Shown here: positions 1 through 47,910 of the stretch, one piece after another | How the letters are laid out: each line of letters begins with the position of its first letter | How positions within the stretch are numbered: position 1 is the first letter of the stretch | Source of the DNA: a virus | Virus genome (UHGV): UHGV-1380528 | Strand: one strand, 5' to 3' | Length of the DNA stretch: 47,910 nt | Position numbers and translations under genes: made by a program | Notes under the pieces: model-generated | Database searches by the model: none | What the model saw: only the letters and a program-made list of their open reading frames with translations | Told to the model about the DNA's origin: nothing

Positions 1-180
1 GTCGTCCACTTCGCGCCAGTAATCCTTCGTTACCAGTGCGGTGGCGTTCACGCCGTATTCTTTCGCCAGAGCGTTTTCACCATTGATGAAAACCTTGCGG
101 TCAACGGTCAGGTGGCGCCACTGCTCTCTAACCACCTGCGAGTTGGTGATCAGGCCTTTCGTAAAGATAATCTTTTCCAT
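1..180 (-). CDS. major capsid protein, N-terminal 60 codons; gene runs off the window start and is in frame with 47002..47910 if the sequence is circular
   Basis: ATG at 180..178 with GGAG RBS 8 nt upstream; open to position 1 (MEKIIFTKGLITNSQVVREQWRHL...); directly downstream of decoration gene on minus strand. Confidence 0.5.
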   Translation of the reverse strand, partial: MEKIIFTKGLITNSQVVREQWRHLTVDRKVFINGENALAKEYGVNATALVTKDYWREVDD

Positions 181-191
181 TGTTCGGCTCC

Positions 192-656
192 TTACGCCGC
201 AGGCATTGCAGCATTGCCAGCACGACGAACTGCAACGAGTTCAGCGCCATCAGATGCTACGGTGTAGGCTTCATACGCATAAAACAGGATATTTTCTCCT
301 GCTTCTGCAACCTTTAACGCGCCGGAGCCATTGCTTGCCAGCGGAGTACCTTTTACCAGCGCGGAGGATGCCGCAACCAGAGCGTGATACGTTACGCCAA
401 ATTCGCATTGCACTGCCATGCCGGTAGCATTTGCCGGTACAGCTTCGCTCACGTCGCCGCCGCCAACATAGTTGTGTTGCAGAACGTAAGGGAAGCCCTG
501 ACCACCAGCAGTCGCATGCGCGATGATTTTGTCAGAGGAGTTGAAATCGACCAGCGCGCCAGGTTGCAGAGCGACGTTCATAAGCCCTTCGCGCAACTGC
601 GGGTCGTTTTTGCGGGCCGGGCCGCCGATGATGGTGCCATAACGGATAGTAGCCAT
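192..656 (-). CDS. head decoration protein (Gly/Ala-rich, gpD-like)
   Basis: 154 aa Gly/Ala-rich protein between protease-scaffold and capsid genes; stop overlaps upstream gene start. Confidence 0.45.
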
Positions 657-2059
657 TATTCAGGTGCCTCCATATCAAAATCTTCTTCGGCACGGTTCGG
701 CTGGAACCCACCGGAAATCGGAGCCGCTTTACTGGTCAGCGCATAGGTTTCACGCAGCGCTTCGCCAGTCAGCGCATTCACAGCGGATTCCGGTAGCTTC
801 AGCTCAGCCATAATGGTGGCGCGCATTGCGGTTTCTTCCTGTGCGGCATTGGCTTGCAGTTGTTCGCGCAGAGTTTTGTTTTGCGCCTCCACATCGGCCA
901 GTTTCTGGTTGACTGCGGTCAACGATTCCTGAACCGGCTTGAGGGCATCGGCTAATGCAGCCTGTAATTCCTCGTTAGTCATTGAGATTTCCCCTTGAGT
1001 TGTTTTTACCGGTTCAAGCTCTGTCTTATAAACAGCCTTAACCCGTTCACCGACTAATTGTACCACATCATTTATAATAACGTAGGACTGCATATACTTG
1101 ACGCCATCAATCTCAACGCCAAACTTATCATCATAAACAGCAAACACAAAAGGCCAGCTATCCTGGGATAACTCCTCTTTTATTTTTCCACGTATCTGAT
1201 CGGCAATCTCATCAAATGACAGGTCACTATTTCTGGTGATGTAGTTGATGGCACGCTGCCACCATTTGATTTTGTTTGCACTTTCGTCTGGCATTGCCGA
1301 TTCCTCAAGGTTAACTACAACACGCTCAATGTCTTCGCCGTTAGCAGCAAAGATACCGACACCATCAGCAGGGCCGCCAGCACCGGGAATACCAGGCGGA
1401 AGAATGGCAAGGTGGTCCCACTCCATATTACGGGCAATCCAGGAATATTTTTTGCCCTTAGAAGTTCCCGACGCCTGCTCACGGTTGAGTAGCAGACCGG
1501 TAGACACCTGAACAGGTTCAGCATCGGCGCTGTTAACTTTGAGTCCATCAATACGCGACAGCAATTCCCGGCCCTTACCAGAGCGCTCAGCCACCACCTT
1601 ATTAATATAAAGGTCTACCAGCGCCTTGCTGCCGTCATGAGATGAGTTCTCAATCCATGCACCAACGCTGAACTGATTGGCTGCTCGCGTCATGTTTGCT
1701 GACACATATTTGCCATCAATCTTCGGGTGGTCATATGGCGCCGGTTTCCCGTCAAGACCATGGAATGACTTTTTAATCTCATCGCCAGGGTACAGGCCGC
1801 CATTCATGACAATATCATCCACCACCGGCACAACATTCTTGATGACATAATGCGGGTCGCCATCAATGATTTTTTCACTGATATTGCTGGCTGAGTTGAT
1901 GGTATACAGGATGTTAACCTGTAGTTTATTATTCATGTGCTTGAATGCCTCCACCTCAGCAAGGCGCTTTTTCGCCGCCTCTTCGGTGTCGTACTCGCCA
2001 AACTGGTGCGAGCCATCCTTAGATTTAACGACCCACTTGTCGCCAATTTTGACAATCAT
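656..2059 (-). CDS. prohead protease / scaffolding fusion protein
   Basis: 467 aa; sits between head morphogenesis and decoration/capsid genes; C-terminal coiled-coil ([19 protein letters not shown]...[13 protein letters not shown]) typical of scaffold. Confidence 0.5.
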
Positions 2060-2074
2060 GACATTTCTCCGCGC

Positions 2075-2197
2075 TTACTTTATGCCCGGATTATAACACA
2101 CCATGAATATGCACCACGAAACGGACGCGAGAAGGTAAAGCGGAGATGCGGTAAAAGCGAAAAGAGTAGCAAAGAATGATATCAGTATGATTGGCAT
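2075..2197 (-). CDS. small hydrophobic peptide (40 aa, MPIILISFFATLFAFTASPLYLLASVSWCIFMVCYNPGIK)
   Basis: AGGAGG RBS 8 nt upstream of ATG at 2197; not in 60-aa ORF track; lies just upstream of protease-scaffold gene. Confidence 0.3.
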   Translation of the reverse strand: MPIILISFFATLFAFTASPLYLLASVSWCIFMVCYNPGIK

Positions 2198-2241
2198 GGC
2201 TGCTACCTCCTGAGTGCAAGGTAACAGCCACGGAAGAGAAT

Positions 2242-2586
2242 TTATTGAGGACTATTCTTATTTAACATTCCGCAGTTAACTTTTGCGCGGTTTACGGCAT
2301 CCATGAATTTACCGACAGGCATCGTTTTGCGGATTTCAGCCAGAATGGCGCCGTGCAACATTCTTTCTTCGCCGTAGTAGAGCTTATCAAGGCGAGTGCG
2401 AACCAGCGCGCGGGTGCGCTGCATATGTCCCTTTGCCTTCATAGCCTTCTCTCTCCATACCTTATTTCCATTCTGATTGCCAGCAAGCTGGCGCTCGATA
2501 GCCTCAATTTCAAAGGCAAGCGTCATATCAATGTCATCCAGTTCGCTGATTGTTGCTTCCATGATTTCGTTAAGTTGTAGTTTCAT
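2242..2586 (-). CDS. hypothetical protein (114 aa)
   Basis: ORF in minus-strand small-gene run; stop overlaps next gene. Confidence 0.4.
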   Translation of the reverse strand: MKLQLNEIMEATISELDDIDMTLAFEIEAIERQLAGNQNGNKVWREKAMKAKGHMQRTRALVRTRLDKLYYGEERMLHGAILAEIRKTMPVGKFMDAVNRAKVNCGMLNKNSPQ

Positions 2587-2921
2587 ACTTTCACCTTTAA
2601 TCCATGTTTAGTTAATTCAGATACAACATCATTCTGATCACACAGCAATAGATGCATCTTGCTCAAGTCGACTACTATTTCTTCGCGTGATGATTGCCAA
2701 CCAGACCATACGGCTCTTGTAAGCTCAGAAACGTAGACTCCATTTTCAAACACTGCTAATCCGCCATTTACCAACCCGTTTCTGCATTGGTGCTCAAACC
2801 GCTCTCTACTCGTCATCTTCACTTCCTCCACTATCCACCCCATCTCTCTACGATTATTAGCCGTGCTTTCACAATTGGTGACAAACAGCACGGTTCCTGA
2901 TTTATGCTTTACCGCCCACAT
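2583..2921 (-). CDS. hypothetical protein (112 aa)
   Basis: ORF translationally coupled to neighbours. Confidence 0.4.
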   Translation of the reverse strand: MWAVKHKSGTVLFVTNCESTANNRREMGWIVEEVKMTSRERFEHQCRNGLVNGGLAVFENGVYVSELTRAVWSGWQSSREEIVVDLSKMHLLLCDQNDVVSELTKHGLKVKV

Positions 2922-3397
2922 GACTGACGCGCCCCAGCAAGCAACTTCTCAAACATCATCCTGTCACGGCTCATGCCAAACGGGATAATCTCCTGCCAGT
3001 AATACTTCCATGCTCCGCCGGGGAGCATTTCGCGGTCAACCTGACCAATGCTTGACAGATAGCGCATGCGTGCCTTGAGGATGGTGTAGCTCACGCCAAT
3101 GGCGGATGATATCTGTTTGCTTTTGCTGCCCGGGTGCGCCTCAAGATACGTCTGAATTGCCAAATCGAGCGCGGTATTATCGGGATTGAGGAAATACTTA
3201 AAGCAGCGCCTGCCATAACTGACGCTTTCCTCTTTAATAATAAATCCCATGCTCTCCAGCTCAATCAGATAACCAGTAACACTGGCTCGGTTTGTCATGC
3301 CAGTCTGCTTGCGTATCATGGCATTGGTTGCACCGCCGCAGCGCTCTATCACCGTGAGTATTTGCGTTTTAAAGTCCATTTGCGCGCTCCATTGCAT
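2909..3397 (-). CDS. winged-helix DNA-binding protein (MarR-like); start uncertain (3379/3397/3481)
   Basis: TQILTVIERCGGATNAMIRKQTGMTNRASVTGYLIELESMGFII wHTH-like segment; ORF track start at 3481 overlaps the Lar gene so an internal Met is more likely. Confidence 0.4.
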   Translation of the reverse strand: MQWSAQMDFKTQILTVIERCGGATNAMIRKQTGMTNRASVTGYLIELESMGFIIKEESVSYGRRCFKYFLNPDNTALDLAIQTYLEAHPGSKSKQISSAIGVSYTILKARMRYLSSIGQVDREMLPGGAWKYYWQEIIPFGMSRDRMMFEKLLAGARQSCGR

Positions 3398-3605
3398 CTT
3401 GCTTGTGGTCATCAGCAGTGTAGAGGTGGCCATTTCTGGTATTCCATTTAATGATTGCTGTCGCCGCAACCATCCAGTCATCAGTACGGCAGCCGCAATC
3501 CTGGCATACTACAAAATGCCATTGCCCATCCTTGCTCCGCATGGAATTTTCGCTACCGCAAAACGGACACTCTAGTAATTTCTCATCATTCATCATTGGT
3601 TTCAT
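3369..3605 (-). CDS. lar: Lar-family restriction alleviation protein (zinc ribbon)
   Basis: 78 aa with CPFCG...(x16)...VVCQDCGCRT motif matching Lar family (Rac prophage Lar-like) pattern. Confidence 0.55.
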   Translation of the reverse strand: MKPMMNDEKLLECPFCGSENSMRSKDGQWHFVVCQDCGCRTDDWMVAATAIIKWNTRNGHLYTADDHKQDAMERANGL

Positions 3606-3826
3606 TTTCTCAGCCCATTAATAATAAAAAATTTCATCTGGATATCACAAAGTTTACGCAAAACCATATCCCTGCGATAATCTCGCTTTTTCTTGGGGTT
3701 CAGCATTTGCTTCAACGTTCTGCGGTCAGGCTGGTTTTTCTGCCACGCATGCCTTGCGTTGTCTTCCCTGATGTCAGCCATGATTAACTGAAGCAACGTG
3801 CTGGCCTTGCTCATTTCGCCACCCAT
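3602..3826 (-). CDS. hypothetical basic protein (74 aa)
   Basis: ATGA overlap with lar start. Confidence 0.35.
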   Translation of the reverse strand: MGGEMSKASTLLQLIMADIREDNARHAWQKNQPDRRTLKQMLNPKKKRDYRRDMVLRKLCDIQMKFFIINGLRK

Positions 3827-4002
3827 TCACCAATATTGCTGAAATGCGGGCGCCCCTCGCGCCATTCGATAATTTCGCGGTTAACCTGCCGTTGCATGCG
3901 GTTGCGAACCTCGCGCAATTCGCTTTCAACCCATGATCGAGTGCGGTCGATTTCTTCCAGCTTGTTCAGCAACTCTTTTTCGTATACCTGATCAGTATTC
4001 AT
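3811..4002 (-). CDS. hypothetical protein (63 aa)
   Basis: ORF, coupled. Confidence 0.35.
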   Translation of the reverse strand: MNTDQVYEKELLNKLEEIDRTRSWVESELREVRNRMQRQVNREIIEWREGRPHFSNIGEWVAK

Positions 4003-4234
4003 TTTTTCTCTCCATCAGCATTTTGTAGTGAACTCCATAATACTTGAGCACCTGACTATGGTTGTGCAGATACCCGTCATCATCTTCAATCGGAAGTCTT
4101 ACCACGATGTAAAACGCCCGGTAGAGTTCTGTCCATCCATGACAACATTTGCGCTTCCTCAGCTTCATGGGCGGCCTCCATAGCAGCCAGGTCAATGCGC
4201 TGCTCGATAGATTTAATGATTGACTCTGGCACAT
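3992..4234 (-). CDS. hypothetical protein; overlaps 4086..4302 in another frame (possible frameshift)
   Basis: ORF track; internal Met MKLRKRK at about 4168. Confidence 0.25.
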   Translation of the reverse strand: MCQSQSLNLSSSALTWLLWRPPMKLRKRKCCHGWTELYRAFYIVVRLPIEDDDGYLHNHSQVLKYYGVHYKMLMERKNEY

Positions 4235-4302
4235 TAAGCATTTGCAGAGTCTCCCGGCAATCGCGCTTATGAACCTCTGTCACCTCCTGCCACTTCTTCA
4301 TT
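4086..4302 (-). CDS. hypothetical protein (71 aa, MKKWQEVTEVHKRD...)
   Basis: Internal Met of ORF 4086..4421; first gene leftward of divergent promoter region 4303..4396. Confidence 0.3.
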
Positions 4303-4355
4303 CCACACCACTCCTCGCAAATATGATACAATCTACAACACCTAGTATTGACTAA

Positions 4356-4368
4356 TTGACGTAGATTA
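4356..4368 (+). promoter_or_regulatory. conserved phage promoter-like motif TTGACGTAGATTA
   Basis: Member of 10-copy motif family; 28 nt upstream of ATG 4397; inverted partial copy caatctaca at 4329..4337. Confidence 0.5.
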
Positions 4369-4396
4369 GTCAAGATGATTTCACAGGAGAGCGACA

Positions 4397-4597
4397 ATGG
4401 CGAGACAACGCAAAGAACCACTGGAAGTATTGACTGAGATTATCGCTAAGCGCCAGCCGTTAAGCCTGCGAGATGTCAGATATTACGCGCACTGCTATGT
4501 AGCAATGCGGGAATGGAGCGCCGAAGAAATGTATGCGTTTGTGCGCGAGCATTTCAGCGTAGATGAGAAAAACAAAGTTACGTTGAGAGGTGAGTAA
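4397..4597 (+). CDS. hypothetical protein (66 aa)
   Basis: GGAG RBS; first gene of plus-strand island. Confidence 0.45.
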   Translation: MARQRKEPLEVLTEIIAKRQPLSLRDVRYYAHCYVAMREWSAEEMYAFVREHFSVDEKNKVTLRGE

Positions 4598-5064
4598 TGA
4601 AATACAAATACCATAAAGGAAGTGAAGCTGATTTTGACGGCCATCCAGGCGCCATTCTTGTTGTGAAATCAGAATCCACCGGCAGGGTATACCATCTCGG
4701 TTTGGATTACGCAGGCCGGGATAAGGATATCGAAAAGGTTGGCGACATTATTATCGCTCATCGTGAGCTGGAGCCCGACCCATGGATGCTATTTGAATCC
4801 CCCACAGGACGCCTCATCACCGAGCGCGGAAGCCGCTATGGCAAATTCAAAGACGGCGCGGATATCATGCAGTCACTGAAAGACACCATGCGTGACGTTG
4901 ACGGCTGGAACAACCTGACGGCAAGTCAGAAGGAAGCTCTCGACATGATTCAGCATAAAATCGGTCGAATCCTGAATGGCGACCCGACATACGACGATAG
5001 CTGGAAAGACATTGCTGGCTATGCAACATTAATTGTTAATGAACTGAATGGGGAGGCAAAGTGA
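4597..5064 (+). CDS. hypothetical protein (155 aa)
   Basis: ATGA overlap with upstream gene. Confidence 0.5.
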   Translation: MKYKYHKGSEADFDGHPGAILVVKSESTGRVYHLGLDYAGRDKDIEKVGDIIIAHRELEPDPWMLFESPTGRLITERGSRYGKFKDGADIMQSLKDTMRDVDGWNNLTASQKEALDMIQHKIGRILNGDPTYDDSWKDIAGYATLIVNELNGEAK

Positions 5065-5276
5065 TGCCAATACAAGACCCCGTGCCGCGCATTGAAATTG
5101 ACATGGTAGAGTTACAGGAAACTGCGCAGCGCGATTATCACCTCCCGAGGTTCAGCGAACCAGCAGCCTACATCATCACCAGCAATCGTGGGCGCCGCTA
5201 TCTAGCGTTTGCTGGTAGTGTTGAGCATCAGAACGCAGTTATGTTTGGGTATAAAATGAGGGCTTTATATGAGTAA
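5061..5276 (+). CDS. hypothetical protein (71 aa); C-terminal MFGYKMRALYE duplicated at 5523..5558
   Basis: ORF; overlapping stop/start with neighbours. Confidence 0.45.
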   Translation: MMPIQDPVPRIEIDMVELQETAQRDYHLPRFSEPAAYIITSNRGRRYLAFAGSVEHQNAVMFGYKMRALYE

Positions 5277-5508
5277 CGAAAAGACCGTAAAAGAAATGCA
5301 AAGTGATGAGCGCATCTATTTGCATCTCAGAACCGAGGGTCACGGCGTTTACCTGTTTGACCAACATGGCCGCCGGCTTGGTTGCGTGCAAAGTCAGCAA
5401 ATCAACACTAAATTTGGTGATGTAATAACAGCAACCGTTACCATCGAACTAGCATCGCCAGAATCGGAGGTTGGAGGTAAGCGAGCCTGCGCCACTCATG
5501 GGCATTAA
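5269..5508 (+). CDS. hypothetical protein (79 aa)
   Basis: ORF. Confidence 0.45.
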   Translation: MSNEKTVKEMQSDERIYLHLRTEGHGVYLFDQHGRRLGCVQSQQINTKFGDVITATVTIELASPESEVGGKRACATHGH

Positions 5509-5566
5509 ATAAAACGCGACCATGTTTGGGTATGAAATGAAACCACTGTATGAGTGAGGTGTAAAA

Positions 5567-5821
5567 ATGTCTTTAAGCTTTGGTGAGGCCTTGGAGGAGA
5601 TGGGAATTGGATGCAAGGTAGCAAGAAATGGGTGGAATGGAAAGGGTATGTTCCTGTTCATGATAGCAGGAGGGGCATGGGACTTTGAGTGCGATATTGA
5701 TGGGGTTGACGGGCTTAATACGCTACCTTTTATCTGCATGAAAACGGCTGATGGGAAACTGGTGCCATGGCTGGCAAGCCAAACCGATATGATCGCTAGC
5801 GACTGGATGGTTATTGGTTGA
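5567..5821 (+). CDS. DUF2829 / Tad2-like protein (candidate Thoeris anti-defence, gcADPR sponge)
   Basis: 84 aa; N-terminus MSLSFGEALEEMGIGCKVARNGWNGKGMFLF matches my recollection of the DUF2829 signature (FGEAL..G.KVaR.GWNGKG); GAGGTG RBS; followed by intrinsic terminator. Confidence 0.45.
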   Translation: MSLSFGEALEEMGIGCKVARNGWNGKGMFLFMIAGGAWDFECDIDGVDGLNTLPFICMKTADGKLVPWLASQTDMIASDWMVIG

Positions 5822-5825
5822 CAGA

Positions 5826-5852
5826 AAAGCCCCTTTACGGGGCTTTTTTATT
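5826..5852 (+). terminator. rho-independent terminator
   Basis: agcccctttacggggct hairpin followed by TTTTTT. Confidence 0.7.
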
Positions 5853-5862
5853 ACGGAGGGAG

Positions 5863-5891
5863 TTGACGCAGGGAAAGGTTGTTGCTACTAT
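5863..5891 (+). promoter_or_regulatory. sigma70-like promoter TTGACG-17-TACTAT
   Basis: -35 TTGACG 5863..5868, -10 TACTAT 5886..5891, between two terminators. Confidence 0.4.
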
Positions 5892-5897
5892 TACCTT

Positions 5898-6003
5898 GTT
5901 TAAAAGTAACGACAACGTGAACTTCGGTACATGTTTTCGGGCAGCAGTCGGCGATTCGCACTCGCTGATTCATAAGAAAACCCCTCAATTGAGGGGTTTT
6001 TTA
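5898..6003 (+). ncRNA. candidate small RNA (about 100 nt) between promoter and terminator
   Basis: Promoter at 5863..5891 and intrinsic terminator 5977..6005 bracket about 100 nt with only a 14-codon ORF. Confidence 0.3.
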
Positions 6004-6005
6004 TT
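5977..6005. terminator. bidirectional rho-independent terminator
   Basis: cccctcaattgagggg hairpin flanked by A-run and T-run. Confidence 0.65.
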
Positions 6006-6482
6006 ACTCAGAGAATTGTATTGCGCCTGACAAGTCAATCCTGCCTCTCTTGCTGAGTCAGCATATTCTGCCAGTTGTCTGTTTCTTTCGACAGATTTTC
6101 TGAGCACGTCGGCAAGCAAAACTCCGGTGTTTGAGGCTGGATTGCCAATGGACTCAGAGCGGGAATAATCGACGAGCTGCTTTCTGATTGTGGCGAGCTG
6201 TTGCTGCAACCTGCCAGACTTAACAGCAGCAGCGGAAGCATCAGCACGCGCGGCATCAATGCGGCCTTGCGCTTCCTGCTCGATGGTCTTTTTGTCTTGC
6301 TCATGTTGTTCGCTTGCCTCTTTGTCTTTGACCTTCTGCGCCTCCACGGCTGCCAGATATCCAGAGTTATACTTCTCCTTTCCGTAATTGACCCACTTTC
6401 CGTAGATAATCAGCGCCAGAAGTGCGACGCCGATAATGGCCGCAACAACCTTCCAGTTAGCCTTGAGGATTTGCAGAATCAT
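5985..6482 (-). CDS. i-spanin (Rz-like)
   Basis: 165 aa; N-terminal TM (VVAAIIGVALLALIIYG) plus periplasmic coiled-coil; downstream of endolysin; contains embedded +1 frame lipoprotein gene. Confidence 0.6.
   Translation of the reverse strand: MILQILKANWKVVAAIIGVALLALIIYGKWVNYGKEKYNSGYLAAVEAQKVKDKEASEQHEQDKKTIEQEAQGRIDAARADASAAAVKSGRLQQQLATIRKQLVDYSRSESIGNPASNTGVLLADVLRKSVERNRQLAEYADSAREAGLTCQAQYNSLSNKKPLN
6035..6256 (-). CDS. o-spanin (Rz1-like lipoprotein) embedded in Rz gene
   Basis: MPRVLMLPLLLLSLAGC signal peptide with lipobox; Pro-rich; entirely within i-spanin ORF in another frame. Confidence 0.55.
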   Translation of the reverse strand: MPRVLMLPLLLLSLAGCSNSSPQSESSSSIIPALSPLAIQPQTPEFCLPTCSENLSKETDNWQNMLTQQERQD

Positions 6483-6702
6483 TTTTCAGCGCCTTATTCT
6501 CTTTCTTCATGCCGTGCATCTTCGCAAGCATGGAGATGACCAGCACGGAGTAGCTGATCGCCTTGACCGTAAATGGCGGCAATGCGCTCTTGAGGTCATC
6601 AGGCATCATCATCCAGACCTGCATCGCCACGTCAGGAAATACCTGGAGGGCTGAGCATATTGCCATCCAGATACCGATAAGCCAGTTAGTTAGGCGCCTC
6701 AT
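6457..6702 (-). CDS. two-TM membrane protein, holin/antiholin candidate
   Basis: 81 aa with two predicted TM helices; start overlaps endolysin stop; between endolysin and spanins. Confidence 0.4.
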   Translation of the reverse strand: MRRLTNWLIGIWMAICSALQVFPDVAMQVWMMMPDDLKSALPPFTVKAISYSVLVISMLAKMHGMKKENKALKNDSANPQG

Positions 6703-7133
6703 GACATATAGACCTGACGCTCTGCCGCTCTGCGCTTGGTCAGTCCGTTCATGACCTTGCCATTAGCGCGGTTCCATACCCGGAACTGGTCGGCGGCGCA
6801 GGTATAGCAGCGGGCGTTATGCTTTTTCAGCAGAGTTGATTTGCCAAAGTTACCAAGGCCGATGTTATAGGCCAGCGACACCATTGCATCAAATTGGCCT
6901 TGGGTGGTTGGGGCGGTGATGAGTGACGAAACGCCGCTTTCAAATTTCGCTACGTCGTCACGCAGCATCTTTTCCGCTTGCTGTGCGGTGATAACCATGC
7001 CTGGCTTAACGCCTTTGGTTGTACCGTAACCGATAGTCCAAGGCGCTCCGCCAGTAGCCGGGTCTGGATATGCCTTCGAGCTGTAACCCTCGAATTGTTT
7101 AATTAAATCAATTCCGCGCTGCGATAGTTTCAT
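6699..7133 (-). CDS. endolysin, T4-lysozyme-like (GH24)
   Basis: 144 aa; GIDLIKQFEGYSSKAYPD...TIGYGTT lysozyme motifs. Confidence 0.8.
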   Translation of the reverse strand: MKLSQRGIDLIKQFEGYSSKAYPDPATGGAPWTIGYGTTKGVKPGMVITAQQAEKMLRDDVAKFESGVSSLITAPTTQGQFDAMVSLAYNIGLGNFGKSTLLKKHNARCYTCAADQFRVWNRANGKVMNGLTKRRAAERQVYMS

Positions 7134-7184
7134 TTGTTACCTCCGGTGATGCAGATTATTTTATCATAATCCTATTGACGTAGA

Positions 7185-7197
7185 TTGAATCGTAGGA
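7185..7197 (+). promoter_or_regulatory. conserved promoter-like motif TTGACGTAGATTG
   Basis: 35 nt upstream of ATG 7232; second half-site gatgtagtt at 7211..7219. Confidence 0.5.
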
Positions 7198-7231
7198 GAT
7201 GATGTAGTTACACAAACACAGGGGATTCAAG

Positions 7232-7522
7232 ATGAAAAAATTTATCGCAGTGGCAGTATTCGCAATGGCTTCATTTGGTGCATCGGCTGGTGAAGTGTGC
7301 AACAAAGTTGGTGATGTTGGGTTCGCCGCGGCTGATGCTCGTGATTCCGGCGTACCTCAGAGCATAGCAATGGCGGTAGCACAAAGTCCTGAGTACGGTG
7401 TGGATGCCAACAAGGTGCTTGGTGCAACAGTGAAGATGGCCTACTCAATGCCGAACAAGACACCGAAAGAAATTAAAGCAATCACCATTGCTCTTTGCGT
7501 ATCAAGCATGGGTGACTTGTGA
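7232..7522 (+). CDS. secreted small protein (96 aa, Sec signal peptide)
   Basis: MKKFIAVAVFAMASFGASA signal peptide; first gene after motif. Confidence 0.5.
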   Translation: MKKFIAVAVFAMASFGASAGEVCNKVGDVGFAAADARDSGVPQSIAMAVAQSPEYGVDANKVLGATVKMAYSMPNKTPKEIKAITIALCVSSMGDL

Positions 7523-7653
7523 TGTGCCCGCGCCTGATGTTTAAGGCACGCAATCGCTACGTTAAGCTGGTGATGCGCGGCATGGATGAGCATGCAGCAT
7601 GGCTGAATGTTATGGGTGAACTGAAAAGTATTTATAACGGAGAGAAGAAATGA
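7522..7653 (+). CDS. small basic protein (43 aa)
   Basis: GTGATG start overlapping upstream stop; stop overlaps next ATG. Confidence 0.3.
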   Translation: MCPRLMFKARNRYVKLVMRGMDEHAAWLNVMGELKSIYNGEKK

Positions 7654-8513
7654 AGCTGATTGATATTTTGGTTGAAGAACTTCCGAAGCATGGCGGTTGG
7701 CCAAAGCGCGCAAATTGTATTACACAAGACCCTGATAAAAGAGTTGAGCCTGCAACATGTCTTCCACCTGTTGCGAAGTGTGACGACGATGGTTTTTGGT
7801 TTCTTGACTCGTCACGCATCGGTGGCTTCGAGGTTGACACCTTAGCCAGTGATCACACCACCGCAATCATCACCCGCGAACAGTACGAAGCCGCGCTGGC
7901 TGCCAAAAATGACGGCTGGATTGAGTGGGGCGGTGGTGAGTGTCCGGTTAGTGACAGCACGATAGTAGAAGTTCGCTATCGTAACGGAGAAGTTAAGGCT
8001 TCCGCCCCAGCTGATTTTTACGAATGGGGGCACGGGAGACCTCATTTTGTAACGACAGGCCGCGACATCATCGCCTACCGCCTGCACAAGCTGCAGGAAG
8101 CAGAGCAGGCCAAAGCGGATGACGAAGCCGATCTGAATGAGTTCATAGGACAGGATGCTGCGCCGGTTTGGAGTGGTGAAGGCCAGCCGCCGGTTGGTTG
8201 TGAGTGCGAGTTTATGAAACACACGCTTGATGCTATGCCCAACTGGCGTCGTGGCATCATTAAATATGTCAGCGAATATACAGTTGTGATTGTTGAGGCG
8301 CTATCTCCGGGAGAATTTGTCGCCCATCCTCGCACCTGCGATTTCCGCCCCACCCGCTCAGAAGCAGAGCGGAAGAGAGATGCGGCGGTTGAGGCTATTG
8401 ACCGTTACATGCCTGAATTTATCCCGGACACACCAAATGATTATTATAACGCAAAGAAAATATACGACGCCATCGCAGCAGGTAAAATCCCAGGCTTGAG
8501 GTTGGAGGATTAA
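7650..8513 (+). CDS. hypothetical protein (287 aa), no recognised domain
   Basis: Long ORF with RBS GGAGAGAAG; accessory island between lysis and head genes. Confidence 0.55.
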   Translation: MKLIDILVEELPKHGGWPKRANCITQDPDKRVEPATCLPPVAKCDDDGFWFLDSSRIGGFEVDTLASDHTTAIITREQYEAALAAKNDGWIEWGGGECPVSDSTIVEVRYRNGEVKASAPADFYEWGHGRPHFVTTGRDIIAYRLHKLQEAEQAKADDEADLNEFIGQDAAPVWSGEGQPPVGCECEFMKHTLDAMPNWRRGIIKYVSEYTVVIVEALSPGEFVAHPRTCDFRPTRSEAERKRDAAVEAIDRYMPEFIPDTPNDYYNAKKIYDAIAAGKIPGLRLED

Positions 8514-8514
8514 T

Positions 8515-8709
8515 ATGTACAGAATGAGCAAGAAAAGCCTCGCCGGAAGAATTATAGTGGCGCCACTATTTTTCATTATTTTGGTTATCGAGGTGATGCT
8601 GAACAAAGCTGACGACTGGAGTTGCCATGTAAGACGCATCAGGGTTAAGATGACTGACTTTGTTGATAAGAAGTTTCCGCTGGCAAACAACAAAAAAACT
8701 AATATTTGA
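8515..8709 (+). CDS. small membrane protein (64 aa)
   Basis: Hydrophobic segment IIVAPLFFIILVIEVML. Confidence 0.4.
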   Translation: MYRMSKKSLAGRIIVAPLFFIILVIEVMLNKADDWSCHVRRIRVKMTDFVDKKFPLANNKKTNI

Positions 8710-8710
8710 C

Positions 8711-8740
8711 AGAAGCCGCCATCAGGCGGCTTTCTTGTGT
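8711..8740. terminator. rho-independent terminator between convergent genes
   Basis: aagccgccatcaggcggctt hairpin then T-rich run. Confidence 0.55.
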
Positions 8741-9666
8741 GCGCCCTGCCATGCTTCCCGCTGCTTATCCAGTCTCTCTTGTGTCTTCTCAAGTATCACA
8801 GGCTTGCCATCCATCACCAATGCGGGTGTCTGCGAGCAGTGACAATTCCTGCGGTTTGCACCTTCGCTGTAGAACTCATCAATCTCTTCCGGGGTGTAAT
8901 ACTTCCCATGACGCGCAGCATGAGTAACGCGGGTTGTCTTCATCAGCGCTGACTGCCATAGCATGATGGTATCCATTCCCAGCGCGACCTGCGCCTCTTT
9001 CACTTCGCGCCTGTTAGCCTCGCGCAGGGTGTTGGTGATTTCAGTCTGAGCAATTGATCGCGCATAGCTTCTTGATACATCCATGCGGTTAACAATGTTT
9101 TGCTCAATCACTCCAGGCGCGTCGCCATTTGCAATGCCAGCAGTGACAACCTCCGCCACCTGCTGCCGCGTGTAATCTGAAAGCCCACCCCAGTCGTTAT
9201 ACGTGCGCGTGTACGCAAGCTGAAGCCTGTCGAGATACGGCTGAGAGTAGAGAATTTCAGCAAGCGACCTGCTGTCTTTGTATGCCGATGACAGGTCGCC
9301 AAGGTCTGAGTTTGCCTTCTGCGTCCCGGCATACATGGCATCACTGACATAAGATGAGGCCCATAACCTTCCGTGTGTGAAATCATCACCTTCCAGCAGC
9401 TGACCATCAAGGATGCGCTGAAGTTCATCAAAGAATGTCGATGCACGGTAGGCAGAGAAATCATAATAATAATTTCCAGCCTCAGCATTGCCGGTCGCCA
9501 CAGGAATCGTGCGGAACAGCTCGGCAACCTGCGATTTTAGCGTCACATATCTGGCGTCAACATCGCGCACCATCTTATTGACGCGACCCACTGCACCGAG
9601 TGGGTCTGTCAGGCTCATGCTTAATTTTGGCTGCGGAAGCCGGGCATTAATTTTGAGGAGGCGCAT
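8722..9666 (-). CDS. head morphogenesis protein (portal-adjacent, MuF/gp7-like); start uncertain (9618/9666/9783)
   Basis: Position directly after portal; ORF track start at 9783 overlaps portal by 136 nt, so an internal Met is more likely. Confidence 0.4.
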
Positions 9667-11095
9667 CGGTCTGGTCCTGCTGTTGGTCTTGCTGTGACTG
9701 TTGGTCTTGCTGCTGACCTTCCTGCAATCCGTCAGGAAGCTGCTCCTCCAGAGGTTCCATACCGACAATTCCGCGCATCTCATCGGCGGTCATCAGGGCC
9801 ATCTGGCCTGCTTCGAATACGGATTTGTTTGCAGTGGCAAGTTTAACCAGCAGGTCTGCCTTGTTCATCTCGGAAGGTGCAAGCAGGTCGTCCCACTTGC
9901 AGTAATAACCGCTCTCTGGCGCCTTATCCAGAATGCCAAAGGAAATCATCCGGTCGATGAACACCGAAATGATGTAGTCCAGCCAGTCCTCACGGCGCTG
10001 TTTGGCGCTCATGGCGTCGTCGGTTTTATCCTCATCGGATGCAAGGCGGCCAGTCTGCTGACCAAACAGGATGGTGAATGGCTTCTTAATGGATGCTGCA
10101 AACTGGTTGGCCGCAATAGTCCAGGTAGGCCCTGGGTCTGCTGGCGTCACCGAGAGAACTTTGACATCGGCGCCCATCGTGAACATCGCCGCGTCAATGG
10201 CCTCATTCAGGCGCGCCACATCCTCATTGAGCACATCTGCCAGTTCTTCCAGTGGTACACCCATTTGCTGCGCCAGAGACTGAGCGGAAACGTTGTCTTT
10301 ATTATAATTAACGTTGAGCTGTCGGCTTGCATTTTTCAGGAATCCCTCAGCGCTTGAGCCGGTTACTTTCGCCATGTCGATGAGGTGGTTATACCCGGCA
10401 CGCAGGAGCGGAACGCCGGAGTAAATGGAGCCATCCATCGCACCCTCGGCAAATACGATAATGCGGTCAGGGTGAATGCTCAGAGAACGCGTTGGTTTGC
10501 CGTCGCTGTTGCAGGCGCCGACTACCAACTCCTGATATTCGTACATCTTCGGCTGACCATAGTCTTCGCTGGCTTCGTCATTTTCCCATTCACTGACGCG
10601 GAGCTGTTCTTCCCATGCCGGAATGTAACGGACAATGGCAGCATCCTTGATGCGTTTTGTTTTCGTGGTGTCTACCGGCTCATTCCACTGCTTTCCGTCT
10701 CGGATTTGCAGGATAAGTCCGGAATAGCGGTTGATGAGGTTGCGGCGGTCTGCATCCTTGATGAATGGCGCAGCACGCTTAAACAGCTTGTTGGCGGCTT
10801 TCTCCCACGGAGTGCTTGCTTTATCATCAGCACCTTCCTGAAGGATTTGCGGCGGAGTCTGCCAGCACTTATCGAGTACGCGATTGACGCCAGCTGTTGC
10901 CGGCGCATAGCGCTCATAGGCATAGCGGAACATCTCGGCGGTGATTTCGTCAGGGTATCCGCATTCGAGCCACAGCCTGTCGTGTTTGTGGTCGATGTTC
11001 TTCCCGCCAAACTCCCGGCGCTGCCGCTCGATGAGCCTGTTATTGTTCGCCACTCGCTGCTGAATATAGGCGTTTACCGCCTCTAACTTTGACAT
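9647..11095 (-). CDS. portal protein
   Basis: 482 aa between terminase and morphogenesis genes; acidic Q/D-rich C-terminal tail. Confidence 0.7.
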
Positions 11096-11102
11096 TTCGT
11101 CA

Positions 11103-11133
11103 CCATAAAAAATCCCATCGCATGGATGGGATT
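11103..11133 (-). terminator. rho-independent terminator after HNH gene
   Basis: tcccatc-gcatg-gatggga hairpin followed on minus strand by TTTTTTAT. Confidence 0.6.
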
Positions 11134-11142
11134 ATAGCATGG

Positions 11143-11658
11143 TCAAGGGTTGTTTTTTCTTACCATTTCAGCGACCCGCTCCCTTGCTGAGATGGATACC
11201 ATCTCGGCTTCACCAATGGTCTTATAGTAACCCAGGGATTTCTGTTTGCCGTTAATGTTCATCGTCACCCTATAAAGCCTCGTCTTCTTGTGAAGAGACA
11301 CTCCAGGAACTTGTAGTGAGCTCCTCCTTGATAGCTTGCTAAACTTTTTCTCATTTATCTCTTCGCCTCCAATGTTTCTGCATCCAGATGGGGATATAGA
11401 AAGGTCACTCCACCTTGAACTGAATGGGTTTTGCGATACTGAGTACACATTCTGTCCGTCTGGAGGAAAATCACCAGTCATATATAACCATGCCAGCCGT
11501 CTTGCTGTGTAGGTTTTGCGAAGCAATACTATATGGTATCCACATGTCGACCTTGCGCCAGCGACCATTCCTTTCCTTTTTCCTTTAATCCATACAAATC
11601 TACCTGATTCAGGATGATATGATAGCCATTCTTTTAATTCGCTCTGAGTTAGCATCAT
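11143..11658 (-). mobile_element. HNH_3-AP2 homing-endonuclease-like gene, HNH catalytic motif degenerate
   Basis: FVWIKGKRKG...GYHIVLL...YTARRLAWLYMTGDFP (HNH_3 N-terminal region) plus YRVTMNINGKQKSLGYYKTIGEAE (AP2 domain); expected VDHIDG histidine motif replaced by VYSVSQ. Confidence 0.55.
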
Positions 11659-11664
11659 CCCACC

Positions 11665-11865
11665 TCAATCAACTCTACTAAGAAACAATGCGCCAACCAT
11701 AGACGCAACCAGCATAAACGCCGCGATACGCAGTGCGCCGATATTCATGATATCGCTCAACATCGGCGGCTGCCATTTTATGAACCACGCAACAGGAAAT
11801 GCTAGTGCGAGGCACGCCATGAATACCGAGAATAGCAAGGCCCACGCAAAAAGGAATTTCTTCAT
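11665..11865 (-). CDS. small membrane protein (66 aa, 2 TM)
   Basis: Hydrophobic ORF. Confidence 0.4.
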   Translation of the reverse strand: MKKFLFAWALLFSVFMACLALAFPVAWFIKWQPPMLSDIMNIGALRIAAFMLVASMVGALFLSRVD

Positions 11866-12086
11866 TTATTCACCTCATCATCAACAAGCGATCTGAACCA
11901 TGCGGGGTATGACTTCGCACCGAGTTTATAGTCAACACTCTGAATGTAACGTGCAGCATCATTCATCTTGTCGGAAAGATAATAAAGTGACTTCCTTGCC
12001 ACAAGAAGCATGGCAGCGAATATCAGCATCACAATCAGGTGTGGGTTGATGATGCAGAACAGGATTGTTTTGACGACTTTCATCAC
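11862..12086 (-). CDS. small membrane protein (74 aa)
   Basis: N-terminal TM ILFCIINPHLIVMLIFAAMLLV. Confidence 0.4.
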   Translation of the reverse strand: MMKVVKTILFCIINPHLIVMLIFAAMLLVARKSLYYLSDKMNDAARYIQSVDYKLGAKSYPAWFRSLVDDEVNK

Positions 12087-12271
12087 TCCACCTTTTCGAA
12101 TTTGTCGATGACAACTTTGATGCCTTGTGATGTTAAAGACGATACCATATCATCCCGCCAGAAATTCTCTAGCGCAGCAACTGCGTCGGTGGCGACTATC
12201 ACTCCGCTTAACTTCTCTGCCACACAACCATTATTGAGAAAGGCTTCCGCGTGAATAAAGTAAATGCTCAT
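12083..12271 (-). CDS. hypothetical protein (62 aa)
   Basis: ORF, coupled. Confidence 0.35.
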   Translation of the reverse strand: MSIYFIHAEAFLNNGCVAEKLSGVIVATDAVAALENFWRDDMVSSLTSQGIKVVIDKFEKVE

Positions 12272-12588
12272 TACTCAGCCTCATTATCAAATGCAGCCTC
12301 AAATTTCATTGGCCTTAAAGAGGATAGCTCCGATTTGTCATCATTGATGAATTGCCTCAGACTATAGTTAGTCTGCATGTTCATCCATGATTCAGGAGTC
12401 CTGCCAACCACTATAGAGAGGCGCATAGCCATACCAGCACTCAAGTCCATATTCTTGCTTGTAATCCTGCTAACGGTTGACGCTGATACGCCAAGGTTCC
12501 TTGCCATTTCCTCGCAAGTGATGCCGTATGGCTTCATAAAAACACTTAACAGGAATTCACCTGGATGCATTGGGTCTTTGATATACAT
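12271..12588 (-). CDS. HigA-family XRE helix-turn-helix antitoxin-like protein
   Basis: MHPGEFLLSVFMKPYGITCEEMARNLGVSASTVSRI...TPESWMNMQTNYSL matches HigA antidote family signature. Confidence 0.6.
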   Translation of the reverse strand: MYIKDPMHPGEFLLSVFMKPYGITCEEMARNLGVSASTVSRITSKNMDLSAGMAMRLSIVVGRTPESWMNMQTNYSLRQFINDDKSELSSLRPMKFEAAFDNEAE

Positions 12589-12752
12589 CACTCAATCTCC
12601 TCGCCATCAACCCAGCGTTGCAGGACTTCGATAAGCTGCGCGGCCTGGTGTTTGTCGATAACGACAATGTCACCTTGCTGCTCAACATGAACCGACTCAG
12701 CTCCGCGATGAATAAGCTCGACATCCTCATGCACTTTTCCATTAATAATCAT
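12588..12752 (-). CDS. small protein (54 aa, MIINGKVHEDVELIHRG...), upstream partner of HigA-like gene; not RelE/HigB-like
   Basis: ATGA overlap with upstream gene and TGATG overlap with HigA-like gene; not in ORF track (under 60 aa). Confidence 0.4.
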   Translation of the reverse strand: MIINGKVHEDVELIHRGAESVHVEQQGDIVVIDKHQAAQLIEVLQRWVDGEEIE

Positions 12753-12988
12753 AAATCACCACCCTCATCGTTATTTAACTCAACATTCCGAAAGAAATCG
12801 TTAATCGTCTTCAGGCCACTATAACCACGGCGCCGCTGCAACTCACACAGCACTTCATCATACATGCGCAGAAGAATAGCCTCATCCACATCGTACCTTT
12901 CGCATAGCGCCTCATCCGACACACCAGCTCTTGCGAGTGAGTATATTTTTTCCTTCTGCTCCCACGAAAAAGATGAATATGCCTTCAT
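12749..12988 (-). CDS. small putative HTH protein (79 aa)
   Basis: First gene of three-gene coupled operon; SWEQKEKIYSLARAGVSDEALCERYDV HTH-like. Confidence 0.4.
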   Translation of the reverse strand: MKAYSSFSWEQKEKIYSLARAGVSDEALCERYDVDEAILLRMYDEVLCELQRRRGYSGLKTINDFFRNVELNNDEGGDL

Positions 12989-13021
12989 GATGCCCCGGTG
13001 ATGTAGTTATGTCAATGCGCC

Positions 13022-13050
13022 TTGACGTAGATTATAGCATGGCGTAGATT
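13022..13050 (+). promoter_or_regulatory. promoter TTGACG-17-TAGATT containing conserved TTGACGTAGATTA motif
   Basis: -35 13022..13027, -10 TAGATT 13045..13050, 26 nt before ATG 13077. Confidence 0.55.
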
Positions 13051-13076
13051 AAAATGAAACCTCTCGGAGAAATCTT

Positions 13077-13367
13077 ATGAAATGTGTCATTTTTGAGCTT
13101 GATGGTGTGCTGCGTGATGCGGAGGGAAATGCTATTGCTGGTAACGTTGCGCTGGCTAAGTCGCTCTACTCTGCCGGGCATGATGTGCTTATCATGAGGG
13201 CAAAGCATGCGTATGAGTGGCTGCATGCTAACGATATTTTCTATGATGACATTATGGCTTCGCACCAGCAGATTGACGCTGACAGAGTGGCAATGGCGGT
13301 CGTGTCTGATGATGTTATTTATGCTGCTATGCGCAATGCGGGGATTCATTGCTGGCTTTACAAATAA
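13077..13367 (+). CDS. small HAD-like protein (96 aa), motif I ELDGVL
   Basis: VIFELDGVL resembles HAD motif I DxDGxL with Glu in place of the nucleophile Asp. Confidence 0.4.
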   Translation: MKCVIFELDGVLRDAEGNAIAGNVALAKSLYSAGHDVLIMRAKHAYEWLHANDIFYDDIMASHQQIDADRVAMAVVSDDVIYAAMRNAGIHCWLYK

Positions 13368-13380
13368 TTTATTATAAATG

Positions 13381-13409
13381 TTGACGTGGATTCGTGGTTG
13401 ATGTAGATT
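13381..13409 (+). promoter_or_regulatory. promoter TTGACG-17-TAGATT (motif family)
   Basis: ttgacgtggatt ... ttgatgTAGATT; -10 at 13404..13409. Confidence 0.5.
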
Positions 13410-13443
13410 TTACTCATCAAGTTGATTTGCGGAGATAGTAAAG

Positions 13444-13599
13444 ATGAAAGAAATCCAATTTAGCGCAAAAAAGAATAAGTTTGGCCGAATAATGTTTTAT
13501 GTAATGGAGGACAGGAAACACTTGTATGAATTTAACACCATAGAATCCGCGATGGCTTGCGTTATCGAGCTAGGTAAAAGATCTCAGAATGCATTATGA
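13444..13599 (+). CDS. small protein (51 aa, MKEIQFSAKKNKFGRIMFYVMEDRKHLYEF...)
   Basis: GGAGA RBS; followed directly by terminator. Confidence 0.4.
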   Translation: MKEIQFSAKKNKFGRIMFYVMEDRKHLYEFNTIESAMACVIELGKRSQNAL

Positions 13600-13601
13600 A
13601 C

Positions 13602-13630
13602 AGAAGCCCTCCAGTGAGGGCTTTTTCTTA
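13602..13630 (+). terminator. rho-independent terminator
   Basis: gaagccctccagtgagggcttt hairpin plus TTTTT. Confidence 0.6.
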
Positions 13631-15055
13631 TCTCCTGCTCCTTCTAATCCATCCTGAACCACGCTGCACAATATAGTCGTTCAACGCATAGCGAACAGCA
13701 TCCCAATAGTGGTTGTATTTATCAACGATTTCAGTGAGCACAAGGCCGGTATTCTTGTCGACCTTGTGGCTGTACATCGCAGCCTCGTTTTTCATTTCCG
13801 TGCAGCGGTCGTGAATAATGATGTAGTCGCAACCCCTGAGCCACGTCACGCCATCTTCAACGCTGCCGGGCCACTTGTTGCAGGGATGAATGTCAAAGCC
13901 AGCGCGCTTGATGTGACTGATGGTTTCCGGCCTCGATGAGTCAGCATACCAGCGAGCCTTACGCGCCATCGGAAATGCCTGGTCCATTGCCGCCGGGTGG
14001 TCGGTAATCTCAAGATGAACCTTTCCATACTCACGATTAATATAAATGTTGCGCCGGTCGCCGGGTAGGTTTTCCACCCATACCTCGACCATCGCAGCAG
14101 GGTCGCCACTGAAACCGAAGTCCATACCATGATAGGGGCCATGCCATTCAGGATTGACCTCAAACGATGCAGTGCGCCATTTTCCGCCGAAGACCTGCTC
14201 ATCGCTGCGTTTGTTGAATTTACCTTCCCATATCCACATGTAGCGGTCGAAATCGACACGCTTCATCTTGTCTCGAGAACGGATTAATTCATCGGTCATC
14301 CACGGGTTATCTGTCCAGTTACATTCAATGATGAGGATTTCATCATCTTCGTAAATGCCGTCGACCATCTTGTCGTGCCACGGCTGAACCCATTGCGTCC
14401 AAGTGGCGTCGGTTTCTTTGTTAGGGTTGAATGTGACCCATATTTCCGCACCCGGGTTACGCACTGTTGGCTCAAGAATGTCCCATGATGCCTGGCTAAC
14501 GTTTTCGGCTTCTTCAATCCATGCCTTGGTGATGCCTGCAAAACCCTTCACGCCTGTCACGTTGCGATAAAGACCACGGAAGCGGAACTTTGACTTCGTC
14601 TTCTTGTGGGTGATTTTCCCGTCGATGCACCGGTACTCTTTCGCCTCACCCTTGCGCTCAATCTCATCGACCAACTCTTGATAGCTGGAGTCCTCGATGG
14701 ACTGCTGAATCTCACGGAAGCAGCCGATACGTTCTGTCCTGAACCGCGCCGACTCTGTGAGGATAGTTGAGACAGTGCGGGTCTTTGCCGAGCCGCGCCC
14801 CCCATAGACGACCTTCCATGGCTTCGGGTAAAGCAGCCTTTCGAGTTTTGCGGGGATTAAATGGTCTGCCTGCGTGGTTTTGTGGGTGACATCCTCAACG
14901 CCGTTAGCGGTCATTCTGAGGCGCTTGATGACGTTCTTCTGCATATCGCAGATACCGAAGATGGCAGATTCTGCTACATCGGTCAGTGCATCATCCACCT
15001 GCGCCTCGAGCTTTTCTATTGCTAGCGCAGAGAGGCGTTTACGAGCCATTCGCAC
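13628..15055 (-). CDS. terL: terminase large subunit
   Basis: 475 aa; Walker A VVYGGRGSAKT; C-terminal RNaseH-like nuclease region (DFGFSGDPAAMVE). Confidence 0.9.
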   Translation of the reverse strand: MRMARKRLSALAIEKLEAQVDDALTDVAESAIFGICDMQKNVIKRLRMTANGVEDVTHKTTQADHLIPAKLERLLYPKPWKVVYGGRGSAKTRTVSTILTESARFRTERIGCFREIQQSIEDSSYQELVDEIERKGEAKEYRCIDGKITHKKTKSKFRFRGLYRNVTGVKGFAGITKAWIEEAENVSQASWDILEPTVRNPGAEIWVTFNPNKETDATWTQWVQPWHDKMVDGIYEDDEILIIECNWTDNPWMTDELIRSRDKMKRVDFDRYMWIWEGKFNKRSDEQVFGGKWRTASFEVNPEWHGPYHGMDFGFSGDPAAMVEVWVENLPGDRRNIYINREYGKVHLEITDHPAAMDQAFPMARKARWYADSSRPETISHIKRAGFDIHPCNKWPGSVEDGVTWLRGCDYIIIHDRCTEMKNEAAMYSHKVDKNTGLVLTEIVDKYNHYWDAVRYALNDYIVQRGSGWIRRSRR

Positions 15056-15488
15056 TCTCCATCATCTTCTCAAGTCGCTCCAGCCTCTCGGCAAGCTCAG
15101 TAAGCTCTTTGACGTCGAGGCCAACCTTAATCATTGATACAACCTGAGACGCAACATCAATGGGAAGCTCGCCAAGAGAAACTGACTGAATGACATCTTC
15201 AATCTGCTGCACTGGTGTTGCGCCTTTCTGATATTTGAACTCAACAGGAGGTGCCATTGTCTTCTGCATTGGGCTAATGCGAAGAAATATTTCTTTCAGC
15301 ATTTGCACGCCCTGGGTTGGATTTTCCTCCACCATTCTGATTGACGTTCGAATGAATGCGTCAAGAAACTCCTCTTCACCCATCCCGCAGCGCTTTAATG
15401 CTTCTATTAGCCTGTTTCTGTAGCTTAAACCTCTTCCTGCTGGCTGGTATTCAGCAGAAAACTTCATAATCGGATTTGGATTTGCCAT
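15039..15488 (-). CDS. terminase small subunit candidate (150 aa from internal Met)
   Basis: Overlaps terL start by 17 nt; ORF track N-terminal extension would run through a terminator, so start MANPNPIMKF is preferred. Confidence 0.45.
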   Translation of the reverse strand: MANPNPIMKFSAEYQPAGRGLSYRNRLIEALKRCGMGEEEFLDAFIRTSIRMVEENPTQGVQMLKEIFLRISPMQKTMAPPVEFKYQKGATPVQQIEDVIQSVSLGELPIDVASQVVSMIKVGLDVKELTELAERLERLEKMMESANGS

Positions 15489-15547
15489 GTCGTTTTCGTC
15501 TTTTCGTAAACCGAATACAAGTATATTAACACATGGTGTAGATAAAA

Positions 15548-15580
15548 AAAGAACCCGCCGAAGCGGGTTAAAGGGTGGTG
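15548..15580 (-). terminator. rho-independent terminator ending leftward early operon
   Basis: aacccgcttcggcgggtt hairpin followed on minus strand by CTTTTTTTAT. Confidence 0.65.
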
Positions 15581-15762
15581 GGTGATGATTGATGAGATGA
15601 TTGTACATCAGTTTTCGCATAACACCAAACATTACAGTTATTACTTTGAACGTGAACCACCTCAATCGCATCGGGAAAGGCTTTAGCGATTGCTGCTATG
15701 AAGTGGTCAACACCTTCGAGTTGAGCCCTCTGCCACACCTCCTGCTTTGATTTTTGCGGCAT
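15568..15762 (-). CDS. hypothetical protein (64 aa)
   Basis: ORF just upstream of terminator. Confidence 0.3.
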   Translation of the reverse strand: MPQKSKQEVWQRAQLEGVDHFIAAIAKAFPDAIEVVHVQSNNCNVWCYAKTDVQSSHQSSPTTL

Positions 15763-16012
15763 CACTGATACCTCGTCGTTGAGTACATATGCCGAAGCAT
15801 GCTGTTATGCTCAACCACCATCATCATGCTGCCAACCTGAATGACGGCATGATGCTTCCCGGTCTCCTCATAAAGAAAGTCAGCCTCTTCACATGCAGCC
15901 TGAATGTCGCTCCACAACATGATTCACCTCACGATAAAGTAGAAGGTCAGTGCAACAGCAATCCAGAATGCCAGCAGTGACGCTGAAATAAGTCTGAGGA
16001 TGATGTAGGGTT

Positions 16013-16519
16013 TCATGACTTACCTCCGCTGAGCATGGCTGAGCGCTGCGCTACTATCTCAAGCAACCTCTCTTCAGCCTCCCAAAGACAACTACCTACA
16101 CCACGGCAATCTCCGTCGAGGTTATTCAGGTCTGCGCGTATTCGGGCAACATCCTGCAATGCGTTCAGCACATCATCAGGCACTACCGGCACTACCGGCG
16201 CTGGCAGCTCCGATACTAACGGACTGACATCCGATACTACTGGCGCTGGTTTCTGAGATACTGCGGCATAGCAGTCCTCGCACAGACCATCGACCGAATA
16301 CCCGTAGATAGGCTTATTGCAGTTTCTGTCTTTGCAGCGGCGTCGTTCATGTTTCTGAAGAACGTTGTCCAGCGTGATGAAGTCAACGCTGGGATGCGCC
16401 ATGCGGGCCATCATCGCAAACTCGCTGCACTGATTAATCATTGGGTCGCTGGCAATTTCTTCTAGCCGCTCTCTGCTCATTAATTGTGCTGTCATACGGC
16501 CTCCCGGCGATTTCTGCAT
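16013..16519 (-). CDS. Cys-rich protein with internal tandem repeat (168 aa)
   Basis: CKDRNCNKPIYGYSVDGLCEDC cluster; DNA tandem ggcactaccggcactaccggcgctgg at about 16188..16214. Confidence 0.45.
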   Translation of the reverse strand: MQKSPGGRMTAQLMSRERLEEIASDPMINQCSEFAMMARMAHPSVDFITLDNVLQKHERRRCKDRNCNKPIYGYSVDGLCEDCYAAVSQKPAPVVSDVSPLVSELPAPVVPVVPDDVLNALQDVARIRADLNNLDGDCRGVGSCLWEAEERLLEIVAQRSAMLSGGKS

Positions 16520-16752
16520 TGCCTTAGCAGTTGGTCAAACAAAGAAGACAGACGATAATCTACAGGGGAATATTTTACATTTTTCCCGCTTTTCATTTTC
16601 ATGAGTTCGCCTTTTTCAACAAGCCGGTTAAGTTGGCACGTCACTGAATCCCGCTTGATGGTTGGTTTTTCTTGAAGATAGCCATCCAGGATATCCCCAG
16701 CGGTAAAAGTACCTGATTGCTTTCTGATGTATTCGCGTAAAGTACCCATCAC
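16492..16752 (-). CDS. winged-helix DNA-binding protein (86 aa)
   Basis: ORF with HTH-like segment. Confidence 0.4.
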   Translation of the reverse strand: MMGTLREYIRKQSGTFTAGDILDGYLQEKPTIKRDSVTCQLNRLVEKGELMKMKSGKNVKYSPVDYRLSSLFDQLLRQCRNRREAV

Positions 16753-17330
16753 TCAGCCTCCACCTTGATGCCAGCGGCGGTAAGCGCAGCATCGACCTCG
16801 TCAGCGTAGTAGTACGTTAATCCGCTCGATGATTTAGCCAACTTGAATGACTCTGGCAGCTTCACGGTGACGGTGCGGGACTCCAGCTTGGCGATGCGCT
16901 GGCGCAGTGCTGCAATCTCCATATCTGCAGCGTCGGCATAATGGACGTTTTCATGCTCCAGCGGTGGCAGGTCTGGGGTTTTCACGCCAAACAGCGCCGC
17001 CAGCGCTCGATAGTTCTGCTCGCTGTGATAGCGACCTTTACAGCGGACCAGTTTTTCGGCTGCTGCGCGGATAGGTTCAAGCTCAGAAATCATCTGCTGT
17101 CTCTCGCATGACTCCTGTACCAGACCAGCATTCCATTCCCGCAATCTTTCGATATAGCGATTCGCCTTCTCCAGCGCCTCTACCAGCGCGAGGATGTTTG
17201 CAGGGTTAGCGAGTTCCAGAAATCTCTCTTTGGCATCAGCTGTCTTCGAGTAGCGGGCAATTCCCTGCACAGATTGGTAGTGTTCTGCTGCCGCTTTCAG
17301 GCTCTGCGCCACTTCGGTGATATCAGTCAT
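16749..17330 (-). CDS. coiled-coil protein (193 aa from internal Met with GGAGG RBS)
   Basis: RBS ggaggcagtcATG at 17330. Confidence 0.45.
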   Translation of the reverse strand: MTDITEVAQSLKAAAEHYQSVQGIARYSKTADAKERFLELANPANILALVEALEKANRYIERLREWNAGLVQESCERQQMISELEPIRAAAEKLVRCKGRYHSEQNYRALAALFGVKTPDLPPLEHENVHYADAADMEIAALRQRIAKLESRTVTVKLPESFKLAKSSSGLTYYYADEVDAALTAAGIKVEAE

Positions 17331-17787
17331 GACTGCCTCCGTCGCGCAGCTGCTTGGCGAATTCGAATCCACGGGACGCAAAATCAAGTAAATTTTCTTG
17401 CGCCTCCAATGCTTTTGACTTACCACAAATGTCAGCGGCCCCCTCTAAAGTTTTCGAAAACTCTTCCACCCCATCAGCCTTAATCCCGGCTACGATGCGA
17501 TCGGTGGCGGGGGTTTCCGGCGCATGCATAATTGCGACAAGCATTGCATCATGCATGCAATCCACATCTAAGCACCCAAGAGCCTCTGCCGTTTTAAACT
17601 CCCGGTACATGTTTTTGAATGAACCAGTTTTGCACCATGCGTTGATGTCCTTCAGCGCCACATTCTCCGCAGTCAGCTGCACGCACAGCTTTGCAACATT
17701 GAGGTATTTTTCCTCTTTGATTGAGATTTCACCGCCACTCTCAAGGTTTTTAATAATTTCCTGAACTTCACTAATAGTTATGGTCAT
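17323..17787 (-). CDS. hypothetical protein (154 aa)
   Basis: ORF; internal start preferred. Confidence 0.4.
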   Translation of the reverse strand: MTITISEVQEIIKNLESGGEISIKEEKYLNVAKLCVQLTAENVALKDINAWCKTGSFKNMYREFKTAEALGCLDVDCMHDAMLVAIMHAPETPATDRIVAGIKADGVEEFSKTLEGAADICGKSKALEAQENLLDFASRGFEFAKQLRDGGSHD

Positions 17788-17801
17788 TTTTATACTCTCT
17801 G

Positions 17802-18002
17802 TTAGTGAATTTGCTCGCCAGACGATAACTTGATTCGCATACAAGCATCATCCCATTCGTGAAGCATTTCGGTTTTGCCGGTGCTCTCAAGATACCCCCT
17901 GATAAAACTCAGGCAATAGTTCACCCTGTCCTCACCAGCCTCATGCACAGCCTGCATTGCATCCTGAAATTTCTTGTCTGCTACCTTCTTTTTGCTTGTC
18001 AT
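17802..18002 (-). CDS. hypothetical protein (66 aa)
   Basis: GAGGTG RBS. Confidence 0.4.
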   Translation of the reverse strand: MTSKKKVADKKFQDAMQAVHEAGEDRVNYCLSFIRGYLESTGKTEMLHEWDDACMRIKLSSGEQIH

Positions 18003-18023
18003 AACACACCTCACAAATATTTT

Positions 18024-18302
18024 TTACTTAACCGCCTGTAAACGTTCAAGCTCACGCATCAGTGCAGATACCCGGCGTTGCCGCAAAGTCTCTGCATGCT
18101 CTTTTGCTTGTTGCTCATCAAGCCAGTATTCACCACGTTTAAAGTAAACATCGCCAACCACAGCCACCTGACCATCTGCGAATAGCTGTGCGCTTTCGTA
18201 CTTTTGAATGCCACGGGTCAGTGCGTACTTCGTGACCCATATAGTCTCGGCGCTTGCTGCGTTAGCGATAACCAGTAAAACCACTGCCATTAATTTATTC
18301 AT
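18024..18302 (-). CDS. secreted protein (92 aa, signal peptide)
   Basis: MNKLMAVVLLVIANAASA signal peptide. Confidence 0.45.
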   Translation of the reverse strand: MNKLMAVVLLVIANAASAETIWVTKYALTRGIQKYESAQLFADGQVAVVGDVYFKRGEYWLDEQQAKEHAETLRQRRVSALMRELERLQAVK

Positions 18303-18317
18303 CGTTGCTAAACCGGT

Positions 18318-18512
18318 TTAGTTTCCACCAGGTGACACAATGACCTGCTCGAGTGTTCTGTGCTTGCCTTCACCACTAAAAACGCGGCAGACGCGCTTAC
18401 CGTTGCTGTATGCATGCATTGCCTGAGCCATCATAAAGTTTTGTGCTTTCACTGCACCCATTTCTGGCTCCAGTTGGGTGCGCGTGTAGATTGCTTTGGT
18501 CATTTTCATCAC
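18318..18512 (-). CDS. hypothetical protein (64 aa), first gene of leftward early operon
   Basis: 38 nt downstream of minus-strand motif copy. Confidence 0.45.
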   Translation of the reverse strand: MMKMTKAIYTRTQLEPEMGAVKAQNFMMAQAMHAYSNGKRVCRVFSGEGKHRTLEQVIVSPGGN

Positions 18513-18549
18513 CTCTTTGTTGTTGGTGTGGTAACTATACGATGGCGCT

Positions 18550-18562
18550 CAATCTACGTCAA
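18550..18562 (-). promoter_or_regulatory. conserved promoter-like motif TTGACGTAGATTG (minus orientation)
   Basis: caatctacgtcaa on plus strand; only minus-oriented full copy; upstream of 18512 gene. Confidence 0.5.
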
Positions 18563-18599
18563 TATGATGGTGAAAATAAAATTTAGTTAGTAATCACTT

Positions 18600-19005
18600 A
18601 CAGTTATTATTTTTGTAAGTTGCTGATATTTATAGACCACGCTCAACCCATTCAACCCAAGATTTTTTTGTACTTAACCATAAATAATAATGTAAATTCA
18701 TTGACTTATGTAGTGTTCAACCATTTATTACTTATCCCTTGAGTATCATGGTTAGTGATAATGATTTTTGCATGAGATTTTTGTAGTGACGGTGGAGGGT
18801 GTGGAAAATGGGTTGAATTGGATAAATACTACTATCTATTAATAATAATAGTAGTAAATACATACACATAGTATGTAAAAACACTTATCCAAACACTTAC
18901 CCCGACTCATCCATTTCAACCCGAAAAGTTTAATTGATAATGGAATTGACCATCCTGCGCCTTTGTTTTATTATTTTATTATTAGGAAACGGAGGGGATT
19001 AACCA
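18600..19005. other. AT-rich intergenic control / candidate replication-origin region with TTCAACC(C/A) iterons
   Basis: Copies at about 18643, 18651, 18716, 18914 and inverted ggttgaat at about 18811; AT-rich tract with TACATA...TATGTA inverted repeat; divergent transcription point. Confidence 0.4.
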
Positions 19006-19226
19006 TGTACAGAAAGGGTAGTGCCATAGCGTTTGCCTTCAATTGCGTTGATGGCATTAAGGTGGGTGAGAAGAGAGAGGTTGATATGGACGAGTTGCGA
19101 TATCAATGTGTAAGTCTGGCAACGATGAGGGGCTCGCTTTATTCAATATCGCTATCAAGCATGTTTACGCTAAAAACCAAATTAAATGGTAACCGCTCAA
19201 AACTCATCATCGAAAGGATTGAGTGA
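19006..19226 (+). CDS. hypothetical protein (73 aa)
   Basis: GGAGGGG RBS 8 nt upstream of ATG 19006. Confidence 0.4.
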
Positions 19227-20713
19227 TGACGATAAAGACAATCTACGACCTTACCGCCGACATCAAAAAAGATGTCTGGTATGACATCACCAGACCTCCT
19301 GGACTTGCCGGTGAAATAGCTGATGATATTGCCGCTGGTGAAGTGCGAGAACAGCCAAGATTGCGCGCTGTGGCAGCACTGCATGAACTGGTCATTGCCA
19401 GCAAAGGTAAAATTAAAACTCCAAGCGGCATGAAAGGAAACTTGCTGACCATCTGTATTGCTGATTCTGCCGGTGGTAAAGACCGCTCTCAAAGTCACTT
19501 CAAGATGATCGCCAGAGATATCGACAAAGGTCAGCACGTTTTTGGCCGCATAGCATCATCAAAAGATATCGGGCGCACACTGATAAATCACGAAGGCGTG
19601 GCAACATTTATTATTGATGAATGCCATGGTCTTTTTGGAGTGATGTCACAAAAGAATGGCGCCACCTATATGGCGGAACTTGGCTCTGAAATTCTCTCAA
19701 TCTACTCAGACCGCCTGAAAAAATTCTCTGACCTTGATGCCATTAACGCGAAAGAGTTGCTGGAGAAGGAGTTAAAAAAACTGCGCGCAGAAGTTAAGGA
19801 TAAAGGCATCGTTGAGACCGAGTATCGTCGCCGTGAAATGCAACTCGAAAGAGAGATTTTGTGGCCTATCCAGAACGGGATAGAAGACCCTATATTTTCA
19901 ATGATGTGTTTCTCAACGCCTGAAAAACTGGCAAGCATCATCTGCTCTGAAAACATTGGCACCGGCCTTATTGGTCGTGCGATATTCATCAAAGGAAAAG
20001 ATGGCCGAGCAAGGAAAGCAAAAAAATTCGGTCACAAGACGCCGCCATCTCTTATCGAGAAGATGAAACAGATAGAGAAATCAGCACCAACCGTGGCTAG
20101 GTACGAAGATACAATGGTTGAGCAACTTGCCGAATCTCTTGATGATCGTTTTGAGGAGTTGCGGAATGATGTTGCGCTAGGGGCTGTAATATCACGTTCA
20201 TTTGAGCAAGTGGAAAAGGTTGCAACAGCTCTTTCAGCTGGCAATAAAGGAGTCATTACAGAAGCTATGCTGATGTGGGCTTATTGCTTTGTATGCGAAA
20301 GCCTTACTGACGTTATGAGCATGCTTAAAGTGAATGAAAGCCAGGAGGAACTCGGTACTATGGCACGCTGGAACGAGATAAAAAACAGAATTGAAAACGT
20401 GCTTTCTGGTCGCACCAGAGATGACTCAATGCCTCAGTCAAGCATTATTCAGCGAGTAGTTAAAACAAAGTCGCTAAAAGGGCTGGCGGAAGCTATTGCT
20501 CGTGCCAATGGAGAGGATTTTAATTTCGGCGCAAAAACACTTATCACGCCAGTAATTATGGCGCTAATGGAATCACGCGCCATTGATGCCGTCGGTTGCA
20601 GTTACTGGATTAACGACGCGAGCAAGTTTGAGTCGACAAAAATGAGCATTAAATTTTCTCAGATTGTTGAGGGTATCGGTATGAATATGGCTGCGCAGAG
20701 AGGTTGGAGATGA
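19223..20713 (+). CDS. putative replication initiation/ATPase-like protein (496 aa)
   Basis: Large first gene of rightward operon adjacent to iteron region; deviant P-loop-like ADSAGGKD and FIIDECHG (Walker-B-like). Confidence 0.35.
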   Translation: MMTIKTIYDLTADIKKDVWYDITRPPGLAGEIADDIAAGEVREQPRLRAVAALHELVIASKGKIKTPSGMKGNLLTICIADSAGGKDRSQSHFKMIARDIDKGQHVFGRIASSKDIGRTLINHEGVATFIIDECHGLFGVMSQKNGATYMAELGSEILSIYSDRLKKFSDLDAINAKELLEKELKKLRAEVKDKGIVETEYRRREMQLEREILWPIQNGIEDPIFSMMCFSTPEKLASIICSENIGTGLIGRAIFIKGKDGRARKAKKFGHKTPPSLIEKMKQIEKSAPTVARYEDTMVEQLAESLDDRFEELRNDVALGAVISRSFEQVEKVATALSAGNKGVITEAMLMWAYCFVCESLTDVMSMLKVNESQEELGTMARWNEIKNRIENVLSGRTRDDSMPQSSIIQRVVKTKSLKGLAEAIARANGEDFNFGAKTLITPVIMALMESRAIDAVGCSYWINDASKFESTKMSIKFSQIVEGIGMNMAAQRGWR

Positions 20714-20901
20714 TTACAATAAATGGAGATATAGTAAGATCAGAAGGCGCATATCATTTTAGGCCTTATGGTTGGAGTGCGTGGTTTTTCTGGAGCAAGA
20801 TGCACGGATGTTGGTTGATATCAAATTACCATGTTATTGATAAGTACTGGCATCGCCATCTTCATGGTAAAGTTGACATAAGCAAGTTAATGGTACGCTA
20901 A
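20704..20901 (+). CDS. hypothetical protein (65 aa)
   Basis: ORF overlapping upstream stop. Confidence 0.35.
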   Translation: MEMITINGDIVRSEGAYHFRPYGWSAWFFWSKMHGCWLISNYHVIDKYWHRHLHGKVDISKLMVR

Positions 20902-20902
20902 C

Positions 20903-20937
20903 AAAAACCCTCCATCAGGAGGGTTTGTTTTTTAGTG
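20903..20937. terminator. bidirectional rho-independent terminator
   Basis: accctccatcaggagggt hairpin flanked by A-run and T-run. Confidence 0.7.
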
Positions 20938-20938
20938 C

Positions 20939-21808
20939 CTAAAATAGTTCTTCTGGTTTATACAGCCTTTTTCTGATGGCGCCGCTGTAACGGATATCCT
21001 GCCCGTCATCGGTAATCAGTATCGGCAGACCTGCATTCTCGGCGGCGCATACTTCATCGAAATTATTATTAATGATGCAGCGTAGTTTGGCTCGTTGCTC
21101 ATCGCTAACATTGCGCACAACTTCCCACATGTTTTCAGGCGACCAGCAACACCAGACATGAGCTCCGGTAAGCCGATGCGCTCGCCATGCGTCAAAATAA
21201 TTGGCTACAAGGTATGCCCACTCTGTTTTTTCACCAATCGGTGTAACAGCGCCGCGCGTCAACCTTCCGCGAGTGTACTCATGGCTGAAACCAGCACGAA
21301 ATGACACGCTTTCATCATCTGCCAGAAAAGCCACATTGCATGGCGTCATGGTTCCAGCCATATAGAGTGGTATCGCCACCAGTTCACCAGTTTTGCCGGT
21401 TATAGTGTCGCCTCCTGCTTTTTCCATGATGGCCGTCACTTCTGCCTCTGTCAGGTAGTCAGAAGCATGGTTGACCTTCGGAAGTTGCTTTCTAATCGCC
21501 TCAAGTTTTTCGCGTGGGTGCATGTTCAGAAATCCGGCCAATGCCTCCATTGACTCTGGAAACGTCATTCCTGACAGCTTCATTAGCCAGGTGATTCCGC
21601 TGCCGTTTCCGCACTGGTTGCAGATGGCGCCGCCGTCACCTTTTGTTTCGAAGTTGTTGTCCCACCTAAACCTGTCCTTACCCATGCAGTGAGGGCAAGG
21701 CTGATGCTTCCCAGTAAAAACATTCCTATCAATATTCACTATTGAGAGTAGCGCGGCCTCCCAGTTTCCTAGCATTAAAGGCTCTATATCTTTCCAGTCG
21801 TATCGCAT
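20939..21808 (-). CDS. DNA primase (Cys4 zinc ribbon plus TOPRIM-like)
   Basis: CPHCMGKDRFRWD...CNQCG zinc-binding motif; ILITDDGQD acidic motif. Confidence 0.55.
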   Translation of the reverse strand: MRYDWKDIEPLMLGNWEAALLSIVNIDRNVFTGKHQPCPHCMGKDRFRWDNNFETKGDGGAICNQCGNGSGITWLMKLSGMTFPESMEALAGFLNMHPREKLEAIRKQLPKVNHASDYLTEAEVTAIMEKAGGDTITGKTGELVAIPLYMAGTMTPCNVAFLADDESVSFRAGFSHEYTRGRLTRGAVTPIGEKTEWAYLVANYFDAWRAHRLTGAHVWCCWSPENMWEVVRNVSDEQRAKLRCIINNNFDEVCAAENAGLPILITDDGQDIRYSGAIRKRLYKPEELF

Positions 21809-21827
21809 AATTTAACCTTGATTATTT

Positions 21828-21861
21828 CCGTAGATTCAGTCTACTATTGTGACGTAGATTG
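21828..21861 (+). promoter_or_regulatory. tandem cgTAGATT elements and TGACGTAGATTG motif in divergent promoter region
   Basis: cgtagatt 21829..21836 and tgacgtagattg 21850..21861 directly upstream of helicase gene. Confidence 0.45.
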
Positions 21862-23796
21862 AGCAACACAAAGGTGGATGAAGTGCAAAAAATTGATGCA
21901 ATGATTGCTGAGCTGGATATGGATAAGCTGCGGGCCAGCATCCATACCGGGGAAATTGAACCGCGCCCCTATCAGTGGCTGGTATATGAAAAGACAGCGG
22001 AGGTTATCCGCAAGTTTGGTAGAGAACCTAAACCAAGTTTTGTGACAGCATCAGTGGGTGCTGGTAAGACAATCATGATCGCTATGATTGCTCGTCGTTT
22101 TCAGGATATAGGATGGGAAGGTCTGGTTATTGCAAGACAGCCGGAAATTATTGAGCAGGATGCGGAAGAACTATGGAATTTGAGTGTAAAAAACTCACTT
22201 TTTAGTGCTGCTCTTGGTCGGAAGTCTACGGCATATCCGCTTATTGCTGGCACTGAGGGGACAATAATAAATGGCATTTTCGATAAGAAGGATGAGTCAG
22301 GTAATGTTATTTCTAAAGGTTCGCTTTCAGATTTTTGTCCTCGTTACATCCTTATTGATGAATGCCACCAGATGAAATGGGAGGACGTGGCAAGCGAAAG
22401 TCCTGAAACGCAATATGGCGTCATCATGACTGAACTTAACCGCAGGTGTAAGGATAAATACGGTCACGATGTCATTGTTATTGGATACACAGGTAGCCCA
22501 TTTCGTGGCACCGACTCGATTAAAGGTGTTTACTGGAAGCATGAAATAGTAAACATTGATACCAAATATCTCGTTGATATTGGATTTCTTGTTCCGACGA
22601 TTTTTGGTCTTCATGATATTGATGATCTGCATTACGACTTGTCAGCATTTGAGGCATCAGGAAGCGACGGAACACAGGACTTCACTACCGATCAGCTAAA
22701 GCAGATGCAAAAAGAAATCCTTGAGCAAGGCACTCTTACACAGAAAATTATGCTCAAAGTGATGGAGCTTACAAAAGACAGAAATGGGGTGTTAATTACC
22801 TGCGCAGGCAAGAAGCATTGTTTAGAAGCTGCCAAATATCTGCCAGAAGGCAGCTACGCGATTGTAACTGAAGACATGGGTATGAAGGCCAGACGCAAGG
22901 CATTGAAAGACGCATACACTGGCAAGATTAAGTATGTTTTCCAGATTGGTTGCTTGACTACCGGAGTTAATATCCCATTATGGGATGTAAGTGTGATATT
23001 GCGAAAAATAATGTCACTTACCCTTCTCGTCCAGCTTCTTGGTCGCGGGATGCGCTTGCTGAAGAAAGAGCAAATTGACGCCGGGTATCATAAAGAAAAC
23101 CACCTCGTGCTGGATTTTTCAGGAACAATGTTTGAGCTTGGCCAACTCTACGAAGACCCTATTCTTGAGGAAGCAGAAGCGCAGCGCGCCAAGCGTAGCG
23201 GAGAGCAGGTTCCATGCCCTAAATGCCAGACGATGAACAGCCCATATGCACGGCGCTGCATCGGTAAAGATGCAACATCGCCAGACGGACGATGCGAAGA
23301 GTTTTTCAGCTTCATTCGCTGTGGTTTCGACAAGCACGGCATCCGTATTTTTGATGATGGTTGCGGCACAAAGAACGACCCGACAGCTCGTTATTGCCGT
23401 CAATGCGATCACGTTTTGCGCGACCCTAATGCGGCGCTTAATGAGCGCGCTTATACGGATAATGAATGGACTGAAGTCAAGGATTTCAAGATTGAGCTAA
23501 CGAAAGATGAGAAGGGTGTTGTTTATCGTTACTTCATCACGAAAGAAAACGGCAAAGATGGCTGGGCCAGTGAGGTGTTCTATCCATTTGGCAGGCAGGA
23601 GAAGTACCTTAAAAATCAGTTTAAGATTAAAGGATTACTAAACCACGTATCAGACAGGAATATGATTGATAACCTCATGAATTGCCACAGCGCAAAAGCA
23701 TTCATGGCGTTCACTGGTCTTATCCGCGCACCTAAACGCATCACGCATCGTTTTAATGACAAAGGCCGCGACATAATCCACAGAAAGGAATTTTAA
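21859..23796 (+). CDS. SF2 DEAD/DEAH-box helicase with C-terminal zinc-ribbon repeats; true start probably GTG 21874/21883 or ATG 21901
   Basis: Walker A VGAGKT, DECHQ box, GYTGSPFR; C-terminal CPKCQ...RRC / CRQCDHV zinc ribbons. Confidence 0.7.
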   Translation: MSNTKVDEVQKIDAMIAELDMDKLRASIHTGEIEPRPYQWLVYEKTAEVIRKFGREPKPSFVTASVGAGKTIMIAMIARRFQDIGWEGLVIARQPEIIEQDAEELWNLSVKNSLFSAALGRKSTAYPLIAGTEGTIINGIFDKKDESGNVISKGSLSDFCPRYILIDECHQMKWEDVASESPETQYGVIMTELNRRCKDKYGHDVIVIGYTGSPFRGTDSIKGVYWKHEIVNIDTKYLVDIGFLVPTIFGLHDIDDLHYDLSAFEASGSDGTQDFTTDQLKQMQKEILEQGTLTQKIMLKVMELTKDRNGVLITCAGKKHCLEAAKYLPEGSYAIVTEDMGMKARRKALKDAYTGKIKYVFQIGCLTTGVNIPLWDVSVILRKIMSLTLLVQLLGRGMRLLKKEQIDAGYHKENHLVLDFSGTMFELGQLYEDPILEEAEAQRAKRSGEQVPCPKCQTMNSPYARRCIGKDATSPDGRCEEFFSFIRCGFDKHGIRIFDDGCGTKNDPTARYCRQCDHVLRDPNAALNERAYTDNEWTEVKDFKIELTKDEKGVVYRYFITKENGKDGWASEVFYPFGRQEKYLKNQFKIKGLLNHVSDRNMIDNLMNCHSAKAFMAFTGLIRAPKRITHRFNDKGRDIIHRKEF

Positions 23797-23806
23797 GGAG
23801 AGCAAA

Positions 23807-24223
23807 TTGAAGCAGCTTGATAGTGGAATATGGGTATTTGATAGCGGTTATCGCGGGGAGTGTCCAAGGGAGGAAACTGACCAGATGGCCTATGGCCTTT
23901 GGATGCAATACCGATTTCCTGATGTCCTGTGGTTTCATGTCCCTAATGAGACAGGCACAAAGAGTGGGCCGCAATTCGTGGAGAAGCGCCGAAAGATGGG
24001 CGTCAGGAGCGGTGTAAGCGACAACGTGATACTAACCAACGGCATTAATCATAAATGCGGCCTGATTGAACTGAAGAGGCGTGATAAGACAAAATCAAAA
24101 GTATCGCCATCGCAGATTGAGGTTCTTGAGTGTGCCATTGCAGAGGGTCATTTTGGCGCCATTGCTTATGGCCTTGAGGAGATAAAAAGAGCGACGTTAT
24201 TCTACTTTGGGCTTGATGAATGA
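23807..24223 (+). CDS. VRR-NUC domain nuclease
   Basis: GVRSGVSDNVIL ... GLIELKRRDK...SPSQIEVL...GAIAYG matches PD-(D/E)xK VRR-NUC pattern. Confidence 0.55.
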   Translation: MKQLDSGIWVFDSGYRGECPREETDQMAYGLWMQYRFPDVLWFHVPNETGTKSGPQFVEKRRKMGVRSGVSDNVILTNGINHKCGLIELKRRDKTKSKVSPSQIEVLECAIAEGHFGAIAYGLEEIKRATLFYFGLDE

Positions 24224-24228
24224 CGTTG

Positions 24229-24242
24229 TTTGATGTAGATTG
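24229..24242 (+). promoter_or_regulatory. motif variant TTTGATGTAGATTG
   Basis: 26 nt upstream of ATG 24268. Confidence 0.4.
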
Positions 24243-24267
24243 ATTTAACAATAAAAAGAGGTGATGG

Positions 24268-25206
24268 ATGAAAGTTTATTTAAACAACGAACTCAGCAAC
24301 GATCAGTACCACGCTGACACTGAGCACATCAACGGCTCTGGCCTGTGGAATCTGTATGACAGATGCCCCGCAGCGTGGCGTTACAAAGACGAAGAAGATG
24401 AGCAATCAAAGGCTCTGATATTTGGCACTGGTAGCCATACCGCACTGCTTGAGCCTGAGCGCTTCGAAGAAGTATATGCCAGAATGCCGACGAAAGATGA
24501 TTTTGGCGCAGAACTGCTTGTTACTGTGAGCGACATGAACTCATGGGCAAAAGAGCGTGGCATTAAGGGGCTTTTTGGCAAGACAAAGGCTGAGGTGATT
24601 AAAATCATCCGCTCAACTGGTGAGCCAGTTAGAATCTATGATGAAGAGCGCCTGTTTGCTGAACTCAATGCGAAAGGAAGAATTTTGCTGGAAGGCGATG
24701 ATTATGACGCCATCATGCAGATGCGCGCCGTAATCCATGCAAACAGCTATTACAGCAGCCTGCTTTCTGGTGCTTATTCCGAGGTGTCAATTCTCGGTGA
24801 GTTGCTTGGCGAGCCATCAAAAGTACGCTTTGACTGCCTTACTCGCGGTGGCGATATCATCGACTACAAAACAGCGGTTAGCGCAAAGCCTGATGAGTTT
24901 TTCCGCCATGCAGCGCGTCTCGGGTACTTTATGAAGATGGCGATGCAGCACGACATGTTTGTAGAGGCTTATGGGCATGCGCCTCGCTCGGTAAACCTTC
25001 TGGTGCAGGAGAAAAAATCTCCATTCATCCCTGCACTGATTCGCCTGACGGATGAACAGTTACGCATTGGTAGCATTCAGCTTCGCAGCGCGATGGAAAT
25101 CTATAAGGCATGCAAAAAAGCCAATTCATGGCCCGGTTACTCAATGGGTAATCCGGTCATCGAAATGGAAACGCCGGAATGGTTCAAAAAGCAATTTAAT
25201 CTGTAA
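24268..25206 (+). CDS. RecB-family PD-(D/E)xK exonuclease (phage recombination exonuclease)
   Basis: GGDIIDYKT motif; adjacent to Sak4-like and SSB genes. Confidence 0.55.
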   Translation: MKVYLNNELSNDQYHADTEHINGSGLWNLYDRCPAAWRYKDEEDEQSKALIFGTGSHTALLEPERFEEVYARMPTKDDFGAELLVTVSDMNSWAKERGIKGLFGKTKAEVIKIIRSTGEPVRIYDEERLFAELNAKGRILLEGDDYDAIMQMRAVIHANSYYSSLLSGAYSEVSILGELLGEPSKVRFDCLTRGGDIIDYKTAVSAKPDEFFRHAARLGYFMKMAMQHDMFVEAYGHAPRSVNLLVQEKKSPFIPALIRLTDEQLRIGSIQLRSAMEIYKACKKANSWPGYSMGNPVIEMETPEWFKKQFNL

Positions 25207-25226
25207 TTTATAGTAAATGAGGTGAA

Positions 25227-26267
25227 GTGATGGGTATTTTAAACATTAAGCCAGCAGAACGTTCTGGTTCGCGCGTAGTGATTGGCATTTCAGGTCAGTC
25301 TGGTAGCGGTAAGACACTTACGGCACTAAAGATGGCGCGAGGTATGGTTAATAAACCAGAAGAAATTGGATTTCTTGACTCTGAAAATGGTCGCGGCAGG
25401 CTTTATTCTGGAGAGCTTGACGGTCCATTTATGCACGCTGATTTGTATGCGCCATTTAGTCCAGCTCGTTACCGCCAGGCTATCGAGGAATTTCAGGAGG
25501 CAGGCGTTAAGGTTCTGGTTATTGATTCAGGATCGCACGAATGGGAAGGTGAAGGAGGATGCAATGATATTGCAGAGCAACCACTATTGCAGGGTAAGGC
25601 AATGGCAGACTGGAAGCGAGCCAAATCTGAACATAAAAAATTCATGAGCGCTCTTTTGCAGAGCAATATGCATATCATTGTATGTTTACGCGCCAGAGAG
25701 AAAACGAGCTTTAAAAACCCCAAGAAACCTGAATCCCTCGGATTGCATGCTGTATGCGAAAAAGATTTTATGTTTGAAATGACAGTAAGCATGATGATGT
25801 ATGATAATGGAAAAATTCAGGAATTTACCAAGCTACCAGAAGAGTTGCGCCCAATTTTCTTTGATTCAGGCCGTGATAGTGTACACGAAGGATATTTAGG
25901 CGAGGCTCATGGGCGAGGTTTAATTAAATGGGTGAATTCAGGTGTCAAGGTCGACGAAGAGTTTGAGCACTGGCGATCTAAACTTCAAATGACGGCGTCG
26001 AAAGGCGTTGCTGCGTTAACTGCCGAGGCAGTTAACTTGCCTGATTCAGTGAAAGCAAAAATTCGTGCAATCTGGCCTACATTGAAGGCATCAGCAGAAG
26101 AGTATGAGCGCATTGAATCATTCATTAATGATGAATCGCCAGCAGCGGTAACTATCACACCGCAGGACGATTTTAACCCGGCCAAACTCCAGAAAACAGA
26201 TGCGCCAGCGTCATCTGCAAACGAAGAGAAGCCATCAACATCTCAACAGAACATCGAAAACTTTTAA
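25227..26267 (+). CDS. AAA_24 / Sak4-like recombination ATPase
   Basis: VVIGISGQSGSGKT Walker A; LVIDSGSHEW Walker B-like; phage recombination module context. Confidence 0.6.
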   Translation: MMGILNIKPAERSGSRVVIGISGQSGSGKTLTALKMARGMVNKPEEIGFLDSENGRGRLYSGELDGPFMHADLYAPFSPARYRQAIEEFQEAGVKVLVIDSGSHEWEGEGGCNDIAEQPLLQGKAMADWKRAKSEHKKFMSALLQSNMHIIVCLRAREKTSFKNPKKPESLGLHAVCEKDFMFEMTVSMMMYDNGKIQEFTKLPEELRPIFFDSGRDSVHEGYLGEAHGRGLIKWVNSGVKVDEEFEHWRSKLQMTASKGVAALTAEAVNLPDSVKAKIRAIWPTLKASAEEYERIESFINDESPAAVTITPQDDFNPAKLQKTDAPASSANEEKPSTSQQNIENF

Positions 26268-26276
26268 GGGTAAATT

Positions 26277-26780
26277 ATGGCATCTCGCGGAATCAACAAG
26301 GTAATTATTCTTGGCACTCTAGGCCAAGACCCGGAAGTTAAATATATGCCATCTGGCGGCGCTGTGTGCAATCTTTCTCTGGCAACATCAGAACAGTGGA
26401 ATGACAAGGCCACAGGTGAAAAGAAAGAGAAAACTGAATGGCATCGCGTTGTTATCTTCGGAAAGCTGGCAGAGGTGGCTGGCGAATACCTGCGCAAAGG
26501 CTCTCAGGTATACATAGAGGGTAAATTACGCACTCAAAAATGGACAGATCAAAGCGGTGCTGAAAAATACACTACTGAAATTGTCTTGCAGCCGATGAAC
26601 GGCGTTATGCAAATGATTGGTGGTAAATCAAGTGATAATGGAAACCAACAATCACAGCAGCGACAACAATCAGGAAGCAATCAGCAGTCAGGATGGGGTA
26701 AACCTCAGCAACCATCAAGCACACCAAAACCACTGGCAAACGAGCCGCCGATGGATTTTGATGATGATATTCCGTTTTGA
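26277..26780 (+). CDS. ssb: single-stranded DNA-binding protein
   Basis: OB-fold N-terminal region, Gly/Gln-rich linker and C-terminal acidic DDDIPF tail. Confidence 0.85.
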
Positions 26781-26810
26781 TGAAAAACGCTTCAGTATAG
26801 GGGTATAAAG

Positions 26811-27095
26811 ATGAGTATTGAAGACCAAATAGGAAAAAGTTTAGCTTCAGAGGATGGCGGTGGTTTCGGATTCGTATGCATCTGGCGAGAAAAAGGAGAT
26901 CCGCTTGACGATGGATCAGAACGCGACAGGCATTGCTCTGTTGGTGAATTTCTATCAAGACCTGAAAACCAGAAAGGGAAGTGGCTAATTGATGGTGGGT
27001 GGGGAGGCCCTCCTGGTCCCATACACGTGAGATGGAACGAAAATGAACGCAAGTGGGAAAATGGAGGGTTTTGCGGCAGAGGATTTCAGGAGTAA
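26811..27095 (+). CDS. hypothetical Gly/Trp-rich protein (94 aa)
   Basis: ORF followed by terminator. Confidence 0.4.
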   Translation: MSIEDQIGKSLASEDGGGFGFVCIWREKGDPLDDGSERDRHCSVGEFLSRPENQKGKWLIDGGWGGPPGPIHVRWNENERKWENGGFCGRGFQE

Positions 27096-27104
27096 TTAAA
27101 ATGA

Positions 27105-27131
27105 TAAAAGGGCCGAATGGCCCTTTTTTAA
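27105..27131. terminator. bidirectional rho-independent terminator
   Basis: gggccgaatggccc hairpin flanked by AAAA and TTTTTT. Confidence 0.7.
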
Positions 27132-27195
27132 TATTTTAACCATCATTTATTTCATCATTGAATCTGCCATCCCTGGCCGTTATCCTGTTCCGTCT

Positions 27196-30100
27196 TTACG
27201 ATGACATGTTGGCTTCAATTGCTGCCAGGCGTTTTTCGATATCCTGTTGTTTTGCGATGGTTGCGCGGGAAATCCAGAACAGTAGTTCTTCCTTACGAAA
27301 TGCATAATCTTCCCCAGCTTCACTTGCGGGTTCGACTACTTTACTCCCAGCCTCACGCACCAGCATTTTGACTTCAGGAACCGCCTCAACAATGAGGTTT
27401 CCTTCCTCGTCATACTCGGCATCGGTGCCGGGGATAGTTTCATATTCCGCTTCCCATGTTTCTATGACGGCATCTTGCGCATCCCATTTGTCATAACAGA
27501 ATGCTGAATACTGTGTCCAGTCCAGCCCGTACTTATCCATAATTTCAATGGCGTCTTGTACTGTTGGTCCACTATGCAGGCGAGCGTCGTCCCCCTCAAC
27601 CTGGTATCTTTCCATCCACTGCCACACAGAGTTGAGCATAGCTATTTCATAGAATGCAGCCACCTCAACAGGGGAAATCTGGCGAATGTTTGTCTTTTTA
27701 TCGCGGTTTGATGTTGCAATGGTGCTGTTGGTTGCAAACACCTGAGACCAGCGATTAGACGAAGTACCAAGAGAATAGGTGCCATCCGCAGAGGGGAACA
27801 TTTTCCCAACTACTGAAAGGTTTCCGGCAGCCTCTATTACCATACCGGACGCAGACGAGGCTACTACACGATGACTAGGCGTGGTACCGCCATTGAAGTA
27901 CCATTCCATCGCTTTAACACCACTAGCCCCATTATACCCAATACCAGCAGACACAGATGAGCGGTGAGCTTTCGCTACTGATATGCCGTTTACAGTCACC
28001 GAGTTTGCAATAACAGCATTGAAATTTCTGTCGTTATAGAACGTATAAGCTGGTACTTGCGCCTGGTCGACGGTCAGAGTGTCACCCACCGCCCCGGTGT
28101 TTCCTTGTACGAGGTAACGGTTAGACGATGTTCCATCACTGTTCAGCAGACGCTTAATCAGCCGAACTTGACCGGTCACGCCGGTTGATGAGCCGCCGGT
28201 GATATACAGCGGTATACCAACAGCAACGTAAGGTAAATAAGCGGCAGGTATGCTGATTATTGTTGTGGCATTACTATTTACCGTTTCAACGGTCGCGCTG
28301 AATGCAACTTTGAAAGCAGCTTCAAGCGTGCAGCCACCCGTCACCATTTTCTGGTCCAGCATGTAGCCGCTGGTAAGTGTCTGGGAAATGATGTAACCGC
28401 TCTGCGTACGCCGCACATGCGACCACGGACCGATAATATCACCAGGGAAGAACAGACCGCCGCCAAGAGAGCTATCCAGCCCGACTGGGTTGGTGACCGG
28501 ACTTAACACGGAATTACCGTTAGTTTCCGGGGTGTAGTTTCCGCAACCAGCTGGAAACAACGGAACGCCACCCTGATACGCCTCTACCGCAATAAGCGTT
28601 ATCGGCGTGCTGCCATCAGCTGGTACATTTACCATAACCCCACAATTTCGCGCATACGTATACAGGCCATCCCATGCCGTCAGCCTTTTATTCGGGATCA
28701 TCGCCATTTTTGTCCCATTGCCGAAATCAAACATATGCTCGGCAAAAGACTTATATAGCGCCTCATCAGTATTTGGTCCATCCTGGGCGGCGGCAGTAAT
28801 CCAGGCATAAATATTACGCGGATTAAAATTCCCTGAGTGGTCTTTATACCAGATGCAAACATGTGACTTAACTGATGGGTTTTGCCATGGCAACATGACT
28901 GGTTTTGCGTTTACTTGCAATCCATTTGCGTTAAACATTTCTTTCGCATACGGTCGGTTACGTATTGAATCCCAGTCAGTGCCACTAAATACATATACGT
29001 TATAAGGACCGTATTTAAAGTCAAATCCTCCATGACGAAATGCACCGAGGTCACGAATAGGCGTACCCCACGCAAATTGTGTTACCCCATTTGGCGTATC
29101 ATAGTGTGTAAATCCATCAGGATACGTTGAGTTACCACCATCATCAGTTGTCGGGAAACACCCACCCTCAAAGCGCAGTGATGAGTATTCTGTAAAGTTA
29201 TCTTTATACTGGCTAAGGAGGTTAATGTGTAAACCAGCTAAACGTGATGCTTTTCCGTTAAAACCCCATGCACTAACTGTCAGGAAGTTGTAGGTCCATT
29301 CAGTATAAACGGCATCGAAGGAGTGGTTTTGTGCAGTGGAGTAGACCGTACCGTATCTGGCATTATAGTCCTTAGTTGCTGCCGGGCTCCAGTAACCACC
29401 AGAGACCTTCAGAACAGTACCAGAACACACGGCAATATATTCTGGTATATCACCTGACACGTTGGCCGCATTCCGCCATGCCATGCGGTTGGTTACTTCG
29501 CAGTTTTCCAGAGCTGACCAGTCACATCCATTGCGGTACGTACCACGGCGGCCACCCATAAATTTACTGTTGTAATGGGTGGTGCGGTTAAAGTTACCAA
29601 AGCGGGAAGTAATTCCTGCATCAACCCAGGCATCAACTATGTATTTATAGTCAATACTGTCGTTATCGAATGCGTGCCCGTTCTGGTTAAATTCAGTGGC
29701 TTCTACTTCGGCAGTCATTTCCACCATGGCCCACATGAATGTTTCACGAACTATTGTGCCATGGGTAGAGAAACCTTCTGGGTTAAGTACAAGGATACCT
29801 ACACCAGATGAACATTCATCCCGAGTGGCTTGGATAGTATGATCACCAAAAAGCGTGCCACCATAAACATCCACGTTTTGTAGGCTTACAGAGCCCCCAT
29901 AAATGCCCTGATTAACCGCTAACCATTTTTCCGTTATCTCATCTACGCCATGCTGGAATCCGTTAAGTCGTTTACCGGTTGCCGCAAATGTGTAAGAGGC
30001 TCCGGCAAACACAAATATACGTGATGCGTTTAGGTAGTAAGATACTCCAGAATAGAGTTTGGCATATTTTTTACCAATTCTATAGTCGTTTGTTGGCACT

Positions 30101-31071
30101 ATAATGTTTACGCGCTTACCACCATCATAAGTGTTGATGTTATTTGCGCTAGAAACACCAAGAGTCATATGCGACTGAATGCCGTTTATAACCTGGCCAA
30201 GACAGACAAAGTTGTCGGTTGTTCGGTCTGTAAGTTTTGAAAATGAGTAAGATTTTGCGCCATTACTCAGGACGCTAATTTCGCCATAACTCACATCCAG
30301 TTCATACTCTAAACCATTTGCGTTATAAATCTTTGCCTCATCAACTACATGAGTTCCCGCCTTCGATAGATCTGTATTACCTGTTTTAATCCATATCCCA
30401 GCACCGCCATCATATGCGGAATAAAAACCCCTAACCCTGATCGCTGAATAATCAGTGGTCAGATTAAAAATAGAAACAGCATCAGGAAGCCATTGTCCCA
30501 ACTGGTACTGTATTTGCTGACGGATGTCATTGTCACCAATAGCAACAAGATACTGAGAATCGTTTTCCCAGCTCGTTGCATCAGTACCTGTAGTCGTAAA
30601 TCCAATAGGAGTACTTGCTGCGAGTCTATATGCCACGCCATTATAAACCGTGACCTGACTGCGGTTTGTAAATGTCACTGGACCATCTACATAATCAGGC
30701 AACCACGAATAACCCGAGGCTGCGAGCATGTCGTTAAATTCATCTCTTTGGTCTGTAATCTGAGCAACGAACTCGTTTTCCTGTGAGACCAATTGTTCAT
30801 TAAATCTTGTTTTTTGGTCATTAAATTGCTCAGTCCAATCTTCATTCTGTTGAGTCATCTGATCATTAAAATCAGACTCTCTTTGATTTTGCGCATCCTG
30901 AAACTGTTTGTTTCTGCCAGAATTGGTAAGTCTCTGCGCGCCGAATCGGTCAGTGTAGTAATCAGCACTTCCGTTGACTTCTTCATCAATCTTCCCGGCG
31001 TTAAACTTCAGGTCGCGCGGGTCTTCAGAAGGGATTGGGTTATTAGTTGGGTTAGTAGCCATTGGCTGCAA
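27196..31071 (-). CDS. tail fiber / tailspike-like protein (1291 aa) with C-terminal intramolecular-chaperone (peptidase S74-like) domain
   Basis: N-terminal FN(D/E)Q heptad repeats; large central beta-rich region; C-terminal SNRDKK...YGLDWTQY...IEANMSS resembles auto-cleaving chaperone domains of T5 pb1 / endosialidase type. Confidence 0.6.
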   Translation of the reverse strand: MQPMATNPTNNPIPSEDPRDLKFNAGKIDEEVNGSADYYTDRFGAQRLTNSGRNKQFQDAQNQRESDFNDQMTQQNEDWTEQFNDQKTRFNEQLVSQENEFVAQITDQRDEFNDMLAASGYSWLPDYVDGPVTFTNRSQVTVYNGVAYRLAASTPIGFTTTGTDATSWENDSQYLVAIGDNDIRQQIQYQLGQWLPDAVSIFNLTTDYSAIRVRGFYSAYDGGAGIWIKTGNTDLSKAGTHVVDEAKIYNANGLEYELDVSYGEISVLSNGAKSYSFSKLTDRTTDNFVCLGQVINGIQSHMTLGVSSANNINTYDGGKRVNIIVPTNDYRIGKKYAKLYSGVSYYLNASRIFVFAGASYTFAATGKRLNGFQHGVDEITEKWLAVNQGIYGGSVSLQNVDVYGGTLFGDHTIQATRDECSSGVGILVLNPEGFSTHGTIVRETFMWAMVEMTAEVEATEFNQNGHAFDNDSIDYKYIVDAWVDAGITSRFGNFNRTTHYNSKFMGGRRGTYRNGCDWSALENCEVTNRMAWRNAANVSGDIPEYIAVCSGTVLKVSGGYWSPAATKDYNARYGTVYSTAQNHSFDAVYTEWTYNFLTVSAWGFNGKASRLAGLHINLLSQYKDNFTEYSSLRFEGGCFPTTDDGGNSTYPDGFTHYDTPNGVTQFAWGTPIRDLGAFRHGGFDFKYGPYNVYVFSGTDWDSIRNRPYAKEMFNANGLQVNAKPVMLPWQNPSVKSHVCIWYKDHSGNFNPRNIYAWITAAAQDGPNTDEALYKSFAEHMFDFGNGTKMAMIPNKRLTAWDGLYTYARNCGVMVNVPADGSTPITLIAVEAYQGGVPLFPAGCGNYTPETNGNSVLSPVTNPVGLDSSLGGGLFFPGDIIGPWSHVRRTQSGYIISQTLTSGYMLDQKMVTGGCTLEAAFKVAFSATVETVNSNATTIISIPAAYLPYVAVGIPLYITGGSSTGVTGQVRLIKRLLNSDGTSSNRYLVQGNTGAVGDTLTVDQAQVPAYTFYNDRNFNAVIANSVTVNGISVAKAHRSSVSAGIGYNGASGVKAMEWYFNGGTTPSHRVVASSASGMVIEAAGNLSVVGKMFPSADGTYSLGTSSNRWSQVFATNSTIATSNRDKKTNIRQISPVEVAAFYEIAMLNSVWQWMERYQVEGDDARLHSGPTVQDAIEIMDKYGLDWTQYSAFCYDKWDAQDAVIETWEAEYETIPGTDAEYDEEGNLIVEAVPEVKMLVREAGSKVVEPASEAGEDYAFRKEELLFWISRATIAKQQDIEKRLAAIEANMSS

Positions 31072-31100
31072 TCTCCGTAATCATTGATTGCCCTATTATA

Positions 31101-33581
31101 TCATGCAACAGGGTTGGTGTAGGCGTACATGGCGTCATTGTATTCAGTTACTGTGAGAGAAACTGTGCCATCTGTACCTGGGGTTTTCTGGCTGACTGTC
31201 CATAACGTTGAGTCAAGCTCAACCTCTGTTGAGATGGCATATCTTGATTCTGACTGAACATTAACACCATCAAAAATGTTTAACTCGAAGTCGGATGGTA
31301 ATGCGCACTCGAATGTGTTCAATCCAGTAACGGCACAAGCCAATCGTTCTGACACATTCCCATTGGCGCCAGTGATAACGACAAACAGGCCGCTTCCCGC
31401 CGTGAGCTGTTCACTGGTGGTAAATACGCTTCCAGACCTTGAACGGATAACACCTGTTTGCTGTACAGAATCATAAATGTCGACAACAGAAATCATATCG
31501 CCAACGTTCACCCACTCGCCATCAGCAAGCGCTTTTATCTCCATTCCGCGACGTGAGTACATCAGGCGATTGCATTCAAGCATGGCCCGGTCTGTTGCCT
31601 GATACAGATTCCGAACATATAACATGTCGAATTTTTTCGGCTTAGTCGGCTCTCCCGGCTCTATACCAGAAGTGCCAACTTTATAATAAACGTAAGCCTG
31701 TTTGTTGGTGTTTGGGTCGCGGTACTGAACACTTACGCCATCATATGACCCAGGCAAAGTCATGTCATAAGACATTTTATAGCCATCGGCCTTTGTGTTT
31801 CTGGTATTGAATACGGTTTCAGGAGTTGATTTTTGCTCATCTCTTGAAAAAGATAAAACGCCATCATCCCAAAATACGGTTACACGCGCTGCATCACAGA
31901 TGGTCTGAATTCGTTCACCGATCGATTTATCCTCATCGTCAAATGTGTAATCAAAATACCCAAGACGCTCATCAGGCAGCGCATCAGCTATTTCATAGAG
32001 CCTTCCTATGTCAATGGTGCTTTCAGGTTGACCAGCGGTAATAAGCCAGTTATGCAGCACTGAATCTGCAAAACTTCTTGATGGACTTAACGTATAGTCG
32101 ACTGCCCCGGTTGTTCTGTTGTATCCAATAGTCCAGCGGGTAATCAGCGCATTATATTTGCGCTCAGTAACTGATGTTGGCTGAAGCGTGGCCTTCACCG
32201 TCACTTTAACAAGGGTGTCATCAGGATAAACCACATTCTCACGGATGTTGATGGCATGTGCTGCCTGCAACGTTACGCGGTTGCCAGAGTTTGAGTTGTT
32301 TGTCCTTTCAATGCTGATAGCATACTTAGCCAGCCCATAAGCAGGAGTTAACTTATAAGTGCGATAATAGGTTTTTGTTGTCTGATTGAATGGGTTGTCA
32401 ATGCTGTCTGCGAGCTGCTCCTCGGTTCCTGGAATGGCATCTCCATTATCATCAACCGCCCATACCTTGATAAGGTAATCTGCCGTTCCACTAGTCGGCC
32501 CAAGCTCAGACTGAACGTGAACCCATACCTGGGTAGACTCTACAGCTCCAACATATGGGCCAACAACGAGCGCCTCATCATCCACAATCTGGAAATAATT
32601 GCTGTTGATGGTTGCGCCTGTCAGGTTGCCAAGATTTGCGCCTGTCAGGTTATTGAAGGTGAAATTATAGAAGTACTGAATATCAGGAATGACGCCTGTC
32701 TCAGTTTCCTCAGCCGAAATGATGTTGCCACTAAGCTGAATATTTTCAGTAACTGGCCCGGATGTCGAGTTGTAGGTAATATTTATTGTTAATGACACTG
32801 AGTGAGGCAAAGACAATCCCATAAAGTAATCGAAATCAGTGTTTTTTGGTATGACCATCAACAACTGTCCGCCAGCATAATTTCCACTGGTAACAGATGT
32901 TGTGGTTGCCGTCTCTATCGGGGTATCTTCTGACTCGTTAAGCCCTGGAACCTCCTGACCATCAAGCCCGTCGAACTGGTAAGGCTCAATGATTTGCCCG
33001 ATCACATCACCTGGATTGTAGATGACATGAGTGGCGCCGGGCAGAGAACCAAGATTAGTTTCCGCATAGCGAACCGATGAAATGGTGTATTTCCCAAGGC
33101 CAAAGTTCATGAATTCGGTGACGTACTTCAGATCGTCAATGTATTCAAAAAGCGATTCCTGAATCAGGTCAGGGAATGCCCTTATCTGGCCAAAGTTGTC
33201 AGGTCTTGCCTCTCCATTTCGCGCAATATTGGTTTGCGATTTCAGGCTGTTATTGGGTGATTCAACCGTCGTTCCGGTGCTGGTTGATGGCGTTGATGCT
33301 TTTGGCAGCAGAAAAGAAAGAACCTTAGTTACAGGCTTGAGTATCGTGCTGATAAGATCGCCAATGGCGCCGCGAGGCTGGCAGTAAATGTTAACAATAT
33401 CGTTTTGCTTTAACGATATCGACAATTCATCATCAGGGCCAAAAATGCGGCCATTCAGTGCAATCCTGATGTCAGATGGAAGACCGGAATTCTCCAGCCA
33501 TCTCCACAGATTTGTGCCAGCAGGAACATTACCCGTCTCTTTTGGAACTCCTGGCATCTTCTGAATGTGAATAACCGGCAT
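31101..33581 (-). CDS. tail tip / host-specificity protein (gpI-like N-terminus fused to gpJ-like body)
   Basis: 826 aa; N-terminus [17 protein letters not shown] resembles tail assembly protein I; follows NlpC/P60 gpK-like gene. Confidence 0.55.
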
Positions 33582-34008
33582 AAGTCAGGAACCTTAATTT
33601 TGTTGATAATTTTTCGAGTGTTTTAAGGCGGTCTGTCTTGACTGCCGTTTTCTCTCGCGCATGCAGTATTTTATCACGACCCCACCACAGAGCGACATGT
33701 ACCGGATGACTGGCTCGATAGGCAACCACCACATCGCCAATTTTTGGCCGGTCTGTGTCTTTCCAGAATGAAACTTCCTCATTGAAACAAGTGACAAAAT
33801 CGCCGCCACTTGAATATGAATCATCGTGATGAACATTGATATTCATACAAAGACGATAGAACAGCACCACCAGACCCCAGCAGTCCACTGCATCAACGTG
33901 ACAGCATCTGTCAACATATGGTTTTCCAGCCATCAGCCGCTCAAAATCGTCAAACGGTACGCAGTCCGGGGAATTCTGTGATGTCATAAAGTTTTGCCAC
34001 GTTGCCAT
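33529..34008 (-). CDS. tail assembly protein, NlpC/P60 peptidase-like (gpK-like)
   Basis: 159 aa with Cys/His arrangement ([12 protein letters not shown] ... [14 protein letters not shown]). Confidence 0.5.
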
Positions 34009-34420
34009 TGATTGGGTTTTTTATGGAAATGGAGACAGTTACATCAGACTGATCAAGCGTCACATCGTTCACATAAAGCGTATATGGTTTTAATGGTGTG
34101 TCTTTGTCAGTATCATCAAAGCGCTGGTATAACGCGGTGATAGGCTCAATACGACCAGACCCTGACCATAACTTTAAATATTGTTTGAAGTCATTAGCCA
34201 GTCGCGCAAACTTCAGCGTGGCATTGATTACCGGTGTGTTCGATTGTTGGCTTCTGGTTACATCCATTCGTACTGGCTGGTAGGTCTGCCCGCCAAGTAC
34301 AACATCAGAAAACTCGTTGCCAACTAGCCGGACATAACCAAATGAGGAATGATAAAAGGTTATTGTGTCATACAGCTTCCAGTTTGGCCTTTTCGACTGG
34401 TATTCACGCAATGTTGGCAT
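33950..34420 (-). CDS. minor tail protein (gpL-like position)
   Basis: 156 aa; position after gpM-like gene. Confidence 0.4.
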
Positions 34421-34890
34421 TATGGATACTCCGGCAAATCCCTGTTAACCACTTCATCGAGCCATGAATACCATCTATCATCAAGCTCAACAAGCACATC
34501 ATCAAACTCATCCATGGAGTTATTGAGGGTTTTACAGATGACATTTCCAGTCCATGTGACGATGCCGCCATTAATGCTTGTCTGCACGGGGTAATCAGTA
34601 AAGTGCAAAGTCTGATTCTGTAATCCGCTGCCACCAAGATCGATATCCATCGTGAACCATTCATTGCACTTGTTGAGATAGTTTGGGCTTCTCAACCACT
34701 GCATAAATGCCCGCTCCTGCCTGAGCGTGAAAACCCATGTCAAACTCCATGTTACTGCAACATCGGTAGTTAACTTTTGAAATATTGGCGCCCCAACCGC
34801 AGGCTGATCACTGCGGAATGGGGTTTGAGTCGTCATGTTCTTGCTGGCACGCTGCGCAAGCGGTAGCCATGATGGGTAAGCTATAGCCAT
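34420..34890 (-). CDS. minor tail protein (gpM-like position)
   Basis: 156 aa directly after tape measure gene; ATGA-type overlap. Confidence 0.4.
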
Positions 34891-37800
34891 TATTCTGTTG
34901 CCCTTCTGGTTGCAGTGGTATTGCTGGTAATAGCCTGAGAAATAGGGCCGCCATTTTCTATGTCGGCAACGATAGTCTCAATTGTAACAGACCCGTCACC
35001 GTTATCTTTTGCGGTGGTTGTCACGTTTGATGACGTATAGTTTGTCACACTATTATAAATCACAAGGCCACTGCCACCGCCGGCAAGGTCTTTGTTGCTG
35101 ATAACCTTTCCGTTATCCCCTGGTATCATGTACTGATTACCATTGCTGGCCTGGAAGATTTCAGGCAGGTTATTCTCGCCGACCTGATACATTGCACCAG
35201 CCTGCGCAGGTCCACCATTCTTCAGCGCTCCGGCAACAGACATTGCTTTAGCTACGCCAACAGTGGAAGCAATACCAGCCTGTGCAGGGATTGCGTTAGC
35301 TCCAGATGTAGCAAGAGAGGTCATTGCTGCTGCTGGCGCCATGGCTGCTGCAATAACTTGTGCCTGAGTCGCTGCCATCGCTGAGGCTGCGGTCATCCCA
35401 ACCTGACCCATAATCACCGATTTAAGCCACTCCACGCCCATCTGAACGAATGAGTTAATCACAGCGTTCAACACAGTGCTGCCGATTGACTGTAGCGCCT
35501 CGCTAACAGACATTGAGCCAGTCAGAACGCCAGTTAAAGCATTGCTTGCGGTTTGCCCAAAAGCATCAAATGCAGCAGCAGCCGCTTGCGTAGCCGCATT
35601 CTGCTGGCTCCATTCCTGCCACATAGCATCAAGGCGCTGCTGGCGGTATTGTTCCTCAATAGCTGCTCTGGTCTGCTCAACCTCCGCTATCTTTTGCGGG
35701 TAAGCCACCGCGTAAGCATTGAGCGCTGCTAAATCCTTCTGGTAATTTGTTTCAACGGCAAACATTGGGGATGTCTGCGATTTTAATGCAGAGAATCCCT
35801 TGACAGCTTCGACCCTTTGTTTCTCTGCCTCCGCCTGAGCCTTTATCGCGTTGGCATTATCCCATGCCTTAGCCGCATATTGCCCGGCAAGGTTAATTTG
35901 CTCCTGAGTGGCTCCCTTGCCAAGGGATTGCTGAGCGGCCAGTATTGACTGTTCACGGCTAAGCTCTCTTGTGCTTTCAGCGGTAAGCAGTGACTTCTGG
36001 CGAAGCTGCTCAAGTTTATTGGCGATATTCTCCTGCTCTGTGGCTGCTTTTTTTGCCGATGATTGAGAATTATTTTGTGCTTTTTCTCTTGCTTTCTCGG
36101 CCTCATTCAAATCATATATCTGCCCTGCAAGTTCAGCAGCCCTGGCTATCTGATTGGGGTTATCAGTTACCTTTTGAGCCTCCAGTCGTGCTTTTGTTAC
36201 CGCCCTCTGTCTTTCATCCTGTATTTTTAAAAGCTGATTCTGCTCCTCAAGACTGAGAATCATCTTATCAGCTTCTTTTGTTGGGGCTGACACCTGCAAG
36301 GATTTGGGGTTGAAGTTTTGCCCGGCTTGGTTTGCTCTGTTTATCTCATCGGCAGTCAATCCAAATGCTCTTGCCTCCGCCCCCTGCACTCTCTCAAGAG
36401 TCGAGCCTTTCTCAATCAGGCCATCATGCACGCCCATAGACGTGAGCATGTTGTTTGTTAGGGTTCTGCTTGCTTCTGATGCTGTTTCCTGAGTTCTTGC
36501 TAGTTTATCCTGGGCGTCAGCTAAATCTCTTGATGCTTTATTTAATTTATTGAGTACTGATTCCTGGTCTGAAGCAAATTGCGACCCTTGACCAAGAGAT
36601 TCTGCCACCTCTTGCGCGGCGGGAGTGAAGCTGAGATACCTCTCACGAAGTGCATCAACTTCACTTTGTAGATTTCTCACAACATCCTTTTGCGCCGAAA
36701 TTGAAATATTGGCGTCAGCTATCACCCCCCTGAGTTGGGTATTGTTCATCGCCTTCATTGAGGCGTTAACTTCATCCAGGCTATCGGCAAAGCGGATTGC
36801 TTCTTCTTTGGCTTGCTGTGCTTTCTGCCAGAAGTAAAATATTGCCCCCGCCGCTAACATTGCCGCGCCAGCTGGTCCGCCTATCAATGAAAGCGCACCT
36901 CTGGCAAGTCCAATCCCTACCGATGCAGCACTTGCCGCTGATGCTGCTCTCGCTGATGCGGCAGCCTGTGCGTTTTCAGCCTGAGCAAGGGATAGTGACG
37001 CGGCGCTCGCTCTTGATTTTGCTGCAACCAAAGCATCAAGCGCCAGCATCTCGGCTGCGCTGCCTTTTGCTACGTTATATTCAGCCTGAGCAAGCGCCAG
37101 AGATGATAGCGCTGCCTCTTTATCAGCTAAAGCCTTCCTCTGTGCGGAGTTTGCAGCTACAAGTGCTGATTGCGACTGCTGGTTCTCGGCCATTAATTGT
37201 TGTCTTGACGCCGCTATATCTGAAATCTTCGCGGCAGTAGACATTGCCAGCGCGCCAACATAACGGCTTCCCATTATGCCAGCTACAATGGTTAGCGCCG
37301 TCCCGAGAGCCTGAATGTTTTCACTAGCCAGTATCACTGAGTCGCTAAAGATTTTTACGCCTGTTTTTACCGTTGCGTTTTTCCCAAAGAATCTTGCAAC
37401 GTTATTTCCGGCTATCTCCAGAGACTGGCTGATGGTAGATGTTGTTTTGGCGAACTCTCTCCCAATACTGTCTCCCTGCGACAGGAGGCCATTGACTATA
37501 ACATCAGTTGTTAGTTTCCCTTGCGCAGCCATATTTCTAAGCTCGCCGATCCCAACACCAAGAGAGTCTGCAAGAGCTATCATGAGCCGGTTGCCCTGCT
37601 CGTTTACTGAGTTGAACTCATCTCCCCGAAGGGCGCCAGATGCCATGCCTTGTGCAAGCTGGATAATTGCGTTACTCGCTTCCTCAGCTGACGCGCCGGA
37701 TACAACAAAACCCTGATTGATTATTGTTGTCAGCCTTGTCAGGTCTTCCACGCTTACACCATAGCTTCTGGTGGACCTCTCAAGTCTGGCGTACAAGGTG

Positions 37801-38180
37801 GCCGTTGCGTCCAGTCCTGAGCGTGTTTTCTGCGCGATATCAAAAACACGATTAGTTACATCGGCAAGGGTTTCAAACGGCGGAACCGAATCTCTGACGG
37901 CGTTAGAGAGTTTGTTACTCATATCCTGCCACGCCTGAGCGTAGGCGCCAACCTGCTGCACTGACAAAGCAGCAAGCAAGCCTTTTGCAACCCCGGTGAG
38001 GCTCGACATGGTTCCTTCCATTGAGCTTATAGAGCGCTCCGTCCTGTTTACACTGGCCTCGAGCCGCCCCATATTCCCACTAAGGTCATTTAGCATTGAC
38101 TCTATTTCACGACTGCCAGCCGCTAACTGAGATGTATCAATGCCAACCTCATAGACAATGCCGCCAACTTCTTCTGCCAT
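34890..38180 (-). CDS. tail tape measure protein
   Basis: 1096 aa, Ala/Gln-rich coiled-coil, between chaperone and minor tail genes. Confidence 0.85.
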   Translation of the reverse strand: MAEEVGGIVYEVGIDTSQLAAGSREIESMLNDLSGNMGRLEASVNRTERSISSMEGTMSSLTGVAKGLLAALSVQQVGAYAQAWQDMSNKLSNAVRDSVPPFETLADVTNRVFDIAQKTRSGLDATATLYARLERSTRSYGVSVEDLTRLTTIINQGFVVSGASAEEASNAIIQLAQGMASGALRGDEFNSVNEQGNRLMIALADSLGVGIGELRNMAAQGKLTTDVIVNGLLSQGDSIGREFAKTTSTISQSLEIAGNNVARFFGKNATVKTGVKIFSDSVILASENIQALGTALTIVAGIMGSRYVGALAMSTAAKISDIAASRQQLMAENQQSQSALVAANSAQRKALADKEAALSSLALAQAEYNVAKGSAAEMLALDALVAAKSRASAASLSLAQAENAQAAASARAASAASAASVGIGLARGALSLIGGPAGAAMLAAGAIFYFWQKAQQAKEEAIRFADSLDEVNASMKAMNNTQLRGVIADANISISAQKDVVRNLQSEVDALRERYLSFTPAAQEVAESLGQGSQFASDQESVLNKLNKASRDLADAQDKLARTQETASEASRTLTNNMLTSMGVHDGLIEKGSTLERVQGAEARAFGLTADEINRANQAGQNFNPKSLQVSAPTKEADKMILSLEEQNQLLKIQDERQRAVTKARLEAQKVTDNPNQIARAAELAGQIYDLNEAEKAREKAQNNSQSSAKKAATEQENIANKLEQLRQKSLLTAESTRELSREQSILAAQQSLGKGATQEQINLAGQYAAKAWDNANAIKAQAEAEKQRVEAVKGFSALKSQTSPMFAVETNYQKDLAALNAYAVAYPQKIAEVEQTRAAIEEQYRQQRLDAMWQEWSQQNAATQAAAAAFDAFGQTASNALTGVLTGSMSVSEALQSIGSTVLNAVINSFVQMGVEWLKSVIMGQVGMTAASAMAATQAQVIAAAMAPAAAMTSLATSGANAIPAQAGIASTVGVAKAMSVAGALKNGGPAQAGAMYQVGENNLPEIFQASNGNQYMIPGDNGKVISNKDLAGGGSGLVIYNSVTNYTSSNVTTTAKDNGDGSVTIETIVADIENGGPISQAITSNTTATRRATE

Positions 38181-38887
38181 TATTTTGCTCCTTTGCTTTT
38201 AGCGGCCTTTCTGGCGGCTTTCTCTTTCAGTTTCTGTTTATTCAGCTTGGCCCGCTCATAAGACGCATCATACTGCTCGCGCGTCATGCCTTCCGGTTCC
38301 GGGTATTTTGATTTTATCATCTGCTGATACTCGGTCATGGTCAGGTCTTCGGCTTCCTCGCGGGTGATTCCGAAATGAGTGCGAGCTGAGATGATGTAAT
38401 CAGACATTCTCAGCTCACTGGTTGTGCGCTTTTGGTTTTCCGAGCGCTGAGGAACCTTGAGCGGAGACTTACCGATGATGCCATGCTCCATCAGGTTGCG
38501 AGCAATAATAATAATGTCATTTACCGGCATTCTTCCGGTGACGTACTTCACACCGCGCGGAGTTGGCTTCCATGACCCAATGAGCACCGAGATATCATCA
38601 TCGCAACATGACTGCATGATGAGACAGGCGGCGCTGAGCACTTTCTTGCCATAGACAGGGCGTGACAGGATTTTTGCCACCTGAATCTGTGCGCCATACG
38701 GCATTGACTGAATGGCGCCAAGTATGGCTGCGTATTCATAGCCATTAAGCGTGGCGTACAGCTCGACAATCTCTTTCGGTGAGCCAAGCTCATTCATCGC
38801 CGCAAATGATGGTTTGAAGAAAAAAGACTTGTCAGCCAGGGAGATGCGCATCTCTCCGATTTCTGTTAGCGGTGTGCGTTGTCTCAT
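38180..38887 (-). CDS. tail assembly chaperone (possibly G/GT-type fusion)
   Basis: 235 aa directly upstream of tape measure; Lys-rich C-terminus. Confidence 0.45.
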   Translation of the reverse strand: MRQRTPLTEIGEMRISLADKSFFFKPSFAAMNELGSPKEIVELYATLNGYEYAAILGAIQSMPYGAQIQVAKILSRPVYGKKVLSAACLIMQSCCDDDISVLIGSWKPTPRGVKYVTGRMPVNDIIIIARNLMEHGIIGKSPLKVPQRSENQKRTTSELRMSDYIISARTHFGITREEAEDLTMTEYQQMIKSKYPEPEGMTREQYDASYERAKLNKQKLKEKAARKAAKSKGAK

Positions 38888-38943
38888 GTCTAAATCCTGT
38901 TTTCACAATGACGTAATTATACCATTGACAGGGGGCACAAAAC

Positions 38944-38955
38944 TGACGTAGATTG
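38944..38955 (+). promoter_or_regulatory. conserved motif TGACGTAGATTG
   Basis: 30 nt upstream of ATG 38985; TTGACA at 38925..38930 upstream. Confidence 0.45.
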
Positions 38956-38984
38956 AAAGCATAAGGTGATTGAGGGTTTCACAT

Positions 38985-39119
38985 ATGAACGAGACTGATG
39001 CTGATTTGAGATTTTACATCGACCTTTACATTGACCAGGGTTACACCTATGAGGAGGCCCGCGTAAAGGCGATTTTGTTGCTGGCTAAGATTGGCGTAGT
39101 GGTGGAGGATAAGAGATGA
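38985..39119 (+). CDS. small protein (44 aa)
   Basis: GAGGG RBS; stop overlaps next ATG. Confidence 0.35.
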   Translation: MNETDADLRFYIDLYIDQGYTYEEARVKAILLLAKIGVVVEDKR

Positions 39120-39469
39120 GCACTGATTACAGCAAGATGAGTGATTTTGAGATTAACAAGTGCGTGGCATTAATAGTTAATCCAGCCTTAGCCGAAATGG
39201 AGTGCTATGACATCAGTAGTCGCGCCGTATTTCACGACAAAAGCGGCACCTGCGGATTCTCTTTCATTTCAGACCCCGCCGATGCATGGCCGATTATTCA
39301 CTATAACAGGATTGGCGTAATTCCAGCTCCTTGCTATGGAGAATGGAAGGCCGCCCATCGCGCGGTAGGTGATGACGGCACGCCTCACCATTTTACCCAG
39401 CATACCAATCCACTCCGCGCAGCAATGATAGTTTTCCTGAAAATGCAGGAGTCCAAAAATGCCAGTTAA
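39116..39469 (+). CDS. hypothetical protein (117 aa)
   Basis: ORF in small-gene island inside tail module. Confidence 0.45.
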   Translation: MSTDYSKMSDFEINKCVALIVNPALAEMECYDISSRAVFHDKSGTCGFSFISDPADAWPIIHYNRIGVIPAPCYGEWKAAHRAVGDDGTPHHFTQHTNPLRAAMIVFLKMQESKNAS

Positions 39470-39611
39470 CAAAGATGATGAAGATGTGATATCTGCATAT
39501 GCAGGCCAGCGCATCGATATAAACTACGCGATAGCAATTCACCTGAGACGATCTGAGTTTATTGCTAATCTGATTTTGTGGGGCGTCAAGAACAAGACGA
39601 GGAAGGCGTGA
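39459..39611 (+). CDS. small protein (50 aa, MPVNKDDEDVISAYAG...)
   Basis: Overlapping coupled ORF below 60-aa cutoff. Confidence 0.3.
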   Translation: MPVNKDDEDVISAYAGQRIDINYAIAIHLRRSEFIANLILWGVKNKTRKA

Positions 39612-39799
39612 TGAAATCTGGATATCCTGGGAATAATGAATATCCCATCCCATATCGCCACGTTAATGTGATTGTTATAGCTCGAGGGAAAATCAAGGCT
39701 AAGTATGATGGCGTAGCATACTGGAGTGGATTTAGGTGGATGGGAGTTGATGGGTTCAGGATTGGTTATGGACGGGTTATAAAATGGATTTATAAATAA
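39611..39799 (+). CDS. small protein (62 aa, MKSGYPGNNEYPIPY...)
   Basis: GTGATG coupling; followed by terminator. Confidence 0.35.
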   Translation: MKSGYPGNNEYPIPYRHVNVIVIARGKIKAKYDGVAYWSGFRWMGVDGFRIGYGRVIKWIYK

Positions 39800-39823
39800 A
39801 CCCCCTTTCGGGGGTTTTCTTTA
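39797..39823. terminator. bidirectional rho-independent terminator
   Basis: ccccctttcggggg hairpin with T-runs on both strands. Confidence 0.7.
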
Positions 39824-40576
39824 TGCCGTAACGGTAACAGCACACTTGGTGGAGTCAACGTAATCAGGGCTTGTTGCCGAGTCAGTCACGCGGCAGAAGT
39901 ACGTACCAGCATCACCAGCGGCGGCGGTGGCCTTGGTGAACGTGTCGGTAGTAGCACCGCTGATAGGCGTAGTGCCTTTATACCATTGATAGGTATAAGG
40001 CTCGACACCGCCAGCCGCAACTACCGGACCGAGCGTCAGAGTGGCGCCAGTGGCAACGCTTTTGGTTGGGCTGATATCAGTGGTCAGCGTCAAATCTTCG
40101 ATGCTGGACACGTCAACGGTAGAGCCATCATACGGCTTGAATTCAACTGAACCGGTGATGATGTCGTTGGTGCCGCCATCGTAGCTCAGTGCGGTGATGT
40201 TGCAGTAAGCTACCACGACGGTGTTACCAGTCGTTTGACGAACCCACAGTGACGGCTGGCGACGCGCTTTTACTTCGGTGACAAAGTATTTGATGAGGTT
40301 ATGCACGCCATACTCATCAGCCTTGTCAGCCTTGCGAACCTCAAAATCACCGGAAATGGTGAGGTCTGCGGTAGTGACCAGCGTTGCGACAAAGCCATCA
40401 CCATCATCAGCCTCAGAAGTGGTGGTGCTTGGGCTGAAGTCGACGCCTTTTGAGGTCATGGGAGCAAAAAACTTCCAGTCTTCCTCTGCTGGCACAGCAT
40501 CCCAGCAGCCATCAGCCAGCTCAATGAGCGACTGGCGACCTGTGATGATGCCATTATCAATTGCACAAATAGCCAT
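39821..40576 (-). CDS. major tail protein with C-terminal Ig-like domain
   Basis: 251 aa; C-terminal YTYQWYKGTTPISGATTDTFT...GTYFCRVTDSA Ig-like (Big_2-type) decoration as in lambda gpV. Confidence 0.65.
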   Translation of the reverse strand: MAICAIDNGIITGRQSLIELADGCWDAVPAEEDWKFFAPMTSKGVDFSPSTTTSEADDGDGFVATLVTTADLTISGDFEVRKADKADEYGVHNLIKYFVTEVKARRQPSLWVRQTTGNTVVVAYCNITALSYDGGTNDIITGSVEFKPYDGSTVDVSSIEDLTLTTDISPTKSVATGATLTLGPVVAAGGVEPYTYQWYKGTTPISGATTDTFTKATAAAGDAGTYFCRVTDSATSPDYVDSTKCAVTVTA

Positions 40577-40621
40577 GTTTAGAATCCTCTGTGTTTAGCT
40601 AAACAATCGCATTATATCATG

Positions 40622-40650
40622 TTGACAGGTGTTGATTGGTGGTGTAGATT
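40622..40650 (+). promoter_or_regulatory. consensus sigma70-type promoter TTGACA-17-TAGATT
   Basis: -35 40622..40627, 17-nt spacer, -10 40645..40650; no protein gene for about 900 nt downstream. Confidence 0.55.
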
Positions 40651-41300
40651 TAACTTGCTGGTCGCAGAATGCAGGAAGATTGAAAGGTGGTATTCGGATT
40701 GACTGTTAATTTGAGACGCCAGCAACTATCAGGTAAGGGCATTGGGTTAGCGCAGCAGAGAAACCGTCAAAGTAGAGTCATAATCGAAAAGACGATTCTG
40801 TTTGGTCGATGCAATGAGTGCTCTTTCCGATAGTTTTCGTGGCGACTTTGCGGGTTTTTAGAAACTGACCACAAAGATAAATGCAAACGAAGAAATGTAT
40901 CTGGCAGTAGCCTAACGGCTAAACACCAGCAAGGTCTTCCGACTCCTTGTCAATGAATTCGGCGCATTGCGGCCCTGAGATGTGATTAATAAATCAGGGC
41001 ACACAACAGGTAAGAGCATTGAATGTCGCGTTAGCGAATGGACAAGGTTTCCTTGCAGTGCTCTTTCCGTTGTGGTAATGCGGCTATGCGCACGCGGCAA
41101 GGTAGAAATATACTCCCGATTGACTATGCCTGCTGGATTTACCGACCAGCAACCTGGAGGCACCAGGGCCACAACAATATATATGAAATGGGCTGATCAC
41201 CCTAAAGTCGTCGAACTGATGTCCTCTGAACTGCAATGCTAAATAACATATCTTTGATATCTTATTCTGGCACCAGATTCATGGTTGAAGCGGCGCACAT
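40651..41300 (+). ncRNA. noncoding leader / candidate ncRNA region upstream of tRNA cluster with two imperfect repeat units
   Basis: No credible ORF; repeated blocks caggtaagRgcattg, agtgctctttccg and cgattgact occur twice (about 40700..40845 and about 41008..41125). Confidence 0.35.
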
Positions 41301-41302
41301 AC

Positions 41303-41390
41303 GGATAGTTGGCTGAGAGGACGAAAGCAGTCGGTTGCTAACCGATAAACCGGAAACGGTTCACAGGTTCGAATCCTGTACTATCCGCCA
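41303..41390 (+). tRNA. tRNA-Ser (anticodon GCU), type II with long variable arm
   Basis: Manual fold: acceptor GGATAGT/ACTATCC, anticodon loop TTGCTAA, variable stem ACCG/CGGT, T-loop GGTTCGAATCC, encoded CCA. Confidence 0.75.
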
Positions 41391-41396
41391 CATTCA

Positions 41397-41473
41397 GCAC
41401 CATTAGCGTAATTGGATAGCGCAAGAGGCTTCTATCCTCTGGGTTTCAGGTTCGAATCCTGAATGGTGCACCA
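41397..41473 (+). tRNA. tRNA-Arg (anticodon UCU)
   Basis: Manual fold: acceptor GCACCAT/ATGGTGC, anticodon stem AGAGG/CCTCT loop CTTCTAT, T-loop TTCGAAT, CCA. Confidence 0.75.
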
Positions 41474-41476
41474 AAT

Positions 41477-41553
41477 TCCCGTTTAGCTTAACTGGTTAAA
41501 GCACCCGACTCATAATCGGATGATTACAGGTTCGAATCCTGTCGCGGGAACCA
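41477..41553 (+). tRNA. tRNA-Met (anticodon CAU; elongator/initiator/Ile2 identity unresolved)
   Basis: Manual fold: anticodon loop CTCATAA, T-loop TTCGAAT, acceptor with one 7:66 mismatch, CCA. Confidence 0.6.
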
Positions 41554-41571
41554 ACATTAAAAGGGTGTTAG

Positions 41572-41769
41572 ATGAAAGAATTGTATGAAAAATTTAGACC
41601 GCTGGCGTCTGTAATTCTCGTTTTGATTATCTGTGTGAACCTGATTGCTCCGGGTATTTTACACTACAATAATTTTATCTATGGATTCATGGTTTTCCTT
41701 GCAGTATGTGTTATTTTATTGGCTGTGATTGGCGACCTTCTCGTTTGGTTAAAAAAGGTTAACAAATGA
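41572..41769 (+). CDS. small membrane protein (65 aa)
   Basis: Two hydrophobic helices. Confidence 0.4.
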   Translation: MKELYEKFRPLASVILVLIICVNLIAPGILHYNNFIYGFMVFLAVCVILLAVIGDLLVWLKKVNK

Positions 41770-41864
41770 CAAGCATTCTCAAAGCAATCAAGGAAGACCT
41801 CAGCAAGATGGTTGAGGCGGCATTCATCAAGGAAGAGCAGGCGCAAAAAGTTCTTCCTAAGTAA
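41766..41864 (+). CDS. small protein (32 aa)
   Basis: ATGA overlap with upstream gene; below ORF-track cutoff. Confidence 0.2.
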   Translation: MTSILKAIKEDLSKMVEAAFIKEEQAQKVLPK

Positions 41865-41867
41865 AAA

Positions 41868-41897
41868 TAACAGGCCGCATTAGCGGCCTTTTTTATT
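41868..41897. terminator. rho-independent terminator
   Basis: ggccgcattagcggcc hairpin plus TTTTTT. Confidence 0.65.
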
Positions 41898-42276
41898 CAC
41901 CAAAAACAACCCTCAGCAACAATTCATAAACAGGCCGTTGCTCTGTCGTAAGCGTCGGGCGACCAAGCGGCGCCTGTAGCTGAATCATGCCAATACAACT
42001 ATCAACGGGATGCTCTTTGATGTATGCGATGACATCAAGCGCTTTAGCTTTTGTCTCCTCAATGTTGTACTGACCCTGCTGACCGACAACATAGAGCGAA
42101 AAATAATAATCATTGCTGAGGTCTTTGCTTACGTTCGTTCCGCCATTGGATTGCAGCACCACAAACCGGTCGGTGCCAACTTCGGTATCGTTCCAGAACT
42201 CAAGCTGAGAAGTCCACCCATCATAAAGACCGGCATCGCTAAGGTACTGGTCAACAAGCTCAAGCATATCTCTCAT
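41893..42276 (-). CDS. tail terminator / completion protein candidate
   Basis: 127 aa, last head-tail gene before major tail. Confidence 0.4.
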   Translation of the reverse strand: MRDMLELVDQYLSDAGLYDGWTSQLEFWNDTEVGTDRFVVLQSNGGTNVSKDLSNDYYFSLYVVGQQGQYNIEETKAKALDVIAYIKEHPVDSCIGMIQLQAPLGRPTLTTEQRPVYELLLRVVFGE

Positions 42277-42689
42277 TTTAGCGTCATCTCTTTTTTAATT
42301 ACCTGATCGACAAGCTCGCGTGTATTCTCGCCAGCCTTGAGAAGGAATTTAGGTTCGCCGCTCTTATCCCACACGTTACCCTTTCCTTTGAGCCATCCTG
42401 TGCGCGGTGTATTCGTGCCAAGCAGTTTACCTGGTGCATTGTGGACATACAGAGCATAATTAGCTGCATACCCAATCTTGCCAGTTATGCGAGTGCCATT
42501 AACCTCAACAGTATCATACTGGCTGTTTATCAGCGCCGATGTAGCTACTGGAGTCATGGAGGCCGATTCAGTCCTGATGATGTAGGTAGCGGCTTTTATT
42601 GCTGACACCGCTTTCTCTCCAGTAATCTCGCCTACTATCTGCTGAGTGCGCTTGATCGCCTGCTGGATACCTCGCATTTTGGCGGCCAT
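42273..42689 (-). CDS. HK97 gp10-family tail component
   Basis: 138 aa resembling HK97 gp10-like proteins; position. Confidence 0.45.
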   Translation of the reverse strand: MAAKMRGIQQAIKRTQQIVGEITGEKAVSAIKAATYIIRTESASMTPVATSALINSQYDTVEVNGTRITGKIGYAANYALYVHNAPGKLLGTNTPRTGWLKGKGNVWDKSGEPKFLLKAGENTRELVDQVIKKEMTLK

Positions 42690-42692
42690 GCA

Positions 42693-43037
42693 TTACCCCG
42701 TTACCAGCGCAAAATCAGGCAGGTCATTGCGGTCTAACGTATTGCCGTAATTCACAACGTTTCTAATCTGGTCAGCTCCGGCGGGCAGCGGGTCAGAGCT
42801 GGTAATGGTGCCAAGCATGATGAAGTCGCCAACAGACGCATCCTGATATTCCGTCCAGAATGTGTTTTTCTGTGCAATCTCATTGCCAGCAGTGCCAGTG
42901 GTCAGATTCTTATCGAAGCCATAATCACACATGATGGACTCTGGAGCGGCAAATGTCGGCTTGCCATACTTATCCTTGCCAGTAAGCCGCCAGATTGTGC
43001 ATGGCTGCGTATAGCTCCATCTCGCTATTGCTGACAT
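42693..43037 (-). CDS. head-tail adaptor protein
   Basis: 114 aa; position. Confidence 0.4.
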   Translation of the reverse strand: MSAIARWSYTQPCTIWRLTGKDKYGKPTFAAPESIMCDYGFDKNLTTGTAGNEIAQKNTFWTEYQDASVGDFIMLGTITSSDPLPAGADQIRNVVNYGNTLDRNDLPDFALVTG

Positions 43038-43155
43038 GGTGCGGCCTCAAGAGTATAAACCCAGCGCGGAACAGGAAGGCGCAGCAATACCAGAATAACC
43101 AGCAGCGGCATGCACCATTTACGGATTGCGATATTTACAGTTAATGTTTGCGTTT

Positions 43156-43545
43156 TCATCTGCACTTGCTCCCGGTGACAACCCGAAACCACAGCTTTGC
43201 TGTCCCATCAGGCTCTTCCACAAGGTCGCCTGTGCAGTCTGCCGTATCGAGTAGTTTCATCTGATTGTAAAGGGCCATCCACGGCTTGCTGCCATAGCCA
43301 AATGACTGCGACGCACCAGATGGCGCCCGATGGCTGGTAATGTATCTCCCGGCTGTATTTGAGGCGATCAGGATAGATGCCCATAGCAGAATTGCATCCT
43401 GCCTGCATGTGTCTTCAGGGTAATTAAGCTCAAGGCACTCTGTGATGCTCGCCACCAGGCACAGGATGCCCGTTGCATCTGCCGTGGTGATGGTTACGCC
43501 TCTTGACGCCATGGCGGCGACGAGTTCACTTGCTGTCGGTGCTGC
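43156..43545 (-). CDS. head-tail connector / head closure protein candidate
   Basis: Internal Met MAAPTASELVAAMASRG preferred over track start; position after capsid genes. Confidence 0.35.
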   Translation of the reverse strand, partial: AAPTASELVAAMASRGVTITTADATGILCLVASITECLELNYPEDTCRQDAILLWASILIASNTAGRYITSHRAPSGASQSFGYGSKPWMALYNQMKLLDTADCTGDLVEEPDGTAKLWFRVVTGSKCR

Positions 43546-43813
43546 CATTCTTTTTGCTCTCCCGAATCTTCCACCACATCTCAAAAAGGTTTTTTGCCAC
43601 CAGTGACAGCGCGCCAAGTATAGAAGCTACCGCTGCCCACTCGGTAATCGAATGGGGGATCATTGAGGCAATGTATGATTGCGCTACTGGCGTTTGCTCT
43701 GCCACCTTCAGGCCAAGGCCCGTACCAATGGACGTATAACCGGCTTTGTCGATTACCTGGCCGACAGTGCCACTAATTATCTGGTTTGCGGCGTGCTGAA
43801 GCGCGTCTCTCAT
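43526..43813 (-). CDS. small membrane protein (95 aa, C-terminal TM)
   Basis: Hydrophobic WAAVASILGALSLVAKNLF. Confidence 0.3.
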   Translation of the reverse strand: MRDALQHAANQIISGTVGQVIDKAGYTSIGTGLGLKVAEQTPVAQSYIASMIPHSITEWAAVASILGALSLVAKNLFEMWWKIRESKKNGSTDSK

Positions 43814-43973
43814 TAATTATTCTCCGAATGATGAACTTCCAGCATCTGTACACCTGAACCAGCGAAAACGCTATGACGATAACGCCGATTGCTATATCCA
43901 ATTTCGCCGCCTTACGTTTTTCAGGACGGAACAGCGCGGGGTGAGTGTTGTTGGTTTAATTTTATCATAAAGT

Positions 43974-44002
43974 GTTGACGTAGATTGAGGGTGTAGCTAT
44001 AG
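43974..44002 (+). promoter_or_regulatory. promoter TTGACG-17-TATAGT including TTGACGTAGATTG motif
   Basis: -35 43974..43979, -10 TATAGT 43997..44002; upstream of 44044 gene. Confidence 0.55.
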
Positions 44003-44043
44003 TGATGACGTAGAAACAACAATAAATGTTAGAGGTGATGAAG

Positions 44044-44361
44044 ATGAATGAATTCAAAGGTACACCGGGACCGTGGTTTGGAGATAACAGCAGGGCAATA
44101 GGGCCAAAATCAACAGAGGACGACCAGTCTTATGGAATGATTATTCCTGTCGGCTGGGTTGAGTTTGACCCTGAAGTTGAGGTTCAAGTTGCCAACCAAC
44201 GAATGATGGCCGCCGCACCTGAATTGCTGGAAGCACTTCAATTATTAATGGCTGAGCAAACAGGTGGTAATAAGTCATGCGGCCATAATGGTTTTACATG
44301 CATGTGCCTATATGACAAAGCGCGTGCCGCAATCGCCAAAGCACTTGGAGAATCCCAATGA
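44044..44361 (+). CDS. hypothetical protein (105 aa, MNEFKGTPGPWFG...)
   Basis: AGAGG RBS 9 nt upstream of ATG 44044. Confidence 0.45.
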   Translation: MNEFKGTPGPWFGDNSRAIGPKSTEDDQSYGMIIPVGWVEFDPEVEVQVANQRMMAAAPELLEALQLLMAEQTGGNKSCGHNGFTCMCLYDKARAAIAKALGESQ

Positions 44362-44474
44362 TCCGCCAGGAAATCCGCAAAGAAGACCTGAAAGCGTGGC
44401 GCATTTTCAAGATTAAGCTGACATTAATCGTTATCGGATTCGCCATTGCCAGCGCAATCTGTTTATCAAAGTGA
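44358..44474 (+). CDS. small membrane protein (38 aa)
   Basis: ATGA overlap; hydrophobic LTLIVIGFAIASAICL. Confidence 0.3.
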   Translation: MIRQEIRKEDLKAWRIFKIKLTLIVIGFAIASAICLSK

Positions 44475-44481
44475 GGAAAAG

Positions 44482-45297
44482 ATGACATCTCTCGGAAAAA
44501 TTTACTCAGACAAAGAAACTCGCGGCGGAATCGTGGTCAACAAAGGTTATCAGGTTCCTGTCGACCAGCTTTATCTTGAGCCAGGCTACAACATCCGCGA
44601 AGCCGATGAGCAGCACGTTGAATACTTCGCGCAGTGCTGGGAATCAGGCCAGCCAATCCCGGCGTTAACTGTTATTCCTGATGCTGACGGAAAGCGCATT
44701 AAGATTCTTGACGGCCAGCATCGTTATCTTGGCGCACTTCGTGCCATTGAGCACGGAGTACCAATTGCGCGCATTGAGTGCAAAGACTTCACCGGCGATG
44801 AAGCGGATAAAATCGCCTTCATGGTGTCTTCCAGTCAGGGTAAGCAACTCGACCCGCTTGAGCGCGCAAAGGCCTACGTGAGACTGAAAGGCTTCGGATG
44901 GACGAATGAAGAAATCGCCAAAAAGGTTGGTCGCTCAGTTTCTGATGTACAGATGCACCTGTCACTTGGTGATGTACCTGATGCTATCAAGCAACGTATC
45001 AATGCAGGACAAATCAGCTATGCCAACGCCGTTGCAGTGGCACGTGAGCATGGCGATGATGCCGTTAACGTTATTGATGCTGCCGTTGAGGAAGCGAAAG
45101 CGCAGGGCAAGGATAAGGTGACGGCGAAAACGCTCAAGGCCAAAAAAGTTAAGCCGATTGACCGTCTGATTCAGTTGCTGAAAGAAGCAGACCACATGGT
45201 TGTCGCTGAGGGGCATGTCGCACAGGAGACAGAAGAATTTTTGCGCCTTCCTTCTGCGGAATTGAATGAAGTGCTGGCGATTCTGGAGAAGCTGTGA
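44482..45297 (+). CDS. ParB/Srx-like nuclease domain protein
   Basis: KILDGQHRYLGALRA ParB-box signature; GAGGAAAAG RBS; coupled to downstream MTase. Confidence 0.65.
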   Translation: MTSLGKIYSDKETRGGIVVNKGYQVPVDQLYLEPGYNIREADEQHVEYFAQCWESGQPIPALTVIPDADGKRIKILDGQHRYLGALRAIEHGVPIARIECKDFTGDEADKIAFMVSSSQGKQLDPLERAKAYVRLKGFGWTNEEIAKKVGRSVSDVQMHLSLGDVPDAIKQRINAGQISYANAVAVAREHGDDAVNVIDAAVEEAKAQGKDKVTAKTLKAKKVKPIDRLIQLLKEADHMVVAEGHVAQETEEFLRLPSAELNEVLAILEKL

Positions 45298-46001
45298 TGA
45301 TTATAAATGAAGATGTGCAATTGATTCATGGTGATTGCCTGGAAGTTATGAGGTCTATTCCGGCAGGTAGCGTTGATTTGGTTTTGTGCGACTTACCATA
45401 TGGCACCACTCAGAATAAGTGGGATTCAATAATTCCATTTGGTGATTTATGGAATTCTTATAACCGTGTCTGTAGTGGTTTGATAGTGCTTACAGCGAGC
45501 CAGCCATTTAGTAGTGCGCTTGTTATGAGTAATGCATCAGGATTTAGATACGAGTGGGTGTGGGTGAAAACAAAAATAACTGGCGTTTTAAACGCCAAGA
45601 GAATGCCAGTAAGAAAACACGAGCAAATACTAGTTTTTGGTAATGGTAAAACATATAACGCACAAGGACTAGTGAGAAAAGGGACGAAAACAAAGCAGGG
45701 TGGGTGTAGTAGTAATTATGGCATCCGATCGCACGAAGATTATGTGCAGGAATGGACAAATTGGCCGCGAGACGTTTTAGAGATAGCGTCATAAGGTAAA
45801 ACAGTACACCCCACCCAAAAACCAGTCGCACTTATGGAATATCTTGTAAGAACGTACACCAATGAAGGTGAAACAGTGTTGGACAACTGCATGGGCAGCG
45901 GAACCACCGGCGTGGCGTGCGTGAATACAGGGCGCAGATTTATAGGAATCGAAAAAGATGATGGGTATTTTGAAGTGGCAAAAAAAAGGATTTTAGGATG
46001 A
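45294..46001 (+). pseudogene. beta-class DNA N6A/N4C methyltransferase interrupted by in-frame TAA at 45792..45794
   Basis: N-part has DPPY motif (LVLCDLPYGT); after TAA the same frame continues [13 protein letters not shown]...[15 protein letters not shown]...GRRFIGIE (AdoMet motif I). Confidence 0.6.
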
Positions 46002-46174
46002 ACCACGAACAATTCATAGAGAAAAACCTGCGCGAAAAACTTCCAGGCATCGACAACGCGGCCATAGAGGCCGCAATTACCCACCACAGGCGCAACCAGA
46101 GTGAAAATAAAGGCAAGATTTTCGATGAATGCCTGAGGGTTGCAAAACAACACATGATAAAGGTGAAGTGATGA
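45998..46174 (+). CDS. small protein (58 aa)
   Basis: ATGA overlaps with flanking genes. Confidence 0.35.
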
Positions 46175-46707
46175 AATTAAAAATCAGCAAATTACTTCTT
46201 GAAGGCGCGTTGATGTTCCATGCCAAACAGGATGTTCGCTATTACCTGAATGGCATTTGCTTTATGCCTGATGGTCGCGTTGCCGCTACTGACGGTCATC
46301 GCGCCATGATTGCCAGTAAGCATGAAAATAAATTGAAAGATAACGTTATCGTTTCTGTCAGCAAGTCGCCAACTAAGCGTTATGCGTATGCTCTACTGGA
46401 CACCAAAACAGGTATTGTTACTTACCATGACGAGCATGAAATCATGGTAGGCGCTGGTATCTGTTCTGAGATTGATGGTCGATTCCCTGATATTGATCGC
46501 ATTATTCCAAAGCAGACCGCGCCAACAGAGCAGATTGGATTTAATGCCAAGTATCTGGCAGATGTTGAGAAGCTGGCAAAGCTGTTTAACCCGAAGTATG
46601 AGGCGGTACTATTTGAGCTTAATGGAAACACCAGCGCCGCCGTTGCAAACATCAGTGCGTCTACTGGCGAGACTGCAAAAGTTATCGTTATGCCGATGAG
46701 GATTTAG
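46171..46707 (+). CDS. truncated DNA polymerase III beta sliding-clamp (DnaN) homolog, 178 aa
   Basis: Recalled alignment to E. coli DnaN: QDVRYYLNG, ATDGHR, DGRFPD..RIIPK, IGFNAKYL(A)DV and C-terminal VIVMPMRI match DnaN domain II plus C-terminal half of domain III; domain I absent. Confidence 0.65.
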   Translation: MKLKISKLLLEGALMFHAKQDVRYYLNGICFMPDGRVAATDGHRAMIASKHENKLKDNVIVSVSKSPTKRYAYALLDTKTGIVTYHDEHEIMVGAGICSEIDGRFPDIDRIIPKQTAPTEQIGFNAKYLADVEKLAKLFNPKYEAVLFELNGNTSAAVANISASTGETAKVIVMPMRI

Positions 46708-46732
46708 CAGCGCGCTATAGTCGCCATAACCA

Positions 46733-46762
46733 CAATAAAAAACCCGCAAACAAGCGGGTTTA
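46733..46762. terminator. rho-independent terminator (strong on minus strand)
   Basis: aacccgcaaacaagcgggtt hairpin, AAAAAA upstream gives T-run on minus strand. Confidence 0.6.
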
Positions 46763-46764
46763 TT

Positions 46765-46959
46765 TTACTTGGTTTTCTTCGCCTTTGGCTGCGATTCTTG
46801 CGGAGTTGCAACTTCCAGAATTTTCTCACTAACCGGGCGAAGTTTTGACTCAATGTGCGGAGTGGATTCGTCAATCACGTCGCCAATAGCAAGCTCACGT
46901 AGGCGACCGTCTTTATCCTTGATGAAGATTCCGCTGGCGATTACTTCATATTTAGCCAT
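46765..46959 (-). CDS. hypothetical protein (64 aa) downstream of capsid gene
   Basis: ORF bracketed by two terminators. Confidence 0.4.
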   Translation of the reverse strand: MAKYEVIASGIFIKDKDGRLRELAIGDVIDESTPHIESKLRPVSEKILEVATPQESQPKAKKTK

Positions 46960-46976
46960 GATAACCTCTGATAGTT

Positions 46977-47003
46977 AAAAGGGGCTTTCGCCCCTTTTTT
47001 TTT
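46977..47003. terminator. rho-independent terminator after major capsid gene
   Basis: ggggctttcgcccc hairpin with TTTTTTTTT. Confidence 0.7.
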
Positions 47004-47910
47004 ACAGCGCGGTTTGCGTGCCGTATGCGTTAAACACCTTGCTTCGGCCCGAGAAATCCCGGCGAATTTGCAAACCCATAGCAGCCCACGTTAAAAAGTT
47101 AAAGTTAGCGTGCGGCGTGGTACGCGGCTCTGCATAGGTGGATACCGGCTGAGCGACGCGAGGGCGAATGTACAGCGCGTTCTTCACATAGCCGACGAAA
47201 TGGTTCCCGGTCAGCTTGAAGTTGGTGCCGATAGACGCGATGCGGCCAACGTTGCCGGTTTTGCCGAATGCGAGAATGTAATCCTCAATGGTGCCGCCTT
47301 TGAAGCCTGCCGCATTGGAGTACGGGCGGCTGAAGGAGCGACGCACAGACGGAGAAACCCACAGAGTAACCGGCTCGAACACGTTCTGCGCATCGAGAAC
47401 CGCCTGGAAATCCTGATTGAAGAACTCAACGATTTCATCAGGAGTTGCCGTTTGCAGGTCGATATTCAGCGCGCCAGTACCAGAGGTGCTCAGGTTAAGT
47501 TGCACGGTGTTCGGGTGGTTGGTGATGCCGTAAGCAGTATAAACGCCATTCACGTTCAGGCTTGCATCGCCGACCAGCAGATGATCAGCCATGTCTGCGC
47601 GCAGGTTGAAGGTGGTGTTTTCCTGGTCATCAATCAGCGGGTCGAAACCTTCAGACTGCATACCCAGCAGTTCGCGCCACTCGCGGCCATAACCGGTTTT
47701 GAAGATCGGGATTACATCGCCGCTGTAGGAATAGCGGGTTTTATCCAGGTCTTCAGGCTCCTGCCCGGAGATGGTGCGCACAACCTTACCAGCATCGGAG
47801 GCCATGCGGCTAATTGCCACTGTCTTACCGATGTTGATGTTGGTCGCCAGAGTCATCAGGTCGGCCATCATGTCCATGCCGGACTCGTTGCGGAATACAC
47901 GGGTGGTCAC
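47002..47910 (-). CDS. major capsid protein (HK97-fold), C-terminal 302 codons; 5' end beyond window
   Basis: Open to window end; sequence and position consistent with capsid protein; in frame with 180..1 segment if circular. Confidence 0.7.
   Translation of the reverse strand: MTTRVFRNESGMDMMADLMTLATNINIGKTVAISRMASDAGKVVRTISGQEPEDLDKTRYSYSGDVIPIFKTGYGREWRELLGMQSEGFDPLIDDQENTTFNLRADMADHLLVGDASLNVNGVYTAYGITNHPNTVQLNLSTSGTGALNIDLQTATPDEIVEFFNQDFQAVLDAQNVFEPVTLWVSPSVRRSFSRPYSNAAGFKGGTIEDYILAFGKTGNVGRIASIGTNFKLTGNHFVGYVKNALYIRPRVAQPVSTYAEPRTTPHANFNFLTWAAMGLQIRRDFSGRSKVFNAYGTQTAL

Follow-up and report, generated by a model that had tools for sequence, protein, structure and literature searches.

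Does the short sequence that recurs upstream of genes throughout this genome serve only the host RNA polymerase, or does it also carry a signal for a regulator of the phage's own? The window (the whole stretch of DNA analysed) is the genome of a Klebsiella siphovirus of ~48 kb, and its repeated element is a single unit of 12-13 bp, TGAYGTAGATTG, which we write as [TTGAYG][TAGATT] because its halves look like a -35 and a -10 hexamer; it has no dyad symmetry, and we found no description of it in the literature searched. The 13-mer TTGACGTAGATTG is present in three exact copies (7175+, 18550-, and 43975+), in 8 copies at up to one mismatch (adding 4356, 13022, 21849, 24230, and 38943), and in 11 copies at up to two, compared with means of 0, 0.03, and 0.99 in 200 dinucleotide-preserving shuffles. 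The most over-represented 10-mer of the window is GACGTAGATT (6 seen versus 0.018 expected), and the most over-represented 9-mer is TGACGTAGA (7 versus 0.083), which bridges the junction between the two halves. The recurrence noted in the first-pass annotation stands, but some of its positions do not: the copy placed at 7185 starts at 7175, others are one nucleotide out, and the sequence at 40622 (TTGACAGGTGTTG) is no copy of the 13-mer but a consensus -35, paired with a degenerate unit at 40639-40651 as its -10; the next gene there is a tRNA 680 nt away.

A position weight matrix search places 15 of 19 matches in intergenic DNA, which makes up ~10% of the window; one match, at 46919, falls within a small minus-strand gene. 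All eight copies of TTGACGTAGATTG with up to one mismatch are intergenic and share the orientation of the next gene. From motif start to start codon we measured 41, 57, 55, 63, 50, 34, 38, 42, and 69 nt, a range of 34-69 in place of the 25-40 nt given originally, and, contrary to the claim that a copy precedes each plus-strand unit, the primase operon (promoter TTGACC-17-TATTAT at 18946) has none.

How the unit is built into promoters, all of which are predicted from hexamers, varies from site to site. Exact units form the -35 of three of them. The plus-strand unit at 7175..7187 (TTGACG-17-GATGAT) drives 7232-8927 and is followed by a second box, TGATGTAGTTAC, at 7200-7211, while the unit-like GTGATGCAGATTA at 7146..7158 (+) lies antisense within the lysis operon leader. 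On the minus strand, the unit at 18550-18562 pairs with TATAGT at 18539-18534 (promoter 18534..18562) and drives a block of small ORFs from 18512 to 15762, with a terminator at 15569-15552. The best-conserved cassette, at 43975..44043 (+), combines a unit as -35 (43975-43987), the -10 TATAGT (43998-44003), a second box, ATGACGTAGAAAC, at 44005-44017 with TAGAAA at +2..+7, and the conserved leader AACAATAAATGTTAGAGGTGATG; it drives a variable first ORF and then a ParB/KorB-like gene. Two double promoters use the unit for both hexamers. At 13022..13051 (+), units at 13022-13034 and 13039-13051 supply the -35 and the -10 (TAGATT at 13045-13050) with a period of 17 and drive 13077-13367, with a third unit-like copy, TGATGTAGTTA, nearby at 12999; at 13381..13410 (+), TTGACGTGGATTC-gtgg-TTGATGTAGATTT, which has 19 orthologous variants, drives 13444-13599, a transcription unit that ends at the terminator 13602-13625.

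Elsewhere the unit supplies the -10 alone. The exonuclease/recombination operon promoter (24213..24242, +) has TTGATG at 24213-24218 as its -35 and the TAGATT of TTGATGTAGATTG (24230-24242) as its -10, with an overlapping degenerate unit at 24220-24232 (+). At 38925..38955 (+), TTGACA (38925-38930) stands 18 nt from the TAGATT of CTGACGTAGATTG (38943-38955) and drives a NinX-like island that ends at the terminator 39798-39817; at 40622..40651 (+), TTGACA-17-TAGATT takes its -10 from the degenerate unit GTGGTGTAGATTT and precedes a 650-nt leader followed by tRNA-Ser/Arg/Met (41303-41553). The helicase promoter (21818..21861, +; -35 TTGATT 21818-21823, -10 TACTAT 21842-21847) carries the unit-like CCGTAGATTC in its spacer (21825-21837) and GTGACGTAGATTG at 21849-21861, with TAGATT at +2..+7. 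Finally, TTGACGTAGATTA (4356..4368, +) lies upstream of the 4397 island (a 66-aa ORF, DUF6378, and a Tad2-like anti-Thoeris gene), between two facing TTGAC hexamers in a palindrome at 4348-4373. The operon with a tandem winged-helix gene has a minus-strand promoter, TTGACT(4373-4368)-18-AATACT(4349-4344), in which the TAGATT of a degenerate unit, GTGTTGTAGATTG (4329..4341, -), falls at +3..+8. The GTAGATT of this last unit is retained in the relative L001 despite different flanks.

The -35/17 nt/-10 geometry proposed earlier is correct at 13022, 13381, 40622, and 43975, and we find it as well at 18562(-), 38925 (18 nt), and 7175, where the -10 is weak. At 24230 and 38943, in contrast, TAGATT does not merely abut a -35 but is itself the -10, its -35 lying 17-18 nt upstream. 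On these predictions, then, five promoters take their -35 from the unit and five their -10, with further promoters carrying it in the spacer or at +2/+3, so that one element is used in at least four registers. Units are confined to the interval from -35 to about +12 of every predicted promoter, where RNA polymerase would sit; the final one is always 20-33 nt upstream of the start codon; and a copy near the start site lies 7-8 nt past the -10 in three independent promoter families (21855, 44011, and 4335(-)) and in the Salmonella cluster. The two halves are evidently linked, since the -35s that belong to units are always TTGACG, with a non-consensus G, TAGATT -10s are always preceded by TG(A/G)(C/T)G, and TGACGTAGA spans the junction; the two -35 hexamers outside units are consensus TTGACA with no TAGATT after them, and the TATAGT and TACTAT -10s lack the preceding bases. 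The evidence supports the first-pass view that the boxes mark the promoters of early or accessory transcription units, here those for replication and recombination, anti-defence, tRNAs, and small ORFs with no known function.

Late genes use a separate promoter class, the extended -10 TGNTAWAAT, often back-to-back with box promoters. One such promoter, TGATAAAAT (43959..43967, -), serves the minus-strand structural block and stands back-to-back with the 43975 unit; others lie at 2090-2098, 7158-7166, 11131-11139, 13031-13039, 31095-31103, 38916-38924, and 40611-40619. In five divergent intergenic regions the late promoter adjoins or overlaps an early one, and the late promoters that stand alone, at 2098, 11139, 31103, and ~15530, contain no units. 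Thermus phage P23-45 (gp39/gp76) and T4, with its AsiA-resistant extended -10 promoters, switch over time from -35-dependent to extended -10 promoters. The layout here is similar, in that early units combine a strong -35 with a weak -10 and structural genes have TGNTAWAAT with no -35, but those systems use polymerase-binding proteins, of which none was identified in this phage, rather than a DNA box.

The unit is conserved throughout a clade of siphoviruses of Klebsiella, Salmonella, E. coli, and Shigella that includes Skatevirus and Macdonaldcampvirus; we found it in VLCpiS13f, SCNJ1-C, Salmonella Vi II-E1, and 36 + 79 IMG/VR loci. It stands within nearly all early promoters of this phage and of its Salmonella and E. 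coli relatives. For the promoter at 43975, we calculated the mean pairwise difference per site over 45 distinct orthologues, retrieved with a search pattern that left the TAGATTG half and the spacer unconstrained. TAGATTG shows 0.043 differences per site and the second box 0.023, as against 0.396 in the next 10 spacer bases, 0.408 in the 2-3 bases after the -10, and 0.339 in the 30 bases upstream. The half of the unit that is dispensable for sigma-70 is as conserved as the half that sigma-70 needs, and the evidence supports purifying selection on the bases of the box beyond the sigma-70 hexamer, as would be expected of an operator. The operator-like part of the earlier description is thereby supported, but its simple fusion of a -35 with an operator half-site gives way to a single unit in several registers. 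The second box is invariant and reads TAGAAA; without the final T needed by sigma region 2, its constraint would be something other than -10-like recognition. Some of the apparent conservation is due to recent common ancestry: the 18562 promoter family is nearly invariant over 80 nt.

Recombination might account for the conservation, if it had spread and homogenised promoter-leader cassettes as linkers for swapping accessory genes, their extra bases having no specific function. Among relatives, the ORF that comes first after the conserved promoter and leader at 43975 differs in at least 10 ways, the leader ATAAATGTTAGAGGTGATG is duplicated in VLCpiS13d with one copy on each side of an inserted gene, and a leader of the form ...ACAA...AGAGGTGATGRA.ATG is common to three promoters. 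Gene conversion, however, would homogenise the whole cassette, whereas the spacer and the bases after the -10 differ at ~0.4 per site and TAGATTG at 0.04, a pattern that points to selection, and units are also seen where the promoter flanks are unrelated. We regard this explanation as quite improbable.

The unit could instead be read by host E-sigma70 only, as a self-similar hexamer module of period 17 that yields strong or tandem promoters, its +2/+3 copies being promoter-proximal pause elements with a -10-like directly after a -35-like hexamer. Two units 17 bp apart do make a canonical promoter, and the copies 7-8 nt after the -10 speak for this reading. It is documented that -10-like elements of the initially transcribed region, with a contribution from -35-like ones, cause sigma-dependent pausing (PMC3326312), as is Q-loading at a QBE together with a sigma-dependent pause element (PMC9388147). 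The lambdoid PR', with its Q-binding element and sigma-dependent pause element, shares with our promoters a conserved element between -35 and -10 and, among the earliest bases transcribed from the promoters at 43975, 21849, and 4373(-), a -10-like directly after a -35-like hexamer. It differs in being one promoter rather than many, in the frequent TAGAAA of the start-site box here, and in that we found neither a Q homologue nor a terminator just downstream of unit promoters. Several points count against a polymerase-only reading: the TAGATT left over after a -35 has no usable -35 of its own 16-18 bp upstream (AATTTT at 43975) and no TG extension, yet is nearly invariant; the invariant TAGAAA is a poor -10-like element; and units keep TTGACG though sigma-70 prefers TTGACA. 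Moreover, we know of no sigma-70 contact that reads positions -29 to -23. On balance, we consider E-sigma70 alone a rather unlikely explanation.

Nor do we find it easy to credit a polymerase modified by the phage, with the unit as an activator box or compact promoter, whether through MotA/AsiA-like sigma appropriation or through a holoenzyme whose sigma region 4 lies beside region 2 and reads [TTGAYG][TAGATT] whole. The box in promoters where the unit is the -35 does span -35 to -23, which is where T4 has its MotA box; the 20-33 nt that always separate a promoter's last unit from the start codon would be expected if its TAGATT were the functional -10; and at 4356 and 21849 TAGATT has no good canonical partner hexamer. 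But units keep a near-consensus -35, which appropriation-type promoters replace, an activator box would require a fixed register, and a scan of ~40 small proteins found no MotA, AsiA, or sigma-like domain. T4 early and middle and T5 early promoters, including the T4 MotA box at -30, resemble ours as host-polymerase promoters conserved family-wide beyond the two hexamers, and our box, too, lies around -30 where the unit is the -35, but their extra blocks keep a fixed register and the T4 MotA/AsiA pair has no detected homologue here. Least probable of all is a site for a host transcription factor common to Klebsiella, Salmonella, and E. coli; the box is indeed shared by phages that infect several enterobacteria, but it resembles no enterobacterial regulator consensus known to us.

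The reading that we tentatively favour is that the box, built into sigma-70 early promoters, is the operator of a putative DNA-binding protein of the phage; conservation beyond the needs of the host RNA polymerase makes it probably the docking site of such a regulator. A phage-encoded, sequence-specific protein would compete with RNA polymerase at the unit, an operator that would have evolved to be compatible with both hexamers and so could be built into a -35 or a -10. Occupied units would shut off the -35-dependent early promoters and thereby free the abutting or overlapping TGNTAWAAT promoters in the five divergent regions; if this is true, the box regulator times early versus late genes. 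An asymmetric unit at non-helical spacings (10, 17, 24, 30-31, and 36 bp) would be unusual for classical repressors, and strong early promoters of T5 and T4 are known to have conserved blocks in common beyond the hexamers with no dedicated regulator, which counts against an operator. A comparable layout is that of lambda OR, where divergent PR and PRM stand back-to-back, short cI and Cro operators cover one promoter's -35/-10 and lie near the other's -35 region, and a temporal switch results. Lambda operators, however, are 17-bp dyads at two loci bound by dimers, whereas here an asymmetric unit is scattered over ~11 promoters and itself serves as their hexamers; unlike lambda, moreover, this phage looks strictly lytic.

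Which protein might bind the box? Of the three small helix-turn-helix proteins suggested previously, only the 2909-3397 product survives, as 16492-16752 is absent from relatives that retain the motif and 12749-12988 has no detected DNA-binding domain. The survivor is a tandem winged-helix protein (2909..3379, -), annotated 'MarR family' in relatives and confined to 155 phage records, every one of them from this host range; against it, its identity is 36% between clusters whose box is almost identical. An equally good candidate, missing from the earlier list, is a ParB/Spo0J-family protein with HTH_ParB and KorB domains (44446..45297, +), which matches KorB structures 8qa8 and 1r71, shows 81% identity between the window and Vi II-E1, and is kept in the smallest viable seszw deletion mutant. 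ParB-family proteins usually bind palindromes, which counts against it, and a search for a parS-like palindrome family found none. The gene is also deleted in VLCpiS13d, where a divergent ParB-like gene is inserted. The RK2/RP4 KorB regulon, in which a ParB-family repressor acts at 12 OB operators found in promoters all over the replicon, offers a parallel in protein family and in the recurrence of one short box at many promoters in a small replicon, that of the candidate regulator's own operon among them; it differs in that OB is a 13-bp palindrome, the CTP-binding GERR motif is GQHR in the protein here, and the candidate gene is replaced in VLCpiS13d. The operons of both candidates begin at a promoter with a unit at the predicted transcription start, which would fit autoregulation.

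The 13-mer TTGACGTAGATTG, which the first-pass annotation had put forward as a genome-wide mark of early and accessory promoters, is over-represented in the window: it occurs three times exactly, eight times with at most one mismatch, and eleven times with at most two (shuffle means 0, 0.03, and 0.99, respectively). In an unbiased k-mer screen, GACGTAGATT is the top-ranked 10-mer and TGACGTAGA the top-ranked 9-mer. Scanning the window with a PWM gives 19 matches, 15 of which fall within the approximately 10% of the sequence that is intergenic; the match at 46919 lies in a small minus-strand gene and was discarded as a chance match. All eight copies with at most one mismatch lie between genes, in the orientation of the gene that comes next; a short leader containing a Shine-Dalgarno sequence follows, and the start codon comes 20–33 nt after the end of the last unit. 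The list of positions given initially proved largely right, except that the copy placed at 7185 is at 7175, and 40622, counted there as a copy, is a consensus -35. The distance from motif to start codon, previously put at 25–40 nt, measures 34–69 nt, and the rule that a copy precedes every plus-strand transcription unit breaks down at the primase operon, whose promoter (18946, TTGACC-17-TATTAT) has none. Upstream of that operon, a 400-nt AT-rich non-coding gap (18563–18962) carries four TTCAACC repeats (18651, 18716, and 18915 on the plus strand and 18817 on the minus strand) and may be a replication origin.

The element is best described as a single unit, [TTGAYG][TAGATT](G), that is used in several registers. 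A sigma-70 scan based on hexamers only (one TTGACA-like and one TAnnnT, separated by 17 ± 1 bp) is passed by the predicted promoters at 7175, 13022, 13381, 18562 (minus strand), 38925, 40622, and 43975; by inspection, 24213–24241 also fits a sigma-70 layout, and 4356 and 21849 have weak partner hexamers only. The unit forms the -35, with the -10 lying 17 nt downstream, at 7175, 13022, 13381, 18562 (minus strand), and 43975. It forms the -10, with the -35 lying 17–18 nt upstream, at 13039, 13398, 24230, 38943, and 40639, the last three being partnered by TTGATG at 24213, TTGACA at 38925, and TTGACA at 40622, respectively. At 21825, and probably at 4356, it lies in the spacer, and at 21849, 44005, and 4329 (minus strand) it sits at the transcription start, where TAGATT or TAGAAA follows the -10 by 7–8 nt (+2/+3). 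Among relatives the unit most often comes as two tandem copies with a period of 17 bp, TTGACGTAGAWTC-N4-TTGATGTAGATTG, in which the first unit supplies the -35 and the second the -10. Every -35 that belongs to a unit reads TTGACG, and neither of the two -35s outside units, both consensus TTGACA, has a TAGATT after it; similarly, all TAGATT -10s are preceded by TG(A/G)(C/T)G, whereas the TATAGT and TACTAT -10s are not. Approximately 11 promoter regions carry the unit, and every unit lies between -35 and +12, overlapping the predicted polymerase footprint. The unit has no dyad symmetry beyond a palindromic ACGT core, and its copies, spaced at 10, 17, 24, 30–31, and 36 bp, form no helically phased repeats. 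Two other descriptions were dropped: a 10-bp periodic TTGA repeat, like lambda CII sites, fits some of the promoters only, and a GANTC methylation site fits only the TAGATTC variants.

Units are found upstream of the helicase gene, the exonuclease/AAA/SSB operon, a polynucleotide-kinase-like gene, a NinX-like island, the tRNA cluster, several small-ORF islands, and an operon consisting of a variable first ORF, a ParB-like gene, and a methylase fragment; a minus-strand unit is predicted to drive the small-ORF block upstream of the terminase. One of the small-ORF islands, that of the 4356 promoter, contains a Tad2-like Thoeris anti-defence domain (5567–5821; Pfam PF11195, 2.5e-24). The islands end in terminators at 5977–6000, 13602–13625, 15552–15569, 20905–20926, 27106–27127, and 39798–39817. 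The hairpins at 5977–6000 and 27106–27127, which are perfect palindromes with A and T runs beside them, lie between convergent blocks and are likely bidirectional terminators. Between the 40622 promoter and the tRNA-Ser/Arg/Met genes lies a non-coding leader of approximately 650 nt (40650–41300) with an internal repeat, AGTGCTCTTTCCG; its bases 40829–40992 match, at 79–89% identity, DNA that is unannotated in Kuttervirus-type myoviruses (Cba120, Se-G, and others), and an Rfam search, which returned the three tRNAs only, gave no match to it.

Structural and lysis genes are served by a second predicted promoter class, an extended -10, TGNTAWAAT, without a -35. Its ten matches all lie on the minus strand, which is that of the structural and lysis genes (2090–2098, 7158–7166, 11131–11139, 13031–13039, 31095–31103, 33668–33676, 38311–38319, 38916–38924, 40611–40619, and 43959–43967), and an additional site of the class, TGTTAATAT, stands before the terminase at approximately 15522–15530. 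Five of these late promoters stand back-to-back with unit promoters, either 0–8 bp from the -35 or inside the spacer (late/unit pairs 7166/7175, 13039/13022, 38924/38925, 40619/40622, and 43967/43975), and the same layout is present in three complete relatives, VLCpiS13f, SCNJ1-C, and Salmonella phage Vi II-E1. Stand-alone late promoters are without units. The resulting regulatory map, with approximately 11 unit-bearing early or accessory promoters, approximately 11 extended -10 late promoters, and island-bounding terminators, predicts a DNA box to mutate and two candidate proteins to test.

Megablast groups the window with Klebsiella siphoviruses of approximately 46–48 kb (VLCpiS13f, SCNJ1-C, Tbat1_6, KP591P1, BUCT610, and KpV2811), with 86–93% identity across shared parts; farther off are phages infecting Salmonella, E. 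coli, and Shigella that belong to Skatevirus, Macdonaldcampvirus (Vi II-E1), and allied genera. Because the major capsid gene is split across its ends (1–191 and 47002–47910), the window probably represents a whole genome, circularly permuted. The unit occurs in all three complete relatives, Vi II-E1 included, and in IMG/VR in 36 loci gathered by their helicase homologues and 79 gathered by their ParB-like homologues, with protein identities as low as 67%. Across 45 distinct orthologues of the 43975 promoter, the mean pairwise difference per site is 0.043 for TAGATTG and 0.396 for the next 10 spacer bases, 0.408 for the 2–3 bases past the -10, 0.041 for the leader, and 0.339 for the 30 upstream bases; the second box, TGAYGTAGAAAC, most of which was fixed by the search pattern, gives 0.023. 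The pattern also fixed the hexamers and left the TAGATTG half and the spacer free, so that the half of the unit unread by sigma-70 is under purifying selection. Some other promoter families, such as that of 18562, hardly vary over 80 nt among the Klebsiella phages available and are uninformative on selection.

The unit is a real regulatory element throughout a clade that includes Klebsiella phages related to VLCpiS13f, BUCT610, and KlebP_265 together with Skatevirus, Macdonaldcampvirus, and allied genera, and many of whose members were isolated as candidates for therapy or biocontrol. In general kind it is familiar, a phage-specific early promoter that has a control site built in; that the same element serves as either hexamer is uncommon. 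Full-text literature searches with the motif strings returned unrelated primer sequences only, searches by phage name and "promoter" returned nothing on the motif, and the annotated records of relatives, including the GenBank record of Vi II-E1, mark other repeats but not the unit. Our literature searches touching on transcription found neither transcript mapping for the clade nor an account of its transcription control.

We favour, while giving it slightly less than an even chance, a reading of these patterns in which the unit would be the operator of a phage DNA-binding protein, built into the early promoters. Such a protein would recognise TGAYGTAGA(TT), a site that may have evolved to be compatible with both hexamers and could hence be built into either, and an occupied unit would block polymerase at early promoters. 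Polymerase on an early promoter would also cover the late -10, so that early silencing should unmask the late promoter; a dual-use operator of this sort would be a compact design principle for gene timing in small lytic genomes. We favour this operator because the register varies and yet always keeps the unit between -35 and +12, because bases unread by polymerase are under selection, because the two halves of the unit are linked, because the invariant box at the transcription start is TAGAAA, a poor -10-like element, and because the stand-alone late promoters do without units. It is weakened by having only putative binders, by the lack of dyad symmetry, and by spacings that are not helically phased.

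In one rival account, the elements are purely intrinsic to sigma-70, sigma-dependent pausing included (a documented concept; PMC3326312, PMC9388147). At the lambdoid Q-dependent PR', a -10-like pause element early in the transcript goes with a Q protein and a terminator farther down; in the window, TAGATT or TAGAAA is found at +2/+3 in three promoters, with no match to a Q family and no terminator directly after. By analogy with lambdoid Q-loading complexes, the unit, as a -35-like and a -10-like hexamer without a gap, might be read whole by RNA polymerase in a non-canonical conformation, with sigma region 4 beside region 2; the units would then be genome-wide sigma-dependent pause or loading sites for an elongation factor, or a compact promoter for a phage-remodelled holoenzyme. 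We regard this as improbable; if true, a lytic siphovirus would be reprogramming the polymerase of its host by a means that is new. Another rival invokes an activator or remodelled polymerase, as at T4 middle promoters (MotA/AsiA), where the place of the -35 is taken by a box centred at -30; here, however, the units keep a near-consensus -35, and Pfam and PHROGs scans of approximately 40 proteins gave no match to a MotA- or AsiA-like family.

For a phage-encoded operator protein, as against the rival possibility that a host factor reads the unit, there are two candidate genes. Three small HTH proteins had been suggested at the outset. The BlaI-like winged-helix protein (16492–16752) is ruled out by its absence from VLCpiS13f, SCNJ1-C, and Vi II-E1, all of which carry the motif, and the product of 12749–12988 is a 57-aa protein with no recognisable domain. 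The third (2909–3397, here 2909–3379, minus strand) stays a candidate: annotated as "MarR family" in relatives, it is modelled as a single chain made up of two winged-helix domains (pLDDT 79), a predicted monomeric tandem architecture that would suit an asymmetric site. This protein is found in 155 phage records only, all from the host range of this clade. Between the Klebsiella and Salmonella clusters it is only 36% identical, which counts against it, and its second recognition helix keeps the basic residues; a Foldseek search with the model returned generic winged-helix arrays only, with no functional assignment. A further HTH gene (12271–12591, minus strand; HigA/XRE-type, HTH_3, 8e-5) is absent from the three complete relatives and is an accessory gene.

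The other candidate is the ParB/Spo0J/KorB-like protein at 44446–45297 (HTH_ParB, 4e-11; KorB, 3e-6; matches to the structures Spo0J 1vz0, 2e-11, and KorB 8qa8, 2e-4). It shares 81% identity with the homologue in Vi II-E1, its gene lies in the operon of 43975, which among the two-box promoters is the best conserved, and the smallest seszw deletion mutant that is still viable retains the gene. The window thus encodes an HTH regulator of the ParB family, as a global operator network of the KorB/ParB type would need, but such a network leads one to expect a palindromic operator or parS, and the unit is asymmetric; no palindrome or parS-like site recurred in an inverted-repeat scan. That the ParB family normally binds palindromes counts against this candidate, as does the divergent paralogue that takes the gene's place in phage VLCpiS13d. 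Homologues at 42–44% identity (L114–L118) lie on contigs that match no isolated phage, in which neither GTAGATT nor an alternative recurring promoter motif was found.

At 43975–44043, the promoter and leader ATAAATGTTAGAGGTGATG are conserved, and the ORF that comes first after them differs among relatives in at least 10 ways; the segment looks like a hot spot for gene exchange and offers a natural docking point for swapping anti-defence genes, which is of use in engineering the phages and in the search for further genes of this kind. This bears on a last rival, that the repeated promoters are recombination cassettes, which the variable first ORFs support. T4-type PeSL mobile cassettes consist of a conserved early promoter and stem-loop flanking variable ORFs; here, variable first ORFs follow a conserved promoter and leader, and no conserved counterpart of the stem-loop was noted beside the units in the primary sequence. 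Also in favour of cassettes is VLCpiS13d (6980–7850), where the usual ParB-like gene is deleted and the leader is duplicated on both sides of the inserted divergent ParB-like gene.

What the first reader, a model, noticed from the sequence alone, without database searches (positions are those of the whole stretch)
5231..5821. Tad2-like (DUF2829) candidate anti-Thoeris gene at a duplicated linker junction
The 84-aa product of 5567..5821 begins MSLSFGEALEEMGIGCKVARNGWNGKGMF. As I recall this matches the DUF2829 signature of Tad2 proteins, which sequester the gcADPR signal of Thoeris. Just upstream, the 3' end of gene 5061..5276 (ATGTTTGGGTATAAAATGA...TATGAGTAA) is repeated at 5521..5558 (ATGTTTGGGTATGAAATGA...TATGAGTGA). 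The repeat leaves an 11-codon remnant and a 2-codon dead start. This looks like the scar of modular gene exchange by recombination at a conserved linker.
Basis: partly seen in the sequence, partly recalled or inferred. Interest (0 to 1): 0.6.

Follow-up and report, generated by a model that had tools for sequence, protein, structure and literature searches.

The report
Tad2 sponge gene in swap slot
A Klebsiella-type phage carries a small gene of the known Tad2 family, whose members soak up the alarm molecule of the bacterial Thoeris defence, and the duplicated 36-43 bases just upstream are a genuine recombination scar from stacking two accessory genes in one hypervariable slot; this is a tidy example of known biology, not a new kind of system.

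Summary
Both halves of the finding hold.

**Tad2 assignment.** ORF 5567..5821 (84 aa) is a full-length Tad2-like/DUF2829 protein.
- Pfam PF11195 scores 86 bits against a cut-off of 25.
- phmmer E-values to solved Tad2 structures are 1e-16 to 1e-18.
- The AlphaFold model (pLDDT 94) has its 24 best PDB matches all in Tad2 structures.
- The gcADPR-pocket residues are conserved.
- The insertion that binds cyclic dinucleotides in HgmTad2 is absent.

**Repeat.** The true coordinates are 5241..5276 and 5522..5557, with 28 of 36 bases identical. The two copies encode MFGYKMRALYE* and MFGYEMKPLYE*. Copy 2 plus its 9-nt spacer matches, at 51 of 54 bases, the 3' end of the upstream gene "X" as it sits before Tad2 in relatives.

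**Locus survey.**
- Across 42 related loci the slot after X is empty or holds one of at least 7 cargos. Tad2 is in 5 of them.
- The window stacks a 79-aa gene (g79) in front of Tad2.
- The same arrangement occurs at 100% identity in independent assemblies.
- Another phage has g79 plus the remnant followed by a different gene.

Anti-Thoeris activity is inferred, not shown. Verdict: a new member of a known kind, of modest interest.

The parts
5064..5276 (+). Gene X. It is 70 aa from ATG 5064, or 71 aa from GTG 5061. Function unknown. It is the last conserved gene of the small + strand operon that starts at 4397. Its C-terminal half is the left anchor of the cargo slot.
   Evidence: ORF list. tblastn finds it in all 42 related loci. 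PHROG 34266 matches only residues 33-71. There is no Pfam hit.
5157..5236 (+). Island of 92-96% nucleotide conservation across 43 loci, inside gene X. This is the homologous substrate for crossovers on the left of the slot.
   Evidence: Anchored column-identity profile. 60-nt windows across 5140-5259 hit 40-42 of 42 loci, against 16-25 loci upstream and 1-5 loci in the cargo.
5232..5276 (+). Linker copy 1: the 3' end of X (…MFGYKMRALYE*). Its stop codon overlaps the g79 start (TATGAGTAA).
   Evidence: The tail is identical to that in loci carrying a 58-aa cargo (L005, L026, L028).
5269..5508 (+). g79, a 79-aa cargo gene of unknown function that sits between the two linker copies.
   Evidence: No hit in Pfam or NCBIfam, and only a weak PHROG hit (phrog_38236, E 0.0011, unknown function). 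Only 5 protein clusters found among 5.8 billion. 91% identical to a Klebsiella phage ZCKp20p protein. Remote homology to the 71-aa cargo family: hhalign probability 93.5%, E 2e-7. The AF2 model is weak (pLDDT 64.6) and has no fold match.
5511..5524 (+). Right-hand junction, AAAACGCGACCATG. This patch of microhomology is where the sequence downstream of g79 joins the 3' end of a second X gene.
   Evidence: Window has TAAATAAAACGCGACCATGTTTGG. ZCKp20p has TAAATAAAAACGGCCATGCC. Tad2-carrying loci have CCAAAACGCG(G/A)CCATGTTTGG.
5513..5557 (+). Linker copy 2: a remnant of the 3' end of a second X gene. The 11-codon ORF 5522..5557 reads MFGYEMKPLYE*.
   Evidence: 51 of 54 bases match the X tail plus spacer of Tbat1_6. 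It is 99.2% identical in L054, where divergence starts immediately after …CCACTGTATG.
5550..5564 (+). Dead start, ATGAGTGAGGTGTAA (MSEV*). It is the counterpart of the g79 start in copy 1.
5556..5561 (+). Shine-Dalgarno-like GAGGTG, 5 nt before the Tad2 ATG. It lies inside the linker, across the remnant's stop codon.
   Evidence: Read directly from the sequence. It is conserved in all Tad2-carrying loci. The region has no significant RNA structure (z = +1.2).
5567..5821 (+). Tad2-like (DUF2829) gene, 84 aa. Predicted sponge for a TIR-made immune signal.
   Evidence: Pfam PF11195, E 2.5e-24, 86 bits against a 25-bit cut-off, profile positions 2-73 of 73. PDB phmmer and profile hits to HgmTad2, ModTad2, SptTad2 and SPO1 Tad2. 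AF2 pLDDT 94.2, with the top 24 Foldseek hits all Tad2. 100% identical to the 'DUF2829' protein of Tbat1_6.
5823..5853 (+). Intrinsic terminator of the operon: an AAAAGCCCC/GGGGCUUUU hairpin followed by a U-run. It is conserved in about 40 of 42 loci and forms the right anchor of the slot.
   Evidence: strand folding gives -16.3 kcal/mol, z = -5.6. Conservation. The pattern scanner missed it.

Best explanation
**The gene (function inferred).** 5567..5821 encodes a short-form member of the Tad2 family of phage counter-defence sponges. By analogy with SPO1 Tad2 and HgmTad2 it should form a homotetramer. Two inter-dimer pockets would enclose the TIR-made Thoeris signal, most likely 1''-3' gcADPR (3'cADPR). 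The ThsA effector would then never be activated and the infected cell would not shut down. Family membership, fold and pocket residues are shown here; oligomeric state, ligand and phenotype are not.

**Its position.** It is the last gene of a five-gene + strand operon (4397..5821) that ends in a strong terminator. It lies in an accessory region that also encodes a Lar-like restriction-alleviation protein.

**The repeat.** The repeat upstream is a recombination scar. In this phage group, the conserved 3' end of gene X on one side and the operon terminator on the other bracket a hypervariable cargo slot. An X-g79 phage and an X-Tad2 phage recombined unequally. The crossover was in the short microhomology AAAACG(C)G(A/G)CCATG, between the DNA just downstream of g79 and the 3' end of the other parent's X. 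The product is X-g79-[last 11 codons of X']-Tad2.

**Consequence.** The retained remnant carries Tad2's ribosome-binding site, so Tad2 remains expressible. The phage now carries two cargo genes instead of one.
For: **Tad2 membership**
- PF11195 at 86 bits against a 25-bit cut-off, covering the whole domain.
- phmmer E-values of 3e-18 to 1e-15 to HgmTad2/AcrIIA7, ModTad2, SptTad2 and SPO1 Tad2. The profile search gives 1e-26 to 5e-23.
- AF2 pLDDT 94.2. Foldseek ranks 1-24 are all Tad2 structures, with TM 0.70-0.81; the next hit has E 0.68.

**Ligand pocket**
- HgmTad2 residues W21 N22 G23 and W87 L88 S90 T92 D93 align to W23 N24 G25 and W68 L69 S71 T73 D74 here. Mutating them abolishes gcADPR binding (PMC10680739; alignments).
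- SPO1 Tad2 contacts W25 N26 W73 S76 T78 D79 map, by motif position rather than by a printed alignment, to the same residues.
- These positions are invariant or at least 90% conserved in 78 homologues.

**Precedent.** 4 of 5 diverse Tad2 homologues inhibited type I Thoeris (10.1101/2023.05.01.538930).

**Scar**
- The remnant equals the X tail plus spacer of Tad2-carrying relatives at 51 of 54 bases.
- ZCKp20p has X-g79 without Tad2. Tbat1_6 and four IMG/VR loci have X-Tad2 without g79.
- The slot has at least 7 alternative cargos.
- Tad2 is 98.8-100% identical at the amino-acid level in backgrounds whose flanking genes are 56-97% identical.
- Conserved anchors flank the slot.
- L054 shares g79 plus remnant at 99.2% identity, then switches to a g71-family gene right after the remnant.
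- The identical arrangement occurs in at least 4 independent samples.

**Context.** Lar-like PF14354 at 3369..3605(-). Terminator at 5823..5853.
Against: - No experiment on this protein or on any close (>45% identical) homologue was found.
- Tad2 homologues are functionally diverse. ModTad2 binds His-ADPR and cUMP but does not inhibit type I Thoeris. Others inhibit type IV Thoeris, CBASS or Pycsar (PMC12393519). The ligand therefore cannot be read from family membership alone.
- The window protein is about equally distant (36-44% identity) from all solved Tad2s.
- Tetramer formation was not modelled.
- I did not establish whether the natural hosts carry Thoeris.
- Only two parental types were sampled, and the X tail of the sampled g79 parent (ZCKp20p, …ILFNYTTRALYE*) differs from the window's (…MFGYKMRALYE*). 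The exact parents and the number of crossovers (one unequal, or two) are not resolved.
Confidence: 0.72

Rival explanations
1. The protein is a Tad2-family sponge, but its natural ligand is not gcADPR. It would instead sequester another immune signal: His-ADPR (type II Thoeris), N7-cADPR (type IV Thoeris), cUMP/cCMP (Pycsar) or a CBASS cyclic dinucleotide.
For: Of 18 Tad2 homologues tested, different members inhibited CBASS, Pycsar and Thoeris types I, II and IV, and some inhibited several (PMC12393519). ModTad2 does not inhibit type I Thoeris (10.1101/2024.01.03.573942). ModTad2 is one of the two best sequence and fold matches.
Against: - The C-terminal pocket motif here, PWLASQTDM, matches the gcADPR binders HgmTad2 and SptTad2 (GWLASQTDM). 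It does not match ModTad2's TWTPSVSDI.
- The long beta2-beta5 insertion that forms the cyclic-dinucleotide pocket of HgmTad2 and SptTad2 is missing, seen as a 20-residue gap.
- HgmTad2's R31 and N85 are I33 and a deletion here.
- A second pocket like MoTad2's cUMP site cannot be excluded.
Confidence: 0.2
2. The protein acts as an anti-CRISPR of the AcrIIA7 type, inhibiting Cas9, rather than as a signal sponge.
For: The best PDB sequence hit is deposited as 'Inhibitor of Type II CRISPR-Cas system' / AcrIIA7 (8kbi, 9kzr). A DUF2829 protein was originally reported as AcrIIA7 (as cited in 10.1101/2023.05.01.538930).
Against: That same protein (HgmTad2) was later shown to be a gcADPR/cGG sponge. 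No binding to Cas9 was demonstrated. From my own knowledge, not tested here, Klebsiella and its enterobacterial relatives generally carry type I rather than type II-A CRISPR systems.
Confidence: 0.03
3. The duplication is a target-site-like footprint of a dedicated mobility mechanism, not of general or illegitimate phage-phage recombination. For example, double-strand breaks made by the homing HNH endonucleases that frequent this locus could be repaired from a co-infecting genome, or g79 could be a self-mobile cassette.
For: - HNH/AP2-type endonuclease genes occupy the same slot in L018, directly after X with the same ATGAGTAA overlap.
- They also occupy the adjacent slot in L035 and Seszw_1, and lie nearby in L043 and L048.
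- A second module in the window, 5851..6003, is also flanked by a duplicated linker (D2).
- The g79+remnant module travels as a unit.
Against: - g79 has no nuclease, integrase or transposase signature.
- The two repeat copies differ at 8 of 36 positions, and each matches a different natural X allele. This is what is expected from two parental genomes, not from duplication of one target site.
- No endonuclease gene lies in this slot in the window.
Confidence: 0.12
4. The repeat is a chance similarity or an assembly artefact.
For: 28/36 identity is only just beyond the best value in shuffles, which was 27. The window comes from a metagenome assembly.
Against: - The remnant is collinear with the X tail, spacer and Tad2 of relatives at 51 of 54 bases.
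- The peptide-level similarity is in frame.
- The identical arrangement appears in four independently assembled samples from three pipelines.
- A related arrangement appears in a divergent phage.
Confidence: 0.02

Closest known systems
SPO1 Tad2 (gp34.65; PDB 8SME/8SMF/8SMG), the founding anti-Thoeris sponge
   Same: - Single DUF2829 domain of about 85-90 aa, with the same fold (TM 0.70-0.78, 38-44% identity).
- Short beta2-beta5 insertion.
- The ligand contacts W25, N26, W73, S76, T78 and D79 have identical counterparts here: W23, N24, W68, S71, T73 and D74.
- Phage-encoded.
   Different: - Host is an enterobacterial siphovirus, not a Bacillus myovirus.
- H71 corresponds to V66 and I63 to M58.
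- No biochemical data exist for this protein.
- Sequence identity is only about 40%.
HgmTad2 / AcrIIA7 (PDB 8KBI-8KBM, 8WJC) and SptTad2 (8WJD), sponges for both gcADPR and cyclic dinucleotides
   Same: HgmTad2 is the best sequence match (E 3e-18). The GWNGKGMF and WLASQTDM pocket motifs are identical in both; HgmTad2 binds both 1''-2' and 1''-3' gcADPR.
   Different: The window protein lacks the 35-41-residue insertion that builds the cGG/cGAMP pocket, seen as a 20-residue gap. It also lacks R31, S47, F70 and N85. It is therefore predicted not to bind cyclic dinucleotides at that site.
ModTad2 (PDB 8V3E/9EIB), a type II Thoeris (His-ADPR) and Pycsar (cUMP) sponge
   Same: Similar length (88 aa), ungapped-like alignment over the whole protein (E 2e-17), and the top Foldseek hit.
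   Different: The C-terminal pocket motif differs (TWTPSVSD against PWLASQTD). ModTad2 does not inhibit type I Thoeris.
Mosaic 'moron'/module boundaries of tailed phages (modular theory; conserved boundary or linker sequences described in lambdoid phages). This comparison rests on my own knowledge.
   Same: Conserved flanks bracket alternative, unrelated small genes at one genome position. Exchange occurs at gene boundaries. The cargo carries its own translation signals and the slot ends at a terminator.
   Different: Here the left 'linker' is the coding 3' end of a gene, and the stacking event left both copies visible. A second phage shows the scar itself being reused as a crossover point.

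Membership tests
Tad2 (Thoeris anti-defence 2; Pfam PF11195 / DUF2829) | Tad2-like/DUF2829 domain above Pfam's gathering score, covering the whole domain | tested here: met
   86 bits against a 25-bit cut-off, E 2.5e-24, profile positions 2-73 of 73, protein residues 4-83.
Tad2 (Thoeris anti-defence 2; Pfam PF11195 / DUF2829) | Sequence homology to experimentally characterised Tad2 proteins | tested here: met
   phmmer: HgmTad2 3e-18, ModTad2 2e-17, SptTad2 6e-16, SPO1 Tad2 8.5e-16. The profile search gives 1e-26 to 5e-23.
Tad2 (Thoeris anti-defence 2; Pfam PF11195 / DUF2829) | Tad2 fold: an N-terminal helix, an antiparallel beta sheet and a C-terminal short helix | tested here: met
   AF2 pLDDT 94.2, pTM 0.82, with elements H5-13, E17-20, E29-33, E55-59, E65-67, H72-76, E80-83. 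The 24 best Foldseek PDB hits are all Tad2, with TM 0.70-0.81.
Tad2 (Thoeris anti-defence 2; Pfam PF11195 / DUF2829) | Conserved gcADPR-pocket residues: the W-N-G loop, plus W, S, T and D of the C-terminal motif | tested here: met
   W23 N24 G25 and W68 L69 S71 T73 D74 align with HgmTad2 W21 N22 G23 and W87 L88 S90 T92 D93. SPO1 W25 N26 W73 S76 T78 D79 map by motif position. The positions are invariant or at least 90% conserved in 78 homologues.
Tad2 (Thoeris anti-defence 2; Pfam PF11195 / DUF2829) | Homotetramer with two inter-dimer ligand pockets | not testable with these tools
   Only monomer prediction is available.
Tad2 (Thoeris anti-defence 2; Pfam PF11195 / DUF2829) | Binds and sequesters the TIR-made signal and relieves Thoeris defence | not testable with these tools
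   This needs biochemistry and infection assays. No paper testing this protein was found.
HgmTad2-type dual sponge (gcADPR plus cyclic dinucleotides) | Long (35-41 aa) insertion between beta2 and beta5 that forms the cyclic-dinucleotide pocket, with R31, S47, F70 and N85 | tested here: not met
   The window protein has about 21 residues between the strands (34-54). HgmTad2 shows a 20-residue insertion relative to this clade's profile. R31 corresponds to I33, and the N85 position is deleted.
ModTad2 clade (His-ADPR / type II Thoeris sponge) | Clade membership and pocket composition like ModTad2 | tested here: inconclusive
   It is equally distant from all solved Tad2s (36-44% identity). The pocket motif PWLASQTD resembles HgmTad2/SptTad2 rather than ModTad2's TWTPSVSD. 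His-ADPR contact residues were not available in the held text.
AcrIIA7 anti-CRISPR | Inhibition of type II-A Cas9 | not testable with these tools
   It shares only the DUF2829 domain. The literature re-interprets AcrIIA7 as a Tad2 sponge.
Phage mosaic module junction (cargo slot with conserved flanks) | Alternative unrelated genes at the same position in related genomes, between conserved flanks | tested here: met
   The slot is empty or holds Tad2, g79, g71, a 58-aa gene, a 54-aa gene or a 167-aa HNH gene. Flanks are 92-96% conserved across 43 loci.
Phage mosaic module junction (cargo slot with conserved flanks) | Each copy of the duplicated linker matches a different natural allele, which indicates two parents | tested here: met
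   Copy 1 matches the KMRALYE*-type tail of L005, L026 and L028. Copy 2 matches the EMKPLYE*-type tail that precedes Tad2 in L001, L012, L025, L036 and L037.

The most novel reading that the evidence does not exclude
The conserved 3' end of gene X and the operon terminator may delimit a dedicated counter-defence cargo slot. Short linkers would let co-infecting phages swap and also stack small anti-defence genes. On this reading the other occupants are themselves undescribed anti-defence proteins: the remotely related g79 and g71 families, and the 58-aa and 54-aa genes. The retained linker scars would remain active recombination substrates, possibly stimulated by the HNH homing endonucleases that frequent the locus.
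Probability: 0.25. Interest if true: 0.55.

Novelty: new member of a known kind. Interest (0 to 1): 0.3.

Why it matters
- **Annotation.** The gene should be annotated as a Tad2-family sponge. The identical protein in GenBank (Flyfo siphovirus Tbat1_6) is labelled only 'protein of unknown function DUF2829'.
- **Phage therapy.** This phage group infects Klebsiella, Salmonella and their relatives. Knowing which isolates carry a Thoeris counter-defence is relevant to host range.
- **Gene discovery.** The locus shows, at base-pair resolution, how a phage gains a second accessory gene without losing the first. It also flags the small ORFan families that share Tad2's slot (g79, g71, the 58-aa and 54-aa genes) as inexpensive candidates for anti-defence screens.
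- **Limits.** None of this changes current concepts.

Tried and rejected
- **RNA structure in the linker.** Folding 5500-5600, its Tbat1_6 counterpart and 5225-5300 gave z-scores of +0.8 to +1.2. The linker is not a structured RNA element and the RBS is open.
- **Rfam over 3300-7400.** Only sub-threshold hits: Phe_leader, rsmX, Leu_leader.
- **Function of g79.** It had no hit in Pfam or NCBIfam and only a weak PHROG hit (phrog_38236, E 0.0011, unknown function). BLASTP against the 71-aa cargo found nothing; only profile-profile comparison did. The AF2 model is poor (pLDDT 64.6) and Foldseek found nothing with E below 3.
- **NCBIfam.** It has no model for the Tad2-like protein.
- **The junction elsewhere.** An exact-junction search in IMG/VR found nothing. 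No GenBank phage record covers at least 80% of 5200-5620. The stacked arrangement was found only by exact-protein look-up.
- **Terminators.** The consensus terminator scan missed both strong hairpins at 5823-5850 and 5975-6003.
- **Noncoding module 5851-6003.** A covariation test on 6 sequences found no compensatory pairs.
- **Literature.** I found no Tad2 test in Klebsiella phages and no ModTad2 His-ADPR contact residues. No supplementary tables are held for PMC12393519.
Full report
**Observation**

The repeat exists.
- Copy 1 is 5241..5276, the last 11 codons plus stop of gene X (5061/5064..5276).
- Copy 2 is 5522..5557.
- 28 of 36 bases match. In the same frame the copies read MFGYKMRALYE* and MFGYEMKPLYE*.
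- The repeat finder extends the pair to 43 nt at 74% identity.
- It is the best local 36-nt direct repeat in the whole window. No Markov shuffle out of 30 reached it, though the margin is small at 28 against 27.

The 'dead start' at 5550 is ATG AGT GAG GTG TAA, which is four codons, not two.

**What the protein is**

- Pfam PF11195 (Tad2-like, formerly DUF2829) matches end to end at 86 bits, against a 25-bit cut-off.
- Against PDB sequences, the only significant hits are HgmTad2/AcrIIA7, ModTad2, SptTad2 and SPO1 Tad2. E-values are 3e-18 to 1e-15 with the single sequence and 1e-26 to 5e-23 with a 78-sequence profile.
- An AlphaFold2 model built on that alignment is confident (pLDDT 94.2, pTM 0.82).
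- Foldseek places all 24 significant PDB matches in Tad2 structures, with TM 0.70-0.81. The next hit has E = 0.68.

The residues that hold gcADPR are conserved.
- In HgmTad2 they are W21, N22, G23, W87, L88, S90, T92 and D93. Mutating them abolishes binding (PMC10680739).
- They align to W23, N24, G25, W68, L69, S71, T73 and D74 here.
- The SPO1 Tad2 contacts W25, N26, W73, S76, T78 and D79 (10.1101/2023.05.01.538930) map by motif position to the same residues.
- All these positions are invariant or at least 90% conserved among 78 homologues.

The 35-41-residue beta2-beta5 insertion is absent. In HgmTad2 and SptTad2 it builds a second pocket for cyclic dinucleotides. Here it appears as a 20-residue gap, R31 corresponds to I33, and the N85 position is deleted. 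This is therefore a short, SPO1-like Tad2.

The identical protein is annotated only as 'protein of unknown function DUF2829' in Flyfo siphovirus Tbat1_6. Its 90%-identity cluster has 197 member sequences.

**Genomic context**

The window is a roughly 48-kb siphovirus genome. Its closest relatives are Tbat1_6 and a group of Klebsiella phages (KP591P1, the VLCpiS13 series, ZCKp20p), at about 90% identity over about 73% of the first 25 kb. It is 100% identical to ENA contig ERZ27304535 k141_5039.

The Tad2-like gene ends a five-gene + strand operon.
- The genes are g66, g155 (DUF6378-like), X, g79 and Tad2, spanning 4397..5821.
- The first four genes have overlapping stop and start codons. Tad2 follows g79's stop after the 58-nt remnant.
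- The operon terminates in a strong hairpin with a U-run at 5823..5853 (-16.3 kcal/mol, z = -5.6).

Upstream and divergently transcribed lie a Lar-like restriction-alleviation gene (PF14354, 3369..3605) and a DUF7301 gene. Downstream on the minus strand is the lysis cassette: DUF2514 spanin, DUF7940 holin-like protein and lysozyme.

**What the repeat is**

I compared 42 related loci from GenBank and IMG/VR, plus 14 found by exact-protein look-up.

The C-terminal half of X is an island of 92-96% nucleotide conservation in all of them (5157..5236). The sequence on either side varies.

Immediately after X the genomes diverge into a slot with these states:
- empty, with about 42 nt to the spanin stop codon;
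- Tad2, in 5 of 42 loci;
- a 71-aa gene (g71), in 7 loci;
- g79, in ZCKp20p only;
- a 58-aa gene, in 3 loci;
- a 54-aa gene, in 2-3 loci;
- a 167-aa HNH/AP2-type endonuclease, in 1 locus.

The last few codons of X co-vary with the cargo.
- The tail is …KMEALYA* when the slot is empty.
- It is …EMKPLYE* before Tad2.
- It is …EMKPLYEDLK* before g71.
- It is …RALYE*, overlapping ATGAGTAA, before g79 and before the 58-aa gene.

Wherever Tad2 is present without g79, it starts 9 nt after the X stop. It is preceded by …ATGTTTGG(G/C)TATGA(A/G)A(T/C)GAAACCACTATACGA(A/G)TGAGGTGTAAAA. Window 5513..5566 is that sequence with 3 differences in 54.

The window is therefore X – g79 – last 11 codons of a second X allele – Tad2.
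- Copy 1 matches the allele that goes with ATGAGTAA-type cargos. It is 100% identical to L005 over 47-52 nt.
- Copy 2 matches the Tad2-associated allele.
- Two different natural alleles point to two parental genomes, not to duplication of one target.

The right junction lies in a short microhomology. ZCKp20p has TAAATAAAAACGGCCATGCC downstream of g79. Tad2-type X genes have CCAAAACGCG(A/G)CCATGTTTGG. The window has TAAATAAAACGCGACCATGTTTGG. A single unequal crossover there gives the observed structure. The alternative, two crossovers inserting g79 into an X-Tad2 genome, is not excluded.

The remnant retains GAGGTG, 5 nt before the Tad2 ATG, so Tad2 keeps its ribosome-binding site. The region has no significant RNA structure.

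**Is it real, and is the linker used again?**

The exact arrangement is present at 100% identity in contigs from four different samples and three assembly pipelines: ENA, Logan (twice) and JGI.

L054 (ERR11042386) is a different phage, 89-93% identical elsewhere.
- It shares window 5157..5552 at 99.2% identity. That stretch covers the X tail, g79 and the remnant.
- It diverges immediately after …CCACTGTATG into a g71-family gene.
- So the g79+remnant module occurs with two different downstream cargos, and the breakpoint is inside the scar.

The remnant also shares two diagnostic bases, CTG TAT, with L054. All Tad2-associated X tails have CTA TAC there. This is thin evidence that Tad2 and g71 were exchanged behind an already existing g79+remnant module.

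Tad2 itself is 98.8-100% identical at the amino-acid level in backgrounds whose neighbouring genes are only 56-97% identical. This is consistent with recent horizontal spread of the cassette.

**Mechanism and its limits**

Shown here:
- family membership, fold and pocket conservation;
- operon position;
- the mosaic structure, the two parental linker alleles, recurrence in independent samples and reuse of the scar.

Inferred:
- tetramer formation;
- sequestration of 3'cADPR and relief of type I Thoeris;
- early expression;
- the single-crossover history.

The ligand is the main uncertainty. Four of five diverse homologues inhibited type I Thoeris. But ModTad2 binds His-ADPR and cUMP instead, and other homologues inhibit type IV Thoeris, CBASS or Pycsar. 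The pocket motif here, PWLASQTD, is that of the gcADPR binders HgmTad2 and SptTad2, not ModTad2's TWTPSVSD. I therefore rate gcADPR as most likely, at about 0.7.

**Comparison and novelty**

This is a new, untested member of the well-described Tad2 family. It sits at a mosaic junction of the kind long known in tailed phages. Neither element is new in kind.

The locus has two uses. It is a clean, base-resolved example of cargo stacking at a coding 'linker'. It also points to the small ORFan families that share Tad2's slot as candidate anti-defence genes. The g79 and g71 families are remote homologues (hhalign probability 93.5%, E 2e-7).

Interest is 0.3.

Noticed in passing
window 5851..6003: A noncoding module of about 150 nt lies between the Tad2 terminator and the spanin stop codon.
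- It has a promoter-like TTGACG-17-TGCTACTAT at 5863..5891, followed by about 110 nt that fold into three hairpins. The last hairpin is a terminator (-38.4 kcal/mol, z = -4.8).
- It is absent from all 42 Klebsiella-type relatives.
- It is 83-92% identical over its full length in 75 Salmonella, Shigella and Escherichia phage records (Skatevirus, Deseoctovirus DS8, Bas81), again next to the spanin gene.
- Both promoter hexamers are invariant in 6 phages while the spacer varies.
- Single-base indels, and loss of the minus-strand ATG in DS8 and Seszw_1, argue against the 40-45-aa ORF annotated there in some records.
- No Rfam family matches, and the 6 sequences show no compensatory pairs.

This is a candidate phage small RNA; it remains unresolved.
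   Followed up: partly
window 5840..5865 and 5993..6018: A second duplicated linker: GGGCTTTTTTATTACGGAGGGAGTTG against GGGGTTTTTTATTACTCAGAGAATTG, at 81% identity and 153-nt spacing. The terminator tail is repeated on both sides of the noncoding module. That module therefore looks like another stacked insertion, of the same style as g79.
   Followed up: partly
window 5269..5508; L002 2386..2601; L054 1795..2010: g79 and the 71-aa cargo family (MTVQAAKDPGKIWLHQ… / MNIQNARNKDNIWLH…) are remote homologues. hhalign gives probability 93.5%, E 2e-7, over 55 columns, although BLASTP sees nothing. L054 carries one of each in tandem. The g79 family is tiny, with 5 clusters among 5.8 billion proteins. 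Its function is unknown.
   Followed up: partly
L018 ~2708..3211 (+); L035 ~2695..3204 (-); L043/L048 861..1376 (-); L060 637..1137 (-): HNH/AP2-type homing endonuclease genes recur in or beside the same cargo slots in relatives. In L018 the gene follows X directly, with the same ATGAGTAA stop-start overlap. They could supply the double-strand breaks that drive exchange here.
   Followed up: no
L003 (Klebsiella phage ZCKp20p) ~2723..2800: The sequence downstream of g79 in ZCKp20p aligns better than any of 500 shuffles (score 35 against 11 +/- 6) with the window's junction plus remnant. This may be a degenerate older copy of the same X-tail scar.
   Followed up: partly
window 3369..3605 (-) and 3602..3826 (-): A Lar-like restriction-alleviation protein (PF14354, 43.9 bits) and a DUF7301 protein lie in the divergently transcribed block next to the Tad2 operon. 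The region therefore looks like an accessory or counter-defence neighbourhood.
   Followed up: no
window 4597..5156: g155 (weak DUF6378 match, 26.2 bits against a 27.1-bit cut-off) and the N-terminal half of X are themselves mosaic among relatives. g155 is 56-97% identical at the amino-acid level and varies in length. In 17 of 39 IMG/VR loci only residues 19-34 onward of X are recognisable.
   Followed up: no
second slot between the operon terminator and the spanin gene, e.g. L001 2742..2897 (-), L012 ~3013..3156 (-), L026 ~2819..3160 (-): Relatives carry alternative small minus-strand genes at the position where the window has the noncoding module. These are 47-51-aa genes (MLNKEKREEYDR… or MSDEVKKAKALLRDDD…) or a 113-aa gene.
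   Followed up: no

Follow-up and report, generated by a model that had tools for sequence, protein, structure and literature searches.

The question raised by this locus is whether three small, overlapping genes of a phage, lying on the minus strand between its terminase and portal genes, make up a toxin-antitoxin module of an unusual kind, or whether the HigA-like protein that the third of them encodes serves the phage in some other way. The window, by which we mean the whole stretch of 47.9 kb that was analysed, comes from a lytic Klebsiella siphovirus of about 46-48 kb, whose nearest relatives are the Klebsiella phages RCIP0103, BUCT610 and VLCpiS13d, with Salmonella and E. coli phages of the Skatevirus / Buchananvirus type as remoter kin. 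The group, for which the name 'Skateroufviridae' has been proposed, is reported to be lytic, highly mosaic and without integrases (PMC11769527), and no integrase or repressor gene is annotated in the fully annotated relative VLCpiS13d. A first, sequence-only reading of the locus had described a translationally coupled module of three genes, encoding a 79-aa HTH-like protein, a 54-aa protein and a HigA-family XRE protein, and had suggested that the 54-aa protein might be a non-canonical toxin.

An accessory array between the terminase and portal genes

The three genes are part of a longer unit. Seven tightly packed cistrons on the minus strand, running from 12988 to 11143, form an accessory array between the genes for the terminase large subunit TerL (13628-15055, minus strand; the homologue in relative L009, 91% identical, has PF04466 and PF17288) and the portal protein (9647-11095, minus strand; the L009 homologue has PF06381). 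Cistron 1 (12749-12988; 79 aa, PHROG 13301; p79), cistron 2 (12588-12752; 54 aa, PHROG 13627, beginning MIINGKVHEDVELIHRG; p54) and cistron 3 (12271-12588), which encodes HigA with 105 aa from the ATG at 12588 or 106 aa (12271-12591) from a GTG at 12591, are the ORFs of the proposed module, and their ATGA and TGATG overlaps between 12988 and 12271 are confirmed. Cistron 4 (12083-12271; 62 aa, PHROG 26739; p62) overlaps HigA through TAATG and is followed, through a TGATG overlap, by cistron 5 (11862-12086; ATG at 12083), whose product of about 73-74 aa has one predicted membrane-spanning segment (maximum hydrophobicity 2.42 in a 19-residue window) and an 85% identical homologue in L003. Cistron 6 (11665-11865; 66 aa), joined to cistron 5 by an ATGA overlap, encodes a protein whose N-terminal segment is strongly hydrophobic and whose sequence shows another hydrophobic stretch; its L005 homologue is 80% identical. 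With TerL, the portal gene and these two hydrophobic small genes mapped, the location first described for the locus, among small membrane-protein genes between terminase and portal, holds.

The array ends with cistron 7 (11143-11658, minus strand), an HNH endonuclease gene (PHROG 99, 1.3e-27; an AP2-domain match is weak), whose close homologues (75-97% identity) are found only in L005, L009, L021 and L024 among the tabulated Rouf-type relatives; the product is likely to be a homing endonuclease. A terminator-like hairpin with a T-run, located by sequence scan at 11111-11133 on the minus strand, separates cistron 7 from the portal gene. At the other end, upstream of cistron 1, an extended -10 promoter-like element, TGCTATAAT (13031-13039, minus strand), was read from the sequence as a consensus-level match, which the promoter tool scan did not list because the -35 is weak. 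It lies within the 88-nt divergent region (12989-13076) common to cistron 1 and a polynucleotide-kinase-like (PNK-like) gene of 96 aa transcribed in the opposite direction (13077-13367, plus strand; PHROG 415, 2.4e-12).

Overlapping junctions and cassette exchange

The stop and start overlaps had been taken as a signature of the triplet, a view that comparison along the array and across relatives does not sustain. Overlaps continue from gene to gene (79/54, ATGA; 54/HigA, TGATG; HigA/62, TAATG; 62/74, TGATG; 74/66, ATGA), and the same junctions are present in relatives: the 54-aa gene ends in GGCGAGGAGATTGAG followed by TGATG, and HigA in GAGGCTGAG followed by TAATG, whatever genes adjoin them. 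Each cassette thus closes with GAG before TGATG or TAATG, carrying a Shine-Dalgarno-like GAGG as the ribosome-binding site for the next gene. Because the same junction joins whatever genes fill the slots, translational coupling is a property of the array and of cassette exchange, and junctions shared array-wide are therefore no evidence that the 79-aa, 54-aa and HigA genes cooperate. The genes of the array are swapped between phages as precise ORF-to-ORF cassettes that keep the coupling.

A HigA-family antitoxin homologue

The assignment of the XRE protein to the HigA family is borne out. Over residues 6-80 it scores 88.8 bits with NCBIfam TIGR02607 ('HigA family addiction module antitoxin'), for which the cutoff is 47.7 (E = 1.5e-25), and it also matches PHROG 1381 ('plasmid antitoxin with HTH domain') and, at cutoff, Pfam HTH_3; phmmer against solved antitoxins gives 6.7e-16 for GraA and 5.4e-13 for the HigA of Proteus vulgaris. 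The residues invariant in HigA include P6, H8, P9, G10, E11, R41 and W68, and the protein has the N-terminal HPGE motif and an XRE-type HTH. By these profile and motif matches, the window protein is a full-length HigA-family antitoxin homologue. Among the phage HigA copies dN/dS is 0.04-0.17, a mark of purifying selection, which argues that the orphan gene is functional, and the full conservation of the HTH motif makes it probable that the protein still binds DNA. Mapping the toxin-contact residues of GraA (from PMC6393540) onto phage HigA was uninformative, since true HigAs, too, conserve these positions poorly.

The cellular HigAs that we found are at most 53% identical to the window protein. 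The closest enterobacterial one, 51% identical, is carried by small ColE1-type Klebsiella plasmids of 3.5-3.7 kb (plasmid HigB WP_032440460.1), and a DNA search of E. coli genomes for a donor locus of HigA gave no match. The gene itself is not new, because its GenBank relatives already annotate orthologues, all as 'plasmid antitoxin with HTH domain' (VLCpiS13d gp05, 93% amino-acid identity; BS5 gp72, 82%; Sa179lw gp62, 61%). These copies are orthologous to the window gene and occupy, as cassettes, the same accessory array between terL and portal, with neighbours that vary by phage. A search of the literature on phage HigA function found nothing.

The search for a toxin partner

To place HigA in its bacterial context, for which a word-filtered search of 5.8 billion proteins had given only 21 close matches, we scanned genomes, one for each bacterial species; the closest cellular relatives, 39-53% identical, lay in 80 loci. 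A HigB-like ORF is present in 71 of these, mostly on the same strand and ending at or next to the higA start, in the canonical higBA order. From 76 ORFs upstream of the bacterial relatives we built a HigB profile, which covers the HigB/GraT subfamily only and which picks up, at 2e-42, HigB in the temperate Stx phage GER2, where higBA is intact. Searched against all six frames of the whole window, this profile returned nothing at E<=10, and it found no HigB-like ORF in the other loci of the phage lineage. Other toxin superfamilies were scanned among the immediate HigA neighbours only, and for the 54-, 62- and 79-aa proteins Pfam, NCBIfam, PHROG and PADLOC all came back without a toxin family. 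The earlier remark that no recognisable toxin accompanies HigA is thus upheld, and of the roles first suggested that of an anti-toxin-antitoxin device stays a candidate for HigA alone. We conclude that the window HigA does not belong to a higBA module, since an adjacent toxin, the defining feature of such a module, was sought and is absent; co-inheritance of the kind that higBA genes show is also lacking, with p79 and p54 in 43/43 IMG/VR relatives and HigA in 2/43, and with p62 and HigA each occurring alone.

Toxin-less HigA homologues recur in the accessory regions of unrelated phages, namely in the early-left region of P22-like phages, between denB and ndd in the T4-like Aeromonas phage Aes012, in Klebsiella phage ZCKP1 and in Vibrio phages, and no HigB was found near the HigA-like genes of the P22-like contigs, Aes012, ZCKP1 or three Vibrio phages. 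The Stx phage PA2 has an intact higA with only the last ~22 nt of higB upstream; set against the intact higBA of GER2, this remnant makes one route to an orphan higA visible. A neighbour-joining tree of HigA, midpoint-rooted and without bootstrap support and so to be read as a rough guide, places the HigAs of the lineage in one cluster, adjoined by the P22-like orphans and then by the small-plasmid, Aes012 and ZCKP1 copies, and sets the phage and small-plasmid HigAs apart from the main HigB-paired bacterial clade. Whether the XRE protein would cluster with ordinary phage regulators rather than with HigA antitoxins had been posed as a check on the module; its grouping with toxin-less phage and small-plasmid copies in this rough tree partly bears that out.

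Distribution of HigA among relatives

Co-occurrence was assessed in 43 IMG/VR loci fetched through the 54-aa family, together with GenBank and metagenome relatives, with all array proteins mapped in each. The 79-aa gene accompanies the 54-aa gene in every one of the 43 IMG/VR loci, a set obtained through the latter, and HigA is found besides these two in just two (about 5%), which belong to Salmonella phage BS5 and E. coli phage Sa179lw. A search for the gene triplet in other phages, which had been put forward as a check, thus speaks against a three-gene module, as do the other genes that split its supposed partners elsewhere: in VLCpiS13d the homologues of the 79-aa and 54-aa genes have an HslV-like peptidase gene between them, and in Sa179lw HigA is parted from the 54-aa homologue by the gene for a 76-aa membrane protein. 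From all sources together, about seven different phages of this lineage carry HigA (the window, VLCpiS13d, L012, BS5, L009, L010/L011 and Sa179lw).

The order p54-HigA-p62 is seen in five loci, representing four distinct phages (the window, BS5, L009, L010 and L011), and in many HigA-less relatives the p54 stop overlaps the p62 start directly (for example L015, L026, L047, L052 and L055). Since HigA sits in most of its carriers exactly at this otherwise direct p54-p62 junction, it is a single-gene insert. The relatives Tbat1_6 and RCIP0103 are among those that lack it. The p62 family is matched in about 26 of the 43 IMG/VR loci; HigA occurs without p62 in L001 and L004, and apart from p54 in L004. 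On this distribution, the array has the 79-aa and 54-aa genes as constant members and HigA as a sporadic cassette.

No non-coding DNA belongs to the cassette itself, and it has no evident promoter or operator. In the shared region upstream of cistron 1 we compared 108 nt (the 88-nt intergenic region with 10 nt on each side) between four HigA-bearing and eleven HigA-less phages. The four differ from ten of the eleven at no more than two positions, the eleventh row having been extracted with extra flanking sequence, and no HigA-correlated change or HigA-specific operator was found in the compared stretch.

The 54-aa and 79-aa proteins

At 90% identity the family of the 54-aa protein falls into 70 clusters; the larger of the contigs on which these are encoded are phage contigs of 45-49 kb. 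Its possible lack of conservation had been raised as a point against the module; the 54-aa ORF is conserved. In alignments of the family the N-terminal half is hypervariable and the C-terminal helix, IDKHQAAQLIEVLQRWVDGEEIE, is near-invariant. The 3' end of the gene also holds the Shine-Dalgarno sequence for the next gene, and because synonymous changes exceed non-synonymous ones in this C-terminal part (pS 0.315, pN 0.076; pN/pS 0.24), the conservation acts on the protein. An AlphaFold (AF2) model predicts three strands and a helix (pLDDT 75), for which Foldseek against the PDB gave nothing significant (best E 0.38); in BFVD there is a match that is probably to its own family (46% identity, E 1.5e-3) and otherwise a weak match to a T4 y05I-like domain. 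The suggestion that the 54-aa protein is a non-canonical toxin finds no toxin family and no significant structural match behind it, and as a toxin the protein is rejected on co-occurrence, family scans and predicted structure. The 62-aa protein was likewise considered as a toxin partner and rejected, being common without HigA and missing from two HigA-bearing phages.

The 79-aa gene is under purifying selection (pN/pS 0.02-0.1), and the AF2 model of its product shows four helices (pLDDT 79). Of its description as HTH-like, a weak likeness remains, but this is not significant in either Pfam (HTH_Tnp_1, E 0.13) or a Foldseek search of the PDB, where nothing significant was found (best E 0.19).

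Counter-defence or regulation

We favour the reading that HigA is an orphan antitoxin serving counter-defence against HigB-type toxins of the host, over that of a plain HTH regulator, and give it a probability of about 45%. Under the counter-defence reading, the phage would express HigA with the other accessory genes from a host-type promoter, with early timing suggested by the consensus-like promoter element. Infection would shut off host gene expression, the labile host antitoxin would decay, and HigB-type toxins, ribosome-dependent mRNases of the RelE fold encoded by chromosomal or plasmid higBA loci, would be freed. A dimer of the phage HigA might then bind these toxins, and their capture would prevent toxin-mediated abortive infection.

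Several lines of evidence argue for this. The protein lies above the curated cutoff of the HigA family and shares the architecture of about 100 aa of the toxin-binding GraA and P. vulgaris HigA (PMC6393540). HigB stands beside most of its cellular relatives (71/80) and is present neither in the window nor in the loci of the lineage. The phage copies are under purifying selection, and they are distributed sporadically, as cassettes, in an accessory region that is hypervariable, the phage being lytic (PMC11769527). Toxin-less HigA is recurrent in unrelated phages, and a route to orphaning can be seen in Stx phages. HigB-type toxins are carried by plasmids of the host genera (plasmid records: Escherichia 92, Salmonella 33, Klebsiella 27, Enterobacter 15), and it is on small Klebsiella plasmids that the nearest enterobacterial HigA is found. 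A precedent exists in AdfN, a phage orphan antitoxin homologue directed against DarTG1 (PMC11825919).

Other observations weaken the counter-defence reading and lend weight to its main rival, in which HigA is a plain XRE/HTH transcription regulator that has lost its link to a toxin and binds phage or host DNA to tune expression during infection; this we regard as a serious candidate, with odds below even. The HTH motif and the family-invariant residues are kept, with Pfam HTH_3 matched at cutoff, and stand-alone HigA-like regulators exist in bacteria, YbaQ (2eby) and VapI being among the solved relatives of the protein; one relative carries the annotation 'transcriptional activator'. The phage HigAs form a separate and seemingly old clade with other toxin-less copies and are not nested within HigB-paired clades, which fits a long-standing stand-alone function, possibly regulation. 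A type II antitoxin usually recognises its own toxin alone, and this, together with the 51% identity of the nearest enterobacterial HigA and the missing DNA match in E. coli, tells against counter-defence, as does the fact that early expression is read only from a consensus-like promoter. Against the regulator, the cassette brings no evident promoter or operator, and the array's one promoter region is essentially the same in phages that have HigA and in those that lack it. A gene that about 5% of relatives have, sporadic and dispensable, is also atypical for a core regulator, and the best-scoring curated family is an antitoxin equivalog matched well above its cutoff.

Two further explanations draw on the neighbouring genes. 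In acr-aca operons, small variable ORFs precede a conserved HTH gene within one operon, and the architecture of the array resembles this; HigA might by analogy be an Aca-like autorepressor of an anti-defence operon, with the small variable genes upstream as effectors, such as that for the 54-aa protein with its hypervariable N-terminal half. We consider this improbable, given that the 79-aa and 54-aa genes are present in 43/43 IMG/VR relatives and HigA in only two, that nothing in the operon promoter region changes with HigA, and that in Sa179lw the 54-aa homologue and HigA are parted by another gene. The reading as a non-canonical toxin-antitoxin pair or triplet, in which HigA would neutralise a new toxin of 54 or 62 aa, has in its favour the adjacency and translational coupling of the genes and the p54-HigA-p62 order kept in five loci of four distinct phages. 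It is nevertheless largely refuted, and we hold it to be the least probable of all: of the 43 IMG/VR relatives that have the 54-aa gene, 41 lack HigA, and about 26 show a match to the p62 family; HigA goes without p62 in two loci and apart from p54 in one of them; neither small protein matches a toxin family or fold; and the same junction sequence joins unrelated genes as well.

Should HigA neutralise host HigB, antitoxin capture as counter-defence would extend from enzymatic antitoxins, represented by AdfN, to the far commoner type II. The gene would then offer a cheap marker for predicting which therapeutic phages of Klebsiella, Salmonella and E. coli are able to overcome strains or plasmids carrying higBA. 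A wider generalisation, that orphan HigA cassettes in virulent and temperate enterobacterial phages amount to a broad anti-HigB counter-defence that moves as precise, translationally coupled ORF units, is less likely than not. If it holds, HigA would be the first homologue of a type II, toxin-binding antitoxin with which lytic phages defeat toxin-antitoxin abortive infection. If HigA is only a regulator, the finding is routine. Either way, the idea of a three-gene toxin-antitoxin module is corrected, and the exact swapping of coupled ORF cassettes in the array is brought to light.

Comparison with known systems

Compared with the HigAs of higBA modules, such as GraA of P. putida (6F8S/6F8H) and the HigA of plasmid Rts1 (4MCX), the window HigA has the same HPGE motif and XRE HTH in a protein of about 100 aa, and its closest cellular relatives lie directly downstream of higB. 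It differs from them in having no higB anywhere in the phage and no evident promoter or operator of its own, in being one cistron of the accessory array of a lytic phage, and in its identity of at most 53% to the cellular HigAs found. With the Aca repressors it shares the position of a small HTH gene downstream of small variable genes in one operon; unlike the case of Aca, no operator co-varies with the window HigA, and the genes upstream are constant in the lineage whether or not HigA is there. The sequence family of the window protein is HigA, and it is features of the locus rather than a sequence comparison that set it apart from Aca.

The nearest parallels to the favoured reading come from antitoxin-type genes of phages. 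T4 Dmd and pseudo-ToxI are phage antitoxin mimics used as counter-defence. AdfN, which acts against DarTG1, was called by its authors the first lytic-phage antitoxin homologue in counter-defence (PMC11825919). AdfN is an enzymatic type IV homologue with demonstrated activity, whereas the window HigA is, by sequence, a homologue of the type II HTH antitoxins that bind their toxins, and its host toxin would be a putative one. Like AdfN, Dmd and pseudo-ToxI, the window HigA is a toxin-less antitoxin-type gene of a virulent phage, set in a variable accessory region.

Conserved and variable parts of the accessory array

The 88-nt divergent region that separates the PNK-like gene from the 79-aa gene (12989-13076) is almost invariant between the window and 14 relatives, despite the differing accessory genes that flank it; within this region, the window carries TGCTATAAT, compared with TGCTAGAAT in all 14 relatives. 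The other side of the PNK-like gene contains a 51-aa ORF on the plus strand (13444-13599), convergent with the end of TerL, for which database scans returned chance-level matches only (best E = 0.085). A strong hairpin followed by a T-run (13602-13625) lies between this ORF and the TerL end, and is probably a terminator shared by the two genes.

The 54-aa gene (12588-12752) belongs to a family with members in the 43 IMG/VR relatives (L014-L056, at about positions 3501-3680 of these loci). Across the window and these relatives, the N-terminal half of the protein is hypervariable, with many indels, and the C-terminal helix is near-invariant (IDKHQAAQLIEVLQRWVDGEEIE). The final codons of the 54-aa gene also contain the ribosome-binding site for the gene that follows. 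The protein matches the C-terminal domain of T4 y05I-like proteins weakly (Pfam E = 0.0099, BFVD E = 0.1).

Klebsiella phage VLCpiS13d (L001) carries an HslV-like peptidase gene (2992-3480) between its homologues of the 79-aa and 54-aa genes, which is another case of cassette insertion in the array. We also observed an HslV-like peptidase gene inserted between these homologues in KlebP_265 and VLCpiS13a. Immediately upstream of the portal gene, the window encodes an HNH endonuclease with a weak AP2-domain match (11143-11658). Close homologues occur in few of the Rouf-type relatives examined (L005, L009, L021 and L024), and such a scattered occurrence is the pattern expected for a homing endonuclease.

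HigA homologues in other phages and on small plasmids

Phage GER2 retains an intact higBA (L143, 1223-1806), whereas in the corresponding segment of Stx phage PA2 (L057, 1215-1806) higA is kept, higB is reduced to its last ~22 nt, and a 65-aa gene takes the place of the remaining higB. This comparison shows one route to an orphan phage HigA. Toxin-less HigA homologues with 48-51% identity are also present in two P22-like lambdoid contigs (L007, 3001-3291; L008, 855-1145); in L007, the gene has DUF2737 and NinX-like genes on its two sides, with CIII, Kil, Arf and Rad52-like genes upstream.

Among enterobacterial relatives, the phage HigA is closest to the HigA of small ColE1-type plasmids (51% identity). 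These plasmids (3.5-3.7 kb, from Klebsiella, E. coli and Enterobacter) carry both higB and higA (L006, 287-1199; also L062 and L074), with ~340-350 bp between the two genes. Whereas the canonical higBA is a higB-higA operon, the small ColE1-type plasmids carry a divergent pair instead.

Follow-up and report, generated by a model that had tools for sequence, protein, structure and literature searches.

The DNA considered here, referred to below as the window, is a stretch of 47,910 nucleotides from a virus (UHGV virus genome UHGV-1380528) in which a sigma70-type promoter, about 650 nt that carry no conserved ORF and a cluster of three tRNA genes follow one another in the same orientation (Table 1). 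The ORFs that overlap the region are all of 86 aa or less, span hypervariable or indel-rich segments and have no match in PHROG, in agreement with the original prediction that no credible ORF lies downstream of the promoter. The promoter itself is present, and both of its hexamers are unchanged in 11 related phages whose flanking sequences are divergent in places. It is not, as that prediction had it, uniquely the best sigma70 match, since the score of 10/12 is shared with 11 other sites across the whole window. Transcription probably starts near 40657. No terminator was found between the structured RNA and the three tRNAs, and the first terminator-like site 3' of both lies at 41872-41889. The predicted folding energy of 40655-41302 is 4.7 sd lower than that of shuffled sequences and, together with the conservation and covariation described below, this supports the view that a structured noncoding RNA is co-transcribed with the tRNAs.

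Table 1. Features of the promoter, structured RNA and tRNA cluster (positions are those of the window)
Feature	Position	Strand	Details
Sigma70-type promoter TTGACA-17-TAGATT	40622..40650	+	10/12 match; TTGACA 40622-40627, spacer 17 nt, TAGATT 40645-40650
5' closing-stem module (UUGCUGG/CCAGCAA)	40655..40725	+	local fold -19.9 kcal/mol
Scaffold hairpin H0	40724..40835	+	outer stem AACUAUC/GAUAGUU; inner stem GGUAAGGGCAUUG/GAGUGCUCUUUCC; variable insert 40745-40815
PK1-like element	40832..40876	+	S1 40832-40838/40861-40866; S2 40846-40853/40869-40876; predicted from sequence reading and from a location immediately upstream of the resume codon that matches tmRNA
Tag reading frame	40883..40915	+	GCA AAC GAA GAA AUG UAU CUG GCA GUA GCC UAA = ANEEMYLAVA*
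Helix-5-like hairpin round tag end	40901..40929	+	outer stem 40901-40904/40926-40929; inner stem 40908-40912/40917-40921; stop codon in loop
H-type pseudoknot PK2	40930..40962	+	S1 40930-40934/40945-40949; S2 40939-40942/40959-40962
H-type pseudoknot PK3	40965..41000	+	S1 40965-40967/40980-40982; S2 40972-40978/40994-41000
Scaffold hairpin H1	41002..41075	+	outer stem CACAAC/GUUGUG; inner stem GGUAAGAGCAUUG/CAGUGCUCUUUCC; variable insert 41022-41055
Closing-stem multi-hairpin domain Y1 (GUUGUGGU/GCCACAAC)	41069..41176	+	fold -40.6 kcal/mol
Poorly conserved tail before tRNA-Ser	41177..41302	+	19-codon ATG ORF, small hairpins
tRNA-Ser(GCU), tRNA-Arg(UCU), tRNA-Met(CAU)	41303..41553	+	same orientation as structured RNA

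The region had been thought to contain two imperfect copies of a repeated unit. The blocks are real and each occurs twice (CAGGTAAGRGCATTG at 40730 and 41007, AGTGCTCTTTCCG at 40817 and 41057, GATTGACT at 40697 and 41118), but they do not make up a linear unit: GATTGACT stands 5' of the first hairpin and 3' of the second, so that the blocks are not collinear, and CAGGTAAGRGCATTG and AGTGCTCTTTCCG are the opposite strands of one hairpin. H0 and H1 are two copies of this 13-bp hairpin (hairpin H), with hypervariable loops, and they flank a conserved core that spans 40832-41000. Hairpins of the H0 family, with covarying stems, lie upstream of the core in many IMG/VR loci; up to three copies of hairpin H can be present, on either side of the core, and nothing comparable occurs in the Felix O1-like and N4-like loci. 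Among relatives, hairpin H is represented by 37 distinct covarying stems. In 31 of these the third pair counted from the loop is a U.G wobble, in the orientation expected of G3.U70, and in the other six the wobble is missing; the inner stem of H1 carries the wobble U41019.G41058. The inserts are far more diverse, with 62 distinct sequences in 39 unrelated families. Their first nucleotide is A in 44% of cases, no more than 6 of 73 inserts open with ACC, and an encoded CCA is lacking. A canonical T-arm is present in nine inserts of relatives, and several inserts occur in unrelated phages, among them CCCUUAxGGGGCUUGGCUUAAAUGCA, which is common to lambdoid loci and to the Felix O1-like phage Moogle. 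A pairing like that of helix 2, in which the 3' strand of H0 would join the 5' strand of H1 and close the core as in tmRNA, was rejected because H1 covaries internally where H0 stays consensus (loci L055 and L035) and because most GenBank relatives have no H0. Likewise rejected were integron attC sites, MITEs and DGRs as the identity of hairpin H, its conserved G.U pairs existing only in the + strand RNA and its outer-stem motifs being unlike those of attC.

Within the core there is a reading frame of the kind that serves as the tag template of tmRNA. It opens at the resume codon GCA at 40883, just after AUAAAU (40877-40882), specifies a short peptide with a hydrophobic end and closes with UAA at 40913. 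A first tally yielded 13 distinct tags, each of 10 aa. The tag pattern, AN[DE]xxx[LK]x[AV]A, is similar to the host tag ANDENYALAA of E. coli ssrA. Among the genuine nucleotide variants of the tag drawn from 129 IMG/VR plus GenBank loci, all 35 have 10 codons and then a stop at codon 11, in frame 0 only, with the stop positions of the other two frames scattered. The variants differ by synonymous third-position changes (GCG/GCC/GCU/GCA, GAU/GAC, CUG/UUG) and use UAA, UAG or UGA as the stop. In Moogle the same tag is read as a tmRNA tag by ARAGORN, and the element has been published as ssrA (PMC4319497). The Rfam scan that the original prediction proposed as a check returned only weak hits to tmRNA, tmRNA_permuted and beta_tmRNA, confined to the tag stretch and all sub-threshold (21.8 bits for RF04321, tmRNA_permuted, and 11.7 bits for RF00023, against a gathering score of 47 for both).

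The structures around the frame also resemble those of a tmRNA message half. The end of the tag and the stop codon lie within a hairpin that corresponds to helix 5, the outer stem of which is paired in 91% of sequences and shows compensatory changes at all three positions tested (e.g., CUGG/CCAG versus CUGA/UCAG). Two pseudoknots follow the tag, each with several compensated stem types. For PK2, anchored extraction gave five S1 types and three S2 types, complementary throughout, and sliding the 3' strand lowers the pairing from 99-100% in register to at most 72%. PK3, whose loop holds the conserved UGAUUAAUAA (40983-40992), has four S1 types and at least eight S2 types of 4-8 bp, complementary in every case, and its S2 pairing falls from 99% to 55% or less on sliding. 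Many compensatory changes thus speak for P5, PK2 and PK3, and the slide controls are clean; together with the covarying stems of hairpin H, this is the outcome of the covariation analysis in related phages that the original prediction proposed as a check. The PK1-like element, which includes the universally conserved GUUUUCG (40833-40839), is beyond covariation testing because its strands are almost invariant; its GAAAC strand is missing in the Felix O1-like and SSU5-like loci. The structured noncoding RNA that had been envisaged for this region thus stands, while the tag frame and the pseudoknots between the repeats had escaped notice.

The domains on either side are less widely distributed. 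Besides containing GAUUGACU, the 5' closing-stem module is similar to a part of domain Y1 farther 3', with GATTGACT and CCAGCAA recurring between the module and the downstream region; it is missing in most GenBank relatives and lies within a 175-nt insertion as compared to 10 of them. In SCNJ1-C and pIS4-A, changes compatible with G.U pairing preserve the closing stem of Y1. It ends in CACCACAAC-A-CCA in the KP591P1 class, and the relative L031 has a true T-arm plus ACCA at the Y1 position. In the window, Y1 is loosely cloverleaf-like in topology only and was rejected as a tRNA-like domain (TLD): its closing stem is conserved, but a T-loop, a G.U at 3:70 and CCA are all missing. The tail that follows is common only to VLCpiS13d among the relatives, and in general the tRNA-like domains 3' of the core are non-homologous between phage groups.

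The core itself is the sole block common to nine representative loci from seven phage groups when these are compared all-against-all by blastn. It is present in Felix O1-like, Vi1-like, N4-like, SSU5-like and lambdoid phages and in P1, with an identity of about 70-85% between very different phage families, and matches to it were found in 774 phage records and in 780 of 5426 complete E. coli genomes (~14%). Its location is always either a tRNA cluster or the immediate neighbourhood of one, or else the lambdoid late leader, where it can occur with no adjacent tRNA genes (e.g., locus L030). In the window's relatives, in the Felix O1-like locus L131 and in L053 and L085 it stands immediately behind a strong promoter, those of L131 and L053 being comparable to the one described here. 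The core is almost never annotated, the exception being a few chimeric "ssrA" calls that ARAGORN made in Felix O1-like phages, and literature searches on the tags, the motif strings or tmRNA-like phage RNAs returned nothing relevant.

No TLD was recognised at the locus. Neither the window nor the 129 IMG/VR and GenBank loci yield a tmRNA with ARAGORN at default settings, Rfam matches nothing other than the tag stretch (E<=10 for the region, E<=1 for the whole window), and a motif scan of the window detected no T-arm with an Ala-type acceptor; at 70% thresholds ARAGORN gave hundreds of contradictory "permuted" calls, which were uninformative. A canonical tmRNA was rejected on the ARAGORN and Rfam results. 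The 7-bp acceptor stem with G3.U70, the T-arm with its T-loop, the discriminator A and the CCA end of a tmRNA were not found, and the same holds for two features of permuted tmRNA, a T-arm that immediately precedes the acceptor 3' strand and a CCA encoded after the discriminator; 5' of hairpin H lie PK3 and a continuing helix, with no T-arm beside the putative acceptor 3' strand. The window's tRNA genes, for their part, do encode CCA. Candidates from related loci fared no better. A D-armless tRNA-like element in L131 (1665-1746) has C1-G72, G2-C71, G3.U70, A73 and CCA, but it was discounted as an independent gene because T5-like, rV5-like and jumbo phages carry it too and because its place is taken in Moogle by a normal tRNA-Arg(UCU) gene. 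Long-range acceptor pairings picked out by the motif scan (GCUGUUU/AAACGGC-UCCA in Vi1-like loci and, beside a perfect tmRNA-type T-arm, GAGUGAU/GUCACUC in L085) are at chance level and have no G3.U70. Family models of STnc100, Pas, AgvB and AsxR do not match the window or the lambdoid-type loci. In one Vi1-like locus, STnc100 was matched about 1.1 kb 3' of the tag.

Taken together, the evidence is strong that the core is an mRNA-like domain of the tmRNA type that has no recognisable tRNA half. The reading of its role that we prefer, at a probability somewhat below one half (about 0.45), is that of a split or non-canonical phage tmRNA supplying an alternative tag template; its processing, the translation of its tag and the source of its acceptor are what we infer. 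The promoter would give rise to a single long precursor, consisting of the modular structured RNA followed by the three tRNAs, which tRNA- and dsRNA-processing enzymes may cut at the tRNAs and at the H hairpins, and the released core would offer an alternative tag template to ribosomes rescued by trans-translation. SmpB, if used by the phage RNA, is assumed to be the host protein. Acceptor function would have to be non-canonical because the core has no canonical TLD, and the preferred candidate is hairpin H, which could act as a circularly permuted acceptor helix whose loop is an excised intervening sequence. Counted from the loop, the conserved wobble would then fall at G3.U70, and the 39 unrelated insert families are what an excised, unconstrained intervening sequence would look like. 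Against a split tmRNA stand the lack of a canonical TLD, of a T-arm adjoining hairpin H and of CCA, the six stems that do not have the wobble, the lack of a comparable H in the Felix O1-like and N4-like loci, the variable copy number and side of H and the non-homology of the downstream tRNA-like domains.

The main rival, which we regard as unlikely, is that the RNA works against host trans-translation as a decoy or antagonist. It would imitate the message and pseudoknot body of tmRNA without having a TLD, and would titrate S1, RNase R or secondary SmpB sites and/or pair with host tmRNA, the phage tag never being translated. This reading fits the absence of a TLD in cis, and a reciprocal case exists in mycobacteriophage DS6A, whose TLD-only tmRNA is of a form that reportedly inhibits host tmRNA (PMC4131195, PMC11915505). 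The most conserved 5' motif, UAGUUUUCGU (40830-40839), is moreover fully complementary, over 10 nt, to the tag codons ACGAAAACUA of E. coli ssrA (positions 97-106) and is the longest ssrA complement in eight of the nine representative loci, which span seven phage groups. This result comes from a longest-complement test, a whole-length RNA duplex prediction against ssrA having been discarded as meaningless, and for a single sequence the match exceeds chance only marginally, since 6 of 200 shuffles of the window reach 10 nt and the family members are non-independent. In a cursory look, no covariation of the motif with hosts of other tag codons was noticed. A decoy would also have no need of a reading frame, yet the length, stop position and residue classes of the frame are conserved along with synonymous changes.

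The diversity of the inserts can be read in another way, with the H hairpins as a display array that presents diverse small RNA cargos (sRNAs, or tRNA-like decoys against tRNA-targeting defences) swapped by recombination at the conserved stems, and with the core as one more cargo. The number of insert families, the sharing of several inserts by unrelated phages and the canonical T-arms in nine of them are in keeping with this, and the lambdoid late slot is known to hold the prophage sRNAs Pas and STnc100 (doi 10.64898/2026.05.13.724894). Excised loops under no constraint predict insert diversity equally well, however, and a cargo array leaves the tag frame and the pseudoknots unexplained; it is compatible with a split tmRNA rather than exclusive of it, and it seems quite improbable.

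Long, near-perfect hairpins are typical substrates of RNase III, and the H hairpins may be of this type. The region might then be a processing scaffold or leader only, organising the maturation or stability of the tRNA precursor by providing entry for RNase III, E or P, with the core as a functionless relic. The constant association of the element with tRNA genes or tRNA-like elements would be expected on this account, but what the very different phage families have in common is the core and not the hairpins, and the core is also found in the lambdoid late leader away from tRNA genes. A relic, furthermore, would not retain a 10-codon frame in every one of the variants, nor compensation in three helices, and we consider this alternative very unlikely. 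Finally, the suggestion that the region consists of decayed tRNA genes, which the original prediction had entertained, or of small protein genes is largely refuted for the window and has hardly any likelihood left, for although T-arm-like sequences occur in some H loops of relatives, low-threshold ARAGORN calls tRNA-like shapes there and some GenBank records annotate hypothetical proteins in the region, neither ARAGORN (85% thresholds) nor the Rfam tRNA model (E<=10) finds a cloverleaf or other tRNA-like match in 40560-41302, even at permissive thresholds, and the annotated ORFs vary among relatives, span hypervariable segments and match no family.

If the core does supply a tag template, the products of stalled ribosomes would receive a phage tag (..LAVA or ..LMAA) in place of ..ALAA, and the carriers would include P1, Felix O1-like phages and lambdoid (Stx-type slot) prophages. 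A more general proposition, which we put forward tentatively and with considerable doubt, is that a widespread class of so far unannotated phage RNAs with a tmRNA message half and no canonical tRNA half reprograms trans-translation in the Enterobacterales, either as a split or permuted tmRNA with a T-arm-less acceptor (hairpin H) or by piggybacking on, or blocking, host tmRNA through the antisense 5' motif. TLD-only forms of tmRNA are known, but a CDS-only form was not found in the open literature searched and is absent from the 2025 tmRNA database, the supplement text of which has no phage entries (PMC11915505). A tag template that is conserved in its peptide but has no recognisable acceptor would imply either that trans-translation accepts an acceptor far more divergent, or more split, than present detectors can recognise or that phages manipulate ribosome rescue with half a tmRNA. 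The scaffold hairpins with their hypervariable loops are a second unexplained feature. Standard systems suited to testing exist in P1, the Felix O1-like phages, BASEL Bas80 and Bas81 and the lambdoid prophages.

Among known systems, the T4 species 1 and 2 RNAs are stable non-tRNA RNAs in a phage tRNA cluster, and the intervening sequences of enterobacterial 23S rRNA are excised by RNase III. The phage element may resemble these in the maturation of a tRNA-cluster precursor and in having conserved stems with variable, excised loops, an analogy of processing only, with no homology in sequence or structure. The full-length tmRNAs of cluster C mycobacteriophages, Bacillus phage G and huge phages are likewise phage-encoded and often near tRNA genes; unlike the core, they are complete and detectable by ARAGORN and Rfam, and the core is found even in phages of ~46 kb. 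With standard tmRNA (SsrA; RF00023) the core shares a GCA resume codon after an A/U-rich spacer, a 10-codon tag of the AND/E...AA type with its stop in the helix 5 hairpin loop, H-type pseudoknots 3' of the tag and, 5' of it, a putative pseudoknot-like element. It differs in having two rather than three pseudoknots after the tag and in lacking the 5'/3' acceptor stem, the T-arm and the ACCA end. The transcript of most relatives begins a mere ~55 nt 5' of the resume codon, too close for a 5' acceptor strand and helix 2 to fit in.

Closer in some respects are the two-piece tmRNAs of alpha- and beta-proteobacteria and cyanobacteria (RF01849-51, RF04321), whose permuted genes are cut by tRNA-processing enzymes (PMC11915505). 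As in these, a hairpin adjoins the coding part of the phage element; its unconstrained loop may be an excised intervening sequence, and a conserved G.U stands at the third pair from that loop. The permuted Rfam models are the best hits to the core, yet sub-threshold. Hairpin H, in contrast, has no T-arm 5' of the putative acceptor 3' strand and no encoded CCA, is present in several copies and sometimes lies 3' of the coding part (a different permutation point), and the element is phage-borne rather than chromosomal. The TLD-only tmRNA of DS6A and the CDS-less organellar tmRNAs resemble the core in that only one tmRNA half is kept, but they have kept the tRNA-like half and lost the tag, whereas the phage core, with no tRNA-like half, keeps the tag and the pseudoknots.

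The stretch preceding the tRNA genes specifies a conserved structured RNA that is promoter-driven, co-oriented with the tRNAs, and furnished with a peptide-constrained tag template of the tmRNA type and with pseudoknots. The original prediction, of a promoter and some 650 nt of noncoding sequence with imperfect repeats, had picked out a real feature, whose content is richer than was proposed in that it includes this tag and these pseudoknots. A permissive Rfam scan, one of the checks then suggested, gave sub-threshold matches at 40776-40923 to the models tmRNA_permuted (21.8 bits) and tmRNA (11.7 bits). Rfam gave no match to the tRNA-like domain (TLD) of tmRNA, whether at E<=10 for the region or at E<=1 for the window as a whole. 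The sequence beneath these matches, AUAAAU GCA AAC GAA GAA AUG UAU CUG GCA GUA GCC UAA, has an A/U-rich spacer and, from a GCA codon, ten codons for the peptide ANEEMYLAVA, with neither a start codon nor a Shine-Dalgarno sequence. The frame is kept in ten of ten siphovirus relatives with differing peptides, e.g., ANDDVVLMAA (Sf11, Bas81) and ANEDRFLMAA (SCNJ1-C), and at least 119 more loci came from IMG/VR, scanned with a 22-nt resume-region pattern. All loci together gave 36 distinct 36-nt matches to the tag pattern, of which one, lying elsewhere, is a spurious hit of the regular expression. The 35 genuine variants all run for exactly ten codons in this frame and stop at codon 11, with scattered stops in the other two frames, and some differ only synonymously (GCG/GCC/GCU/GCA at codon 10, GAU/GAC, CUG/UUG, GUU/GUA; also UAA/UAG/UGA). 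Such a pattern is, on comparative grounds, the mark of selection for a peptide that is translated, even in the absence of those two initiation signals.

The covariation that had been proposed as a test in related phages is indeed present, as compensatory stem types in PK2, PK3 and the outer stem of the tag hairpin. Helix strands were taken at fixed offsets from the conserved unpaired anchors T[ACT]TTCC and TGATTAATA, so that their extraction is independent of pairing, and pairing was recomputed with the 3' strand shifted by 1-3 nt. PK2 stem 1 occurs as five types (CAAGG/CCTTG, TGAGG/CCTCA, CGGGG/CCCCG, CATGG/CCATG, CTGGG/CCCAG; 99% paired in register, <=62% when slid), PK2 stem 2 as three (CCGA/TCGG, CCAG/CTGG, CCAA/TTGG; 100%, <=72%) and PK3 stem 1 as four (CAC/GTG, CAT/ATG, CAG/CTG, TAC/GTA; 100%, <=63%). 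PK3 stem 2 has at least eight complementary types of 4-8 bp (99%; <=55%, for shifts of +1 and +2 only), and the tag hairpin outer stem is compensatory at 3/3 positions (91%, <=65%). Complementary stem types and slide controls together establish, from comparative sequence, two H-type pseudoknots 3' of the tag hairpin. The predicted PK1 counterpart is almost invariant, with differing versions in Felix O1-like and SSU5-like phages.

Features in and around the RNA region (window coordinates)
Feature	Position	Strand	Remarks
Second promoter-like site	38925-38954	+	TTGACA-18-TAGATT
Major tail protein gene	39821-40576	minus	upstream of promoter, divergently transcribed
Promoter-like site	40622-40650	+	sequence read: TTGACA 40622-40627, 17-nt spacer, TAGATT 40645-40650
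H0	40724-40835		insert 40745-40815
UAGUUUUCGU	40830-40839		conserved 5' motif
PK1-like element	40832-40876		predicted; position matches tmRNA PK1
H1	41002-41075		insert 41022-41055
Y1	41069-41176		multi-hairpin domain downstream of H1; closing stem GUUGUGGU/GCCACAAC
tRNA-Ser-GCU, tRNA-Arg-UCU, tRNA-Met-CAU	from 41303		three genes downstream of RNA region
Two small ORFs	41572-41864	same strand	65 aa and 32 aa, after tRNA-Met
Terminator-like hairpin	41872-41889		bidirectional, downstream of the small ORFs

Both promoter hexamers were found where they had been placed, and only the claim that they form the best sigma70 match in the window was overstated, since, counted by hexamer positions, 11 other sites share the score of 10/12. 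The strongest support for the putative promoter is comparative: in an intergenic alignment of ten related siphoviruses (genomes of 46-48 kb; actual or labelled hosts Klebsiella, Shigella, Escherichia, Aeromonas and a bat-gut host), both hexamers are invariant amid divergent flanks. The second site with identical hexamers, ~1.7 kb upstream, might be a further promoter of this kind. That no credible ORF follows the promoter is borne out, as ORFs overlapping 40650-41300 are all <=86 aa, cross segments that are hypervariable or missing in relatives, and have no PHROG family match; against shuffled sequence, the fold of the region is better by 4.7 sd. The two small ORFs beyond the tRNAs likewise have no PHROG match; the longer is hydrophobic by eye, and a similar sequence was seen in Tbat1_6. 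The terminator-like hairpin probably marks the end of the operon.

In blastn searches, the core (PK1-like element to PK3) matches 774 phage records. It also matches 780 of 5426 complete E. coli genomes, mostly on P1-like or SSU5-like plasmids, where PGAP annotates nothing; the exact pattern occurs in just two of the GTDB species representatives. When nine representative loci, drawn from seven phage groups, were compared all against all, the PK1-tag-PK2-PK3 core was the sole block common to every one, the hairpins and tRNA-like domains being group-specific.

Position and tag of the element in representative loci inspected
Phage group	Position	Tag
Felix O1-like myoviruses	between tRNA-Ile and tRNA-Trp, own promoter TTGACA-17-TATAGT	ANDNVFLAVA
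Vi1-like Ackermannviridae	before tRNA cluster, after ~1.5 kb more structured-RNA modules	ANDNTFLAVA
N4-like Gamaleyavirus	before tRNA gene	ANEEAYLMVA
Phage P1	after dmt, before tRNA-Asn/Thr	ANDDLMMVAA
SSU5-like phage-plasmids	before tRNA-Asn/Tyr/Thr	ANEEVYLAVA
Lambdoid prophages	between Q-dependent late promoter/terminator and lysis genes	several

The lambdoid position is the one where Stx phages have tRNAs and stx. In lambdoid-type UViGs (loci L013, L036, L015, L055, L031, L011 and L034) the element lies in the late-operon leader, between a PR'-type promoter/terminator and the holin gene, so that its expression would have to await antitermination by Q. A Vi1-like UViG (L065) has an Rfam STnc100 match at 1118-1331 (48.7 bits; gathering score 47), ~1.1 kb downstream of the tag, among long hairpins and tRNA-like modules that form a ~1.7-kb array before the tRNA genes.

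The three repeated blocks of the original prediction are all real; they do not form a linear unit, the first two being opposite strands of one hairpin (H) and the third lying 5' of copy 1 but 3' of copy 2. Each H has a ~6-bp outer stem, a bulged A and a 13-position inner stem GGUAAGAGCAUUG/CAGUGCUCUUUCC, with one U.U mismatch and one U.G pair, that closes an insert. Among loci, 37 distinct H stems pair at >=10/12 positions (none at 9/12; background <=8), many with multiple compensatory changes, e.g., GTAAGCTGCTTG/CAGGCAGCTTTC and GAAATAGTATTG/CAGTACTATTCC, and the conserved G.U pairs exist in the + strand RNA only. The inserts (examples in relatives L001, L005, L036 and L130) are 29-95 nt or longer; 62 distinct ones fall into 39 unrelated families, some common to unrelated phages (e.g., one family in 24 lambdoid-type loci and the Felix O1-like phage Moogle), and nine in relatives contain a canonical T-arm. 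Compared with most GenBank relatives, the window has an extra 175 nt between promoter and core, consisting of a closing-stem module plus H0, an arrangement common in IMG/VR relatives and lambdoid prophages. The Y1 closing stem is followed by A-CCA in some relatives and one has a true T-arm; Y1 of the window has neither.

ARAGORN found no tmRNA in the window or in 129 IMG/VR and GenBank loci. A canonical 5' acceptor strand and helix 2 are excluded because, in minimal relatives, the transcript start (from the promoter) lies only ~55 nt 5' of the resume codon. Cross-pairing of H0 with H1 as helix 2 is refuted by internal covariation of H1, and long-range 7-mers beside T-arms, as acceptors, do not exceed chance expectation. 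The D-armless tRNA-like element adjoining the core in Felix O1-like phages, considered as a TLD, is an independent, widespread 'tRNA-OTHER' gene, and Moogle has a normal tRNA-Arg there. In E. coli O157 typing phage 8 (L131, 1665-1746) this gene has C1-G72, G2-C71, G3.U70, A73, an encoded CCA and a UCU anticodon loop, combining alanine identity elements with an Arg-type anticodon; it is present as well in T5-like, rV5-like, KB57-like and jumbo phages, with the annotation tRNA-OTHER or tRNA-Undet in some cases. A 108-kb phage-plasmid-like contig (L085) has a perfect tmRNA-consensus T-arm, GCGGGUUCGAUUCCCGC, at 879-905, ~340 nt downstream of the tag, followed by GUCACUC-U-CCC, with complementary GAGUGAU directly 5' of PK1. 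The topology is like that of standard tmRNA but lacks G3.U70 and CCA, and the pairing, as an acceptor, is within chance expectation.

The remaining acceptor lead is hairpin H, which might act as a permuted acceptor after loop excision. Counted from the loop, the wobble is pair three in 31 of the 37 stems. Its G is on the strand that meets the loop with its 5' end, its U on the opposite one, and with the loop removed, as happens for permuted tmRNA genes, the pair would be exactly G3.U70. The inner helix, fixed at 13 positions, is close to the 12 bp of the acceptor/T-stem stack, and 44% of modules have A as the first nucleotide of the loop. Against this lead, H lacks a T-arm and an encoded CCA and occurs in several copies.

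It is very probable that the core is tmRNA-derived and functional. We infer that the phage RNA would be released by maturation of the tRNA precursor and would then serve trans-translation as a template for the tag, forming the coding part of a tmRNA that is split or non-canonical; jointly we give these steps slightly less than even odds (about 0.45). The main rival is that a TLD-less RNA acts as a decoy or antagonist of host trans-translation, for which the half-tmRNA of DS6A is a precedent. Support comes as well from the universally conserved 5' motif UAGUUUUCGU, a perfect 10-nt antisense of the tag codons of host ssrA (E. coli positions 97-106, codons GAC GAA AAC UA) and the longest ssrA complement in 8 of the 9 representative loci, but that match is only marginally above chance, a complement as long arising in 3% of shuffles. 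GUUUUCGU, within the most conserved 5' core motif, is present in every phage group examined.

We found no literature on the tag peptides or motif strings. A 2014 tmRNA Website survey (PMC4131195) lists phage tmRNAs only from mycobacteriophages and Bacillus phage G, plus the TLD-only DS6A, and the description of the 2025 tmRNA database (PMC11915505) covers standard, permuted, intron and no-CDS forms, with 79 phage sequences and no CDS-only form. A 2026 preprint on prophage Pas/STnc100 sRNAs (doi 10.64898/2026.05.13.724894) concerns the same lambdoid slot and leaves tmRNA unmentioned. In published genome announcements, Felix O1-like phages, e.g., Citrobacter phage Moogle (PMC4319497), are credited with an 'ssrA' on the basis of ARAGORN. 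At ~640-730, Moogle (L137) has, in this order, a T-arm, an acceptor 3' strand, GCCA, AACA, a complementary acceptor 5' strand and a D-arm-like hairpin, which resembles a tRNA-like gene in circularly permuted form or a pair of tRNA halves that abut. We reproduced the Moogle 'ssrA' as a starred (low-confidence) 'permuted' prediction built on the core's tag; it borrows this permuted-looking sequence, and its tRNA-domain halves come from sequence >290 nt 5' of the tag, separated from it by bona fide tRNA genes. It is a chimeric artefact around a real tag. The element itself is a new tmRNA variant, with tag and pseudoknots and without a canonical TLD, that is widespread among enterobacterial phages, essentially unannotated, and found alongside unusual scaffold hairpins with hypervariable loops. 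Its tag in the window, ANEEMYLAVA, compares with ANDENYALAA in E. coli, and its stop codon sits in a hairpin loop, as does that of tmRNA in helix 5.

Follow-up and report, generated by a model that had tools for sequence, protein, structure and literature searches.

In a Klebsiella-type siphophage from the gut, a DNA methyltransferase gene is interrupted by an in-frame TAA, and the locus is probably best explained as a recent nonsense pseudogene of a dispensable accessory methyltransferase of the beta class. The event is ordinary accessory-gene decay in a well-known family and involves no new mechanism. It is proposed to have proceeded as follows: a cargo slot between a ParB-like gene and a gene of 57 codons would have held a beta-class N6-adenine or N4-cytosine methyltransferase, in which a G-to-T change at 45792 would have turned a conserved glutamate codon (GAA) into TAA, ending translation after residue 165. 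The product would keep the DLPY motif and the target-recognition region, would lose the AdoMet-binding half, including the HPTQKP loop and motif I, and would be unable to methylate DNA. Since phages of this group can do without the gene, its loss would be tolerated, and the phage DNA is presumably left unmodified by this enzyme. The whole stretch of DNA that was analysed (UHGV virus genome UHGV-1380528, 47,910 nucleotides) is called the window; all coordinates refer to it, and those of the locus are collected in Table 1.

Table 1. Features of the interrupted methyltransferase locus, with positions in the window
Feature	Position	Strand	Evidence or remark
ParB/Spo0J-like DNA-binding protein gene, 271 aa	44482..45297	+	Left border of the cargo slot, conserved
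Methyltransferase, N-terminal part, 165 codons, ending at the premature TAA	45297..45794	+	PF01555, PHROG 67, DLPY
Premature stop TAA	45792..45794	+	Alignments with the alleles L004 and L009
Rest of the methyltransferase frame, 68 codons and TGA	45795..46001	+	PF01555 (E 1e-22); HPTQKP, MGSGTT
Sole ORF with a start codon 3' of the TAA in this frame, 55 aa	45834..46001	+	Begins after HPTQKP; a separate gene in the JGI annotation
A8 homopolymer near the methyltransferase 3' end	45980..45987	+	Length differs among alleles (7, 8 or 9 A)
57-aa gene of unknown function, conserved	45998..46171	+	PHROG 4439 (E 2e-21); right border of the cargo slot

Three contigs (L005, L006 and L008) run unbroken from the end of the window into its start, spanning the junction from 47910 to 1, which shows that the genome, of about 47.9 kb, is complete in the window and circularly permuted. 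The phage is a Klebsiella/Enterobacteriaceae siphophage from human faecal metagenomes. One carrier of the TAA allele is a 48,051-bp contig of JGI dataset 3300045988 with a terminal overlap of 141 bp; a preprint describes a viral genome of this dataset as coming from a co-assembly of human faecal samples. The sequences flanking the methyltransferase were 90-95% identical to the cultivated Klebsiella siphophages DP01, VLCpiS13b/c, ZCKP8 and KpV2811, and matched Vibrio phage pYD38-A and E. coli phage C1 as well; the 700 bp of the methyltransferase itself were absent or replaced in these flank-matching genomes. A literature search found no paper on this phage lineage or on the TAA allele.

Two further features of the genome were recorded. 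A tRNA cluster at 41303..41553 (+) comprises Ser-GCT, Arg-TCT and Met-CAT, and the relative VLCpiS13b is annotated with Met and Arg only. The second gene 3' of the methyltransferase (46171..46707, +) is annotated in conflicting ways in relatives, as a RusA-like Holliday junction resolvase or as a DNA polymerase III beta subunit/sliding clamp; against PHROGs its product matched phrog_3007 (RusA-like) with E 2e-58 and phrog_947 (processivity factor) with E 5e-12.

The gene on the left of the slot ends with TGA at 45295..45297 and had been called a ParB-like nuclease in an earlier note on this DNA. The first half of that name is justified: the protein matched Pfam HTH_ParB (E 4e-11, 43.4 bits, cut-off 22.6), Pfam KorB (E 2e-6, 27.8 bits, cut-off 22.3) and PHROG 1033, 'ParB-like partition protein' (E 1e-86), and it aligned with Spo0J (1vz0) over residues 41-193, where its DGQHRYLGA stands opposite the GERRYRAA of the arginine patch (GxxRxxA). 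The word 'nuclease' found no profile match and proved to be a database label carried by one cluster member only. The match to TIGR03187 (DGQHR) was weak (E 0.002), that to TIGR00180 lay under its cut-off, and Pfam ParBc was not detected in the N-terminal 123 residues with E values of up to 10 allowed. Fusions of ParB domains to methyltransferases have been reported, for example among the methyltransferases of Wolbachia prophages. As in the fusions of ParBc and N6_N4_Mtase domains found in phages and plasmids, a ParB-family gene here lies beside a PF01555 methyltransferase. Unlike in the fused systems, the two are separate genes that overlap by one base, as translational coupling would allow, and the ParB-like protein, which has a helix-turn-helix domain, belongs to the Spo0J/KorB type and gave no Pfam ParBc match.

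The methyltransferase ATG at 45297 overlaps the TGA of the ParB-like gene by one base. The whole frame (45297..46001) reads from MIINEDV to EIAS, meets the TAA, and is then open to KKRILG and a TGA at 45999..46001, which overlaps the ATG of the 57-aa gene (ATGA). Pairs of long, adjacent open stretches in the same frame are common (29 pairs in the window), and this stop was flagged as non-random because one protein family runs on across the TAA, not because of the pair of open stretches itself. Against the Pfam family PF01555 (N6_N4_Mtase), the N-terminal part alone gave a weak match (E 0.005, 17.3 bits, below the cut-off of 26.7) over profile positions 1-130, and the C-terminal part alone covered positions 160-221 at the E value given in Table 1. 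When the stop was read through, the joined parts matched with E 7e-29 and 101.7 bits (cut-off 26.7) over the entire profile (1-221 of 221). The N-terminal part also matched PHROG 67, 'DNA methyltransferase' (E 1.5e-30). The position and frame of the interrupting TAA had been read correctly in the earlier note, and PF01555 is continuous across the stop.

That note had also placed a catalytic DPPY upstream of the stop, and HPTQKP and an AdoMet-binding FxGxG downstream. All three locations were right, and HPTQKP (45807..45824, residues 171-176) was as described. The letters of the other two differ: the catalytic motif IV reads DLPY (45390..45401, residues 32-35), which is invariant in close homologs, and motif I is MGSGTT (45891..45908, residues 199-204) and not a literal FxGxG. 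The circularly permuted motif order of the beta class, with motif IV N-terminal and motif I C-terminal, is present, but not in a single polypeptide, the TAA standing at codon 166. The gene is therefore a pseudogene of the PF01555 family and not a working member of it.

The length of the A run near the 3' end determines the last residues and the stop of the methyltransferase, and also its overlap with the ATG of the next gene. With eight A the window ends in KKRILG; the allele L009 ends in KKGF, which fits one A fewer, and phage C1 has one A more.

Homologs were searched for in a large protein collection, where 8000 were scored at E values of 1e-20 or lower; each of the 120 listed among these was one undivided protein, 225-260 aa long. 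Among GenBank phages, a single stretch covering 80% or more of the query was found in 833 records. The residue aligned with the stop lies five residues before the invariant HPTQKP and was Glu in 35 of 40 homologs, Gln in three and Asp in two. Two naturally separate genes meeting at this boundary had been named in the earlier note as an arrangement that would speak against a broken gene; this arrangement was rejected, since the homologs are single ORFs and the other split copies that were found are broken elsewhere.

Three intact proteins were members of the 90%-identity cluster of the truncated product. The closest intact alleles, L009 and L004, were 98-99% identical to the N-terminal part at the DNA level. 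L009 (Logan ERR11565385; a 44.8-kb contig of a related phage) carries a 232-aa gene in the same slot, directly 3' of the ParB-like gene, has only two differences from the window in the 495 bases that precede the stop, and carries G at 45792, giving GAA. L004, nearly identical over the central 400 bp, likewise reads GAA at this codon. From these alignments, the stop is read as a single G-to-T transversion at 45792 that changed GAA (Glu) to TAA. All residues that are invariant among the 22 closest homologs are kept in the window and the downstream frame is open, and the mutation is therefore recent. Of the options raised in the earlier note, a recent nonsense mutation is the one that these alleles favour.

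Downstream of the stop, the window differs from both L009 and L004, mostly at third codon positions, and mosaic ends are found throughout the methyltransferases of this slot; the divergence is therefore attributed to recombination between functional alleles and not to decay after the stop. The intact alleles of the same slot (L009 and those of the Klebsiella phages VLCpiS13f and vB_Kpn_F14) share with the window the position directly after the ParB-like gene, the overlapping start and stop codons, and the common termini MIINEDV... and ...GIEKDD.YFE.AKK. They differ from it in being uninterrupted (232-256 aa), and compared with the window they are mosaics in the central or 3' part. Scans of viral, metagenome and genome contigs for the 43 nt surrounding the stop, in which the mutated base was left free (N), gave no match. 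In E. coli genomes and plasmids, the only matches were distant ones, confined to the conserved 3' third, and no source of the allele came from them.

The effect of the truncation was considered on an AlphaFold model of an intact homolog (P0001; pLDDT 80.5). The break falls just before the HPTQKP loop, and the part beyond it comprises a helix (173-183), a strand with motif I (189-192), a helix (199-207), a strand (210-215) and a C-terminal helix (218-236). The best Foldseek matches of the model were CcrM, M.BceJIV, M1.HpyAVI, M.MboIIA and M.RsrI (E about 1e-15 to 1e-13), so that this close homolog has the fold of the solved beta-class enzymes. Judged on this model, the lost part corresponds to the AdoMet-binding half of the Rossmann-like fold, and by the established architecture of the class the 165-aa product would not bind the cofactor. 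The truncated enzyme is thus most likely dead, as far as the loss can be read from the predicted fold.

The solved enzymes CcrM (6pbd), M.BceJIV (8urk), M1.HpyAVI (5hek/5hfj), M.MboIIA (1g60) and M.RsrI (1eg2) have the same motif order as the window. They differ from the window copy in lacking its nonsense codon and share 22-30% identity with it, the sequence matches lying mostly within the C-terminal third. Solved relatives with different targets (GANTC, GAGG, GAAGA, GAATTC and N4C enzymes) matched about equally well, and no target specificity was assigned for this reason. No restriction gene lies next to the window methyltransferase, as is usual for orphan methyltransferases of phages.

Three other explanations of the stop were weighed, of which two would leave the gene intact or working. 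According to one, the TAA is a sequencing or assembly error, GAA being the real codon in a phage whose methyltransferase is whole. The single-base difference inside an otherwise flawless gene would fit such an error, as would the origin of the sequence in a large metagenomic co-assembly. However, an exact-protein look-up found the identical 165-aa product on nine contigs, six of them of 20-50 kb, from three different pipelines and at least three accessions (Logan, including SRR2583988 and others; JGI 3300045988; ENA ERZ27304691). The three loci that were fetched were 100% identical to the window over 2.7-6.5 kb, and a one-off assembly error, the possibility raised earlier, is unlikely because of this identity. 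The same clone with T at 45792 was recovered by several assemblies; the samples are likely to be independent, although the Logan and ENA contigs may come from overlapping or related read sets. The change is moreover a substitution outside a homopolymer. Poor sequence quality revealed by other split genes was also discarded: four scanned same-frame pairs were neighbouring genes or had no family match, and no split gene was present among the six other pairs, from the 29 in the window, that were scanned or recognised as flanking. An error is accordingly considered very improbable.

To about the same small degree, it could be supposed that the gene is still functional, either through low-level readthrough of the TAA or through a 165-aa piece and a separate C-terminal piece forming a two-subunit methyltransferase. 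The fully intact downstream frame, with every invariant residue kept, is in keeping with this supposition. DNA methyltransferases made of two polypeptides exist (M.AquI and M.EcoHK31I, both C5 enzymes), and three PHROGs families (phrog_12862, phrog_18293 and phrog_8769) have about the length of the N- or C-terminal piece, which suggests that such pieces recur in the annotation of phages. On the other side, TAA is the commonest genuine stop of the genome (26 of 46 long ORFs), and ARAGORN found only the Ser(GCT), Arg(TCT) and Met(CAT) tRNAs in the window and no suppressor tRNA; stop reassignment or suppression was rejected on these two grounds. The first in-frame start past the TAA is the ATG at 45834, which lies after HPTQKP and falls midway along a modelled helix, and no Shine-Dalgarno-like or purine-rich sequence precedes it (upstream letters CCCAAAAACCAGTCGCACTT), so that a complementing C-terminal piece would not be expected to be expressed. 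The closest alleles are uninterrupted, and the other split copies have different lesions in different places, with no conserved split point. Nothing was therefore found in favour of the regulated readthrough or split expression that the earlier note had offered as an option. The third explanation accepts the loss of function and concerns its cause; it is taken up below with the other broken genes, after the slot in which some of them lie.

A survey of slot contents covered 79 IMG/VR loci with a gene for the ParB-like protein. The 57-aa gene (PHROG 4439) lies 3' of the ParB-like gene in nearly all of these relatives, and the distance between the two genes ranged from 3 to 1451 bp, with more than 20 different lengths. 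Some slots were empty and others contained various small ORFs; nine loci carried a C5-cytosine methyltransferase, in some cases together with an endonuclease VII gene, and four a beta-class methyltransferase. Some methyltransferase was thus present in about 13 of the 79 relatives, and most loci had other cargo or none; a conserved module of ParB and methyltransferase was rejected for the phage group on this census. The adjacency of the two genes had been presented as a recurrent phage architecture; in this phage group it is not a conserved functional unit, the methyltransferase lying in a hypervariable slot.

The beta-class methyltransferases of the slot were of only 42-65% identity; their first approximately 20 and last approximately 35 residues were nearly identical and their middles differed. 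This pattern of shared ends and differing middles fits exchange by recombination through the gene ends, and from the sequences the near-identical ends look like recombination handles for the exchange of cassettes. None of the 81 features annotated in the cultivated relative VLCpiS13b is a methyltransferase, and the gene is therefore dispensable in the phage group.

Other methyltransferase genes of this kind were also found broken. In the same slot, Escherichia phage C1 carries a related allele with a 1-nt deletion in a T run and an indel in the terminal A run, and the matches of phage S192, whose genome has the same length, were identical to those of C1. The metagenomic contigs L012 and L013, of two ENA samples, have a different TAA, at the Glu of LMEY. 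A further locus (L011) retains only a 3' remnant of the methyltransferase and may be misassembled. Elsewhere, the Felixounavirus homologs of SEP1 and GEP101 are split by frameshifts at yet other positions, and the met2 gene of a Wolbachia prophage is truncated by a 2-bp deletion (PMC3089641). The genes of C1/S192, L012/L013, SEP1 and GEP101 and the Wolbachia met2 resemble the window in being accessory adenine-type methyltransferases with a small lesion and a recognisable remainder. They differ from it in that each is broken at a different site, mostly by frameshift, and none has a TAA at codon 166.

The L011 remnant, on a 2812-bp contig of JGI 3300076556, occupies positions 1534..2161, starts at HPTQKP and abuts an inverted gene of the capsid region (DUF6260); this junction represents either a rearranged phage or a chimeric assembly. 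In PHROGs, the best match of the N-terminal fragment was a family of 149 positions of 'unknown function', and several short 'methyltransferase' families matched the C-terminal third only. Broken methyltransferase genes seem to be common enough in phages to have seeded PHROGs families of their own (phrog_12862, phrog_18293 and phrog_8769). The feature that recurs is breakage without a conserved split point, and this may reflect relaxed selection, homopolymer sequencing errors or selected loss.

Selected loss is the substance of the third explanation, by which knock-outs of the slot methyltransferase would be favoured repeatedly, because a methylated genome is a liability (type IV restriction) or because the enzyme is toxic or costly. 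It would find encouragement in the number of disrupted alleles: about three to four of some nine distinct beta-class alleles of the slot are broken (that of the window, C1/S192, L012/L013 and possibly the L011 remnant), with lesions that differ from one to the next, the intact ones being F14, VLCpiS13f, L009, L024 and L059. The Felixounavirus homologs are repeatedly split too, and the TAA clone occurs in several samples. Yet these numbers are small and come with no background rate for comparison, the homopolymer frameshifts may be sequencing errors, and relaxed selection on an optional gene gives the same pattern. Adaptive loss is for these reasons regarded as an unlikely cause, though a less remote one than an error or a functional split gene. 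Similarly doubtful is the related idea that the slot serves as an on/off site for epigenetic host-range adaptation to Klebsiella or E. coli hosts with methylation-dependent restriction. The preferred reading remains a tolerated nonsense mutation in a dispensable gene.

The earlier note had concluded that the methylation state of the phage DNA, and with it the anti-restriction status of the phage, is in question. This concern is fair, and it is softened by the methyltransferase-free cultivated relatives and by two properties of the window, as follows. The product of 3372..3605 (-) was 63% identical over 78 aa to a 'Lar-like restriction alleviation protein' of Klebsiella phage VLCpiS13b, and from this similarity it may possibly provide an alternative anti-restriction function. 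GATC occurs at 50 sites in the whole window, compared with about 210 expected under a maximal-order Markov model; this ratio (0.24) was the lowest among 4-bp palindromes, the next being that of CTAG (0.45). Such avoidance suggests that GATC-specific restriction or Dam-related processes have long exerted pressure on the genome, and this pressure would not depend on the broken methyltransferase. No second methyltransferase was found in the window with C5, PF05869 (Dam) and beta-class seeds (a seed-based search and not a profile scan of every ORF).

For annotation, the 165-aa and 55-aa ORFs should be treated as one methyltransferase pseudogene, and it should not be taken for granted that the phage methylates its own DNA. 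The locus is an example of a hypervariable slot, beside the ParB-like gene, into and out of which various kinds of methyltransferase move by recombination at their common ends and where they are often broken. If the losses were selected, the slot would offer a simple natural system in which to study how escape from classical restriction is traded off against escape from methylation-dependent restriction.

Follow-up and report, generated by a model that had tools for sequence, protein, structure and literature searches.

All bacterial polymerases, as well as mismatch repair, Hda and ligase, gain access to DNA by way of the docking pocket of the β clamp (DnaN), which is thus both a hub and an antibiotic target. 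In Escherichia coli, the closest cellular analogue of the phage protein described below is β*, i.e., an internal-start product of dnaN of about 26 kDa that comprises domains II and III. It is said, from the 1996 work of Skaliter, Paz-Elizur and Livneh in J Biol Chem, to assemble as a PCNA-like trimer and to support processive synthesis. The segment from Met-135 to Leu-366 of E. coli β contains 232 amino acids, with a mass of 25,967 Da. In the full-length protein, the dimer interface is formed by I78, R103 and F106 together with I272, L273, E298 and E304, and the pocket for the clamp-binding motif (CBM) is formed by 18 residues within positions 152-177, 242-247 and 320-365 (PMC11139829). A monomeric variant of β still binds partners, and δ binds monomeric β about 50-fold more tightly than the dimer (PMC11139829).

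Among viruses, short phage homologs of PolIII-β were noted in 2011 in a paper that assumed horizontally acquired clamp homologs to be probably dispensable, and that likened viral clamp homologs with a raised pI and no loader to UL42 and UL44 (PMC3201878). These two herpesvirus proteins, a monomer and a C-shaped dimer respectively, have two complete domains and no detectable sequence relationship to the phage protein. One paper takes the phage gene as a phylogenetic marker, under the name "DNA polymerase", and does not remark on its size (PMC9901506). The literature that we searched contained no study addressing the function or structure of the short form. Gp168 of phage Twort (PDB 7evp) and MuC of phage Mu (PMC12867686) resemble it in that a phage acts on the hub of clamp interactions, but these proteins bind the host clamp from outside, whereas the protein analyzed here imitates the clamp.

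The window, i.e., the whole stretch of 47,910 nucleotides analyzed here, is a near-complete genome of a Roufvirus-like siphophage, its 47.9 kb being about the length of such a genome. A 3-kb query (window positions 44000-47000) was 92-94% identical in nucleotides, over the 66-73% of the query that aligned, to Aeromonas phage pIS4-A, Vibrio phage pYD38-A and several Klebsiella phages. The open reading frame (ORF) encoding the 178-residue mini-clamp, reported in a preliminary description made from the DNA letters, was found in the ORF list and in the sequence as described (Table 1). A competing ATG at 46129 would give a product of 192 amino acids, but we rejected this start because three features all favor the shorter form: its initiating Met does not vary in an alignment of 57 diverse family members, a Shine-Dalgarno-like AAGGTGA precedes its ATG, and this ATG overlaps the stop codon of the upstream 57-residue ORF in the sequence TGATG. 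The stop/start overlap would make translation of the 57-residue ORF and the mini-clamp coupled. The mini-clamp gene is functional and under strong purifying selection, with a median dN/dS of 0.107 (range 0.044-0.222) in 124 pairs from the Roufvirus-like clade.

The gene is the last of a plus-strand cassette situated between oppositely oriented structural operons. The preliminary description had placed it in an accessory island, beside a ParB-like nuclease and a methyltransferase and apart from the replication module. This remains correct in that the cassette is separate, contains a ParB-like gene and a methyltransferase frame, and lies apart from the replication genes, which are located at about 19-27 kb. 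However, no nuclease domain was detected by Pfam in the ParB/KorB-type neighbor, and the location is not general, the gene being found in other clades beside a family-A polymerase or between cII and O. The in-frame stop in the methyltransferase sits just before its HPTQKP motif, and points either to a pseudogene or to an error of sequencing; in the phage collection, no close match to the DNA of this allele was found. What lies between the ParB-like gene and the 57-residue ORF is variable cargo, which is missing in pIS4-A and is a 309-residue methyltransferase in RSU-F4K5. The 57-residue ORF itself had no Pfam match.

Replication-type genes among window ORFs of at least 150 codons encode primase-like proteins, an SF2 helicase, a PD-(D/E)XK exonuclease, an AAA_24 protein and an SSB. 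Neither a DNA polymerase nor a clamp loader was found among ORFs of that size, and the annotated relative RSU-F4K5 is likewise without a polymerase gene. Because no polymerase gene was found among these ORFs, the phage must use the host Pol III. The two primase-like genes are convergent and on opposite strands, one (19223-20713, plus strand) giving a full-length match to phrog_33132 and the other (20939-21808, minus strand) encoding a Zn-ribbon primase of phrog_510; in RSU-F4K5 a single primase of 772 residues takes the place of both. CBM-like motifs occur in the phage's own proteins at a frequency of three matches in 15,200 amino acids. The candidate QMHLSL, at residues 169-174 of the ParB/KorB-type protein, was set aside; it lies inside the helix-turn-helix (HTH), and is probably part of the usual ParB helix or a chance match.

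Table 1. Features of the mini-clamp cassette in window coordinates. Ec, residue numbering of E. coli β
Feature	Residues	Coordinates	Strand	Basis or remarks
Sigma-70-like promoter candidate, TTGACG-17-TATAGT		43975..44003	+	10/12 matches; consensus match only
First cassette ORF, 111 aa		44026..44361	+	ORF list
ParB/KorB-type HTH protein, 283 aa		44446..45297	+	Pfam HTH_ParB 4e-11, KorB 3e-6; conserved in cassettes of this clade
N6/N4 DNA methyltransferase frame		45294..46001	+	PF01555; one in-frame stop, 45792-45794
Upstream 57-aa ORF		45998..46171	+	Conserved in Roufvirus-like clade
Mini β-clamp CDS, 178 aa, DnaN-like		46171..46707	+	ATG start, stop codon included; ORF list and sequence
Domain II-like part	1-117	46171..46521	+	Corresponds to about Ec 130-252; hhalign
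QDVRYYLNG	20-28			Identical to Ec 149-157
ATDGHR	39-44			Identical to Ec 171-176
Pocket subsite I elements (QDVRYYLNG and ATDGHR)		46228..46302	+	Equivalents of R152, L155, T172, G174, H175, R176, L177; residue mapping
Domain II-III linker, DGRFPDIDRIIPK	102-114	46474..46512	+	Versus DGRFPDYRRVLPK, Ec 238-250; pocket equivalents P242, R246, V247
β-α-β-β-β unit, C-terminal half of domain III	118-178	46522..46704	+	Ec 312-366; hhalign
Pocket subsite II, IGFNAKYLADV	122-132	46534..46566	+	Versus IGFNVSYVLDV, Ec 317-327; N125 = N320, Y128 = Y323
C-terminal VMPMRI	173-178	46687..46704	+	VMPMRL in E. coli; M174, P175, M176, R177 = M362, P363, M364, R365
Bidirectional intrinsic-terminator-like hairpin		46740..46761		33 nt past mini-clamp stop; closes cassette against convergent capsid operon

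The preliminary description had proposed homology to DnaN on the basis of five motifs of the E. coli protein. All five, among them the pattern DGRFPDxxRxxPK, are present and match the DnaN sequence of E. coli K-12, and the similarity extends far beyond chance by phmmer and by family profile. In phmmer searches against PDB chains, γ-proteobacterial β clamps were matched with E values of 1e-12 to 1e-14, and alignment of the family profile with E. coli DnaN by hhalign gave a probability of 99.7% (E = 1.1e-26). Scores against models of the bacterial family fell below their cut-offs, i.e., 41.3 bits versus 137.65 for TIGR00663 (NCBIfam), and 20.2 and 15.0 versus a gathering cut-off of 27 for PF02767 and PF02768, the central and C-terminal DnaN domains. 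There was no match to PF00712 in the Pfam search of the 178-residue protein. An AlphaFold2 monomer model built from a 57-sequence alignment had a pLDDT of 92.2 and a pTM of 0.87, and when this model was submitted to Foldseek, as the preliminary description had suggested, E. coli β ranked first (E = 2e-8), with a query-normalized TM of 0.60-0.67.

Alignment by hhalign covered Ec 140-252 (residues 11-117 of the phage protein) and Ec 312-366, in keeping with the earlier proposal that the protein comprises domain II and only the second half of domain III. A second phmmer domain aligned residues 111-178 with Ec 305-366. Residues 253-311 of E. coli β had no counterpart in the hhalign alignment, and the segment equivalent to Ec 250-316 (P113 to I122) is 5-19 residues long in 195 of 196 family members versus 67 in E. 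coli. As judged from these alignments, the deletion of Ec 253-311 is family-wide and defines the mini-clamp family. Within domain II, hhalign revealed a ten-residue deletion at Ec 205-214, and DSSP assigned no helix between the strands at residues 59-63 and 73-77 of the model; by alignment and model, the second helix of domain II appears as shortened or lost in the clade of the window phage.

The clamp has a known pseudo-symmetry, which we used to order its half-domains. Taken together with the residue lists in PMC11139829, it suggests the order Ib-Ia-IIb-IIa-IIIb-IIIa around the ring. On that order, the phage protein would keep IIb-IIa-IIIb, i.e., a contiguous quarter arc centered on the pocket, and would have lost both of the ends that carry the ring contacts. 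The ring-interface residues are all in segments that are absent, with I78, R103 and F106 in domain I and I272, L273, E298 and E304 within Ec 253-311. Canonical ring closure, or co-assembly with host β, would not be possible because these interface segments are gone, and we infer that the mini-clamp is not a ring. That it could not form a normal three-domain ring protomer, as had been argued from its apparent domain content, follows from the absence of domain I and of Ec 253-311.

Compared with bacterial DnaN (E. coli b3701; TIGR00663; PF00712, PF02767 and PF02768), which has 366 residues and is acidic, the phage protein has 178 residues, is basic (pI 8.8), and lacks domain I, Ec 253-311 and the ring interface, and with them the three-domain architecture; at the level of sequence, it does possess the CBM pocket. 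Compared with β*, its N terminus lies near the same place (M1 is equivalent to about Ec 130), and both proteins are without domain I. However, β* keeps the whole of domain III whereas the phage protein is without half of it (Ec 253-311), and it cannot repeat the assembly of β*.

The preliminary description had also stated that the residues forming the peptide-binding cleft are retained. This was the case: all 18 pocket residues have aligned partners in the phage protein, and 14 of them are identical, the other four being conservative changes (L177A, V247I, V344T and V360I). In an alignment of 196 family members, the mean frequency of the top residue was 0.77 at pocket positions versus 0.35 elsewhere, and 12 of the 18 pocket residues were within the 25 most conserved of the 178 columns (hypergeometric P = 4e-8), although the pocket motifs are also the most conserved, fold-defining motifs of DnaN generally, and the homologs were gathered by similarity to those motifs, so that this conservation may partly reflect the collection and partly structural constraint. 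For pocket residues of subsite I, family conservation was 0.57-0.99. The other top columns were the scaffold of the same motifs (Y153, Y154, G157, D238, G239, F241 and D243), and no second, family-specific conserved patch was found in the family alignment, in which all of the top columns are also conserved in DnaN. A point against a working docking site is that the phage protein is without F278 and the 274-278 loop, with which some ligands make contact. From its residues, we infer that the pocket of the mini-clamp would bind CBM peptides.

The window gene is a further member of a phage family that has been catalogued and is uncharacterized. It matched PHROG 3007 over its full length (residues 1-178; E = 2e-58), and it also matched PHROG 947, a "processivity factor". 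The novelty implied by the preliminary description was therefore overstated, since the short phage PolIII-β homologs already described (PHROG 3007; PMC3201878) are the same family, i.e., proteins of about 170-230 residues whose homology to DnaN is limited to the region of domains II and III. What is added here for this family is that the first half of domain III is also lost family-wide, that a domain II helix is lost in the clade of the window phage, and that the conserved core is the CBM pocket. A mini-clamp relative is held by 283 phage records, with up to 96% identity in Klebsiella phages and more distant relatives in EP23 and Bcep781; lengths in the family are 160-259 residues (mode 170-199). 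In a scan of 1.84 billion representatives 2,520 matches reached E ≤ 1e-3; of the 150 best, almost all were 170-220 residues long. Many phage models of 178-196 residues in BFVD superposed at TMq 0.84-0.90. Several longer members (alignment rows P0148-P0164) have a C-terminal extension past MPMR with a motif of a small residue followed by Trp (DTAW, SEAW, PAW or PSW), a tail that may be partner binding or self binding.

The gene is annotated as "DNA polymerase III beta subunit" in many GenBank records, and as "RusA-like Holliday junction resolvase" in PHROG 3007 and RefSeq (e.g., NC_042037.1 gp46). The latter label was rejected, since Pfam gave no RusA match up to E = 10 and the protein unambiguously has a β-clamp fold.

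We surveyed the neighbors of the gene in 80 related loci of viruses, which fall into 21 clades at 60% identity. After ORF calling and clustering, no neighbor family was common to more than 4 of the 21 clades. The ParB-like gene and the 57-residue ORF were specific to Roufvirus-like loci, which belong to a single linkage group at 60% identity; the ParB-like gene is present at 19 of the 34 loci of that group. In one clade a family-A DNA polymerase gene immediately precedes the mini-clamp gene, and in four clades there is one no more than six genes away. In lambdoid relatives (loci L026-L041), the gene lies between cII (PF05269) and the gene for replication protein O; elsewhere it follows Dam methyltransferase or Bro-N/ORF6N genes, and in Dhillonvirus it stands alone among structural genes. 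Because the context differs between clades (ParB cassette, cII/O, PolA or Dam), a single function for the whole family is an assumption.

Two possible associations seen in this survey were not accepted. Some of the CII proteins encoded directly upstream of the mini-clamp gene in lambdoid loci end in QITINF or QVTMDF, which resemble hexameric CBMs (e.g., L030:3348-3638 and L035:6559-6852). These tails were rejected as evidence of partnership because they belong to λ-type CII proteins (PF05269), and the CII of λ, a phage that is not known to have a mini-clamp gene, ends in the same way. Methyltransferase genes, of two different families, accompany the mini-clamp gene at a distance of up to about 3 kb in 4 of 21 clades, but methyltransferases are so common in phages that this association is too weak. 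In three other clades, Dam-type adenine methyltransferases (PF05869) adjoin the mini-clamp gene upstream or lie within about 3 kb of it (L045:9195-9926, L047:9292-9933 and L003:258-749), the L003 gene being a "DNA N-6-adenine-methyltransferase" by GenBank annotation only; these recall the PF01555 frame of the window.

On balance, we consider it probable that the mini-clamp acts as a stand-alone, non-ring copy of the β docking site that captures CBM proteins off the ring. This is favored by the retention of the pocket together with the precedent of monomeric β, which binds partners and binds δ tightly, and also by the loss of the ring-interface segments, the purifying selection and the need of this phage for replication proteins of the host. 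As a soluble quarter-arc fold it would neither encircle DNA nor need a clamp loader, and its conserved pocket would capture proteins carrying a motif of the Q-L-x-L-F type. Candidate targets would be Pol III α, ε and δ, Hda, Pol I, II, IV and V, MutS/MutL and ligase of the host, with the phage's own family-A polymerase as a possible target in other clades. Competition with the host β ring would then rewire the clamp interaction network in early infection. More tentatively, this clamp mimic might represent a new class of host takeover, in which a soluble pocket, possibly as a head-to-head dimer with two pockets, would be used early to strip or redirect CBM proteins such as δ/clamp loader, Hda, MutL/MutS, translesion polymerases and Pol III. 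A sub-case of capture that we regard as possible but doubtful is an inhibitory decoy or sponge (a decoy was also raised in the preliminary description), made early and in excess, which would titrate CBM proteins (the δ wrench or clamp loader, Hda, MutS/MutL or translesion polymerases) and so shut down or deregulate host replication and repair. In its favor, the conserved pocket contrasts with the reduction of all features of the ring and the DNA channel, δ prefers monomeric β over the dimer (PMC11139829), and in Roufvirus-like phages and Dhillonvirus the gene forms a moron-like, stand-alone unit among structural genes, with its own promoter-like site and terminator. Against a decoy, blocking Pol III or clamp loading would also block replication of the window phage, which has no polymerase of its own, unless the blocking were selective, and in other clades the gene is found within replication modules. 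That location, beside or near a family-A polymerase or between cII and O, favors a tether or processivity adaptor analogous to UL42 or UL44, which would bind DNA or a phage replisome protein without any loader and hold host Pol III (or, elsewhere, phage PolA) through the pocket. The pI of 8.8 (net charge +2.9), versus 5.3 for the equivalent fragment of E. coli β, is also what the likening of loader-less, raised-pI clamp homologs to those herpesvirus proteins would lead one to expect (PMC3201878). Nevertheless, we think a tether somewhat unlikely, because one channel-lining helix is lost in the window clade according to the model, the pI is heterogeneous across the family (median 7.6, with 28% of members below 6.5), no second conserved surface was found, and in the window phage the gene is outside the replication module.

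The remaining explanations are given less weight than capture of CBM proteins off the ring. A clamp of unusual stoichiometry, suggested in the preliminary description, could arise if four copies closed a ring, or if the orphan half-domains of two copies paired head-to-head, making a C-shaped clamp with two pockets. The arithmetic of half-domains fits (4 x 3 = 12), the remaining half of domain III, if unpaired, would leave exposed the face that normally packs on its missing partner, and β* reportedly acts as a trimer. UL44 offers a further precedent, as a head-to-head C-clamp (PMC3201878). We nevertheless judge such an assembly improbable. Head-to-tail closure would juxtapose two "b"-type half-domains, a contact that appears from the residue lists in PMC11139829 to have no native counterpart; moreover, one channel helix is missing in the model, no clamp loader was found in the window, and the monomer was already modeled with confidence (pTM 0.87). 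It is highly improbable that the protein is an inert remnant of a captured host dnaN, or a RusA-like resolvase. The former would agree with the assumption that clamp homologs are dispensable (PMC3201878) and the latter with the labels in PHROG 3007 and RefSeq, but a remnant is at odds with the strong purifying selection and with the fact that the initiating Met, the length and the motifs are conserved in hundreds of clusters at 50% identity, and a resolvase with the clamp fold and the negative Pfam result. Least probable of all is another proposal of the preliminary description, i.e., a poison subunit, which would enter the ring of host DnaN and disrupt it. General homology to DnaN is the one point in its favor, and it is disfavored by the absence of both sides of the dimer interface (domain I and Ec 253-311).

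For annotation, these results correct the propagated label of RusA-like Holliday junction resolvase, and they advise caution where phage phylogenies rely on the mini-clamp gene as a marker for "DNA polymerase" (PMC9901506). If the proposed pocket function is correct, the protein would provide a monomeric minimal scaffold of about 20 kDa for screening pocket ligands, and it could explain how siphophages without a polymerase engage the host Pol III. If phages of many genera do make a minimal, soluble version of the β pocket, they would possess a natural tool with which to rewire or block this hub.
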